DNA of 64,000 bases from Moniliella sp. 'wahieum' (GCA_003971905.1 RSEE01000037.1:372001-436000), one strand, 5' to 3'. Numbered from the stretch's first letter, positions 1 through 64,000 are shown. The notes: generated by a model not told the origin, from the sequence alone. Translations and numbers: made by a program.

Positions 1-1585
1 CCGCAAGGCATCCACCGCCCTTCGCCCGCCCTCTTCTCCCGTCCGTGGCCAGTCCATCCCCGACGTTGCTGCACCTAAGCCCCGGGGACCGCCTCCCAAC
101 CAGACTTTCACCGAGCGCCTGATCCGTGTATGTTCCGTTCCAAGATGCATGGGCACATCTGCTAACCTCGTCCTTCGCCTCTGCAGTTTGGACTCACCAA
201 GGTACTTCGATGGTCCGATGAGCGGGCGGACGAGACTCAGGACCGGATTCGCGCCAAAAACAACCCCACGTTTCACCCGAAGGTGGAGATTCTAAGCGGG
301 TCCAATGGCAGCTATTCCCATTTTCTTCAACTCCTGGGCTACTCAGACAGTAGCACTGCAGACCAAGACGCCGTCCTAACGAGCATGGTCAATTCCGTCG
401 TTCGTTCTCATCCGACTCCAGCTCCATGGGCTATTCTCTTGTACGTTCAGCCTGTCTTCCGAAGGTGGTGGCACTTGATTCTAACTTTTATCCTTATTTG
501 CAGCTCCGCTTCGGGGCTGACAAGGAATCTCAAAAGTTCGACCTCATCTTTAACCGCACCATCCACTCGTTTTGGCCCGATCCCTCCACAGGATTTGCAC
601 CCATCATTAAAGGTACTGAAAATCCCGATTCAGACGCGACTAGGATCGCAGAAGCAGCCAAGGCTAGTGCTACAGCATCACCCAGCCTCCCGGATGGTAC
701 GAGGTGATCGGCGGCTTCACCGTCCGTGTGGCCGAGCCTACAGGAACACCCGAGATTGGTATGCACAAACGCAAAAGCTTCCTTGGAGACATTCTGCCCA
801 ATGTAGGCTCTCTTCTTACCGGCAGCGGGGACGGGACACAGAAACCATCGCAAGAGGACATGGAGGCCGACGCTGAGTCAGAACTAACCGACAAGGAGAT
901 CTTGAGTCCATCGCAGTGGGTCGGCGTCAAGCGTTGGTTAAGGCCAACCTGCCGAGCGTGGAGGCTGAGGGACTTCGGTTCGGCTATGTCGATTATGTGC
1001 GGCAGCCTGTGGTCGAATGGATGTGGGGAATCTGGAAGGTGCCCTTGATCGTGTTTGTTATGCCTGCGCCGCTGGGATCGGAACGACCGTTCGAGTTGCG
1101 ATATTGGAAAGTGTCGCAGCACATGCCCAACGTGAACGAGATGATTACCTTTTGGGCTCGGGCTCATGGAAATCACTGCCTGTGTGGGAAAGCGAATGGG
1201 CGCCGGGCGGTGCCAAGTTTGGAAGGATGCGCCACTTGGCTACCTTTTTGGGCAAGTATTATTACCACTTCTGGAGATGGTACCCTCATGGGTCCTGATG
1301 ATTCTTTCGACTGCTGTCGCTTCGTTCCTCCCCCAGTTGATGCACCGAGGTGATGCAAAGAAAATGAAGGAAGCCACCGAGGCAAAGAAGCGGCGGAAAG
1401 CGGTGGAGGAGGCTGTGAAACAATCCATGGCTGCTGAGGCTAAGGAACAAGAAGAACAGCAGCTGCCCTTCTTGCAGCTCGAGAAGCGTCGACGTCATCG
1501 TTCACCAGCCCATCTCCCACCTTGTCCGCGACTCATAAACCTCGTGGACAGGGCCGCAAGGGGGCTGCACGGCGCTGAATGTGAG
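1..1585 (+). CDS. Hypothetical protein, spliced, 5' end outside the window; 3' end approximate
   Basis: Open frame 2-127, intron 128-186 (GTATGT..CTAAC..CAG), exon, intron 441-503 (GTACGT..CTAAC..CAG). Protein-like segments then switch frame (LRFGADKESQKFDLIF..., VIGGFTVRVAEP..., LRFGYVDYVRQPVVEWMWG...). No family recognised. Confidence 0.55.
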
Positions 1586-2254
1586 AGGCATTGGTGCCTC
1601 CATCCCCTACACTTTTTTTCTCCCTGTGTACCCATCGCATCCATTTGATTTGTTGGCCGTTGACCAAATGGTCCGCCCTCCTTGGACTTTTGTTCTGTCC
1701 TCTTGCACTCTGTGGCTTTGTTTGGAGCCTGACGAAACGTGTAGTGACTGGATGGTTTGGACATTGTACCCCGGGTGGTACTAGGGATTAGGTGATATTG
1801 AGGTCTAATATAGGGAGGGTGACGAACGGTGCGCTCAACCACGGATCCGTTCTCGGTGGCCGAACATGGCGTCTTATCGCGCGTGTATCCATTGAACTCA
1901 AAACAATTGTGGTTCATCCACCATCACCGTGACTTGGCGCGGTCATTGCCGTTATACTTTGAACCACCGGATGCTCTTTGAAAACCCGACATGGGGCGTC
2001 AGTAACATCATAGTTGAGTATATGCATCACACGGCAAGCTATCGTGCTCGGCTTGTATGGACCGTGTTGCACGATGACAGAGCAAACCTCGGCGGTTCGG
2101 CACTGTTCGGCGCCCTTAGACCGTAATACCTCGGGGCTGCGGCTGAGGCCGTGCCGAGACGCATGAACAACACCTTCACGTCCATTTACTCTGTACTGTA
2201 ACCATATCATTGACAGCAGAGCGTAAGGATGGGACAGAGAAACGCTGCGCCTAG

Positions 2255-2690
2255 TGTAACCGACCTCATCCGGGATGTAGGAACAAAAAGCGCAGTAGGC
2301 GAAGTTGTCAGAGATCTATTCTGGAATGTCCCTTGTCAGGTAAAAGAAAGAAGGTGTGACGGGCGAACGCTGGCTATTATACGCCGAGAGGCCTCTCCTT
2401 GTCCCTAGCTCCGCTCGGACCCACCAACCAGCCCAAGCGCGTAACTACTGTGAGTCGACCTTAGGACCTCCAAGGGATTGTACCTCTTAAACTCCCCGGG
2501 GCGGGCCCTCTGGCGGCGCTCGCCCATGACAGAAGGGTATCAGGGTGACATGGTATAGCAATCACGGCCGGGCGATGTTCGAGGATATACTAATGGGTGC
2601 CCCGTTTATTAGGGAAAAGGCGGATTGGAATGCTGTAGCATTTCTCCGGTTCTTACCTACTCCTAAGTCACTGTACCAGTGTGGGTTACA
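2255..2690. mobile_element. Possible solo LTR (436 bp)
   Basis: Bounded by TGTAACC...GGTTACA (TG..CA, 7-bp terminal inverted repeat); non-coding. Flanks CCTAG and ATCGA do not form a TSD. Confidence 0.4.
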
Positions 2691-4605
2691 ATCGAAATCC
2701 GTTACGCGTTACCGCGGTTACCGCTTATAAAAAGCACTAAAAGTGAAAAACTGCGCAAAGCTAGGGTGTTGCGAGCGAACGAGGTGAGGTGTGGCTGAGG
2801 CCTGTGATGCATGTGAACGTTGGGAAACGGCCTGAGGTTGAGGTACCGGAAAGGGCGACGGAGAAAAGTTGGAAAAAGAAGTAGAGAGCCTATATCGGGG
2901 GCTTGGGGGCTGGAAAGGGCGTTGGGCGTGGGAGGTTGCTTGGACACGGCGAACGTGAACGTTGAACATGGATCAACGGTTCAGGCCTCAGGGTTCTTCA
3001 GGCATCAGGCATCAGGAGCTCAGGCTCTCAGGCCCTCAGGCACCTCTGGAAGCACTCTTGAGTCCAGGCCAACAGGAAAAGGACGATGGCGCGATAGCCT
3101 ATGACTATCTATCGGTATACGTAGCGTGGGAAGCTACAGGACCTGGCAGGCAAGACCATCGACCATCCATCATCCATCAATTTGCCCGGAGACTGCCGCC
3201 GAGCGAGAGAATTTTTGTCCGATCCTGCCGTCTGCCCCGCCGTACGGAGCAAACGAAGGGGACGTCTGCCATCGGTCGCAGCTCGACTGTTTCACTGCCC
3301 TCCCGTGCTCTCCCGCTTGCTTCAAACTGCCAAGCAAGCCCTGTACCGGACAGGTATGGAGGGTAGCTTTTATGCGCTGCCCGAACTCTGTAAAAGAAGG
3401 CACTTGTGCAGCACGCCATTCCCAGCTCGAGGCGGAATGGTTAATGGCAGGGGGAAGCGTACCGAGCCCAGCTGCGCCGGAAGCGAGGCCGGTAGAGAGT
3501 GCTGCGTCTGCGGGGGCTTGGAAGCAGGCTGGGTGCGGGACACGGATGGCGCCAGCGTTTGCGATTGTTTTTTTAGGAGGCATGGTTGCATGGTTGCGTG
3601 GTTGCCGTTTACGCGGTCATGCATTGCATCACCGGCGACCAGCCGTCCTTTCCGCAATCAATTTATCAGCCAGCGCCCAGCCCCGGCACGGTCACCGGTC
3701 ACCGGTCACCGGCCACCGGCACCTTGTTACATGCAGGTTCGTGAAGAGGTGACCCAGTGACCGGTGAGGCAACGCGTGGCGTCTGCCTATCAAGTCCAAA
3801 TGCCCACTAGCCACGAAGGCACAAGGTACTAGTCATTAGTCACATGTCACATGTCATGCATGTCACACGTCACAGGTTCACTTGATAAACGATATCGCCG
3901 GCCACTGGCCCCTAGCCACAGCACTTCGGGGCAACATCCCGTCTCAATGCATCTCACTCACCGATGCTTGCTGCAGCACGGCGCTTGTGTTGCGCTAATC
4001 TGGAGGGGCGCAGGGAGCACTAGGCGTGTTTAGGTAGTGAGCGTTTTGGACGGATGCACACCCAGGGCAAACGGACAGTATGCGTCGCCTCTGCATGCTG
4101 GGACGGGGCGTGTGCCTGGGGCTTTGGGCTTTGGGAGGGGCGATTGGCGCTTAGCGCTTAGCGCTTGCAGCTGGGAGGGGAGCACGCAGCGCCGTAGCGC
4201 CGGGCTGCTGCAGGCTGCCTCCTTGCCGGGACTGGGCAGCCAGGGTGCAGCGGCTGATAATGGGAGGCGCTGGGCCGCGCTGGGTCTGTGCACATAGATG
4301 CAGGCCGCCCGACACGCGTGCCTGCTGCCTGCTGCACTTGGTGCTCGTGCTCGCGCTGCTTGTGCTGCCCCCGTGCGGGGCATGGCGCCACTGGCCACTG
4401 CCCAGAGCCATCTCCCGCGTAGTATTCTCCTGCATGCAGCAGAACCTCCTCGCTGCCCTCGCCAGCAGCAGCCCCGCTCGCATCTGCGTCGCCGCCTCCT
4501 CCTGGGCCCGCTCCCTCTTGCCACCACCCCAGCACCACCCGCCCTGCGCGACGCTTCTTCCGGCCTCCGCTCCGTCCCCTCCTGCTCCCAGCACACCCGC
4601 GCCAC

Positions 4606-6495
4606 ATGCGTCCTGCGTACCCCCCCTGCATGGCGGCCATCCCGCCTATGCCCCCCGTGAATCCGCCATGGCGCCTCCCCCGTTGCCATCGGCTTCTGCT
4701 GGCATGCCCAAGCGCCCTTCCGACCACCATCTCTCGCCTCCCACCTCCGCCGCATCGCCTTCCCGCGGCTCTTCTCCACCCCAGCATGCGACCAATCGCC
4801 CGCGGCTCCCGCCCCTGCGTGGCTTGTTCGATGCACCGTCGCCGTCAGGCTCCAACGGCAACCTCAATCGTACGTTCAAATTCTTTCCCCCTTCCTTTTT
4901 CCCTCCCTCTACGTGCTGGCCATGTTGCGGCTTGGGCATTGGACGAGAGAGAAACGGCACACTGTGGCTCAGTGGTGGGTCACTTGGGCCCCGCCTTCTC
5001 CGTTTCTGGTGTTTTTATTTTTTTTGTTTCGGTGCTGGCCTGGCTCAGCGATGAGGCATATCCACCCTCAGATCTCAGAAGTCTTTCTCTCTTTCATGCT
5101 GAGCCGTCCTACGTTGCCCACGTGCTCCGCACTTCCATGTGCCCATCCCGGCTTTACTGGCTGCCTGCTCCTTTTACCCTGCTTTCGCTCTCACGCGTTC
5201 CCGATGGGATGGTGTGCTGACTGTCTTGCCCGCTCTTTCCTTTCATTTTTTTGATCATGTGGCACGGCTACCGTTTCGGATTTAACCGGTTCAGGCTCCT
5301 TGTCGATCAGTGCCGGCCCGTACCGTGAACGTGAACCTACTACCCCTCACGCCGTCGAGTTGGGTCGCAAGTGGCTGCGCCCCTAATTGCCCAACGGTCG
5401 CATTCGGATGCCAATCCATACTACCCATACAATCTTGCTGGGCCTGCCTACGGCACGGTGCCACCGTCCGTACAAGCACGCACACGAGGAGGAAGTGCCT
5501 CGTCTGCGCCCTCGACCTTTGACGTGGCCCCTGGCTTTGCTCCCCACGGCCCCACACCTCACCACGTACCGCTGGCAGCAGAGTGGAACGTTCCCCCGCC
5601 CCCAGGCACAGATTATGGCGAACATGGCCGTCATCACTCCTTGCCCGGCGCATCGATCCAGGGTGGGAGCGCCGCCAGTGGCGCCCTACTCGGGATGGAT
5701 GAACTGACCCGTGCCGCCTACATTTCCAATCTGGTCAATTCGATTGACCTTCAGCGCTCTCTTCGGCCTCGCGTGGGGGCGCGCGAGGGGCAGCCAGCGT
5801 GCGACGAGTGTCGCCGGCGCAAAGTCAAGTAAGTGCCTACCCACCCCTTTTGTGTGTGTTCATCCACTCACCTATGTCCAATTTGGCCTGAGCAGGTGCG
5901 ATCGCAACACACCCTGCCTCCGTTGCGTCGCGAGCAAACGGACATGCACCACGAACGACATGTTGATGCGCCGCGGCCCGTTAACGCGAGAGCAGCGCGC
6001 CGTGTTTGCCTTTTCGGGCATCACGTACGAATCCCACCGGGAACGGATGAAGAAGCGTCGACTTTTGCACCACGCCCAAATGCCATGTCCCCGCCTCTGA
6101 CCATCGCATCTACCTTCCCGCCCACCCCTGGCGCCGGGCCCAACTACCGTCCTCACTACCCCACCCCTGCCCCTATGCCCATCCCCCCAACGGGCCCGCC
6201 CCTGCCGTCGCCGACGGAGACCTATCCGGACTACCCTTATCCTCCGGACGAACGATACGATGCAAGTATGATGATTTCTTCCCCTGTGGCGCCGTATGAT
6301 GGCACGGGTGCGCCTACGCAGCAGGCGGGTATGCCTCCCTTCCCGGCCCACGTGATGGGACGTACGGGCTTTAGCTACGCAGACCCGGGTGCACCCGAGC
6401 GTGCCCGCGCTTTGCATCCCGTTTCCGTCGGCCCCACGGGGCCAAAATGGCATGGCTACTACCCGGCGCATGGTTCCGTGCCGTCCTCGTACTAA
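4606..6495 (+). CDS. Zn(II)2Cys6 (Gal4-type) transcription factor, Pro-rich
   Basis: ACDECRRRKVK joined by intron 5829-5895 (GTAAGT..CAG) to CDRNTPCLRCVASKRTC gives the full six-Cys cluster. Upstream donor at 4870 (GTACGT). The ATG at 4606 needs one extra C in the C-run at ~4620; further shifts near 5370 and 6060. Confidence 0.8.
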
Positions 6496-7538
6496 GATGG
6501 CGAGGGTTGCCCCGAGCCCTGATTGACATGGTGGCACTGGACCGTGCTATCTAGCCGGGTCCGCCAGGGCGAGGGCGACCGTCCCGAGTTGGAACGAACG
6601 GTGGTACCCCGTGCCCTCCGTACTGGTGGCTCTATCCCTTGTCGTATTTTCTTCGCCAGCCTGTGCCTGAGCAGGGTTCTTGGTTTTGCGTGGCTCATCC
6701 CTCTTGGGGCTCTCTTCCCCCCCACCCCCCCACCCCCACTTTTCCCCTTGTTCCGCCACTTCCTGGCCCACTGATGTTTGTACTGTTACCGTTGTTGCTG
6801 TGGTGGCGCAGAGCGCGTCTGTTTGTTTTTGTTCATACCTCCCTCGTTGCGATGCCTCCTATACATTTCCATTGCACTGGCAAGAAGCACCGGCTCGGGA
6901 GATACGCTGTGCAGGCCATCCTACATGCTGCAAGCGCAGCTGGGAGGAGTGGCATGCCTCGGCCTGTAACTTGGGTTGTCTGATGACAAGGGGGGGAATG
7001 TGTTCTGTTCCAGCCTGGCTTGAGGAAGTCCCCGCCCGGGCGGATTGGGGGGCACGCAGAACGCAAAACCGCTGGCGGGGTGCACTTTGCGCATCGCTGT
7101 TGCCCGGCGACCTATGGCAGGAGACCTCACGCGCGTACTAGTGCCAAAGAGGCTGACTAGTACGTCTGTGTCTACAGCACCCCCATAGCTAATCGAAAAT
7201 GCCAGTAACAAGGTTCCGGATAGATATGTGAGGACTACGTACGAAATTCAAGGTGGGCAAGGCCCACAAGATTGTGCACTAGAAATTTCGATTAACCATG
7301 CCGTTCCATCCATCGGGCATAACTCAATTGGGCGTACGCCTCCAGATTGACCCGACTGCTCGCACATGCCAACCCATTCTGCTAGGCACATAAGCGCTAT
7401 AAGCGGTGCTCGGATTCGCTCAGTTCCTGCAACGACAGCTGGCGGACGTGTAGCCCAGATCGAACACCAAAGGCAGCGGCAAGTGTATCCGCTAGGGAAC
7501 ATTGCTCTTTGACTTTTTGTGATCCTGGGAAGGCATGT

Positions 7539-7637
7539 GTTCTATTAGCTCAGTTGGCTAGAGCGTCCGACTGTTAATCAGACGGCCTTTGTCTTTGTGA
7601 CATCGGGAGGTCGTTGGTTCGAGCCCAACATGGAACG
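7539..7637 (+). tRNA. tRNA-Asn(GTT) with intron 7577-7601
   Basis: Acceptor GTTCTAT/ATGGAAC, D arm TAGCTCAGTTGGCTAGAGC, anticodon arm TCCGA-CT-GTT-A..A-TCGGG, T loop GGTTCGAGCCC, downstream TTTTT terminator. Confidence 0.95.
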
Positions 7638-8030
7638 TCTTTTTGCATCTTGGCGCAGATGGGGCATTTCAACGTGGGATTGAATGTCCGTTCGCTAAAA
7701 TGCGTGGGCTCTTGTTCATGGCGCCGGTCAGCACCCCGGCGGCGGAAACAAATGGGCACGAGGGTCTGAGCGCTGCTCAGATCGAGATGTGAGAGAGTCT
7801 GTTGAGCGCTGGTGGAACGAGTCCCCTGTAGGCAACCGATTCGGCTGGGCATGGGTGCCTGAGGCCAGTGCGGGTGACATGATGCATGACCGGTGGCAGA
7901 TGAGCGGAACTGGGGATGTGGGCGCCCGCGCTCGTACGTAATCCGTCCATTACTAATTTCACCCCCCCCCCCCCGTTGGAGCGCTGCAAGCCAGCTCACG
8001 CCGCTGCCCCTCCACCATCTCCCCGCGGCC

Positions 8031-8536
8031 ATGTCCCTCTTCCGTGTCGCGCAGCGTGCGTACACCCTTGGGTGGAGGCAGACGCTGCGCGAGCTCGTAT
8101 TCCACGACACGATTTCCGTCGGTACGCTGGTAGGAACCGACCGGAACGGCAACCGGTACTTTGAGAACACCTCCAATGCCGACCACCCGGGCTACCGTGA
8201 CCGGTGGATCGAGTACTCCCAGGGCTTCACCCGCAACGTCTCTCAGATCGACCCGGACTGGCACCCTTGGCTGCACCACATCACCCAGCTGCCGCCCACG
8301 CAGGATGCGCTGCTTCAGGCCAAGCAACCGTGGCAGCCGGTACGTTTTTATTCTGTTCTTCCTTTCTTTGTTCTTGCTCGCTGTTGCGATTCCCACGATC
8401 GATGGCTGACTCTCTCTGGCGCTGGTAGACGGACGTGGTGGAGAACCTGACCGGTACGCGTGGCGCCTACAAGCCCTACCCGACCCAGCGCAAACACATC
8501 AACCCGTGGGAGCCCAAGGTGGCCAAGCGGGCTTAA
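8031..8536 (+). CDS. NDUFA12: NADH:ubiquinone oxidoreductase subunit NDUFA12/B17.2 (N7BM) family
   Basis: GTLVGTDRNGNRYFEN, RDRWIEY and QIDPDWHPWLHH motifs. Intron 8340-8428 (GTACGT..CTGAC..TAG) joins in frame to ENLTGTRGAYKPY..PWEPKVAKRA*. Confidence 0.92.
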
Positions 8537-8791
8537 CACAGGAGCGGTCGCTGGGCCCATTACGATGCCTTGTTGATGCACGCGGCATGGATGCATGACA
8601 TTGCTAGCCTATTTTCTCTTGGTAACCCAGTCGGGTAGAGGAGGCTACTATGCGCAAGGCGAGGATGAGCGCAGCACCTGGCGTGCCACTTACTATCTTA
8701 TAGGTAGATCGGGTAAAGGCTAGAGACAGAAGAACGTCCATGACGCAGATAATCCGTTGGAAGGGTGCCGAGGCACAGACAATCGCCTGCT

Positions 8792-10612
8792 TTACAAGGA
8801 GCTCTTGGCCAAACCCAGCAGACCATAAAGTCGCTCCAGACCAGTGCCATAAGCAAGTTGTAGGAGACCCCGAGTAAAGCCTTCGCTCTTGGCAGGCTTG
8901 CTTAGCGGGTAGTCAACCGCGGGGGGGATTTGGGTGCGGATGAGGTGGAAGAAACGGTCATGGGTGATGGCCTTGGGGGAAGTCAGGCCTTGCAAGCCCT
9001 CGATGCCCCCAAAGCGACCGTAACCTGAAGCTTTGACCCCCCAAAGGGAAGAGCTTGGTTGAGGTACGAGACGCCAAAGTCATTGATATTGACCATGCCT
9101 GAACGCAGCTCACTTGCGACCTGCGTAGCTTGAGCCTTGGACGGACCAAAGACGCTGGCTCCCAAGCCATAGCGGGTCCCGTTGGCGATTTCCACCGCCC
9201 GCTCCACCTTGTCGGCCGGATACGCTAGAATGACAAAGACGGGCGCAAACAGTTCTTCTTGAGCAATCTCCATCGCGGGGGTGACACCGCTGAGGAGCGT
9301 CGGCGCAAAGTAATGGCCCAAAGGCCACCGAGGGTGCTTGACACGCTTCCCGCCGGCATGCAACGTAGCCCCCTGGGCGACCGCATCGCGCACGAGTTGT
9401 TCCAACGATCAAACCGCGCATCCGTGATCATAGCACCGCAATCGACTGTGGGGTAGGCGTGTCGTCAGTCCAGCTGCCGGTCTGGAGCTGAAGAATGACT
9501 GGCTTGATCCGCTCCACCAACGCGTCCACCTGCGTATCTGCCACAATGAAACGCTCGATCCCAATGCAGTTTTGGCCCGCGCCTTGGAAGGCAGCACGGA
9601 GAAAGATGGGCGACATGGAGAGATCGGTGCCGGGCAAGAGAATGGCCGGGTCCTTGCCACCCAGCTCGAGGGTGGTGGGAGTCAAGTTATCTGCAGCTGC
9701 GGCAGCGACCTTCTTGCCAACCGAGTCGGAACCAATGAACGTAATATGTGCCACACCGGGGTGGCGTGTGACCGCCTCGGCATGTTCAGGGAAGCAAGTG
9801 ACAAGTTGAACCAGGTCCTCGTCGGCGCCTACCGCCGCCAGGCAGGCTCGGATTGCTTGGAGAAAGTACTGAGCCGACCAGGCGACCTGTTCGGAAGGTT
9901 TGAGCAGCACAGCGTTCCCAGCAAACAGCCCCGCCAGCGCCGGTCCCAGCACGTTGTGCGCAGGGTAATTCCAACTGACCAAAGCAGCCACCACGCCGAG
10001 CGGTTCGCGACGAACGGTGCAGACCTTGTGGGTCAAAAGAAGAGGGCTTCCCCTCCGTTCGTCGGCCAGAGCGCGACTGGCTTCGGGCGATGCAAGCCAG
10101 GCAGCCTTGGCGGCCGTCGTGAGCAATTCCCCAAACGCAGCATCCACCGCCGTCTTGCCCGTGTCACGCATGGCCACCCGTGAAATGTCCTCCCCGTTCT
10201 GCACAGTCCATTGGGCGAGGGTACGCATCAGCTTGCGTCGCTGGGCAAGCGGAGAGTGCGCCCAGGACTGTTGGGCCGCCGCGGCGCGGCGCACCTTGGC
10301 ATCAATCGTGGCGGGTGTGTCAGCGGGAACATCGGCGAGGTGGAAGCCAGTCGCAGGGTCGTAGCATTGGATCATGTTGGGCTTGTCAGGTGAACGCAGT
10401 CGGGGCGGATCCAGAAAGGCGCCCTTCCACCCAGGCTGGGCCTGGGCAGGGAGAGGGATCCGGACAGACACCGCGCGCTCATACCGGTGGCTCGCCATGC
10501 CCGTCCAGCACAGCCGAAGAAGTGTGGCCGCAACCACGCCGAGCGCGACGAGGTAGGCACAGGGGATGTCCCACTCTTGCATCCCCGTTCGAAGGGGAAG
10601 AGAGGGCAGCAT
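8792..10612 (-). CDS. MSC7: Aldehyde dehydrogenase, MSC7/ALDH15-like, with N-terminal membrane anchor; frameshifted in this assembly
   Basis: IQCYDPATG, EPLGVVAALVSWNYP, KPSEQ, ITFIGS, LELGGKDP, catalytic GQNCIG, EELFAP, YGLGASVFG, C-terminal IPPAVDYPL; 1-bp shifts near 9450 and 9030. Confidence 0.88.
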
Positions 10613-11266
10613 GGGAAGAGCGAGGGCGAGGGCGAGGGCGAGGGAGCCAGGAGCGGATGGGGTGCCGGTGGGCTGGCTACAGAAGAAGTATAAAGCGCGC
10701 TGGGCCTGAGGCGCCCCACTCCACTCGAGCTCTGGCGCGCCACTTGGGACTGGGCCACAGCAGGCCACAGCAGGCCATCGCAGCCTCGGTGCTTGTGCAT
10801 TGATGCATGATGCATGGATGCACCCGCGCGCAATTGTTCATTGTTTCATGCTGCCCAGATGGTCTGATTTCATTTCGGGTGGAATGCGATCGAACGCGAT
10901 GGAAGGAGATGGAATCTATGCGACAAGACTGGCGTCGCGCGCTCACCGCAACTCCAACCCTATTCCCTTGCTTCACTCGCCTCGTGCCACCCGGTGGTGG
11001 CGACAGCGCCAATGCCCATGTGCCATGCCAGCGCACCAATGCGCCTGCGGGCTGAAGCTGACACGCTCCCCGCCGTTTCCTCGTGCCTACGCTTCCTGCG
11101 CCAGCAAACAGCCGAGTGGCAACAGCTACAGCAGTACCTACCCACACCTGGGTCTATCGCCACGGCCACTGCAGTCGAACCGAGTCATAGAATCATATCG
11201 CTTAGGAGTACAAGGAACAGCAGCCCAAGGCTGCGAGGACGAAATCGAAAAGGGGGGGACAGGGGC

Positions 11267-11932
<666 letters not shown>

Positions 11933-13470
11933 AGCAGGCTGACAGGGCAAAAACGGGGCGCTCGGGGCAGAAATGATGCTGATGCGGCTGGGCGCGGAGG
12001 GGGAAGACAACGAAGAGGGCACGGGGGCAGTCGCATCGTGGTCTTCCTCATCGGGCTCATCGGAGCTCCTGACTAGCCTGACGAGACTGCTTTCCTTCCC
12101 GGGCTCGCTGTCGCATTCCGGCATCCAATTATCCAATCCCATCCCATCCCACCTGGCGGCTCTGCACTCTGGTTTGTTGGCCGACCTGGGTGCCGCTATC
12201 TCTGACTCGCGCCGTGCCTGCTGCCGCTGTATCTCGTCCCAATGCGGTCGGGGTTTTCATCCGCCTGCCTCATGCGCGCACTGGGATAGATTTCGAGACT
12301 CGCTCAGGATGTAATGATCGATGATCGCTCGCTCATCGACCCAGTCTCTCAGCCATCTCAGCACAGTGGTTGCCTCAACGCGACGGCCCCCCTAGGAGGC
12401 CGCGTTGAACGCTTAACGTTTAACCAAGCCCGCAGCATGGCCACCGCGCAACGGGCCAGTGTTGTGGAAGATAGGGGAAGCAGGGATTCAGCCTAGCGAG
12501 GCATAGTCGGCCTAGTGCAGCTGTCTGATAGCCACAGTCTGGCCAGATTCATAACAGGCAACACGGCGGCTAAGGAGGAGCAGTAAGCCAGAAGGAGGAG
12601 GATGCCGATGGGAGAAGGACCCCCAAATGCAGCGTGGGCAACCCCAAGTGTGCCCAGAGCTCTACCTTGGGTGCCGGCTAGCGTCGCACAAGCCTTCCCA
12701 TGACCCTGGGCGTGGTCGATGGGATGGCTGGCTGCCAGGCGGCCACGTCGTGAAGAAAGTGCTTTTCGAGGGAAAACGAGATTGCCTCGAGGAGGATATG
12801 CGTTCACACGTTCACACGTTCACATGACACAGCCGACCGCATATGTCTCAAGCGGTGGGGGTTTGGCGGACTCAGTACTCATGAGTACTCAGTGTACTCA
12901 GCACTCACATGTCACATGTCGCACGTTCACAAGCAGCCCTCGGACGTTCACAGCTTGCCACCTCGGTGGTGCCGTGGCCACTGAGTCTCAGCTTTGTTGC
13001 TGGCCGCACAGAGCTACTGACGGGCGGACAGGGCAACCCTACCGTGACCAGGACCGACGGACTTGGTGCAAACGCACTGATAAGCGGGTAGGGTTGGGGG
13101 CGTGCAAGTGGGACGGGCAGCTTACGTCACGGTGCAGCCGGCAGAAACAGGCCCGAAGGATGCGCCGACAGCGGGGCGGCGTGCGGCTTGATTTGTTTGG
13201 AGCGCCGCCTTGGGGCGGCAGGTCGCACCAACGCCAGACGACAATTTAATCGACAGCCACAACCCCGCGTCAGCAGCTTCAGCCCAGTGCCAGAAAATTT
13301 ACACACAACCCGCCATGTGCAGCCCCGCGCCCGCGGCCAGCGCCAGCGTCAGCCCTGAGCCACAGCCGCCAGCGCAGCGGTAGGTGTCAGCGCACCTGCC
13401 CCACCCCACCCCCACCCACCACCACCACCACCACCACCACCGCCATCGCACCAGCTCCCCACCTCCGTGC

Positions 13471-15040
13471 ATGATGGTCAGTCCGTGGGTGCAGATCGCC
13501 TGTGCCACCACCTGGTGCCTCCTCTCGGCCGGCGTCTGCTTTGGCTTTGCAGCCATCAAACCCGTCTTTGTCGCCGAGGGTGTCTACGGCGACCTGTGCC
13601 AGCCTGGCCAGGCTCCCTGTCAGGCGCAAGACCTCCAGCTCAACTTTATGTGGACCGTTGCCGCCGGCAGCACCAATGCCGTGTCGCTGATCGTGGGGGC
13701 CGTGTTGGACCACAAGGGCCCCCGGCTCTGTGGATTCATTGGGGTTGCCTTCCTGACCGTCGGGGCACTGCTGTTGAGCGAGCAGCCCACGACCAGCTGG
13801 TTTGATCCCTTTATGGTTGGCTACTCTGTGCTTGCGCTGGGGGGGCCGTTTGTCTTTATCCCACATTCCAACTGGCCAACGCAGTGCCGGATCACTCGGG
13901 CAAGGTCCTGGCCGCCATCACAGGAGCCTTTGACACTTCGTCCGCCCTCTTTCTTTTTTACCGCTTGGCCTACCAGCACACGGCCAGTGGTATTGCCCTC
14001 TCCACTTTTTTCCGCCTTTATCTCGTCGTTCCCGTCTTCATTCTGTTCTGCCAGCTCTTCGTTATGCCCCATGAAAGCTACACAGCTGGTGGGCTCAAGC
14101 CTTTGGACCAGCTCGCTGAAACGGTAGACGATGCGACGGAACATGACCACCTGCTGGACCAACACGAGGAGAACCTATCGTCGTTTGGCCGCATTGGTGG
14201 CAATCAGGGCGGGGTGGCAGCAGGAACGAGCGCGTTCAGCATTGTTAGCAGTGTGCCCGAAGGCGGGCGTCTGGCCGCGCTCCAGTCTCATCTCAACCAC
14301 GACTCGTCCTACCTTGCCGACGTGCACGAGGACGTAACCGACCGTCTGATCCGCAAGACAGGCGGTATCTTTGGCATCCTGGATGGCCGCAGCGCCAGCG
14401 AACAGGTCCGTTCTCCTTGGTTCATGCTCATCCTGATCATGACCTGTCTCTGCATGCTCCGCATCAACTTTTTCATCTCCACCGTCGGCGCGCAGGAGCT
14501 GTTCCTTGTTGGGCCTTCTGGAGCCCGCACGATTGGCGATTGTTCGATGTGGCTCTGCCGGCGGGAGGTGTGGTGGCGATTCCCTTCATTGGTCTTTTGC
14601 TGGATGAGTTGACCACATTCCAGGTTCTGGAGGTGATGTGCACTGCCAGCGTGCTCACCGGTGTCTTGGGCTGCTTCCGCTCCTTTTGGCTCAACATTGT
14701 GGGGGTGCTGATCATGGTGGTGTACCGTCCGTTTTACTACTCGGTCACCACCGAGTTGGCTGCCAAGGTGTTTGGACCCATTACGTTTGGCCGTCTGTAC
14801 GGACTGATCATGACGCTGTCGGGTGTGTTCAACATGCTCCAAGCCGTGCTCGATCGCTCACTTCATGGCCCCCTCAATGGAAATCCCATCCCCATCAACA
14901 TCTTGCTCACGGGCGCGACGGCCGTGACGGCGCTGTCGTTGCTGGGGTACACGAAACACGAGGGCACGCGCAGACTCAAGCAGATCGCGGCCCAAGAAGC
15001 GGAGGAGGAAACTCCCCGTGGGCCCTATGGTGCAGTGTGA
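13471..15040 (+). CDS. FMP42: MFS transporter, FMP42/SLC43-like; frameshifted
   Basis: VQIACATTWCLLSAGVCFGFAAIKPVFVAEGVY, GAVLDHKGPR, AAITGAFDTSSALF, MLRINFFIST, YRPFYY, KVFGPITFGRLYG; shifts at ~13860 and ~14540. Confidence 0.85.
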
Positions 15041-15771
15041 GGGCTGAGGACCGAAGTGAACGCACATCTCCGCAGGGGGCTCCCGTCTCGCTCACACCAT
15101 GGGATTGTCCATCCTATACCGGTATCGACTCACATCTAGATTGCGTCGTGTGGGGCTGTGGTAAGGGCTGTATTGGGGGAGGGAACCGTCTCGATGGTGT
15201 AGCGCTGCTCTCGCCATGCCACTTCCAAAAGACTGCCGTATCTTCATCGTATCTTGCTTTTCGTTCATCCTATGCACGCTGCTGTTTCTTCCATGAATCA
15301 TCATCCAAAGCATTCGTCAACGCCCTCTGGGCTTGGAAAACTCCATACCCGGCCGCACATATGCGCCACTTGATAGCTTGGATTAGCACAGCTGCTGGTC
15401 CAACCCTCCTCTGCCGTGTGCGCGTTGGCAAGGACAATGTGGGACGGTGGGCAGCAAGACTGGGATGCGTGCTGAGGAAACGGAGGAATGCGTACTGGAC
15501 GGACGGTGTTGGAGGCTGAGGCGCTGATGGGTGATGCACGCATGCTGGCGAATGCGGGGCCCCTCTGCTTCTGGGTTGGAACGGATGCGATGCGTGCGAT
15601 GTGTAACCTGGGACATGTGATGGGTGACATTTGCCTCGGCTGTTCTCCACGCTGCAACGCTCGTGCGCCACGCCCCACTCGCCTGCTCGCACTCCCACCT
15701 GCTGCATTCCCCGCCCTCGCGTCCCGGCCCACCCGCGCTCGGCCGCCCCCACACGCAAACCCACCACCACC

Positions 15772-17972
15772 ATGGCCTCCCGCCCACCTGTGTCTGCGCC
15801 CCCCCCCATGGCGCCGCTGGTCCCTCTCCTCCCCTCCGCCCTTGTCCCCGCCGCCCGCGCCTACCTCATCGGCCTCCTCGCCGACACCTCCCCGCCATCC
15901 TCAAGATCCTCGTCAAGTTCGCCCGTGCGCATATGCGCCGTGTGGCCCAGATCAATCGCCGCCTGGCGGAAGAGCAGCTGCCTTTGGTGCCCGACAAGCA
16001 CACTCCCGCCCAGCGCGCGGCCGCCAAGGCCCGCACCAGCCACCTGGCCACCCGACAGACCCTGGGCGAAGCCCTGGCTGCCCTGCCCTCGCTTCTTCTC
16101 ACCATCCTTCGTGCCATCACCTCGGCTGCACACAATCCTCATGGGTTTGCCTTGTGCGGGGCGTTTACTATACTGCTGTGGCGCATCCTCCAAGGCGCCT
16201 TTTTGCAGCTTGTGAGCCGGAACCGGCGTGGCGTAACCAGCGCCACCGTTTATCGTGCGCGGGTAATCGCCTCGTTTGTCTCGGCCACCGCTTCGGCCGT
16301 GGTGGCTCTGCATTACCTTGCCTCCGGTCTCGCTCCAGTCCCCCGCCGCGTCGCCGGGCCTCGGGAAAGAGGCTTGGGGCGATCCCCCAGCAACGCCGTG
16401 CTCTTGTTCCGCAAACTCCAGACCCCTACCCCACTTGCCCCGGGAGGCCACTTTATGTCTCGCCTTACCAACTTGAGTATCCCTGTCTCGCCCAGCGATC
16501 CCGGTGCCATCTCTCCCGTCCGGAAGCGCACATTGTCGGGTACGGGTGCTGGATCACAAGAGTCGCCTTCTTCTCAGGTGGTACCCGAAGAAGATAAGCC
16601 CGTACCCAGCCCCACGCTCGAATTTACCCTCTCCCTCCTGGTCCGTGCCATTGATACGGCCACACGCGTTGTCCCAGTCGTCATGGCAAGGTCGGTAGTT
16701 GTAGCACAGGGCAAGACAGCATCGTTGCCATCGGCGGTGCAAAAAACCCCTCTTCGCCGCGCGCTGGGCGCAGCGGGGCACTGGGCTTCCGATCAACGTG
16801 ATGGCCTGTTGTTTGTTGTTTGCTGTGCTGAAATCATGTACTCATGGTTTTACGAGCCGCAACGCCTGTCGCCCATGTACAACAAATGGTGCGTCTGCTT
16901 TGCTTTGGCGCCTCGGCCTTTGTTGTTGTTAGGTTCAGGATGGTACTGACCCCGGAACGATGGTAGGATCACCAATCTGGCTTCGATGGACGTGCGCTGT
17001 CTGCAGGCGCTCCGATGCCACCGTACGGGCAAGCCGTATGTTTGGAGGTATGGTCAAAAGGAGGATTTGGAGGTGGGATCGATAGCGCTCATGTCGGGCC
17101 TGGCCGAGTCGCTTGGGTATCCATACGAATGGGGCGACCCTACCCGCGTGCCGCAAACCGCGGCGGAAGCCAAACTGCTGCGCGACAGCGCGCGGGCAAA
17201 GAACCGTGCGCGATGCGAAAAGGAGGGGATCGACTTTGAGTCTCTCCCGCCAATCGAACAGGACGCAGGCTATGTCCTGGCCGGTGCCGCCGGCCCACGT
17301 GGACGAGGTGAGATGGGTGGCGTGCCATGCGAGGTGGTCCATTGTGGCATCACAGGGTCCAACTGCTATGCCGATGCTGGTCTGCGTTGGCTACGTGGGT
17401 TCAAAGCCAGTTTGGCCATCTACATCCCGTTCATCTTGCCCCCCGTCTTCTCTTTGCCCCCCGTGCCTTTTTCCGGCATCCGTTTGCTGGGCTATGGCGG
17501 GCCCTCAAGGGCGCCTCACGGAGCAGTGCGTTCCTGGCCACCTTTATTGCCAGCATCTGGTTCTTGGTGTGTATGGTGCGCAGCGAAATTTGTCCTCGGC
17601 TTTTCCCCAATGTGTCCCACAACATCTGGGACCACGGCTACGGCGAGATCCTGGGTTCTTGGGGCTGCGGTTGGTCCGTATTTTTGGAGGAGAAGCGCAA
17701 ACGGGCCGAGATGGCACTGTACGTAGCCCCCGTGCGCTGTTTGCGCTGATCGAGTCCTTCCGACCGGGTTGGCTCAACGACCGACGTCATCTGTCGGCTC
17801 GGATTACCGAACGTACCCTCTTGGTCTCTCCACCGGTCTTCTCCTCACCACGGCCCAATTCCGCCCCGACTTGCTGCGCGGGATCGCTTCCATTCTTCCC
17901 TGGGTGGTGCGCGATCCATCCATGCGCAAGGTCCGCATCACGGGCGACCGCGCCGTGCCGGCCCTGTTGTAA
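15772..17972 (+). CDS. TMEM135/PXMP4-like integral membrane protein; spliced and frameshifted
   Basis: TLEFTLSLLVRAID; CAEIMYSWFYEPQRL..YNKW, intron 16889-16966, then ITNLA; VPCEVVHCG; GASRSSAFLATFIASIW; GCGWSVFLEEKRKRAEMALYVAP. Confidence 0.75.
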
Positions 17973-18412
17973 TTCTCACCATCCATGTCCTCTGGGCTGC
18001 TGTCGCGAGTTTGAGTTGGCCGCCTCTTCACACGCATACGCCATCTGTACTCGGTCCTCTCTCGGCTCCGTTCGTTGCTCTGCTAGCCTGTTTGTCATTT
18101 GGACTCTTTGTTTCCTGTTGCGTGCATGTATCAGTTTTGGTTGACGCGTTGACGGTCCCAGTTGCGCATGGATATACAGGCTGCCCCACTTGGGTAGTGC
18201 ACATGCACTGCGCTTGGTTCGTCGACGGAAGTTAATGCTCTGTGTGGATTCTATCGGGATGTACCATAGCGGATCATGCCACGCCCTACGCCCAGATCAC
18301 TGGCAGCTGCTGGGGTAGATGGTGAGGTATAGAGAGAGAGAGAAGGACTCCGTCGTCGACTTGGAACATCTGCACCACGGGTGTACGTGCCTTGCCCATG
18401 CGTAGACATGGA

Positions 18413-18507
18413 GGCATCGTGGTGTAGTTGGTTATCACGTATCCTTAACAGTGGCCTAGTGCCTGAGTTAACGGATAAGGTCCTCGGTTCGATCCCGGGC
18501 GAAGTCA
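18413..18507 (+). tRNA. tRNA-Val(AAC) with intron 18451-18471
   Basis: GGCATCG-TGGTGTAGTTGGTTATCAC-G-TATCC-TT-AAC-A..C-GGATA-AGGTC-CTCGG-TTCGATC-CCGGG-CGAAGTC-A; T-run terminator follows. Confidence 0.93.
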
Positions 18508-20022
18508 CTCCTTTTTGTTGTCAACATCTCGTTTTTTTTTGAGCAGCCTAAGGCGCTGTTTGTTACATGGTCAGAGCGATCCCCTGCCTGGGGCTCGATC
18601 GAGTTATTGGGCCAACCGGTCGGAGCTAGAGACGAGGTGTTGGCACCCACGTTTCCTTGCCACAGCGTCGACTCGCATGGTGAGGTTGGTAGATGCGCCG
18701 GATCGGGCAAGACGATCAACGTATCTGTAGGCCGGCGGTGGCCCTGATACAAAGGGGGCTGAGCGATTGGACGCTGAATGTCGACAGGAAAGGCGAAGCA
18801 GGCGACGCCAGGCTCAGGACAGTACCACAGGCAAGAGATCACAAGACAATGAGTAATACAGTTGAGGCCAGTGGAAGCTCATACATGTGTGGAACGCTTG
18901 AAGCTACAAGGGGGCCAGAGGTTCAACAGTGTTGCCATGACGAAGAACGTTGACGAACTGGCATGTCAAGACTCCACGTCGACTACATGGGTGACGGGCA
19001 AAACACATCAAATAGGGGACCGGCAGGATCTATAACAGACAGCACAAACTGTACCAGAACGATGAGATGGAAAAGTAGCCATGATTTACGCGTACGTACA
19101 GGGAGGCATCAGAATTTGGCCATCTCGCCTCCACGCCTCACGCCCCCCTGCAGCTCAGACGAGCACGGGGTAATGGGACGGAGGGTGGCCAGGTCATCGG
19201 AAGGCGACATCGACCCCGAAGGGAAGGGCCTTTGCTCCTCACTGCTTAAGGGCGAGACGTACAAGAACCAAAGGATTCATCCTCTGCCCTGTAAGTTGTG
19301 GCTCAAAAATAGAGCTGGCCAGACTCGGAAGATAACTGTATGCACAGATTCTGCTGAGAATGGTCTTGGTTGCATACAGGGAGCGCCCACCCACGCCTTT
19401 TATACCCTGCCGCCGCTGAAAAAAATGCCACGGCCTCCAGTCAAAAAAAAATTGTGCACTAGGGTTGCGGGCACGCCTCTGCCTCCACATGCGCAGTGCC
19501 TCTCCGGCGGCCTCCACCTCCACTTTGCCTCCACTGTGCCTGTAGTTCCGCTGGCCAAGGGTGTTCAACTCAAATTCCGCCATCTTGAACATTTTCGAGC
19601 GGTCGACAGAACTATAGTCTGACTCACTTGGCGGCCTCGATATTCAATTGACATTGGCCTCGAAGGGCAATTTAAGCTTTAAGCTTCAAGTACCGGTGAC
19701 CGGCCGGTAACCGGTAACCAGAAACAATGTACTCAACTTGAGTGTTCAACGCCTGTCATGAGCATTGGCCCATCTCTCTCGACAGAACTGCTCGTCCGAT
19801 GCTTACAGTGGGCTGTCCTCGTCGGTGTTCCAGACCTGGGCATACATGGAGGGGTGGGCTGGCAAGGATCAAACGTCTAGGAACATTGGGGTGCAGTTAC
19901 TAGTTATACGCCTAGTACACTACCAACAACTACAAGGGTTCAAGGGCAAAACACAAGTGCAAAGCATGCAAATAGGCATTAGTATGACAAAGGCACCGGG
20001 TCAGCGCGATCAGTGGTGCAGC

Positions 20023-21091
20023 TTAAAGCGCCGTGTTGACCTTGAGCGGCGCCTTCTGCTCGACCGCGGTTCCAAACACGTTAATGGGCCAGGAAGGCGT
20101 GTAGGTGAGGGGAATGTTGTTGCGGCTCTCCCCGTACTCCTTGATCAGATCCGTCACGGCAGCGAACTCCTCGGGAGAGAGGGTGATCTGCTCGAAGTTG
20201 CTCTGAATGCGCGAAGGCGTGACACTCTTGACCAGCACACGTACCCGCGCTGAATGCCCCACGCAATGAGGACAGAGGCAGGCGTGGGTTGACGCGCTTG
20301 GCAATCGCCTCAATGCCAGCATTTTGCGTGAGCGGGGGCTTGCCGGCAACGTTGTTGCCCAGCGGGCTGTACGCAGTGATGACAATCTTCTTGGCCTTGT
20401 GGTGGGCCACCAGCTCATCTTGCTGCAGAAGCGGTGGGCCTCAACTGGTTCACAGCTGGGCGCTCGCCCGAGGCCTTCTCGACCAGGTCAACAAGGTCAG
20501 TCGTGAAGTTCGATACACCCACCGACTTTGTCTTGCCAGTCTTCTTGAGCGCCACAACGGCCTTCCAGGTGTCCACCAGCTTGAATCGAATTCGTCAATG
20601 AGCGCTTCGTCCTTGTTGGAGGGGTTTGCGAGGGACAAGTTCTGGGGGGTGGTGTACTTGAACGAAACAGGCCACTGGGAACGCAAAGCGGGAATTAGCA
20701 AGCACGCCAACCAAGAGGAGCCGAGCAAAAGGACAGAGGGGCACAAAGGCACAGCACGTACGTGGATCAGGTACAGGTCGTAGGTCAAGCCCAGCTCCTT
20801 CAGCGTCTCGTCCAGCGCAGGCTCGACCTGCTCCGGGGCGTGGCGGTTGTTTCCAGAGCTCGACGTGATGAAGAGGTCCTCACTCTGACGACGCCCTATC
20901 GAACAGCTCCTTAAGGGCACGCCAATCTCCTCCTGGTTCTGGTAAATCTTGGCCAGGTCGAGGTGGCGGTAGCCAACCTTGACTGCGAGCTTGATGCCCT
21001 CGCACCTGGCCGGGCTCGGCGAGCCAGGTGCCGTAGCCCAAGGCGGGATGGCGTTGCCATCGTTAAGAGGGATCGACTTTCCGTACGACAT
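20023..21091 (-). CDS. Aldo-keto reductase (GCY1/xylose-reductase-like); spliced and frameshifted
   Basis: [47 protein letters not shown], intron 20761-20675, [27 protein letters not shown]-like TATAAA ~90 bp upstream. Confidence 0.9.
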
Positions 21092-23279
21092 GGTGACTGA
21101 GGTGTGGCAGGTGCAGCGGCGGAGAACGAGGGGAAGAACGGTTGAGGTGGGCAGCGAAGAAAAGGTGAGGGGCGGCGGCTTTATAGGAAGGTGCGGCGAA
21201 GACGCGGGCGCTGGACATGGCCTGTGCGCCAGGCATCTTCTCAGCACGACCGGCATCGAAGCCAGGCCCCACCGCGCACGAGGGCAGTGTTGCCTGGGGC
21301 GCCCAGGGTGCGGCGATGACGCCGGGCGGCGGCAAGCGGCGGGATTGCACCGGTCAGTGGTCACGCGATCATCGCAGCACTTTGGGCGCTGAGGCGCTGA
21401 GGTGGTGGGTGGTGATGCATGATGCAGGCGCATTCCATCACGCCATCCTCCCCCCGCCACGCCTGCTGGCCCTGGCCGCCGCAAGAGGGGTGGAGCGGAT
21501 TGCGCTGCGTGCCGCCGCCATCGCCGAGCGCCTCGGCCGCACCCCAGCATACGCCAGCGCCTCCGGGACATTCGCCACCCGAACAAGCGCCGCACCGTCC
21601 GACCGCTTCGGCTTGGCCTGTTCGACCTCTGTATTGAATATTGAACGTTCAGGCTGAACTGCAACGCTGCACTTTGAGCTAGTAACGAGTTGAACGCACT
21701 CACTCGAGCATGAAACTGATCGTCAACCTCACTGACCAGCCTGGCCGCCGCCCGCCCCGCTGCCTCCGCCAAGCATCCATATCTATCTCCTCTCTCCCTC
21801 CAGTCCGGCCCAATCGCCGCTGCTCCGCCTCGGGGACGGCAACAGCCAGCATCCACCCGTATCATCGTCCGTTCCCTCCCTGGTCGGCTTGGCCCATCGC
21901 CCATCGCCCATCGCCTATCGCCCATCTCCAGCTTCCAGCCAATCAGCGCTCAGCCTGAGCCGCAATTCAGCCAGCTCACCACCTCGTCCGGGCTGTCACC
22001 ACATCCTTGGCCCTCATGTATCCGCGCTCTCGCCGGCATCAGACTGATTCCTCATACGTCCAGTACCATGCATTAGCGCTGAGGCTCAGCCACACCATCC
22101 ATCAGGTCAATGGGTGACGTGTGACGCGTGCATTGCACGTGCCTGTAGGACTTAGTCACTAGTCAAGCTTCAAGTCACTAGTCACTATAGTCCTAGAACC
22201 ACGAATAGTGATCGAGTGAGCTGATGAGGGACCGCCGGGGACGGATGGCACTCTTCCACACAGCATGGGTCCCCCAGCAAAATGTCGATGAGATCGATGG
22301 GGCTACGTCGACGCAGAATGCGTATGACACAATCCATTTCACAAGCGACAAGGGGATTCCAATCGTGCCAGCTGCGCCTTCGAGGCGTCGTCGCAGGAGT
22401 CCGTCCCGGTCGGTCTCGATGTTCACCACCCGTTCAATTCAACCCTTGAAGCTTGAAGCCTGGTCGGCAAACCAATCAACGATGCTGAGATGGGTATGCT
22501 GATGCAATTCCATGCGCAAAAGCTGACATTATTACGGTTACCGTTACCAGCCATCCTGTGCTCCCAGGATCGATCGTATCCGCTTCCTGCCCCATCCTCC
22601 TCTTCTCAGCTTTCCCGACAAAAAAACGGTTTGCGCGTACTGACGAGATCGCCGATTGTATTGGGCATCAAGACTCAGAGGCGATAATGACTTCATGATC
22701 TCCAAAGCTTGAAGATCGACGAGCATCATCGACATGAATGATCACTAGATCACTAGCATCACTAGTCACTGTGCCTCAGCGCTTAGGCGGTGCTTTCAGC
22801 ATGAAACTAGTGCTTAGCAGCTGCCCTTAGTTCCCACTATGATATACGCGCCCTGCCATGACCAAGCTAAGCTGGTGCCGAGGAGTGCCAGCCTCTGCGC
22901 TCACTACTTGCTGCGCACATGGAGCGCATACAGCACACGAGCTCCTTGCCCTGCCCATGCGGCAACGATGGCTGCTCTTCAAGCGTGCCATGCTCCGCGT
23001 AGCCAACCCAAGAAAGCAAAACGAACGGCACATTTCGGGCTCCCCCTGCGCGCGGGGAGTACATTACAGGTCCAAATGCACAGTGGCAGCGTCCATCCAA
23101 GGCACCACAGGTGCCAAGGCGCACTGACCAAATTCGTGGTCCCGTAACAGGCCCCTCTCACGGCCAGGTGGAAGGGTAGAATGAAAAGAGCGAGGTGAGG
23201 TGAGGTAGGAAAGGAGAGGAGAGGAGAGGAGGAGGAGGAGATCGATGACAGAGCCCAGATGGCAGGTGCAGGTCACCAA

Positions 23280-25709
23280 TCAAATCTCAATTCGATTAGT
23301 GGCTTTGGCGCGGGTCAACTCCAACCCTCCATGCTGGAGTTCCTTGCGGACTTGCTTGGAAGCATTGCGAGCCAGCTTACGCATCTCGGACTCTTTGAGT
23401 TTCACAGCTTCGGCCGCGGGGATCAGGCCGTCGCCGACCAAGCCGACCACGGCGCCGGCCGGGCGGCGGAGCGCGCTCAGAGCCGCCTCGCGACTCTTGA
23501 GTGCAGGCGAGAGGGTGCAGGTCAATGCCACGCCGACACGGAGGAGCCATTCGGGGCCTAGGACAGATCGAGTTAGTACACAAAAAGGCACATGCCAGGG
23601 AAGAAAATAGTCCAGTGCGCGACTCACCTTCAAACAAGAATGCGTCCCAAACACGCGCAAGCGTGTTCCAAGGCAGCACGCGTACATACAGCGCGTCGAG
23701 CCAAGCCGGGACAAACAAAAAGGTATCCAGTCCGAGCGAATTGAGCGTTTGCGCCGTCCCACGGCTCGAGCGAGCCTGGAGCAAGCGCGCCAAGACAGCT
23801 GCGTCCGTGTAGAGTTGCTTGGCCTTGGTCGGCCCATCGTAGTACCGGCCAAGGTAGGGTGGCGCAAGAGCGCTGCCAACAGCCAAAACGTATCCTCTGG
23901 CGGGATGCGAGCAATCAAGAGCCATCCGGCCACCAGCCCCAAGCCACGCGAGTAACCAGCAGCAGGGTTGAAGAGGCGCCTTGACCACCGCTGCCAGATC
24001 CGCTGCGCCGCCCTGGCCGGGACCGTTGGAGAAGAGGACATGATCCGCAAAGGCCGCTGAATCCTGATCGATCGAGGTCCAGGTGTCGCCCTTTTGCTTG
24101 GCCACCTTGTTCGTCGAAGCTTGGTGGCACAGATGCTCAAACAGGCCCGCCTGCCGACGGAATTGCGCATTGGCCAAAAAGAGCCAGACACGCGGACGTA
24201 AACTGGGCGGGATGCCAGCGCGGCACATATGCTTCACCTTGCGGCTTTTGCGGGCGGAGCTCACGTCCATAGTAGACATGACCTGGCGCCACGCTTCCAC
24301 CACCGATGGGTTCTCTTGGAACCGGCCCGCACCGGCCGAGCCAGGAGGCAGGAAGAAACCAAACTCGTCCACTGGGCCCATCGATACCGGCGGCGGGGGG
24401 CGTGGTTGAGGCGGCGCTGCTGGCGAAGGGGTGCCAGCACAGGCGCAGGTCCTGCCGAGGCCGCACTGGGCAGACCCGGACTGGGGATGGGCGAAGCGCG
24501 CCCCACGGATGGGGGTGCCGAGTGAGGCGTACAGGCGAACGAGAAGGCGGCGCCAACCCAAATGGCTGGCTGCCCTGCCCCGTAGGACTCAACAGATGGC
24601 CAGGGCCAAATCCGTTGGGGAAACACGCTCGGGCATCCGAGCGGCAGAGGACATGGCCGGGGACGTATCGAGCGGGTGGGGTTGGGGCACTCCTGGGCGT
24701 GGGCGTGGGCCCATGGGACCGACAACGCAGGAGGCGGAGACATTTCGCCCCGCCCCTTTGCCGCAAGGCCAGGCCGGCCACGGTTGTTTCGGGCAAAGGA
24801 GACATCGTCCCATTCGGCGAGGCAGGGTTCATGGAGGGGGGGGGCGGTGGCGGAAGTTGTGGGGAATAAGCTGTAGAAGCATTACGCGAGGTCGAAGGCG
24901 AAGTAGCATCCGAGGAAGAGAGAGTCGGGTTGGATGCCGACAAGCCCAAAGGAGAAGGTCCTAGTGGTGCCGCCCCGCGCGGGCCGCCAGCGGCCTTTCC
25001 CTCATCCATGCGAAGGAACGCATCTGGCACAGAGGGACGAGGGCGGTTCGGCGTTGGGGCCATTCCAAGGAGCCCATGCTGGGAACGCAACCGAGTCGCG
25101 GCCATACACATCGTAGATGGATGTGTAGTCGCGTTTGTTCTTGCCAGAGCGGCCGCCGTGGTGAGACGAGCCCGCAGCATCCCGGCGGGCTGAGCCAGGA
25201 GCAGGATGTGCCACATCAGGCGATGAGGCGGAATCATCTTCTCATCATGAGCGGCCGAAGAGGATAAAGTACCGGTGGTAGCACTCGAAGCATCGGATAG
25301 TTGCCGTGCGAGAATGGCCTGGGGTGTGGTATGCCCAGCATTATTCCGGCGACTCTGTTGATTTGCCTTGAAAGCGGAAGCTGCTGGTCCGGGAGGCAGT
25401 TGGCTGTGGGTAAGGGTTGGGGAAGTCAGACTCGCCATTCATAAGAGGAGAGGCATGACGTTCGTCGTCAACTTGATCCAAGTAGCGGAACGCAGACTCT
25501 CGTGACCCACGGTGGGAGCGCGAGTAGGCGGACGACCGGCCGTTGCACCGCTCAAGCCACTCAAGGCACTGGCATGGGCATCCGCACTGCGACGACTGTA
25601 TGCGCTTGCGCCGCTCAGCGCTGGCACGCAGATCCGGTCGCGATGCAGTGGCAAGGTGGAGGGGCGGAGAAGGGCTGCGGGCCCAAGGGAGGGCAGAATC
25701 ATCCTCCAT
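23280..25709 (-). CDS. TBC-domain Rab GTPase-activating protein with long low-complexity N-terminus; frameshifted
   Basis: VDEFGF, RAGIPPSLRPRVW, GYSRGLGLVAGWLL...PEDTFWLL, LPWNTLARVWDAFLFEG, intron 23627-23558, PEWLLRVGVAL. Start codon tentative. Confidence 0.82.
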
Positions 25710-27954
25710 AGGGTCGTCGAGCGGGGCGGATACAAGTGGATGCGGAGGGTGAATGCCCCTCGTAGGCGAGGGGGGAAGATGCGGCCGAGTGGAGTGCGTC
25801 GGGAGGAGGGGGGGAAGAAAAGAAGCCCTGGCCATGGAATTCGTCGGGAGCGCAGCTCGGGGGGCGGGGCATGGGGCGTGATGGGTTCGGGTGCGGCTGG
25901 ACTGTTTGCGGACAACGACCGGCTTTTTCAGGCGGCCGTGGAAGCGGACCTGGGACGCATCAAAGTGGCCCACGACGCCCTCACAGAAGCCGAGAAAGGG
26001 GCCGGTGGATCGCCCTTGGTGACCGCGCCAGGCAGGGGGCGCAGCACAACGATCTCCTCGCCGCCATGAACATGAGGTCGTCTGCGCCGGCAGCCGGGCA
26101 GTCGACGGTGGCCGTGGCGGAGCCAATGCCGCCCTTGGCCGCGAAGCGCGTCCAGGCGCGCAGCGTTCCAGCGTCCATTTGCGCCGGAGGGGGGGCGGGG
26201 CGGGGCGGGGCGAGGGAGGTGGTGGTGGACGTCGGGCGGGAGGGTCGAGTGGGTGGCGCAGGTCAGCGGTGCGCCATCACGGTCAGCGACCTGGCGGGTC
26301 GCTGGTCGGGAGGGCGAGGGTGGTGGGTGAGCGGCAGAAGGTTAGTGGGTGATGTCTGGCATGGCAGCGGGCAGGGCGATCGGCGGCGGACGGGTCACGG
26401 TCAGGGTCAGGCGGTCAGCCGGAGGCGTCAGGCGGTCAGCCGGAGGCGTCAGGCAGCGCCTCCAGCATCAAATGCATCCACTCGCTCTGCCCGAGAGCAC
26501 GCATCAGCCATCCGCATCAGGCATCCCGCCTGAGCCTGCGGCGCCAGTGGTCGTGATCGCAGATCGGCAGCTGCGCACAGCGGGGCGGAGAGCAGTGTGG
26601 CGCCACCCGCATGCGCAGCCGCCCTGCCCCCCTGCAGCGCCCTCTCCTCTGGCCAAGCCGCGTCCCGCAGCGCACAGCAGGCACAACAATGCAGGCACCG
26701 CACAGCACGCGGCCGCAGGCCCCAGGCCGCACTTCCCCCTGCATCGCCTGCATCACCCGTCTGCTCGGGTGACCGCATGGCGCTAGCCTCCAACTGAGAA
26801 CGTCCAGCGTCCAACTGGCTTGAAGGCTGATTGCGGATGCATGATGTGGCGCGTCGCATGCTTGGCGCAACGCAGACAACGTGGCCAGTGGCGCCATGCG
26901 GCGTGGCCTGCCTGCCGAATTCAATCCACCCAGGGTAGTGTTTGCCGGCTTGGTGCATTGTGTCCGGAGCCGGGGAGCAGGAGCGTGAGCGCTAACTAGT
27001 AACTAGCATTAAATATTAATCACAGCGCTGACGTCCGAATCAGCGGGGAGGCGCAGAGCCTGGGAGAGCCTGGGAGCATCGAGAACCGGAGAGGCTGCGA
27101 GAAGACGGTAGATTAGAACAAACGTGGAACGTTTCAACGTTGCACGTACGTGGAAAACATTCAACGTTCGCCCTTGGTACGGCTGGTAGCTAGCAAACCC
27201 AGCTAGAAGTGGGTTCCCAAGGTTACCGGTTACCGCCGCCGGGTCGCCAGCCTTCCAAACCAACTCCAACGGTGTTCACCCACCACGCTGTTGATCGACG
27301 GCGCTTCTAGCTCTTCACAAGCAACAATCGCCAACCTCCAATCGCTACCCCGTCGTGACTACCGGCCCCGTAAACCACACACACGCGTCCAGCACACAGG
27401 ACAAAAACGATCGGTGTGCTGGGCTGCGATATAGTTCGATTTGGTCCTCCGAGGAATGATCTCAATGATATTGATGTCCACAATGCGCCTCATGGCTCTA
27501 CACGCGTGTCCCTCGTATCCCTGCTGCCATCATTTTCCGGGAAGCCAGTACCACATGTTCAATGCCAGACTGATATACCTGAGGGGCCTGAGATCTGAGA
27601 GGAGCTGTTTCTTGCATCACGTTCTAGTAGCACACGCCAGATGGGCGAGCCTGGTTGGTGCAGCGTTGATATGTCCCTGTCGGCGTATGTATGGGAGCTG
27701 ATGGGAGAGCTGAGGTGAGCACAGTATTGGAGAGAGAGGATATACACAAGGTGATCCGGCATTCTGAGCGGGTTAAATATGACTGACGTTTAATCAAGAG
27801 TATCTGCCAAAGAGAGAGAGCAGACTGCGAGGCCTGTGAGGTATGAAGAGATGTGAACAGGCCAGCCGTGTGAAAGTGTGTGGTTGAGGGTATGGCGCAC
27901 AGGAGAGGGAGGGGAAGGGGTAAGATAGACTGTAGGAGTCGGTGGTTCTGTGGA

Positions 27955-30823
27955 TCAGGTCTTGCGGAAGGGTTTCCAGACCAAACGCGTGAACCAAACA
28001 CTAGGAATCCGCAAAACTTGAAGAACGACAGACCAAAGGTGGACCAGAGCAGAAACTTGAAGTAGTAGTTAGTGTTGTCCTTGTCAGATCCTTTGGAGGT
28101 ACTATCGGCAGAATCGTAGTTGAGACCGTTGATGTTTTCGATCGCTACGGTCAGCGCGCCATTGCACAAGATCCAAGCTGCGACCAAGCGGGTGCGGAAG
28201 TCTTGTTGCTGTCATCCATTGTGGCTTCTCCTTCTCCTCCACAATCACGACCGGTGCGACAGCGCGTTGAACTACGCGGAAGTGGGCATCGACATCTTCC
28301 TGTTCTCGTACCGTTTCCTCAATGGAACCGTCCAAATGTGCGCCCCCCTTGGTGTTGACAGACGGCAATACATCCGCCTTGTCCGACCCTTTCGTACCCC
28401 AGCTCACGTCATGCAAGTTACAGAAGGCATACACGTTGAGAATGTTGATCAAGCTCGGGGCAACGGCCATGTACTGAGGGAAGGAGGTGAGCATATGCCA
28501 CGGGTCCAGGTACATGATGGAGGCAATGAGGTACACCCCAAACGTAGCAATTAAGCTAGCGACCAAAACGCTTGTGGACTGGGCATCCTGAATGAACATT
28601 CGCCAGAATGTAACATGGTGCTCATTTGCCTTGTCGTCCTCTCCCAGTAGCATCTTGACCGTAAGCCAAATTGAGACGACCAGCAAGTAGAGTCCCTGAA
28701 ACCAAAGACGATGAAAGATAACACGTACAACCGCTGCTCTGCTTTGGGTCGATTTCCCAAGGCCAAGACAAACTGTAGCACGAGGAAGAAGACATACGTC
28801 CACATGCATGCCTTGTTGACCAGAGAAACACCGCATAAGTGTATGAGCCTTGCTGCCGATGATCACATCGGGCAAAAATCCAATGATGATAGAAAAAGTA
28901 AGCCATTGGTTGGCGAGGGCAAACCAAGTGAAAAAGAGCACCAAAGCATTGTAGAAGCTTGAAGGTGAAGAAAGAACATGCGCAAGAGACCATGGCCTGA
29001 CCGGTAGATCTTCCAAAAGTGCACGAGGCCATAAATCGAAGCTGCAAAGGAGCCATTGAGCCAACGCCGACGCTGGCTGATGAGCTCAGCCGCCTTCTCA
29101 GGCACGTCCGTCTCACCCTTGGCCTGCTTGACGTACCCCAACACCCACCGATCGTTTTGCTTAAACACAAGCTCAAAGCACAGGATGCGGTCCTCGGCCA
29201 AAAACATGTTCTTGGTAAAGATGCCCATTCCTTGGACGCCCTTCTTGCCCAACCGCTCGGCCAGGGTATGGTCGCCGTGGAAGTACTGCTGCAAGGGCCG
29301 GCCTTGGACCGCCCTGTAGCGGTATGCACTGAACGCACCAGGCAGCACAGAGACATACCCAAACGCACTTTCCAGTGGCTTGTCGAGAATGTTGCTCATC
29401 TTGTACTCAAAATTTTGGGCGGCAATCAGGGGATTGATCAGCTTGGTACCCCCTTTGATCATCGCATGAATTTCGCCACAGCACCCGCCCAGGTGACGAT
29501 TGTTGTACATGGCTTCCCATAGATAGTATAGACTCTTTGGACTCGGCTTGGTACCTGCGTCAATCAAGATGCACACCTCTGGTTGAAGATGGAGACCGAG
29601 CGCGTTAAACAGCCAGCGGTGCGAGTTGATTTTTTTAGAGTTCTTTTGCTTGAGGCAAAAGATCATTTGGACAGGCACCATGTTGTTCTTGTCGTCCCCA
29701 TGCGGCTGAACGAGGGAAGGTTTGGAGTCAACCGAGAGTTGCGTCGTGTATTCAAACAAGTGGGCCACCGTCTCCTTTCCATCGACCTTGCGCTTCATCA
29801 CTCCGTCTTGGTACACACCTACCGTTGCCAGCAAGTCGAGCACTTCCTTGTCACACGGGTCGATGCCATCAAAGATCAGCGCAACAACCACACGTTGCCA
29901 TCCATGGCGACCGTCCTCGGCAGACCGGCGCCAAAACTTGGACGACTTGGACTTGCAAATGTCGCGAATGTTCTCCATCACACCGTGAAGCGTGCGAGCG
30001 ACGAGAACGCGATCTTCATTGTAGTACGTGATCGCAATCAGGATCTCGGTATCGGCCATACAGGTCCGACGCGCGCAATGACCATCCATTCTCACGAGTA
30101 AAGTCGTCCGGGTCGCACGTGGCGGCCGTGTAGCGCATGTGGCTAAACTCGGTCGTCGTTACGCCCTGCACCCACTTGGGTTCAAACGAGTTGAGCACGG
30201 CAGTTGGGACACGATGCTCTACACACCAATGGCCCTTGGTCAGCTTGACCCGCCGCGTCAAACCCCTGCGCGGCTTGGCCTGGCGCTCAACCCAAGCCAC
30301 TTGCGAATGAACCTGAGAGGCACTGTCATCAGGTCCTACCTCTGACGAAAACGCACTTCCGGGACGGCTTATCAAGCCGCCAAAGGGCGTGCTGCCTCGG
30401 GCCAGAGGGGCGGGAAATGTGTTAGGATCCGGTAATCTGAGTTGGTATGAATCAGTGTCAGCAAGAGGGCTCTCAAAAGTGCCGACAACATATAGGTATA
30501 GGCCAGTATAGGTGAGCCACATACCCGTACTGGACGTGCCGTGGGGGTGGGTAGCTGACATCCTCCATGTCGTCATTGAGAGGTCCATCCAGCTTGTCGC
30601 TTCCCATCGGAGCCTGCTCCTCGGAGAGCGGGGTTTTGGAATCGTCGGCAGGCCCAAAAGAATCCTCGTAGTAAGGGTACTGGTGGTAACCCGCGGTGAA
30701 AGAGGCACTTTCGTCATAATAGGGTACACTTGCGTCCTCGCCATGATGTTCGCCCACACGGTGGGCGAGATCCCCGTGGGAGTCATTTGGGCCGTGCAGC
30801 GGCGTGTATGGCTGGTCGCTCAT
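27955..30823 (-). CDS. CHS: Chitin synthase (GT2), division 1, probably class III; spliced and frameshifted
   Basis: [70 protein letters not shown]; intron 30524-30437. Confidence 0.95.
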
Positions 30824-31454
30824 AGGCGGGGGGGTGACGATGGTGGAGAAGCGGGCGGAGGGGGGAAGTAGGCATTCATATAAGACGGAAGCGAGTGAGC
30901 GACGAGCGCGAGCGAGTCCTATTAACGCATGCGTGCCGCTTTGCCACGGCGCCAGTGTCAAAACCAAGGCAGGCCAGAGACCAGCCAGTTTGCTTGCCAC
31001 AATCTGGACAGCGGAAACTCCGTCGGCGGGCTCCACCGCAGTACGGTGCCAGTGTCGCCCTCTTCGGGGGCCGGTCTGGCCTGCCGCCTACTCCCGACAC
31101 GCAATAACTCTGCCAGGCTGCCACTGCGATCGTGCCGGGCCGTGGCTGCTGACAGCCAGCGGTGGCTGGTGCGCCTGTAGCTGACTGAGCAGATCACACT
31201 CCCCTCACTGTTCACGGTGAACTCACTGCCGATGTCATACAACCACAACGGATGTACATCGTGCAAGCTGCTAGGCACTTCTATCGGCTCCTACTCTGCG
31301 AGATTGGGAACCGCAATTTGCTCTTTGTTTCATTCCCGAGCGGCTGCCAACGAGGAGCTTTGTACCCGCTGATACACTCTCCGCAGGTGGTGGGGTATAG
31401 ACTGTCGATGCAGTGCACGCACGACTTGGGACATGTAATGGGCTAGAGGGTGCA

Positions 31455-32576
31455 CTAGCCATCTCCAAGACTTGAGTTGTCTTCCACATCGCCCGGATCG
31501 TGCCAACCCTGGCCCCAAGTAAATCGTTTTCCCCTCGGTCCGCCCGGGCGGTAGTGGTAGCCATCTCTCCGCATCGCCAGCCACGATCTGAGCGTAGTAG
31601 ACTCATTCCGGTCCATCTCGGACGTAAACAAGTGCGAAAACGCACCACTGAGACCAGTGGGGAACTGGTCCACCCCATCGACCCCAAGCGATTCGACAAA
31701 CGAAGCAAGTTCTTCCGGGATCGTCTCGTCGCCCCGGCCCAAGTTGGGTAGCCCGGCCGGCTCACCAATGCCATCCTTGAGTGGGTCGTGTTCCCCTCGT
31801 CCATCCGCACCACGATGGGGGTACATCAAATCCAGGCCCAGATCCGCCCATACATCTTGGTAGGGCGGGGTGGGGTACTCCATGTCAGCGCGCAGTAAGG
31901 AAGTGTGGCCTCCTGGTCCCGGTCCAAAGCGGATAAAGGGCCAGGTGGGAGCACGCTGAGTGAATTGCGTTTTGGCCCGCAAAACCAAGTGGGATGGAAT
32001 GGTCTCAAGACTGCCATTGACCATGTCAGGATCGATAGGTGCCTTGGCGGCAGCGGCACCATTGTTGTGAGCCGCTGGTGTGCCAGCCACAGCCAAGTTC
32101 ATGTGTACCCGGGGCGAAAGGATGGGCTCGGAAGTGTACGGCGCCGTGGATCGGGCGCGGGCAAAGGGGTCACCAAAGGGATAGGCAATGTGCAACTCGT
32201 CGGGTAGCTGCTCGCCATCTTCGTCGGTAGTGGAAGGAATTAAATGTCTCGGGTGCGTCGATGTCTTACAGAAGACCAAGTCAGTTGAGCCCTCGACCAC
32301 AGCGGGGGTTACGCCACCTGCACGGGAGTCGGAAAACATACCATCTTGATCCAAATGGGGCAGCCAAAGAGATAGATAGGGGTCGTACCCCAACCGTGCT
32401 TCTTCTTGGGCGCGTTCAGCCTTTTCCCGGGCCTGGCGGTCTGGGTCGAGGAAGCTGGGCGGGAACACAAAGTCATGGGCTTCATCACGGACAGACGCCA
32501 GGGCAACCAACGCATCTCCATGTCGGAGACTCCATGGAGGCTGGCGGTGAATTGAGCTCAGGTGACCGTCAGACAT
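31455..32576 (-). CDS. Hypothetical protein (~373 aa), no recognised family
   Basis: Uninterrupted, protein-like ORF from ATG 32576 (MSDGHLSSIHRQPPW...RRDGYHYRPGGPRGKRFTWGQGWHDPG...). Confidence 0.65.
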   Translation of the reverse strand: MSDGHLSSIHRQPPWSLRHGDALVALASVRDEAHDFVFPPSFLDPDRQAREKAERAQEEARLGYDPYLSLWLPHLDQDGMFSDSRAGGVTPAVVEGSTDLVFCKTSTHPRHLIPSTTDEDGEQLPDELHIAYPFGDPFARARSTAPYTSEPILSPRVHMNLAVAGTPAAHNNGAAAAKAPIDPDMVNGSLETIPSHLVLRAKTQFTQRAPTWPFIRFGPGPGGHTSLLRADMEYPTPPYQDVWADLGLDLMYPHRGADGRGEHDPLKDGIGEPAGLPNLGRGDETIPEELASFVESLGVDGVDQFPTGLSGAFSHLFTSEMDRNESTTLRSWLAMRRDGYHYRPGGPRGKRFTWGQGWHDPGDVEDNSSLGDG

Positions 32577-32759
32577 GGAGCCAGTGGTCGTTAGGGAGGG
32601 CGGGTGATGGATGCGAGAGGGTAGGCCGGAGTAGGCGCAGACCAAGTCCACCTGGTTGGTTGCTTGGCGAGATGGCCGCGTGAGCATCACGTGTTGATGA
32701 TAGATCGGGTGGGTCGAATTGGCAGCATCGCGGGATTACGTACGGCTGCTGTCCTCATC

Positions 32760-34137
<1,378 letters not shown>

Positions 34138-35205
34138 AATGCTCCGACCACATTTTATTTCGTTACACCAAACTTCTCACCACTTTTTTTCTTCTTGTGT
34201 GCGACGCAGTAGCCTTGGGTTGCGTCTTGAGCCTTCCACCATCATCAATTAGCTCCCTTTCACTTTCTTCTGGATGTACCAGCTCCCTGGTGCAATCCCG
34301 TATGCAGTCCTGCCTACTCCACCCCCTGGATCTCGCGCTTTGTATTCCACCGTGAGCTTTCTTCAGATCAGGCCCTGTCATGGACTGCTGTCTGCTATGC
34401 CTCCCCCCCAGGCCCTGTTTCTACCCCGCAAACAATGTTGTGAGTGGGTACCCTACATTTCCCTTCCTTGCCCCATCATGCTTTGCTTTACAGCGAGGAG
34501 CGTTACCTGCGACTGAGCCTCCCTCTAGTGCGCCGTCAGTTCTCATCAGTTCTCATTTTCGAGCTGGCGGGGGTTGATGCATGATGGATAAGCCGGACCA
34601 GAGCTGGCTGTACTTGCCGTGCATCATGTTATACCTGCAATGCTTGTCATGTTCCCGGGCGCCTGGCTTTTGAACCATCGAGCGCTCAGGCTGAGCGCTG
34701 AGCCTCAGCACCTTGTCGGGGGGATCCCATGTCGGCGTATAGGGGAGGAATACTGACAGTAGCCTTTCGGGCACATTTCGTATCAATTCTTTGAGCACGG
34801 GGGGGTAGAAAGTGTACATCCCCAACTACATTACAGCACCTTGCATTTGTTCCGCAGCGACCGGATAACCGCCCATACTGCGATGCACAAGTAATACAAT
34901 GCGGGGAATAGAACTTTGGGAAGTCAAGCTCTTGGCGCCTCTTCCATCTTCCCAAGTAGCATTGTACGGCGGCCGCCTAAGTTCGTCAAAAAAGACCACA
35001 TGTCGGGAGATGATCCACCCTACAGATCTTCCGAGCTCATGCACCCAGTGGCCATCATAGAACGGAATGAGCGTGGCGTAAGAATAAATGCTTCTTCGGC
35101 CAAAAGTCGTTTTGGTTGGGTCGTATGTGTGAAGAAGGCCACCTCAAATGGACGGGCAAAGTACCAAGATAAGTGAGGTACAATTCCCCTTGTGGGGAAA
35201 ATGTG

Positions 35206-36077
35206 CTAAGCAGTTGCAGCCCAGCCGCGCCGGATTCCAGCTGCACATGCGATGGTGCCAAAGATCCCGACAGCAAAGTCAGGCAAGAAGCCCTTTTCGG
35301 TAGACCAGTGGAGCGTAAGGGGCAAGTAGCCCAGGTTGATGACCAAGTCGGTCAGAAGGGAGCTCTTGCGAAGGGCCAGCATGGCGTGCGCTTGCTCAGC
35401 TCGGTGATTTTTTCAGAGGTGCACTTCTTCTTTTCAGTCAGGGCCTTGGAATCGGCTCGGTAGATACGAGTCTCTTCGGCCACACGCAAGAGCTGGAGGA
35501 TCACATAAGCGGCCCATAGCCGTGAGGAGTGGACCCAGCACTTGGTCTGGACGCTAGGCGAGAGGGGTAGGATGCCGTGCCCGCAAGGTAAGCAGCTGCT
35601 TCAACCGGCCCATACACAAGCATAATCCACCCTTGCAAGCGCTCCATGTGGAGAAGAAGCTTGCTGCGCCGGGGTGTGCGCTCCATGGTGATCATGGACT
35701 GCACAATGCTCAATGTGGTCCAAATGCGGTTGAGTGTGCGTGCGTTGGAGCACAGGGCGCTGAGTTGGTAAGCGGAACGACCATCGCGACAGCGGGAGAG
35801 TCGGGGGAGATGGGCTTGGATGCGACACGCAGGCGCGCCAAGACGGCGAGGCGCAGAAGGCCAACGACGATCTTGAGGCCATACTGGGTCAGCATCAAGG
35901 CCTTGTCGGTGCCGACCAAGTGGCGAGGTAGCGCAGCAAATGCTCAAAGGCGGGGTGGGGCGGCACATGGCGAAAGCAGCCCAGCACAGCGTCCGCCGCG
36001 GTGGGTGCCGAGGCAGAGTAGGCGACGACGGGCGGGTCGGGCACGTCGGGCACGTCGCGTACGGGGGCCATAGCCAT
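35206..36077 (-). CDS. PEX11: Peroxin Pex11-family protein; frameshifted
   Basis: HLLRYLATW-GTDKALMLTQY, ARTLNRIW, HSSRLWAAYVILQL, C-terminal DLVINLGYLPLTLHWSTEKG..VGIFG...WAATA*. Confidence 0.8.
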
Positions 36078-36510
36078 CGCTCGACAACGAGGAGCAGGAC
36101 GGAGAGGGACACGGGGCACACATGCTTATAGCCGCCTTGGGCGGCCAGTGGGGCACTTGCGACGGACAAAATGGCGCAACGTTGGGGGCGTTCCCAGTGC
36201 CGAGCTGAGTCTCGCACTGCCGACCGAGTCACAGCGTGTCCGTGTCACTAGTCCCTGCCTTGTACAAGCACAGGGGCCCAAAAAAATTAAAGTAGAGCCG
36301 AGCAGACGACGGAAACATTCGCCGCCATGACTGAACGTTCAAAGTTCAAACTTGCGCTGTCGTGGCCACGACCGCCTGGAGAAGCAACGGAAGCTGCCGC
36401 CGCGCTGGCGGCGCCCAAGGGCTGAAGCTTAGGTGAGTGTTGCGTTCGCCGCAACATCCACCGCCGCCCATCTTCAGCCGCCCGTCCCCGCGCTCCCTCC
36501 CCTCCCCAAC

Positions 36511-38385
36511 ATGTCCGAGGCGGTGCGTGCTGCGGTTGCCGCCCGCAGAGCGGCGGCTGCGCGCCATCGCACGAAGCACAGTCAGCTCCAGCATCCCCGG
36601 TCGCGGTCGCCCCGCCTTCGGCACGTCCGACTCGGTCGTCACGATAGCGCAGGCACCGCTCACGCGCGCGCTCCTCGCCAGCTGTTCCTCGGGGCGCCTC
36701 TCCCTCGCGGCCCGCGTCCCACCGCTCACCAGTCTCCCCCCAGATGTCTGGGCTCTCGTCGACGGCCCCGAACCGGTCTGGCACGTCGGTGCCCCCGAGC
36801 CCTGGTATGCTCGCGTCGACCTGGCCAGCCTCAACGCCTCATCCAACGAGCTGGCTGAGCTCGATGACCACATTGGCCTCTGCCGCGCACTTGAGCGTCT
36901 CGAGCTGCACAACAACCTGCTCTCCTCCATCCCTCTCTCTGTCCTTGCTCTCGAGCACTTGACCATCGTCAACCTTGCCAATAACCACCTCACCGCCTTC
37001 CCCACCGCCCTCCTGGCCCTTGACCACCTGCACACCCTCGATCTGTCGGGGAACCAGCTCACCACCCTCTGGTCTGCATCGACGTACTGGCGTCCCGCTC
37101 GGAGCAGAAACGCATCAGCAAGCCTGGACTGACGAGCACGGCCCTGTTGATGAGGACGGCATGTGGACTGCCTTCCTCTCCGCTCCAATAGCCCCGTCAA
37201 ACGCAGCCAGTCCCTCCCGTCCCTGAGGCACCCCTACCCCCCTCTGTCGCTATGCACAAGCTTCGTGTGCTCAAGCTCGCTCGCAATCGCCTTACCAACC
37301 GATCCTTGGGACTAGGCGGCACTGACTCGGAGGGGGAGGAGGATACGGGCTTTGCGTTCCCACCGCGTCTCCGCCTGCTCGACTTGGGCACGAACAATCT
37401 ACGTGCCCCACTTTCGGTGAAGGCATTTGCGGGCCTGAACCAGTTGCAGGAACTGCGTTTGGATCACACGGGCATGTGGGACCAAGTTTTTGCGCCTTCC
37501 CCCGTGGAAAGTGAGGCGTCGGAGGCGGTGCTCCCGGCGTTAGCCGTCCTATCGCTTGATGCTACTGATATGAACAATCTCTTACCGATCGAACAGCAAT
37601 TCTTCTGGCCCCTCGCTCTCCTTCACGCCTTCTTCTCTCTCCTACCCTGGAACAAGTGACGCCCTGGCTCACCCCCAAGCAAATTGTCCGCATTCGCGGG
37701 AGCGAGAAACCCCCCCTCAATGCACCCGAGGGGTTGGTCTACATCACCCTCGATGGCTGCCCCCTCGTGGAGGAGAAAATGAGACAGCGTCGCGCAGCGG
37801 GTACGCGTACCACGTCCGTTCCCATAGCCAGCCCCATGGCCGCTGGTGCGGGTCGGATCCACCACTCCCCTACGCGCCGGCCGGCGGCCGCGGCGTGGCC
37901 CCACAGGATGAGTTTGGACCGCTGGGCGGTACGCCGCACAAGAGCCAAGAGGCTTCCTCCCACCGTCCTTCTCCTCATGGAGCCTCCTTTTTGCGCGGAG
38001 CTGACCACGACGAGTTTGAACCGCTGGGCACTCCTTCCCGTTCAACCCGCAGGGGCAGGGGACAGCTGATGTCCCCTCCTACGGCCGAGTGGGAGCCCTT
38101 GGCTCCCCCTCCGTCTCTCCCTCGCCTTCCAAGCCACGTTCTCGTCCTACAGCAGCAGCTCTTGACGAGTTTGGTCCTCTGGGAGGCAGGCCGTCGCCGA
38201 GCCCTGGCCGCGGTACCAGCTCCCATCCTCCTCAGCCTGTGCCGTCGTCACCGAGCAAGAGTGCTAGCATATCTCTTTCACCGTCCCCGGCTCACTGGAG
38301 CCTACCAAGCCCGTGCGCACACCTGTCCACGCGGATGCCCCCGCCCGGGAGGCCTGGGAAACGTTGGCGGAGCAGGCACCCTTGA
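36511..38385 (+). CDS. Leucine-rich repeat protein (LRRC40-like N-terminus) with disordered C-tail; frameshifted
   Basis: SGRLSL..WYARVDLASLNASSNEL, then LxxLxLxxNxL repeats (LERLELHNNLL, LTIVNLANNHL, LHTLDLSGNQL, LRVLKLARNRL, LRLLDLGTNNL). Ends approximate. Confidence 0.8.
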
Positions 38386-39073
38386 CTGCAGGTCAGAGAC
38401 GCATGATGCGGGCGCAAGCGGCTCGTCGAGAGCGGGAGCGCTTGGCACAGCAGAATTAACTTGGCAAGTTGGGTGGGTGGGGGAGGGGGGCACTTCCCCT
38501 GTTCCACCCAGGCTTGGCCCCTTTTTTCTTTACAAAAGGATATGTGAACCCCTCACGGGATCACAGGCAGGATCTTCCCTCCCCCCCCTGCCCCCGGCCA
38601 TCCCCCCCCCAAAAAAATGGGACGAAGCAATGCTTGCCCGACGAGTGGGTTACGTCTTGGCTTTGCTCTGCTCTATCCACTGTGCTCCATCCTTTGCGCC
38701 TGTTTGTGTTCATTTGCCCCTCATTTCTCTGCCCGTTGACACGTTCAACGTGCGCTGTCTTCATCACCTGGATCACCCCCCGGCCTTTGCCTCACGGCCA
38801 GGGGGCGTACTAGGTGTCGCAATTCATTCTGTTTGGAGATACCATTATGAGGCTAGTATGGGAGAATACGAAAATAGATGCGATTCTGAACGAGGGTCCA
38901 TTTGGGTAAGGATCGTTGTGCCCCATTGGTCTGCAAAATGGAACGGTCGACACAAAACGTAACGTGGGATAGGGGGGGGGAACAAGAACCGTCACTTGTT
39001 GCTTTCAAATGCCAAAGAAGCAGAAAAGAAAAAATCTGTAGAGCGAAGCGCACACAGTCTTGAAGCTGAAGCG

Positions 39074-41354
39074 TTAGTTGTGACTGGTGAGCGACCAGTC
39101 ATCCAGTGCCACGCTCTTGGGCACCACCGAATCACTGGAACCCAGGTCGTCCCACTGCGGTTGCCACCAAGTAGTGACGGTTTGGTCCTGGCCCGGGGTA
39201 AGGGTAACGGTGATGGTTGTGACACCCTGGTTGGATGGGTTGTTAAACGTGTTGCTGTATGCCGCACTTGGCCAGCGGGCGTGTGGGTGCGGAACTTGAC
39301 GCTAGCGTCAGAGGGAGACAAGAGCGAAAGTTTGAGCGTCTTTTTGGGCACCGAGATGGACAGGTCCGTGGCAGCATTGGGGTCATTGATCGTGTCAATG
39401 GTCAACGTGGCCGTCTTGCCATCCGACGACAGGTCCACCGTCGCGTTCGTTTGCACCCGCCATTGCACCCGGCTTGAGCCCACTGAACCGGCAATCTCGT
39501 CTTGCTGCAGCACTTGGCGACGGCATTGAGAGGACGGATGCCACGCTTGACAGAGCCCTCGGTTGCGTTGTAGAGTGTGCTGAGGTCCGTCACAAAGAAC
39601 GCCGTGTCGTTAGTGGTGGGTTTGTAGTTCGTATCCGCCGATTGCTTGGCTGAGCTGGCCGAATCAAAGTGAGAGGTAGGAGCGGCATCCACGTTTTGGT
39701 CCTTGCCGTCGACCAAAAGAGTGTTTTGGCCGGCGGTGCGCTTGCGGAAGTAGGTCCAACGTTGACTTTTTTGCACTTCAGTGCTAAAGTAGCCAGGCGA
39801 CAGGTACTGCGCTGAGCCAAACTCTCCGGCCCACCGGGTGCCGAGGGCGTCAATGACAAAGTCACCACCGTCGAGGTCACCGTGCGTCTGGTGGCCTGTC
39901 AAGTTGGAGGCCTTCATTCCAATAAAGAGCCCGTTAAAGTCGGTCCAGGAGGAACGCATGCTCATCCAGTTCCCTGCACCATTCGACTTGGAAAAGTAGT
40001 GGTCCAGGTTCTTGCCGTTCCAGAACGCACCTTTGGCAGTTTCATCGTACCAAAACAGAGCAAGCGGGTCACCCAGTGCATCGGCCCGGTCACGCTGGTA
40101 GAGGGTGAAGACGGGGTGACCGTACTGCTTGCCCCACCAGAGCATGCCGTTGGCGTTGGTTGAGTACTTGTTGGGGCCGTGGTCACCGTAGGCAAAGAGA
40201 CCAGCATTGCCACCGACATACATGTGGAAGTTGCCCGTGCGCCAAAAGTCAGTGCTCAGACCCTGGTTCGATCCGGTAGCAGAGATGAGTGCCGACTCGG
40301 CGCGAGCCGCAGCGTTGGTGCCAAAGTACCAATAGTTGGGTGTCTCGGTCCAAGTCCCATCGGCATAGGGTCCTTGGAAGCAGTTGTCCCTAATGTTGCC
40401 CAGCGCCGAGTTGTACACACTCGAAGCGGTTTGACTGGGGTCGTCACCGTCATCGCCCTGGATGGCCAACGCACCGATCAGCATACCGGCATTGGACACA
40501 CAGTTCCAGTTGCCAGAGCCGTTGGCGTCGGTGGTCCACCATCCAGTAGCCATGTCGCCATCGTAGGCACTCTTACCAGGCTTGAGGCCGAGGGAAATGA
40601 TGCTCCAGCGGATGGCCTTGCGCTGGTTCGGCGTCCACACATCGTACAGCCAGTCGTACCCAATCGCAAACGCGGTTGTCATCTCCGCCGTGTCAAGGAA
40701 GTGGGAAGGATTCCAGTGTTGGTCCGGCTGGGGTGATGGGCCTTGGCCAAAGGGTTGAGAGGTGTTGCCAGCGGCAACGTGAAGTTCACGCCATACACGC
40801 TTGCTCCACTTGGTGTCCTTAGTCAGGCGGTAGACATAGGACCAGGCACGCACCCGCTGCTGCACCTGCCGCGCCACATCCAGAATACCCGAGCCAGTGT
40901 AGCCGCCATCGATGGAATAATTGGTCGGGGGCAGCGAGTACCACGCCGTGGCGTTGGCAAAGACCGAGGCATTCATGGCTTGGAGGTAGGGGTCGGAGGC
41001 AATGCGGTCCGGAAGGCAGTCCCACATGTAGCCGGGGGCGATGATGCGTGGATGGGACCGGAGGTTGTCGGAGGACAAGCCAGAGGAGGGGTCAGTGCAC
41101 TGGACGGAGGGGTTTCCGTTGCCTGAGGGTGCCGAGGTGTCGATTCCGTCCTTGAAGAGCGGGTTGCCATAAGGGTCAGTGCCATCATAATTGAGGCCAG
41201 TGGAATCAGCAGCAGCGTGGGGCGCGCGGGCGTGGTTGGAGGCGAAGAGGCTGTCGAGGCCGTCATGGCCGCGAGGGACGCGGACCATGCTGGCGGTGGC
41301 CTGGGCAGCAAGGGCGGCAGCCGCCAGCGCGGTGGCCAGGGTCGAACTGCGCAT
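39074..41354 (-). CDS. Secreted heparinase II/III-like polysaccharide lyase
   Basis: Signal peptide MRSSTLATALAAAALAAQATA; HPRI, WNPSHFLDTAEM, GNWNCVSNAG, ETPNYWYFGT, HQTHGDLDGGDFVIDALGTRWA; shifts near 39520 and 39250-39120. Confidence 0.85.
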
Positions 41355-42498
41355 GCTCGGCAGAAAGAGCGGAAGGGTGGGGGGAAGGAGAGAAAGCGGG
41401 AGGGGAAGGCAGCGGCCGAGGACGCAGACGGGCAGCTTTTGTACCAGCCGAGCGCAGGGCAGGGGAGGGCAGGTAGAAGCCCTGCAGGGGGGCGGCGAAG
41501 CCAAGCGTGATGCGAGCCGCGGCGGGGCAGTGGTGGCGCTTGGCCAGGGTTCTGTGTCTCTCTGACGCAGCCCTCCGTCGAGAATCGGAGATCGGAGTAC
41601 TGGGACTGCGTCGCAGGTCTGAGCAGCACACAGGCCAAATGGCTCAGGGTGCCGAGCATGTTCGGTCTGGGCAACTGGCAACCGTGAGGCCACCCAGACA
41701 CCCCCCCAGCCCCCCGGCCCCAGTGGGCTGAAGCGCTGAAGCTTGAAGGATGAGCGCGTGACCGATGGATGTGACAGTGCCGAGGCGCCGGCCCTGCGCC
41801 AGGCTGCGCCACCCCGCGCCGCACACGGCAAGAGGGGCACACCACACCACACCACTGGCGGGTCGGAGAGCATCCACTCGGCCTCAGCGCATCAGCTGAG
41901 CTGAGTGTGTCGAGGACGTTGAGGCTCAGCGCCTCAGCGCGGTGCAAGACCAACAGAACACAGACCGGCCTCTTGGCGCGCTGCGGCGCTGATGTGCTGA
42001 TGCATGATGCACGCACGATGCACGCCAGCTGCACTGATGCACTGGCGCCAATGATCGACGCTATCATCGATCATCGATCAATATTCAATGCTAGCGAACG
42101 ATCGAAAGCAGGGGCGGGCGAACGTGGATGGAAGTGGAGTGCGCTGAATATTGGATGGGCCGCCTGCTGCCACTCCGGCTGAGTGAATTTCGACGAGGGC
42201 ATGCCGAGGCAGAGTCCACCCAACTGGGTCCGAGCCCCTCGCGCCGTCTCCTCCATCCACCTGCACCGTGCGGGCTGGCTACATGCGGCTACAGCGCCCA
42301 GTGGCCGAGCAGTCTGCGCCCGTCTGTGTGAATATGATACATCTCACATCTCCCGCGTCCATCCCATGTCCAACAGCATGCTCGCTGCCCTCGGCTCCTA
42401 CAGTAAGCACCAAGCGCATAAGCACTCCCTAAGCACAAACAGCCACTCCGCCCCACAGACGCAGCTGATCGATCATCACGTTCATCACGCATCGCATG

Positions 42499-44130
42499 TT
42501 ACATGTTACACCCCACCTGCATCCACTCTCCCGAACGCACTTCTTCCTCCAGCCGCGCCCGCAGGCTCTCCGTCAGCTGCTCCTCATCGGCCCTGCATCG
42601 CGAGCAGGAGCAAGGGCCGAATGCATAGTCCTGCCACAGACGCGCTCGCGCACACGCAGCAGGGCCATCCGCTCCGTTGGCCCCGCATCCGGCGTGGCAA
42701 GCAAGTTGGGAGGCAGATAGGACGCCACCAGTTCCTCTCCTGCCTTGATGGGCCGCAGGGCAAGCACCGTGACCCTTGTTGCAGGCCGCACCGAAGACGT
42801 TCCCTGGGGCAAATGCCGCACCGCCACATTTGGCTCACACGAGTGGTTCAGTTGGCTGTGCACCAGATCTGTACAACCCCACACAGCAAAAGATTAGGAT
42901 CCACCCTGCCAACGGTTCGGACAGCAGGCCGCAGCAGGAGGAACAGTGTACTCACACAAGCTTCCATGGTTCTCCATGTTCACATTCGCCCTCCCCACCA
43001 ATTTATCAAACGAGGTAAAGTTGAGCAAATCCTCTCCAAATCCAGGCGAAAGCGGCTGCAGCGGCCACCATGATGGATTGGGGGCCGACTTTTTCCGCAG
43101 AGGTGTCGGGGTCGAGACGGCGATGGAGCTCGACTCCTTCAAGGCAAGCAACTCGGTTGCCTGGGCCGATGCAGAGGCGCGTGCGTCCGGGTCGGGGTGC
43201 AGGGCAGCCCGAGTCAACACCATGGCCGTTTCCAACAAGGTCCGCCAGGTTTCCACCGACGAATTTTGGACAACAAACGTACTCGCAAGGGAATCGTCGT
43301 TGGGCTTGTGAGACCGACGACCCAGCTCGGACAGGGTAGCCAACGAAGAAAGATGCATACGAACCTCGTCGGTCGAAGCAAAAGGCACGCTGTCTGCTGG
43401 CCCAGCCACAAGGGCGGATTGGGGGCGAGCCGTGTAGGCCTCCGTCGACCGGTCTGCGGAAGAGGGCAGGTGAAGCGAGAGGGGGCGGTGGCCATCGTCC
43501 TTGGCATATGTTTGAAGAATGCGGGCCAAACTGCGAATCGAAGCAAAACCCGCCCCCCAAGTGTGCTGAGCACACAGATCCAAGAGCCTTCCTGCCTCCG
43601 GGTTCACCCCGGCACACAGCAAGGCATGGTGGCTTCGCATACCCCACTCTTGACACGTCGAGCTGCACCAACGGGAACGACAGGTAGTGCCGCGCGAAGT
43701 GCATCCACGGGCGGCCCGCACGGACGACAAGGGCGTAAAGCAGGCATCGCACAGCTCGCCTTTCACCACATGACCTACATATTCACCTGGGGGTTGGGCA
43801 CGTAGGCATCTTCACAGAAGACAATACTGCCCTCTGGAATATCCACAGCGACGGTCAAGCATTTCCCCCGATTCCCGTTGGCTTTTCCAGCATCCTGGGT
43901 CTGCACGTTGGTTGGTAACGCAAGGTGGGTGTCAACCTTGGATGTGGGGATATCCGAACGGGCTTTGGATTTCTTCTTGTTGCTCTTCTTGGGCTTGGGA
44001 GCAGGGACCGCTGTGGGTTCCAAGGTGGAGCTGGCGGACGGACCAACTGCTGGGGGGTGCGATGCGTCCGAGGCAGGGCCGGGGGCATAGTGGACAGAGG
44101 TATGGAGGGGGCAGTGGGCCTTCACCGCCT
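42499..44130 (-). CDS. SET/MYND (SMYD/Set5-like) lysine methyltransferase; frameshifted, start uncertain
   Basis: GKCLTVAVDIPEGSIVFCED; MYND-like CDAC..C..C..WCSSTC..HALLC; HSQLNHSCEPN; LRPIKAGEELVASY; post-SET FGPCSCSRC. Confidence 0.82.
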
Positions 44131-44365
44131 CGGTCTGAAGGGAAGGGAGCGAGGGAGCGGAAAAAAAAAGCGGGCAGGCAAGCGGCGCCCACAGCACCAA
44201 TGTTTCAACATCATCTGACGTAAGGATTCGGCGCAGGGGGCGTGGCGACGCGAACGCGACGGGTGCGGGGTGGCCACGCGTCGCGCGCGAAACCGAAAGG
44301 CGTGGAGCGCCGCCGCTGGGCCCACAGCCGTTTTCGTCCCCACCATCCATCTCTTCTGGCGCGCC

Positions 44366-47300
44366 ATGTCGGGTCTCATGTACGCCTCCTCTTCCAACGC
44401 GGGCGCCGGCCCCGGTGCCAGTACGAGTACGACGCAGCCGCCGAGCGCAGCTTTGTTGCCTTCTTCAACTCCCTTCCTTCCTCCGACGCGGGCCTCGTGC
44501 GTCTCTTTGACCGCGGCACGTTCTACTCGGCCCATGGTGACGATGCAGCGCGCGTCGCCGACAGCGTGTACCGCACCCGCAGTGTTATCAAGCAGCTCAC
44601 CGGCGCCAACAGTGCCCTGCTCCCTAGCGTCACTCTCAACGCCGCTGCAACCAAGAGTTTCCTACGCGACGCGCTCAGTGCCAAGCAAATGCGCGTCGAA
44701 ATCTACTCCAACGGTGGCGGAAAGCGCACTGCAAGTTGGTCTATTACGAAACAAGTATGTGCTGCCTTTTTTCTTGCTGTATCTGCCCCACTCACACTTC
44801 ATTGGTTCAAAGGCGTCTCCAGGGAACTTGCAAGAGGTCGAGGACCTGCTCTTTGCCAACAGCGACATGCTCGTTTCTCCCCTCGTTGTCGCATTCAAGA
44901 TCAAGACGATCAAGGGTGCCATCCATGTCGGTGCCGCATTTGCTGATGCGACCAATCGCCAGCTGGGTGTGGCCGAGTATGTTGACAATGAGCTGTTCAG
45001 TAACACCGAGGTGCGTCCCCGTCTCGCGCATGACCTGATCCCTCCCCCTGCTGACCCCTGCGCCCCTCGCCGCAGTCTCTGCTAATCCAAGTCGGGGCCA
45101 AAGAATGCATCTTGCCAGAGGACAAGAAGGACAGCGATGCTGAACTCCAGAAGCTGCGGGCCGTCGTGGAACGCTCCGACTTGGTTGTCACCCCAGTGAA
45201 ACGGGGAAGCTTTGACGACAAGGAAATCGATCTGGATCTTGGTCGCCTGCTCCGCGCCTCGAGATCGAACAGCGGGGACGTCAGTATGGCCGATGCCGCC
45301 GAGACTGGAACTGGGACCGGCGTATCTGCGCTTCCCGAGAGTGAACTCCGTCTGGCTATGGGCTCTCTCGCAGCTCTCATCTCTTACCTGCACCTTACCG
45401 GTGACGATGCCAATTTTGGCGCATTTACGCTGGCCACTCACGACCTGGGCCAGTACCTGCGCTTGGATGCATCTGCCATTCGCGCGCTGGGTCTGTTCCC
45501 TGATCCCTCGAGGGTGGTGGATCCAACCGCAATGCCAGTCTCTTTGGATTGCTCAACAAGTGCCGGACGGCCCAAGGAACGCGTCTGCTGGCCCAGTGGA
45601 TCAAACAGCCACTGCGCAACCTCCACGCCATTAAAGAGCGCCAAGATCTTGTTGAGCTGTTTCTCGACGATGTCAGTCTGCGTTCTTCGCTGCAAGACGA
45701 GTTTCTCAAGGTCATGCCGGATCTTCAGCGCCTGAGCAAACGTCTCCAGCGCGGCGTGGCCAGCCTGGAGGATGTGGTTCGGATCTACCAGCTGCCCTTC
45801 GCCTTCCTGGTATGATTGAGAAGCTGGTCGATGCTCGTGCCACCTCCACGTTTGACCTCCCTGCGGGAGAGACGAGCGCGGTGGCCTCTACGTTGGACCG
45901 TCTGCTCCTCACGGGGCTCGAACAGGGATCGAAAGCGTTGGAGAATTTGGTCGCGATGGTGGAGGAGGTGCTGGACTTGGATGAGTTGGCCAACCACTCT
46001 TTCGTCATCAAGCCAGCCTTCGATGCGACCCTGACCGAGATCCGCCAGCAACTGGATCAAGTGCGAGATGGGCTGGAGGCAGAACACAAAGCTGCCGCGC
46101 GGGAGTTGGGACTGGAGATGGGCAAGAAGCTGCACTTGGAGCTTCACTCGACCTATGGGCATGTATTCCGTGTTACGCGAACTGAGGCCAAGGCGTTGCG
46201 CACTGCAACCAAGAACAAGTATCACGAAGTATCCACCCAGAAGAACGGCACCTACTTCCGTACCTCGTCGTTGAAGGAGCTCAGTGACGACTTTGCCGAG
46301 CAGACGGCCGCCTACGAACAACACCAGCGGGGAGTAGTCACCGAGATTATTGCGACAGCGGCGACGTACTGCGCTACGCTGGAGCAACTCAACGTAGTGA
46401 TCGCACCCTCGACGTGCTGTTGGCCTTTGCATATGTGTCAGGCTCAGCACCCGATCCGTATGTCAAGCCCCAGCTCCTGGTCGACGAGGACGTACCCATG
46501 GACGAGACGCATGAAGGCGAAGGTGCCCCGCCAGCCAAACCATCCACCGCGCCTCTACGCTTGACCAAGGCTCGGCATGCATGCGTGGAAGCTTCGGATG
46601 ACATTACCTTTATCGCCAATGACGTGGACTTGGTTCCAGGGAGAGTGAATTTGCCATCATTACGGGTCCCAACATGGGTGGCAAGAGTACCTTTATCCGT
46701 ATGGTGGGTGTCATTGCCGTTTTGGCCCAGATTGGCTGCTTTGTCCCAGCGTCGGCATCGGAAGATGGACGTGCGCCGCAGGTGCCAGTGTTCGATGCAG
46801 TCCTATGTCGTGTGGGGGCGGGCGATAACCAGACGAAGGGTGTGTCAACCTTTATGGCGGAAATGCTTGAAACGGCCACCATTCTCCGCACCGCCACGCG
46901 CGACAGCCTGATCATCATTGACGAGCTCGGCCGAGGAACGTCGACGTACGATGGATTCGGTTTGGCCTGGGCCATCAGTCACCACATTGCCACCAACATT
47001 CGGGCAAAGTGCCTGTTTGCCACCCACTTCCATGAGCTCACCACATTAGCCAACCAACTTCCTTATGTGCGCAACTTGCATGTTGTCGCGCACGTGGAAG
47101 GGGGCGGACCCAGGATGGAAAGCCTCTGACGAGAGACTCGATCACTTTGCTGTACCAAGTCGCCCCAGGCGTGGGCGATCAGAGCTTTGGTATTCATGTT
47201 GCCGAATTGGCCCATTTCCCTCCGTCCATCATCCGCCTGGCCAAGCGCAAGGTGGAGGAACTCGAAGGTCCTGAGGGGCAAGGGGATGGAGTGCCCGCGC

Positions 47301-47526
47301 CGGTGGCCCAAGATGAAGAGGCTGGTGCTGGGATCGTGGAAGAGTTTATGGCGGAGTGGGCGCGTCGGTCAGCAAGTGTCAAACGGCTCCGCCTGGAACA
47401 AGGAACGGAGGAGGATAAGGCAGAAGAAGCGACCAAGCAAAAACAGCTGTTGCAACAAATGGTTGAGGAGTGGAAGGACAAGTTTGAGGGCAATGCTTGG
47501 GTCCGCAATGTTTGGCGTCGTTTTGA
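44366..47526 (+). CDS. MSH2: DNA mismatch repair protein Msh2; spliced and frameshifted
   Basis: [19 protein letters not shown], intron 44755-44812, [20 protein letters not shown], intron 45011-45075, [62 protein letters not shown]. Confidence 0.95.
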
Positions 47527-47896
47527 TCGATCCCATTCGTCAATCAAGCTCAAATCGTCTCTCCTTCTCCTCTCCCCTCACACTGACTTGTTCTGTCGCG
47601 CCCATGTGTTCGAATGCCCAAAGCCAACCCACTCTAAACCCTTGGCCAGCATGACACGCATGCCAACGCGTTTTCGCAGCTTTTCTGTTGAATACATTTG
47701 CCAGTTTTGGTTTTGTCAAAGAGCTTCACCTGCAAAGCTCTCTCGCTGCATACTAGCTGTGAGGCTTGAAGCCAGTGGATATAGCCTGCTCCTTCGGCCT
47801 TCGTCAACTGCTAGACTTGCGTCGACAAAACGTGGTAACTGCCAATACGATCGTGCAACGGAGGTAACAAAAAGCGACGCAAAAATCACTAAAAAG

Positions 47897-47990
47897 TGGT
47901 CAATATGAGGCTTGAACTCATGACCTTGGCATCACCAACTCCCTTGAGGATGTATTAGTACCACGCTCTGACCAACTGAGCTAATCGACC
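47897..47990 (-). tRNA. tRNA-Ile(AAT) with ~20-nt intron
   Basis: Minus strand reads GGTCGAT-TAGCTCAGTTGGTCAGAGC-G-TGGTA-CT-AAT-A..A-TGCCA-AGGTC-ATGAG-TTCAAGC-CTCAT-ATTGACC-A, followed by a T-run. Confidence 0.95.
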
Positions 47991-48781
47991 AATGCGTCCT
48001 TTAAACCCGCGGAGACAAACTTGCAGCCCCAGTAGCCCGCTCTAGTCTTCCACAAGAATCTCATGCGATACTTTATAGATGTCTTCGCCATTGCCCACTT
48101 TGGGTACTGCACCATGAACCTTTAGAGGTAAGGACGAATGCGTTTTGCCTAGTTGTTTTTACCCTACTATACAGAAGTGGGCGCGGTGTGTTGTGGTGAA
48201 AACGATGGATCTGTGGGCGAGACGAAACGCACGCTAAACAATGGGCGATTGCGGACGTATGTGTCATCATCGACGCGAGGGAAAGACGGATGTGGAGGGC
48301 GTGCAACAAGGCTACTAGCCACTGGACTGACTCTGGCCGGTCGAAGACACATCCAATCAGACGCCTACAGTAACTGAATGTAGATAGCTTGGATAATCGA
48401 TAACGCCCACACTTTGCTTCACAAACCGTCCCAGGGTTCCACGAGTGCTAACAACGGAACAGGCTCCAAGCAATGCAATGCCGTATCGTACAATGGCTCT
48501 ATGCGCGACAGACAAGATCACAGCAACGCGTGTAGTGATCCGCGGGGAAATCAAATTCGAGTGCTGCGTCAAAGCAGCTGGAGTTCTGGTAGTCGTTCAG
48601 TCGGAGCAAAGAGAGGGATGGCAGGAAGAATTGTGGCTCGAGGAAGGCGTGCAAGAATGAGGACAGAAGAGTGATCTGTGATAAAATGATTTAGAGAGGC
48701 ACACCTGCCTACCCGGGTCAGACCCCAACATGTATGCACCACATGGCCGGGGATGATCGATGACCTCTAACATTTCCGACT

Positions 48782-49735
48782 TTACAGACCGTAGCCAGCA
48801 ATGACATCCTCGAATGTGGGCTTCAAAGAGTCCGCGTCGGAGCTGGAGTGGCGTCGGAGGCCGGAAGAGCAGAAGCTGCCGCTTTCTTGTGTCCTACTTC
48901 GACCAAGCCGCCAATGATGAGGGTGCGGAGGGCGGCCCAGTTAGCTGGAAAAAGATAAGGAACATGGTAAGGCCTTCTGCACAACATGAATAGGGAAAGA
49001 AATGCAAGAACATACCCCTTGAGGTGCAGTTGGCGCGTCCGCCTTGGCGGCTGCAGGTGCGGCGGGCACGTTCGGTGTAGCAGGGCTGGCCCCACCACCA
49101 TACGGGTAGCCACACCGCCGTGGGGAGGGGTATACGTGCCCGTGGGTGACGAGGCTTCTCCAACGTACGCAAGTACATCTCCCTTTGTCAAATGGCCATG
49201 AAGCCCCGTCCCCTTGATCTTGGGTCGTCAATATGCTTTTCGATGAGAAGACGAGCGACCGATGGCATATACGGCCCACCAACTGGCGAGTGCTCCTCGT
49301 CTCCTTAGCAGCAGGTGGCGCTGGGGAGGGAGGAGCGGGCGTTTCAGCAGAAGGGGGCGGCGGGTGTGGACCTTCATCCTTTGGAATCTCAATGTTGGAC
49401 AGGTCGTCTCCCTCTTCGGCAAGGAGAGCAATGGTTTGTCCGACCGGCACATCCTTGCTCCCGTTGGGAACAAGAATCTTGGCCAGAACACCATCCTCGG
49501 GCGCCTCAACGTCCATGGTGGCTTTGTCAGTCTCAATATCAAGCAGGACGTCGCCCTGGGAGTAAGACTGGCCCTCCTTGACCTTCCACTCTGCCAGACC
49601 GCCCTCGGTCATGGTCGGGCTCATGGCCGGCATAGCCATCTTGGTAATGGCTGCGCGCACCGCGGCTGCGTGAAATGCACGGGTGGCGATGCGTGGGGCC
49701 AAAGAGAGGCTGATGGCAGTGCGGGCAGCCAGCAT
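48782..49735 (-). CDS. PDX1: Pyruvate dehydrogenase protein X (E3-binding)-like lipoyl-domain protein; spliced and frameshifted
   Basis: Mitochondrial presequence MLAARTAISL..RAFHAAAVR; lipoyl domain MPAMSPTMTEG..IETDKATMDVEA; peripheral-subunit-binding TKGDVLAY; intron 49015-48945. Confidence 0.8.
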
Positions 49736-50069
49736 TGGATCGATGGAAGGGGACGCGCAGGAAGAAGGGTGGTGGTGGTAATGGGGGGATGGGGCGAGTT
49801 GTGCGCACGGATCACCCACTGCCCCCACCCCCACCCTCTCGGCGTCGACTGCGACCAGCCACAGCCTGCCACAGCACTGGCGAGCCGTTGCGCCCAACGA
49901 GCGCCTGCGCCTCAGCTTTCCGCCCCGTGCGGTTACTAATTAAATGCAGCCGGCGGAAGTTACATAACCCAGCCTCACAGTAGTCCAGTGCCTGGGGGCG
50001 CTAGGGCGCTGTGACATGTGACGGGGTGGAGTTGATTTCCGTACCAAGTTGTCCGGTTGGATAGACAGA

Positions 50070-51451
50070 TGTTGGCCTAGGGAGCCGGAGGCGGCAGAAG
50101 GATGAGGAGAAGGTGATGGATTGGAGCCAGAGTTGGGTCTGGGTACAGAGGCATATATAGGAGGCTGGACTAGGCACAGGGACAGTGAGTCACACAGGAG
50201 AGAGTGCAGGGCACAGGGACAGTGACACGCAGGGACGTCAGCGTGGAAGCCGATGGAACCGAGGCGAACCTGGTCTACCGACTGGGAGCCAGAGGATCAC
50301 AGTCAACACCCCCGCTGGCCAGGGAACCCGGAGACATCGGTGTGGGATGAGCTCCTGCCAGTGGATGTAGAGGGAGGACTTGAGTGGCAACCGGGACGAA
50401 TGGCCTGGAGTTGTGCATGGCCACACGACTGGCCTAACCCCCGCTGTCCAGGATGACACCTGAACGAGCCGAGCGCTTGTGGTTGGTGTATTGTGCGACC
50501 GCCAGATGCTTGTAGAAGTCTTAGAAGTAAAGTAGTAGGGGTTGCGCCCCGAAGCGATTTGGTGGGCAAAAGTAAAAAGCACCAGTTATAGGTGTAGTGA
50601 AAGAAAATTGGAAACTTGGAGTAATGCGGTCCAAGGTCGTTGGCATCAAATTGGATGCGTTTGGTAGTTGTTTGGTTCCGCATGCCTGGTGCCAGTGGGG
50701 TCCATTGGGCATGGGAAATGAACGGGCGCTATGCGTCAACCGTCTTGATCTGTTTGGGTTTCTTTGTTGTTGAAAAAGAGGAGTGGAAGAAGTTGGGTGA
50801 CACCCCCCCCCATCCTTTCCCAGGTGCCCCGGATGAATTGGCAATCCGGGGCGTGTAGCCGTGGGTGGGGCACTTGATGAGCAGCACACCCCCGCTTTCT
50901 GCGATTCGCCTGCGCCGTTTTGTCGTTGGAGAATTTCGTCTCGTTGACGATACCCGACACGTTTTGTTCCGTCGTGTGTTGTCCCTAAAAATCATTGCCC
51001 CATCTGTGGGGACGAGTGTGCCGATGTGGCGGTAGTATGCCGATGTGGCGGTAGTATGCCGATTGTGGCGGTAAGGTGCCGATTGTGGGGGTGGTGTTGT
51101 TGGGCGGGAGGACGGGTGTGTCTTGTGGGCTTGGCGGCTTAGCTTGGGCTGTAGGCTTGGGGGTGGGCTTGCTTGAAGAGCGCTCCCCTTCGGGGGGATC
51201 AGATTGTAGTTGTTGGCCTAGGGAGCCGGACGGGCAGAAGGATGAGGAGAAGGTGATGGATTGGAGCCAGAGTGGGTCTGGGTACAGAGGCATCTATATA
51301 GGAGGCTGGACTAGGCACAGGGACAGTGAGTCACACAGGAGAAGAGTGCAGGGCACAGGGACAGTGACACGCAGGGACGTCAGCGTGGAAGCCGATGGAA
51401 CCGAGGCGAACCTGGTTCTACCGACTGGGAGCCAGAGGATCACAGTCAACA
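50070..51451 (-). mobile_element. Non-autonomous LTR retroelement (TRIM-like), 1382 bp
   Basis: Near-identical LTRs 50070-50308 and 51211-51451, each TGTTG...CAACA; perfect 5-bp TSD ACAGA (50065-50069, 51452-51456); minus-strand purine run AGCGGGGG abuts the left LTR; no RT/integrase ORF. Confidence 0.93.
51016..51090. repeat. Four 19-20-bp tandem repeats inside the LTR element
   Basis: GCCGATGTGGCGGTAGTAT x2, GCCGATTGTGGCGGTAAGGT, GCCGATTGTGG. Confidence 0.85.
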
Positions 51452-51809
51452 ACAGATTTCCTCCCCCGCGTCTTATCCATTGTCGACCTTGAATCGTTGG
51501 CTCCTTTGGGCCTTCTTCGTCCCCTGCCAGCTGCTAACGTTGTGGCTTCGCTCAGATGATGGCACTTTCCATGTCGCTCGTGTCCCGCCTAGCTGCCTCT
51601 TCGGGCTTTGAATATGCGCCGTTACACAAGCTAACGAGATGCCGTGGCGAGGTGGTTCGGCATCGGAGGTGAAATGTTCATTTTCGGTGAATCCGAAGTG
51701 GTATTTCTGAACAGGACTTTTTTTCGTGTCCCGCTCATATAAACTCGTTTCCGATGACTTGCGTGCTGTCGTCGCCACCATCTCCACAACCCTGTCCGGT
51801 TCCCCAGCC

Positions 51810-52483
51810 ATGTCTGCACCGACGCGCAAATTCGCCAGGCCACCATCCAGTGTGTGACGGGGGGGGAGACCAGCATTGATCTCACCCTCGCTCTCGACAC
51901 ATCCCTGCTCGCCCCAGACCATCTCTATTGCCACCGGAATCGGGTTCTTGGACCACATGCTCACTGCGCTCGCCAAACATGGCGGCATGTCCCTGACGCT
52001 GAAATGCAAGGGAGACCTGTGGGTTGACGACCACCACACTGCGGAGGACTGCGCAATTGCGTTGGGGCGAGGCGTTCAAAAGGCTCTCGGACTGTGCGCG
52101 GCATTGCTCGCTACGGCACGGCTTTGCCCCGCTTGACGAGGCGCTTTCCAGGGCGGTGCTGGACATTTCCGGGCGCGGATACTGTGTGTACGGACCTGCA
52201 CCTTCAGGGGAAAAGATTGGTGATCTGTCGACTGAGATGATCCCGCACGTGTTCCACTCGTTTGCAACAGCAGCACATGTGACCCTTCATGTGGAGTGTT
52301 GCGCGGGGAGAATGATCACCACCGTGCCGAATCGGCCTTCAAGGCAACTTGCGTGGCCATCAAGCAGGCCACCGCTCGCACTGGATCAACTGATGTTCCC
52401 AGCACTAAGGGTATGTATGCGCGCTTCGAGTTTCTTCATTCCCTCGAGCCGATGCTGACACTTGTGCTGTAGGTGTGCTATGA
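51810..52483 (+). CDS. HIS3: Imidazoleglycerol-phosphate dehydratase; spliced and frameshifted
   Basis: [72 protein letters not shown], intron 52411-52472, GVL*. Confidence 0.95.
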
Positions 52484-53074
52484 GCCTGGCAAGTGAATGG
52501 TTGTTGTTGGGGGGGGGGGGGGGCAGCACCGACGTGGTGGGCGTTATTTACGTCGATCTGCTTCTGCTTTACGCCAAAATATGAGCCCCATAAGTCAAGG
52601 ATACTCATTCCATCTGTTCTTTTGGCAGTTCGCGTTTGTTATCATGCAAGACGAGATGCTTCGCCGCCATTCAGCGCCTGGTATAAATGACGAGGGAAGC
52701 AGTGGCTCAACAAGTGTAACCAATGACAGCAATTTACACGGGGGCTCATAAAAAGAACGCTTCAAAGGAGGAAACGATGAAGGTGGGGAGGGCAGGGTAT
52801 GGTGTTCATGCACTCATGGGTCAAAAGGCGAAGGCAGCCCCACTAGGTACTCATCGTACCCTCTGGTACCAACCAGGAGCCAAGAGCCCTAACGGTTATT
52901 ATTGCGAATAGCTCATGTGCATCAACATCCGCTTCTGAACGACAGAGCCAAGACACAGTCAGTACCTTGGGCCAGAGCAAAACAGAGGACAAGACATACT
53001 GGGGTCCGACATAGATGGGTGCTGGCGGCAAAGCCGATGGGGGGCTGGACATTGTTCGTCTGGCCTGTAGTGTC

Positions 53075-53980
53075 TTATGGGAAGCATGTAGAAGCAAAAG
53101 GCAGGGACGAAGAGGAATTAGACGTTGGTGAGGGGGCCAGTGAGGAGGGGGGAATCAAGTCTTGGCTTAAGTGGTTGTTGTCTGGGTGCGGGGTCATGCC
53201 AATTGAAGAAGAGGTTCCGGGGGAAGACAGATGGCAGGGCGTAACCTCGCCAAAACTTCTCGGTGGTGGTTGGGACCAGGGATGAAGGTGATGTCCTCGC
53301 CCGTCCTGGGGAGAGGCCGGGTTGTAGGGAGAAGGAGTGGCGGCAGGAGTGGCGAGCGCAGCCGAAGCGGCCGGTCTGGAGAGGGTGGACCTGGAAGCTC
53401 GGGTTGGGCCCCCACTGTGGACTGCAGGGCTAGAATATGCATCTTCTTCGTGCAGGGCATGCAAGAGGTATAAACATTCGTCCAAGCGCGCCAAGGACCA
53501 GGGCGTAACGCCATCGGTTGGGTCCATCGGGTGGAGAAAAGGTGAATGGAGAGGGGTGGGGGCACACTGCGCGCCGCGATGCAAACGCTTGCCAAGCGGG
53601 AGAGAAGCAATCGAGTCGAGGGATAGGCCCGTGGAAGTGGCGCCACATCCCTCCGTGTCGACCTCGCCGAAGCCCCGCTTGCGTGCAGGAACGGGGGTTG
53701 GGGCGGGAGGTACCTGGTGCGGGATCATTGGTACCTGGGAGCGGGAGAGAGAGGGAGTGGGAGTGGGGGCCGGAGAGGGTGCAGGTGCAGGAGGAGCAAA
53801 CGCTGCGGCTGCGAGACGATGGCACCGTGCAGACAAAAAAGAGGTGGCAGTGTGGATGCAGTGGGGTTGGGCCGGGCGGGGTGGGCCTGGTGGCTCGTGT
53901 TGGGGAGGGGGCAGGAGAGATGGAGGGGTGGTGGGGAGCCGATGGGGTCAGTCCGCCTGCTGCTGCCTTTGCATCATGGT
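53075..53980 (-). CDS. Hypothetical Pro/Ser-rich protein; boundaries uncertain
   Basis: 253-codon minus-strand ORF with RKRGFGEVD and LGKRLHRG basic motifs; no domain recognised. Confidence 0.4.
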
Positions 53981-54961
53981 ACTGCTGGTACCCCCCGCGC
54001 TAGCAGCATGCCCCACCCACCATGAGTTCATGCCGTTCAACATTCATGCATCATGGCTGCGTATCGGACTAGGATGCTCACTAGTCACTAGTCACTGCGC
54101 TGACGCTCACGACAGCGTCACTGCTAGTACTCACTAGTCAGATGGCCAGCACTCCTCTCGTCGCTCCGTCTCATTGATACGTCCACGCTGGGGCGACATG
54201 AGTCGATGATTTGGATGCTCAATCAGTAATCAGCGACATTGGCAAACCTGGTGGGGATGGTCGATGGGCTGGATGGGCACGATGGCCTGGGAGGGCTTCG
54301 GAGTGAAGCAGCGCGGTGATCGGTGATCGGTGATTGAGCGCTGACGTTTCAAACCCAGCAGGTCTGTACTGGCCTAGTGCTCCTGAACAGAGGCACGGAG
54401 AGTTTGTATTTCATTTGTGAGCGCGCTGAGCCTCCGCGCTGAGATGCGGCCAACGCCACGTGCAGGTGACCTTGAGATACCAGGTGTGGCACGTGACTGT
54501 CACGGGACCCCATGCTGGCGCTGCTTGCGCTGGCACTTGTGGATGCCATGCGCCGTGCCGCGTCGTTTGACATTTGGGCGCCGCTTCGTTTGAAATTGGA
54601 TCGAGGTTTGCCGTCTGGAAATTTGACCGGGTAGTACGGCAGGGCGCATGCTCTGCACCATGCACCGGTCGCCTGGACTCGCTACCCAGCCAGTCTCTCT
54701 GCGCTCGTTCTCGCGTCACGCGTCATCGATCATCGATCATCTCCGAAGCGCAGAAACCCAACACGCATATTCACCGCTCCACAGACACGGAACGCTGCAA
54801 TGCAGAGTTGCAGGGGGGCACAGCCTATTAGCCGGTTTGAAGCAACGCTCGGTCCATTCATGCCATCCATACACAGATCCACACCTCAATCGTTTCGCCC
54901 CATCGCGCATAGTTTGGCCAACAATCACCGGGCCTACCGCCGGGTCTGGCGGGGTCTGGCT

Positions 54962-55539
54962 GCGTACGGCCGGAGGGTGGTACATGAGAGCATTGCGACG
55001 CCTTTGCAACGCCGGGAGAAGGGGCTGCGTCGGCTGCTGGAACAAGCAGAACGCGACAAGAACGCCGAGTACCACAGGGACGCACCCGAGCGCCATTTTC
55101 CCCTTTGGTTTTGACGACGCGAGGATACTATGTCACCAAGACGGCGGGCAAGATGCTTGTGAGAGCTGGAAGGAATTAACGTTTAACTACTGAGTCTCAG
55201 AATTGAGTCTCAACATTCAATGGAGATGGTTCTCACTACGTTCACTGCTCGGATGTCTACCACGTTCATCCGTGTCCACACGCGCTACCTCGGGTATTAT
55301 GGGAACGGATGGTGGGCACCAGAGGGTCCGGATCTATTGACAATTCCCTAGTTCCTTAAACGGGGTTGGCGCTAACAAGCAACACACGCCGGATGAACGG
55401 GTCGGTTTAGGCGCACAGGGCTTCTTTGTCCCAGCCTCAATTAAGCTCTGTCAACGATATGGTTACGGTATAGAGTTTAGGCGCAGCGTTTCCTTGTCCC
55501 AGCCTTAAGCTCGGTCAATGATATGATGACAGTATAGAG
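54962..55539 (+). mobile_element. Degenerate 3' fragment of an RLE-type (CRE/Cnl1-like) non-LTR retrotransposon, copy A
   Basis: RRVVHES.ATPL.RREK..LEQAE.DKNA.Y..FPL, colinear with 57050-57520 in inverted orientation; contains insertions, frameshifts and a tandemly duplicated 3' end. Confidence 0.75.
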
Positions 55540-57049
55540 ATACCCCCGCTTTTCATTATGTGAATCATTTCACCGTGCCCGATGCTACTGGCGGAGACAT
55601 GAGGATCGTGCAGTTAGCCCTCGTTGTCATGGGGTGAGTCCCGAGGTAGACCCCCACCCTGTTGGTTACGGGTACAAACCCTCGGACGGCCAATCGGCGC
55701 CACGTACGGTGTGTCCGGCCCGCAGATCCTGGTTGTGAACTCGGTGAACCGAGCGGGTGTAGAGGCGAGGGAGAGACCCTCTAGTTTTGGGGTGGCTGCC
55801 TGGGTGCCAAGGCCGCAGCTCAGTCCCTCCGAGGTGGGAGCAGCGTACATATAGGTCTTCAGGCCAGTTGAAGGAGTCCAGGAACTCCGTAGGTTAGCTG
55901 GGGTGTGTTACCACACTCGACGCGCTGTAATATAGACAGAATCAGACGGAGTCCTAACGAAGAGCAAGCGCTAAGTAGTACTGAGAGTTACGGCGGCTTT
56001 CAGTGTAACCGACGCGAGTCGTAAATTCGTAAGGGTGGAAGAAGATGGAAGGGCGAGAGAGGAATGGAAAGGTTAGAACGGGGGCAGGTGTATCAGGGTG
56101 AACAGGGTGATCATGTGTAACACGATGGTCGATAAGGACCCGTACGCAGCATCAAGCCTTGATGCCTCCGCCCAGTTTCGGACGCTTCCTGATGTCGCTA
56201 CGTTTTTGGAAGATGCGTTCCCGTGCCTAACCCCCATTGGAGCGACTAAGTCTACTTTTTCTCCAAAAGCACCGCCATATCCATAGGGGGATTACGAGCA
56301 TTTTTCTCGTATGCTCTCAACATGGTCATCGGGGTTGCCGCGTCGCTTGCTGTGGTTGTCTGGCGCTATATACCTTAAGGAATCGGCAGGGTCCCAGTTG
56401 GGAATCCAGTTGATCCACCAAGGTGTCGCTTACGGTATGCTCTGGGGCTGGGACTTAGTACCCACCCTTTCCATCACGGGCGGACTGCTCATGTGTGCCT
56501 CTGCGACTCGCTTGTGGTGCAAAGAAGAGCCAGCGGCCGTTCGCTGGCCCGCCCTCTCGCTTAGAGTCAGTGAAAGTTACAAAAACCTCTACCTTCTTGA
56601 CCTCTTCGCTGGCAGTGTTCTGCTTGTCTTCCTCTCTTCATTGGGTTTGCCTTTCATTCCGAGTGGGGCGTCGTGCGTGCCATCACACACAACATGGTGC
56701 TCGGTCGGAGTGCTTGCGCCATGGTTGCCGTCGGGTTCAAAGCGCGTTGGTCACAGCCTCTTCTCTTTTCTCGTCTTGCTCCTCTCCCTTTTCAACCTGA
56801 TGGCAGTCAACAACTTTTGGTCAGTCAAGATGAAACACCCCTGCTATGACTTTTGCGTTACGACTTTCGTAACTTTCTTCATTGTATAGGTGGTCTACTG
56901 CTATTGGCCACAGCATCGTTTCTCGTCCCTACTCGATTGACGAGAGCGAAACGGCAACGTAACAATAAGACACTCACCGGCGCTCACCTCGGATAGTGCA
57001 CATGGGGTTTCGTTCCCTTCGATCGTTGTCGATTTGTTCTGCGATGCCA

Positions 57050-57646
57050 ATATAGTATGACCACGTCCATTTCATTGACAGAGCTTAAGGCTGGGACAGG
57101 GGGAACGCCACGTCTAAACCTAACCGTTCATCTTGCGGGGGTTACTTGGGGGCGCCACCAGGGTCAAGGGACCAGGGGGATCGCCAGGATATCAGGACCC
57201 TCCGGCTCACGCCATCCGGTCCCGTACCCTAGGAAGCGCGTGTGGACACGGAGGAACGTGGTTGACATCCGAGCGAGGAACCATTTCCACTGAGACTTAG
57301 TAGCCAACTCCTTCCAATGCGCGAACAACTTGCCCGCTGTCTTGGTGCCGCAGTATCCTCGCGTCGTCAAAACCAGGGGGAAAAACGGCTCTTGAGTGCG
57401 TCCCTGGTACTTGGCGTTCTTGTCGCATTCTGCTTGTTCAAGCATCCGAAGCAGCTCCTTCTCCCGCCGTTCCAAGGGGGTTGCGGTGCTCTCATGCACC
57501 ACCCTCCGGAACGCGCTCTGCGCCGCCAGTGATCCCGTGTCGCGCAGCGTGTGGTCTACCTCCATTCCTGATCCTCCGAGTGCTCCGGGCCCCATCACGC
57601 GGTAGTCGGTGCGCTGCGTCCTCTGTCTTCTCCCATCCTCGTCCAT
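57050..57646 (-). mobile_element. 5'-truncated RLE-type (CRE/Cnl1-like) non-LTR retrotransposon, copy B
   Basis: Open 160-aa ORF with the restriction-like endonuclease pattern RTD..D.T...K..KY...FFPLVLTTRG, plus a 3'-UTR homologous to copy A. Family assigned by motif recognition only. Confidence 0.72.
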
Positions 57647-57790
57647 TATGACCTATAAAACATCTCTGGCAATTGTAAACTACTTCTTTGTGGTCTTGTC
57701 AGCACTGCCCATTCAACACTTGATCTTTGGACAAATAAGCATAGAATTTGAGATAATTCGCTGGGTTTGCGGCCTTGACCAATGATGAAC

Positions 57791-58794
57791 TTATGTCGTC
57801 ATCTCAACATAGACGTTCACAGTGCAGATGAGGCAAATGACAAACGTAAAGCCCATACCACGGTAGAGCGAAGCAGATCCTTCCTCAGCCACCATCGTGC
57901 GGAGACAATCGACCAAGCCTGAATACATGGCACGCTGCGAATGCTGTCCAGCCGTGGTGGGCAGAACCAGCACCGAGCGCGGGGTGACGATGGTCTCGCC
58001 ATTGCTCACGGTTTCCTCGGGCTCCGACCCAGTCTCGAGTCCTTGCACCGCGAGGCGGACAAGTGCCACCTCGAGGGGAGTAGCAAGTGCCATAAAGATA
58101 GCGAAGAGCGCAACAAAGCGTACTACCCCCCAAGCGGTGACCCGGTAGCTTGGGCCGAAACCTAAGAAGACAACAGCACGCGGTCCGAGCGCAACCAGAA
58201 CCATATACAGCCAGTAGGCCGCCCAAAAGCCCGGTAGCGCATAGATGCGATAAAACTTGGATGCACCCGGCAGCAGATCCGCCCACGTCGTACGCGGAGC
58301 CTTGCGATGGACAATCGCGCGCGCCCCTAGCACGCGAACAGCCACGTCCCCGAGGACAACCAAAACAAGGAAAACAACGAGGAAGAGGCAAGCAAAGATC
58401 AAATGTAGGGGGAGGTGAGCGAAACCAACTCAAGCACCCCCATTGCGACAAAGTAGTATGCCAATGCACCGGCAAAAGTGATCCATCCCCCGGCGTAGAG
58501 TGCCCGCCACCCAGCGAGACGCTTGGCACGGCATAGCATACCCCATATCGTGGGTTGGCTTGTATAAGTAGGGGTGGGGGTGTCCTCAGCGGGCAGGGCA
58601 ACGCTCTGGGGCGCGTAGCTGGCGCGCGCACGGACCACGGAGCTGATCCACGGCTGGACCAAGCCCACGCCCAACCCCGTCGAAAGTGAAGCGGCCACCA
58701 GAACGCCAAGAATGACACTGATAGTGCTACTATCGCCGTCGGCCGTGAAAGTCGTCGTCCCCAGAAGGGAGGGGAAGTTGAGGAGGTCCATCAT
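57791..58794 (-). CDS. Divergent mitochondrial-carrier-like membrane protein; one frameshift at ~58400
   Basis: TIWGMLCRAKRLAGWRALYAG, TPLEVALVRL, YSGLVDCLRTMVAEEGSASLYRG, with several hydrophobic helices. Confidence 0.68.
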
Positions 58795-58973
58795 CCAGGT
58801 GGTGGTAGGCGGCGAACAGGCCTCAGGCCGTCTCCTGCCCCCTCTCAGATCTGGGTCTCAGGGGGCATGACATGTGACAGCATGGTTACGCTGCGCTGTT
58901 GCGCGTTACACGCGTGACGTCATTTCTATCCAATCGTGCCCAACGCTACACATCGGTGACTAGTGCCTAGTTG

Positions 58974-60074
58974 CTAGTCGCAGGTCGTTGCCTTCTGTGT
59001 TGCCGGGTGGAGGCTGGACGTTGGTGGACCGAAAACTGGCCTGCTTCCTGTGACAGCGGCCGGGTGCCAGTTGCGCTGGTGGGTGGGATATGAACAACAC
59101 AAACAAGCAGAATTGGTCCACAATGTCGTCGGAGAGACGGGCGCGATGTCCAAGCGGGGCGCGGTTCCCTCCTCCCCAAATCGTCGGCACTGCAGTCGTC
59201 TGTGCCACCTCATCGACATCATCCCCTCTAGCTTTGATATAGTGCGTTGACCTGATGAAGGAGGAGAATGGATGATGTGGTTCTGAGGAGAGGCCAACAG
59301 CTCCACCACGACCGGATGCGGACGAGGCGATGAAGAACGGGCACGGCAGAGAGGTGCCATGGTCGAGCGGCCCCACCAGCCTCGTGTGAAGAGGCGTGGA
59401 CGTAGGATGAAGGCTGTCGAGATGGTAAACATCTTCAATGACGGCCTCCCCCCTTGAGGAGGGGGTCGCCTCGGGTGGGTGGGAAGAGCGTGAGATGGTG
59501 GCCTTGCTGGCGGGGCGTGCGCCGAGCGTTGCCTGCCCAAGGCGGCGTTGGCCTGTATGCGCTGGAGCGGGAAGGCGGCAGCACGGCGGTGCGCTAAGGC
59601 CAGTTGAAAGGGAAATGCCATGCATACCATTGCTCTTCTGTCTGGACCATGGGCCCGCAAGCGAGGAGGGGTGCGTGGGAAAATGCCCACGGTAAAAGTA
59701 GACGAATGCTGGGCAGCCTCGACGTGCGGGCGGACAGCCCCCACCATACGCGCACACAGCCCCACCATGTGGAGACGAGTGTCGGTAGGGGGGAGGCAAA
59801 TATAGTAGGGGTGATTCTTGTCAAGGGGCAAGGCCATACATTGTTGAAGGTCCAATGTGCATCCCGACTGAAATGTCGATGCTGGTATATTGAACAAGGG
59901 TCCACCCCCTCTCCCTGGACGAGGTAGAGTAGCTGGGCCGCAGGAGGGCAAAAGGCGTTGACGGCCGGCGGCAGCAAGGTCGAGGAGGTGAAGAAGACGT
60001 TCGACGTGTGGAAGGGGCTGTGCTTCCGCGTGGGCGGGGTTTGCAGTCTGCGTTAACCACACAACCATCACCAC
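58974..60074 (-). CDS. Hypothetical protein; uncertain
   Basis: 366-codon ORF with protein-like N-half (LPHVERLLHLL, LDKNHPYYICLPP); probably frameshifted; no family recognised. Confidence 0.3.
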   Translation of the reverse strand: MVMVVWLTQTANPAHAEAQPLPHVERLLHLLDLAAAGRQRLLPSCGPATLPRPGRGGGPLFNIPASTFQSGCTLDLQQCMALPLDKNHPYYICLPPTDTRLHMVGLCARMVGAVRPHVEAAQHSSTFTVGIFPRTPPRLRAHGPDRRAMVCMAFPFQLALAHRRAAAFPLQRIQANAALGRQRSAHAPPARPPSHALPTHPRRPPPQGGRPSLKMFTISTAFILRPRLFTRGWWGRSTMAPLCRARSSSPRPHPVVVELLASPQNHIIHSPPSSGQRTISKLEGMMSMRWHRRLQCRRFGEEGTAPRLDIAPVSPTTLWTNSACLCCSYPTHQRNWHPAAVTGSRPVFGPPTSSLHPATQKATTCD

Positions 60075-61461
60075 AAGTGCGATTGCATAATCCTCCAGTA
60101 GGCAATCGGAATCTCCAGGGGCCGTCCTGTCAGTTGGAGGTGATCTAGGTGTCCATCACTGCGCCCAGTGACGCCTTTGTCAAAGGCTAGCGGCGCATCT
60201 GCACCCTCATGTCGCTGAACCATTCATCATCCTACACCCGTGATCCACATGCGACCCCCCACCTAGACCAGTGTCCAATCCATATCGACTGGACCCCTCA
60301 CTGTTGGGTTTGCTTTGGGGAGAATAGGCAATACGGCTTGGACATGTGGACTTGTCGCGCCTTGAACGGGAGCCTTGGCTAGCCAGAAACTCGGCTGGGG
60401 CGTTCATCCCAGGTTGATTCCGACCCACACAGAAGGAGAATGAGCGAGCCACAGATAGATGCTGCCGTGCTGGGTCCGGCAATGAAAGCGACGTGTGGCC
60501 TCCCATCCGCACGGGTGGCATTATCTGGCTCCGGGTGGTGGTGGTGTTTGAGCAAGGATGTATTTGTAAAGTGAGTGGAGGGGATGGATATTCCGAGAGA
60601 GGAGCCCGTTAGGGGCACAGAACATATAGGAGGGTGTCACATCGAACAGCGCAAGGTATGATGCGTGACAGCTACATGCATGATGCATGATGGCGCTGAC
60701 AACGACATGTGATAATGTGACGTGTGACATGTGACAACACAAGCGAGCCAGTCTCCAGCTGCGGTCGCCGACGTCTCGACCCAGCGCCGCATCGGTGATG
60801 TGGCGTAGGCCACAGCAGCCACAGCAGCCACAGCAGGCCAGAGCTGCCACAGCATCGAGAAGAGCAAGAAGCTTGGGGACGCAATAAGCGTCCTGGACTG
60901 GCGGTGGGGCCGGAGAGCACAGGCTTAGTGTCGGCGCTGCCCAGGCACGGACAAAGCCACAAGCCACGCAGGCGCAGGGGGTCCTCTAGCAGCGTCTCGC
61001 CTGTCTAGCCTCCTCTCCCACAGTCTCTTCCAGCTGGCTGGGCGCGGGGGGGTTGTGCTGGTGTGCCCGTCGCTTGAAGAGCCAGCGGCCAGCTAGCCGG
61101 AGGCTCGGACGCCCATGCTATGGAGCTTCCGCGCGTCACGCGTCGCGTCGCCGGAGCCTGACGGTGACGCGGCGACCAGTGGTGTGTGGTGCGTAGCACC
61201 TGACAGGTGACATGTGACATGTGGCGTGACGCGTGACGCGTGCCGGTGCTCAGGCTGTGAGCTGCTGACGCGCTGACGCAAGGCAGAGCAAGAAAGGGTG
61301 AGCCGTGGTGCTCAGCCTGAGCTGAGCCCGGTGAGCGCGAGCGCTGAGCACCTGCTGATCTGGTTCCTGGCCGTCGGTTCGTGTCGACTTGCTCAATTTC
61401 GAGCCAGGACGTGCCGGCTGCCACCCGCCTTTCTCCTGCCCACCACGCCCCTTCTCCCCCC

Positions 61462-63035
61462 ATGGAGCCAACGACAGCACAAGCATATGCATCCTCCCAC
61501 ACCCCATCCGCCCCCCTGCGTCCCACGCGCCGGTACGGGCGTGGGGAGGACTTACGCGCCGGGGGCAACGGCAATGGTAATGCCAGCGATCAACAGACAC
61601 ATTCCGATGCTGCTTTCTCTGTCGTCTCTACGCCCCTCCTGCCGGCTTCGACTCCCACCACCGCCCACTCTACGCAGGCGCATGCGCCGAGGTCCAAGGC
61701 CATCTCACCTTTGACCCCACAATGTGCGCAGTGTAACCATTGCCATCTCGGCCTGGGCCAGCGCCAAGGATGCTGATGCCGGCATGGGCCGCAGCGGCAG
61801 TCGCGGCTATGTGCGCAAGCCCATGTTTTCCATTCAGGAGTCCTTTTCCCCCGAAGAGTTTGTGCCATGGAACACGGATGATGTTGTACTTTTGCAGCCC
61901 AACGCTTCCACCTTGGCCGACTTGCCTTTCAATTTGAGTTTCCCTCATGGTGTAGCCAATGATGCGTATGGCGATGGCCAGCTTGCCCGCGCCACCTTGC
62001 CACCCTCATTTCTTGCTTGCGACGACCATCCCGATTCCGATACCTACAGCCTGCCCCCACAACCTGGGAAACGCTCCCGCCTTGCTTCGCTCAACATGCT
62101 CAAACGCCTCGACCGCACCGACGAGGCCGATGTGCTGGGTGTCTGGTACGCGGTTGACATCACCCTTCATCGTACCCACACCATCTCCACTCCCGCCGGG
62201 GACACCATCCACATTCCAGTTATTTTCCTCGGTGAACCTGGGCCGCTGCCCCCCGGACCGACTACCCTCCCCGCTGCCCCAGTGCTAGAGCCGGGGCAAC
62301 CCCTTGCTCCTGGCTGGGCGGTGAGCACACACAAGACGCGTTGGGCCGCACCTTGTGCCACCTCTTCCTGGTCAGTCCTCCCTCCTGAGGTGAGCGCTGA
62401 GCTGCACATGCCCGTAGCTCCGTTGGTGGCGGGGCGGGCGATGCCTTGTCTCCTGGTCCTCCGACCCGAGGTGGACGAACAGCTACCCGGGTCCCCCACC
62501 CGTCTACGGCAAGGGATGCCCTCCCCTCCCCTTTCAGCGGGAGAGGGAGAGTGAGCGCAGCATCCCATTTCTACGCCGGGTTGGAGGAAAAAGGAGCGCC
62601 CGGGCTCAGATGAGTCAAGTTCCTCGCTCGAGCATTCGCGACGCAAGGTGGTGGAAGATCTTGCCTCCCATATCGCTCTCACTCTTGTCCAAGTCCTACA
62701 GGCGGACGAGAACCATGTGCAGTCGGGCGCACGACCTCCTAGGATACATCTTCTGGCTCGCGCCGTTCTGCAGGAGGTCCCTGGCTCCGCCGGTGCTCGT
62801 GTCTTGGCCGGAAGCCTGATCGTGCCTCCTCTCACCACCCCCAGCTTTCGCTGTGCTGCTGTCGTACTGGAACATGCCATTAAACTCGACCTCCTCTCCC
62901 CTCCTCCCCCAAGGTGGCCAAGATCGTCGAAGTTGATGGCCCCCTTATTGACCCAGCGAGCGCCACTGACCTGCCCTTCTTACGGAGCTTTCGTCTTACC
63001 AAGTCCCAAGGCACACTTTGGGTCGATTGTAAGGT
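61462..63035 (+). CDS. Arrestin-fold-like protein; frameshifted, end approximate
   Basis: LYAG...VQGHLTF, LPFNLSFP..ATLPPSF, VWYAVDITLHR..TIHIPVIF and GSLIVPPLTTPSF..VVLEHAIKL resemble arrestin N- and C-domain strands. Confidence 0.5.
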
Positions 63036-63488
63036 TCAGCAGTAGCTGTACCCTCCCCCTCTCCTATACACATCACATGCCACACGCTCTTTTTTGTATC
63101 TGCATTCTTCATCTTTTTGCCCCACCTGTTTGTTCTCGTACTGCGGTAGCCCAGGGAGGTGGACGTGTGGCGAGTGTGATTTTGGTTGGCGAGTGCCGTA
63201 ACTCATTGTTCCGCAATCCATGGGCCCTCGTCCATCCGGGCAAATCAGAGGACAGGCGGGTTGTCCCTCGCAGTATTCTTTCATTGGCCTCATCAAAGAT
63301 GACCCGTCCATCACACATAGCGCATCCATTGTTGTGATCTGACTCTGGCAGAGTGCGATTTGGGAGCACTCGTGATCCTATGGATCAACTGCAAATCAAC
63401 CTTCAGACAAGGCGTGAAGGCGAAGGTGTGAGCCACAAGTCCCCAAGCAACAAGATATGCCAGAAACAAAATCATCAGGGTACCAAAA

Positions 63489-63585
63489 AGGTCCCACTGG
63501 GATTCGAACCCAGGTTTCAGGAAGACGATAGTCATCAGAAAGATGCATCAGAATCCTACTTGCTAACCAACTACAATATGGAACC
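63489..63585 (-). tRNA. tRNA-Gln(CTG) with ~24-nt intron
   Basis: Minus strand reads GGTTCCA-TATTGTAGTTGGTTAGCAAG-TAGGA-TT-CTG-A..T-TCCTG-AAAC-CTGGG-TTCGAAT-CCCAG-TGGGACC-T, followed by a T-run. Confidence 0.95.
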
Positions 63586-63870
63586 GTTGAAGGATGGTTG
63601 AAATCTTCCGGGAAAGACCAAATACCACGCGGAAAACTGAGAATGAAGCATCCGTGCTTTGTTTGGGGTACCAGGCATGAATGGATGAATGGAACCAAGT
63701 GTGCACCATGACTTACACAAACATCACCGGGCACCTAATGCACAATGAAGTTTGAGTCCGTTTAGGGAGAAGGAAGAAACGGGTGCTAATGTTGACCAGA
63801 TATCCATGGGGAGTCTTCTATGGAGCGCTCCCTCTCCGACTCTCCCCCTCCCGCGCACAATGACTTTCCT

Positions 63871-63918
63871 GGGTCTGAGATCTGATATCTGACCGGTGAC
63901 TTCTGACCTGTGACCTGT
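63871..63918. repeat. Six TGA triplets at exact 7-bp spacing
   Basis: TGA at 63876, 63883, 63890, 63897, 63904 and 63911, separated by GATC, TATC, CCGG, CTTC and CCTG. Confidence 0.9.
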
Positions 63919-64000
63919 TCGTCTACCTCGTCTGCATCACCCGTCAGGTATCAGCGTTCAGCGTTCGTTCAGCGCACAACTTTGCCAAAAAGCAAAGGGA

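Follow-up and report, generated by a model that had tools for sequence, protein, structure and literature searches.

Why do the non-coding parts of this fungal locus carry T-N-A triplets separated, at intervals of seven bases, by four-base palindromes of many kinds? The window, by which we mean the whole 64-kb stretch of DNA analysed, comes from a smut-related (Ustilaginomycotina-like) fungus. Our best reading is that the arrays are mutational scars rather than functional sites, and a mutational process at such density has not been seen before.

Palindromic cores between T-N-A triplets

By scoring for T-N-A, a 4-bp palindrome and a second T-N-A we identified 88 hits in the window compared to 6.8 ± 2.4 (maximum 13) in 100 dinucleotide shuffles, a control of the kind proposed in a preliminary description of the locus, and every array position named there (2981, 3690, 3840, 4147, 10801, 12872, 12907, 19673, 21414, 21635, 22156, 32769, 32984, 33286, 33322, 33359, 42064, 54078, 54723, 61208, 61227 and 63876) is recovered in the hit list. 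The 12-mer TNAxy-y'x'-TNAxy occurs 92 times, both strands counted, at a density of about 1.4 per kb, and two shuffle estimates give 0.27 or 0.13. The pattern is genuine and very strong. It is also specific, since among the 16 outer pairs X-n-Y enrichment is seen for T-n-A alone, the other 15 lying at about 0.5–1.7 times expectation; no enrichment is seen for CNG, GNC or ANT, whose symmetry is that of TNA. Inverted copies of 0, 1, 2, 3 and 4 bases are found 5, 6, 92, 2 and 0 times, respectively. A count of exact tandems with at least two copies gives 53 for period 7 (3.4 expected), 54 for period 6 (14.6 expected) and 11 for period 8 (0.67 expected). A 6-bp palindrome lies inside 35 of the 53 period-7 tandems, and is of the type A....T in 34 of these 35; the 54 period-6 tandems contain none. 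The largest exact arrays reach 3.6 units.

Fourteen of the 16 possible 4-bp palindromes serve as cores, where at least 12 had been claimed before; TTAA and TATA are not among them, and the most frequent single core accounts for at most 10 of the 88 hits. A site for one transcription factor, which the preliminary description had already rejected, is thus excluded because there are 14 different cores, and arrays bound by a single DNA-binding protein are likewise rejected for want of one conserved core. The base N is C or G in 30/38 clean events and in 60/78 hits with the same N on both sides, and across the window TCA and TGA together account for 77% of TNA sites; the N of the scars thus tracks which TNA sites are available. 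Where the two N differ (ten hits), they are complementary to each other in five.

The location of these loci (Table 1) bears on two further explanations. None of 55 merged loci falls in the 7175 bp of Pfam-matched coding DNA, where 6.2 would be expected, so that an avoidance of coding exons previously seen by eye is now counted. Near-misses that satisfy 8 of the 9 constraints number 84 against 8.6 expected, alongside the 92 perfect copies; decayed copies are thus about as common as perfect ones, which counts for an ongoing process. An assembly or sequencing artefact would neither spare coding DNA nor give graded decay, and we regard it as barely credible. Selected regulatory arrays, that is promoter binding sites built for example from bZIP half-sites (TGA/TCA, TTA/TAA), would fit the largest clusters, which lie in likely divergent promoters (12.0–12.9 kb, 32.8–33.4 kb and 41.6–42.5 kb), and some cores may resemble known motifs. 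Arrays are however also found downstream of genes (at 19.7, 34.6 and 63.9 kb), N is unconstrained, the cores are of 14 kinds, decay is as frequent as perfection, and the core can be predicted from the neighbouring two bases, which is unexpected under site selection. Selection of this kind therefore appears very unlikely.

Table 1. T-N-A arrays and single events in the window, by position.
Coordinates	Feature	Remarks
2956..2992	Two single events, TGA-ACGT-TGA-AC and TCA-GGCC-TCA-GG	Both with left extension 0 and right extension 2
3689..3723	TCA+CCGG array	3 exact units, then decayed units
3839..3874	TCA+CATG array	With variant units
4147..4166	TTA+GCGC array	2.9 units
10801..10816	TGA+TGCA array	Upstream of aldehyde dehydrogenase gene
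12801..12824	Period-8 array, 7-mer GTTCACA repeated	Spacer is one P nucleotide
12870..12920	GTAC events and TCA+CATG array	One GTAC event with complemented N (TGA..TCA)
19671..19719	TTA+AGCT array, then TGA-CCGG-CCGG-TAA-CCGG-TAA-CC	
21385..21426	Period-8 unit GCTGAGG + C, then TGA+TGCA	
21632..21659	TGA-ATAT-TGA-ACGT-TCA	Second junction a 10-bp perfect palindrome (long P stretch)
22154..22187	CTAG/AGCT mixed chain around one TCA, then second CTAG array	Flanks AG..AG predict both cores
22445..22770	TGA+AGCT event (22445–22459); period-8/9 TCA+CTAG series (22740–22770)	
26986..27235	TGA-GCGC-TAA-CTAG-TAA; TAA-ATAT-TAA; TTA+CCGG array	
32769..32861	In-phase chain AATT, ACGT x4 (decayed), CGCG, CCGG x2	Divergent promoter adjoining Arf gene
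32965..33372	At least 9 more arrays (CTAG, GTAC, GTAC, ACGT, CATG, AGCT, CGCG, GGCC)	Same intergenic gap as the 32769..32861 chain
34575..34703	TGA+TGCA and TGA+GCGC events	Downstream of Arf gene
41727..42510	Period-8 unit GCTGAAG + C; TGA+TGCA; chain TCGA, TCGA, ATAT; TTA+CATG	
54044..54741	TCA+TGCA; TCA+CTAG array; non-palindromic TGA+TCGG array; chain CGCG, TCGA, TCGA	Chain predicted by flanks CG..TC
60676..61279	TGA+TGCA; TGA+CATG x2; TGA+CGCG; period-8 unit GCTGACG + C	
63874..63966	TGA+GATC and TGA+CCGG events; near-palindromic arrays TGACCTG and TCAGCGT	

The duplicated unit and its context

The preliminary description held that a new core is the inverted copy of the two bases beside a TNA, on either side, and the counts bear this out. 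Among the 78 same-N hits, the match between the two copies continues for exactly two bases to the right in 25 and to the left in 15, where chance would give about 5% (the peak is exactly two bases on one side and none on the other). Among 119 TNAxy-NN-TNAxy pairs in the window, the spacer is fully inverted in 92. A clean event thus consists of five direct bases with two inverted bases between the copies. The pattern had been described as a 5-bp duplication plus a 2-nt inverted copy; this is what we find, but a better account is that a 7-bp target with TNA at its centre, nnTNAnn, is duplicated and that one copy has two P nucleotides from the other in place of two of its own bases. The full unit is found directly repeated without a spacer 25 times in the window (0.13 expected) and with a one-base spacer eight times (0.1 expected), the spacer being the complement of the adjoining base in seven of the eight. 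For a two-base spacer between full 7-mers, none of three cases is of the P type. In the main type of event the second copy retains five of the seven bases of the unit, and in 5/7 period-8 events (palindrome plus one base) the additional base is identical to the one that precedes the first TNA.

Chains draw on both flanks. Six of 19 in-phase neighbour junctions are mixed, where a simple model expects about 25%. Of the six mixed chains, four have a left core that can be predicted from the two bases left of the chain (the exceptions, at 26986 and 42064, have left cores that their present flanks do not predict), and five have a right core that can be predicted from the two bases to the right.

These observations limit what slippage can have contributed. 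Self-complementary 7-mers might arise by chance and grow as they fold, and exact arrays do attain several units; when four palindromic arrays are compared with shuffles in folding, two come out ahead (z = −3.1 and −3.6), although the other two fold no better. Arrays of the form (ACCGGTN)x3, likewise of period 7, can be found in at least 123 prokaryotic stretches as well, but these bacterial heptamer repeats stand singly and their surroundings show no multi-core grammar: 12-mers with other cores number 26 in 704,812 bases there (metagenome locus L001 included), 19 of them in one locus. In the window 54 of 69 chains have one core only, so no expansion has taken place there, and a microsatellite or minisatellite growing by gain of whole units fails on this count and on the composition of the clean event. 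That composition also contradicts slippage as the origin of the scars, as the earlier argument that simple slippage does not create palindromes implied, since the two inverted bases are beyond its reach. We thus consider slippage highly improbable as the source.

Template switching during replication or repair would produce inverted and direct copies out of local context, as found. Here two bases would be copied from the opposite strand after TNAxy, with a return at the near-palindromic TNA and re-copying of TNAxy. TNA is its own reverse complement except for N, and the complementary second N in half of the unequal-N hits is in line with such switching. However, the equally symmetric CNG, GNC and ANT are not enriched, the inverted copy is nearly always exactly two bases, none of the 14 cores needs microhomology, and full 7-mers joined by a single P base do not fit a return at TNA. 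We hold this mechanism to be improbable.

Candidate excision footprints

We suggest, with a probability of about 0.5, that the scars were left by the excision of a cut-and-paste transposon whose target duplication is 7 bp long and whose flanks form hairpins (hAT-like). The DNA itself shows the grammar and its specificity, the 7-bp unit, the P-nucleotide spacers, the decay and the sparing of coding sequence; a hairpin, a nuclease and a mobile element are what we infer. The element would insert at nnTNAnn, duplicating those 7 bp, and on excision each flank would close into a hairpin in the manner of the hAT, Mutator-like and Transib/RAG systems. A host nuclease cutting each hairpin two bases off its tip would leave self-complementary 3' overhangs of four bases, one of them xy-y'x' and the opposite one made from the two left-flank bases. 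End joining would retain one overhang and drop the other, so that the net gain would always be 7 bp (TNA + 4-bp palindrome + TNA) with the core coming from the winning flank. On a repeat visit to a TNA the unit gained would either match the first or carry the core of the other flank, giving arrays and mixed chains to which slippage may contribute units. Events in coding DNA would be frameshifts, and be lost.

Two properties of such footprints are found in the window: the junction lies between two copies of a target duplication of fixed length, and its bases repeat the flank beside it in inverted, complementary form. Among the chemistries named in the preliminary description, hairpin opening with P nucleotides fits best. 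The CACTA/Harbinger type it had also named is excluded because a 3-bp duplication cannot put a copy of the two outer bases between two TNAs. PIF/Harbinger elements do have a TAA/TTA target that T-N-A resembles (PMC4423477), but in the scars C and G predominate at N, as they do among the available sites, and the filler copies two bases outside the TNA; a PIF/Harbinger or CACTA footprint is thus rejected.

Flank hairpins are made by hAT, Transib and Mutator-like elements (PMC5499845), and in haploid Candida albicans the footprints of Ac/Ds consist of short deletions with palindromic P nucleotides, two types dominating (PMC5873905). The scars resemble such hAT footprints (Ac/Ds, Hermes) in that copies of the target duplication are joined via an inverted complement of the adjoining flank, and the same sources describe hAT footprints as occurring in haploid fungi with the host setting the dominant types (PMC5873905, PMC5499845). 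They differ in several respects. The unit is 7 bp and centred on T-N-A, where the canonical hAT target is 8 bp (nTnnnnAn or nnnTAnnn, the latter with a central symmetric T..A as given for the hAT element TcBuster in PMC10512250); one junction type, with two P bases and two bases lost, makes up the 92 of 119 cases; and the scars, some 1.4 per kb, are stacked into arrays, with no element found in the window. Several observations count against the footprint reading: scar density is extreme, the near-invariant two P nucleotides are tighter than the varied Ac/Ds footprints, two-base spacers between full 7-mers are never of the P type (three cases), two left cores of mixed chains do not follow from their present flanks, and the window holds neither an element nor a transposase.

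A 7-bp duplication has precedents among basidiomycete DNA transposons, in the hAT7 and Kyakuja elements (PMC12730594, in part). In that portion of the source hAT7 is reported from rusts and Kyakuja from mushrooms, unlike the present smut relative, and no TNA-centred 7-bp target is documented for either; the supplement searched gives consensus sequences for them but no duplication sequences. The joints also resemble V(D)J coding joints (RAG/Transib, Artemis), with short palindromic additions from a hairpin opened a few bases off its tip; Artemis cuts at the apex or 2–4 nt away (PMC13041557). V(D)J joining, unlike the scars, is vertebrate and somatic, takes place at defined signals, and leaves neither a target duplication nor arrays. 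Among the 265 reading frames of at least 100 aa in the 64-kb window none was recognised as a member of a transposase family, and the window holds no element with a 7-bp duplication and inverted ends. Tc1/mariner footprints (TA + element ends + TA) also place palindromic filler between two target copies. That filler is constant because it comes from the element ends, whereas here each of the 14 cores comes from the local flank.

It is possible, though we think it rather unlikely, that there is no mobile element, and that insertion is an endogenous, TNA-directed process carried out by a resident hairpin-forming nuclease or by a special repair or replication error, at a rate per non-coding TNA similar to that of single-base substitution. 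One form of this, an element-free enzyme, would be a domesticated transposase or site-specific nuclease cutting with a 7-base stagger around TNA and leaving hairpin ends, with repair writing the scar. The grammar would be the same as for excision footprints, and the window lacks an element or transposase. By a rough estimate, the 88 cores stand against about 950 non-coding TNA sites, so that about 9% of these, one in eleven, carry a scar, a level more readily reached by a resident enzyme than by an element of low copy number. However, known flank-hairpin chemistry requires transposon ends, and a 7-bp duplication requires either insertion or fill-in, the latter alone yielding no inverted bases. 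We know of no enzyme of this kind, and consider it doubtful. The same estimate bears on the proposal that the process is self-regenerating: because some 9% of non-coding TNA sites are already scarred, a given TNA is re-used only about twice as often as a rough random expectation would have it, and there is little need to invoke this property.

Excision footprints are usually rare curiosities. If the scars are those of a transposon, such footprints would be a main source of insertions between genes in this genome and a fossil record of transposon activity, target choice and host hairpin opening, and short tandem repeats and palindromic hexamers could arise without slippage. If no element is involved, they would represent a new sequence-specific class of mutation, by which palindromic hexamers, as potential protein-binding sites, would be continually written into promoters. 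The usual microsatellite surveys cover units of one to six bases and ignore period-7 repeats, and the pattern may therefore be overlooked in other fungi. Elsewhere, a single related locus was seen, as a weak 2.8-kb match.

Enrichment and grammar of the TNA-palindrome arrays

Pairs of TNA triplets separated by a self-complementary four-base core were found 88 times in the window, compared to 6.8 ± 2.4 (maximum 13) in 100 dinucleotide-preserving shuffles. The arrays reported in the preliminary description are thus genuine, and all of the array coordinates it gave are present in our hit list. Of the 16 outer pairs X-n-Y that can be formed, T-n-A alone is enriched, the others lying at about 0.5–1.7 times expectation. 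For exact tandems of at least two copies, the surplus over expectation is largest in absolute terms at period 7 (53 against 3.4 expected), with 54 against 14.6 at period 6, 11 against 0.67 at period 8, two at period 9 and three at period 10. A 6-bp palindrome lies inside 35 of the 53 period-7 tandems, 34 of them of the form A....T, and inside none of the 54 period-6 tandems. At least 12 cores had been noted before; we find 14 of the 16 four-base palindromes, each accounting for at most 10 of the 88 hits. No particular base is selected at N: 30 of 38 clean events have C or G there, and TCA and TGA together account for 77% of the window's TNA triplets. One non-palindromic period-7 array without TNA consists of five GCCCATC units (Table), so some heptamer repeats in the window stand outside the rule. 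TNA and palindrome are both absent from about ten of the 53 exact tandems at period 7.

The two N are identical in 78 of the 88 hits. Among these 78, the period-7 match runs on for exactly two bases past the second TNA in 25 and for exactly two ahead of the first in 15, and only four show no continuation on either side. Since the match continues by exactly two bases, the data support the elementary event first suggested in the preliminary description, in which TNAxy becomes TNAxy-y'x'-TNAxy, or the mirror image on the other strand. This 12-mer occurs 92 times against 0.27 expected (both strands). When the five-base direct repeat is held fixed, inverted pieces of 0, 1, 2, 3 and 4 bases are found in 5, 6, 92, 2 and 0 cases, the length being nearly constant at two, and among 119 TNAxy-NN-TNAxy pairs both spacer bases are inverted in 92, one in 22 and none in 5.

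Several other origins were weighed against this grammar. An array of binding sites conflicts with the finding of 14 cores, each predictable from its own flank; a single transcription-factor site is thereby excluded, as had been argued from the outset. Simple slippage, also judged inadequate earlier, cannot be the origin of the scars: it is unable to create inverted bases, 54 of the 69 chains (in-phase series of TNA and core) hold a single core, and, of four palindromic arrays examined, just two fold better than shuffled sequence. Template switching would copy local context too, but leaves unexplained both the unused CNG, GNC and ANT and the near-constant two-base inverted piece. Fill-in of staggered cuts (as by Top2 or Spo11) was rejected, since it yields direct copies but no inverted bases; Tc1-type footprints built from element ends were rejected too, the cores being too variable.

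TNA-containing 5-mers are repeated at period 7 in 69 cases (1.9 expected), at period 8 in 20 (2.0) and at period 9 in 16 (2.0). Full 7-mers nnTNAnn follow one another directly in 25 cases (0.13 expected) and are separated by a one-base spacer in 8 (0.1 expected). In seven of these eight the intervening base is complementary to the one adjoining it, and we therefore read it as a single P nucleotide, a hairpin-type base that is the inverted complement of its flank; two-base spacers between full 7-mers were P-type in none of three. In five of seven period-8 events (palindrome plus one base) the extra base is the base left of the first TNA. These counts fit a TNA-centred duplication of 7 bp, l2 l1 T N A x y, and a commonest outcome in which an inverted copy of one repeat's two end bases replaces two bases of the other. 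Retention of both overhangs or both fillers (period 11) was discarded, with no clean case in the window. Six chains are mixed, pairing two distinct cores in the same phase around a single TNA (examples in the Table); the left flank predicts the left core in four of the six and the right flank the right core in five.

Age, location and re-use of the scars

Alongside the 92 perfect 12-mers stand 84 near-misses with eight of nine constraints matched, compared to 8.6 expected. Because decayed copies lie beside perfect ones, the scars are decaying and the process is both long-running and recent. After merging of the 12-mers into 55 loci, none falls in the 7175 bp of Pfam-matched stretches, where 6.2 were expected, in agreement with the avoidance of coding DNA proposed previously. 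Coding DNA was defined by Pfam matches only, since GC3 and ORF length proved poor coding guides in this window, which is GC-rich. The avoidance fits selection purging frameshifts; an artefact would neither avoid coding DNA nor decay. The clusters occupy intergenic gaps, the largest in likely divergent promoters and some downstream of genes (Table).

The window contains 2378 TNA triplets, and about 9% of the non-coding ones are scarred (hand arithmetic, with about 40% non-coding assumed). In-phase neighbours number 19 (11 double and 4 triple chains) against about 8 random re-hits, again by hand arithmetic. The idea that arrays regenerate and grow at the same TNA is thus only weakly called for: re-use is no more than about twice random, and on this rough count strong hot-spot re-targeting was rejected. 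Mixed junctions make up 6 of the 19, where a simple two-flank choice predicts about 25% (hand arithmetic). Several scars just upstream of genes, at two places (Table), give rise to tandem ACGCGT or to other hexameric palindromes. ACGCGT resembles a known fungal cell-cycle promoter box, and the scar process might therefore seed regulatory sites.

Proposed hairpin opening and the search for an agent

Hairpin opening (P nucleotides) is recognised by inverted bases that adjoin their template with no loop in between. The preferred cut of Artemis leaves a 4-base 3' overhang. If each flank hairpin were opened two bases off its tip, four-base self-complementary overhangs xy-y'x' and l1'l2'-l2l1 would result. 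If one were kept and the other removed, the site would read TNA, palindrome, TNA and would be exactly 7 bp longer on balance, no matter which side's overhang won. At an earlier scar the array would lengthen by one unit, because the two overhangs would be identical and able to pair. The model accounts for the period and the palindromes, for the context rule and the choice between two flanks, and also for the less frequent class at period 8.

Transposases of the hAT, Mutator-like and Transib/RAG types produce flank hairpins (PMC5499845). In haploid Candida albicans, the footprints of Ac/Ds comprise short deletions and P nucleotides with two dominant types (PMC5873905), and Artemis cuts hairpins at the apex or 2–4 nt off it (PMC13041557). 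A transposon is the favoured candidate for the agent. Like the scar unit, the target duplications of hAT7 (rusts) and Kyakuja (mushrooms), both transposons of Basidiomycota, are 7 bp (PMC12730594), and the hAT element TcBuster is described as targeting nnnTAnnn with central symmetry (PMC10512250). The CACTA/Harbinger-type origin named in the preliminary description has the wrong geometry, a 3-bp duplication.

No element with inverted ends and 7-bp TNA-type duplications was found in the window, those with 5-bp or 3-bp TNA-type duplications were at shuffle level, and none of 265 reading frames has a transposase domain. A 707-bp candidate element (Table) is accounted for by two similar arrays at its ends. 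A missing element is no argument against the transposon model, since tens of copies per genome would leave none expected in 64 kb. Relatives were sought among metagenome contigs with a neighbouring gene's protein as query; the one locus recovered, 2.8 kb long and weakly matched (42% identity over 53 residues), carries no event. The present data look alike for a transposon and for an element-free nuclease. We see a genuine probability, of about one in four, that the scars arise without any mobile element; they would then represent a new mutational mechanism.

The chemistry invoked is already known. We found no description of TNA-palindrome heptamer arrays in fungi, in a literature search that had most subscription journals outside its reach, nor of the combination seen here: a 7-bp, TNA-centred, nearly single-type footprint at more than one per kb, with stacked arrays and mixed chains.

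Genomic setting and prokaryotic arrays

The window is eukaryotic DNA of about 59% G+C. We treated the host as a Ustilaginomycotina-like fungus because its chitin synthase reading frame shares 78–89% identity with smut-relative proteins, from Tilletiaria, Pseudozyma, Kalmanozyma, Sympodiomycopsis and Tilletia. Pfam matches assign ordinary genes: NDUFA12, aldehyde dehydrogenase, histone, aldo-keto reductase, RabGAP, chitin synthase, Arf, an LRR protein, a MutS homologue, a lipoyl protein, IGPD, SURF4 and a mitochondrial carrier. The sole clear mobile element of the window looks like a small non-autonomous LTR retrotransposon (Table).

Coordinates of features in the window
Feature	Position	Strand	Detail
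Chitin synthase reading frame	28863-30158	-	
Eight overlapping long reading frames	13384-18141	+	No Pfam match; may be one large gene split by introns or frame changes
Direct repeats of ~235 bp	50071-50305, 51213-51455		Start TG, end CA; 5-bp repeat ACAGA outside; ~900 bp between, without long reading frame
Long inverted repeat	54970-55525, 57067-57509		Several blocks; arms reach 135 nt, with 79-91% complementarity; encloses ~1.5-2.3 kb
SURF4-like reading frame	56287-56886		Between the arms of the inverted repeat
GCCCATC x5	21892-21926		
707-bp candidate element	22073-22785		Rejected
Mixed chain	54716		cg TCA CGCG TCA TCGA TCA TCGA TCA tc; left core palindrome on left flank CG, right cores on right flank TC
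Mixed chain	22156		Flanks ag..ag; CTAG + AGCT
Mixed chain	32836		Flanks cg..cc; CGCG + CCGG
Largest clusters	12.0-12.9, 32.8-33.4, 41.6-42.5 kb		Likely divergent promoters
Other clusters	19.7, 34.6, 63.9 kb		Downstream of genes
Palindromic hexamer scars	33322-33345, 61224-61242		

Prokaryotic genomes, too, contain the array (ACCGGTN)x3, in at least 123 stretches. Around these loci, one metagenome locus included, we counted 26 rule-following 12-mers with other cores in 704,812 bases, 19 of them in one locus, compared to 92 12-mers in the 64,000 bases of the window; one such array therefore does not entail the multi-core grammar. A prokaryotic locus of 37% G+C (L057) carries a long TNA + CGCG array with 19 rule-following 12-mers, next to a CCGG array. 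Across the prokaryotic contigs (L002-L124), tandem (GGTCACC / GGTGACC / GGTTACC)n arrays of 20–47 bp are found in many bacteria, including Streptomyces, Gemmatimonadota and Acidobacteriota, and several share a common right flank.
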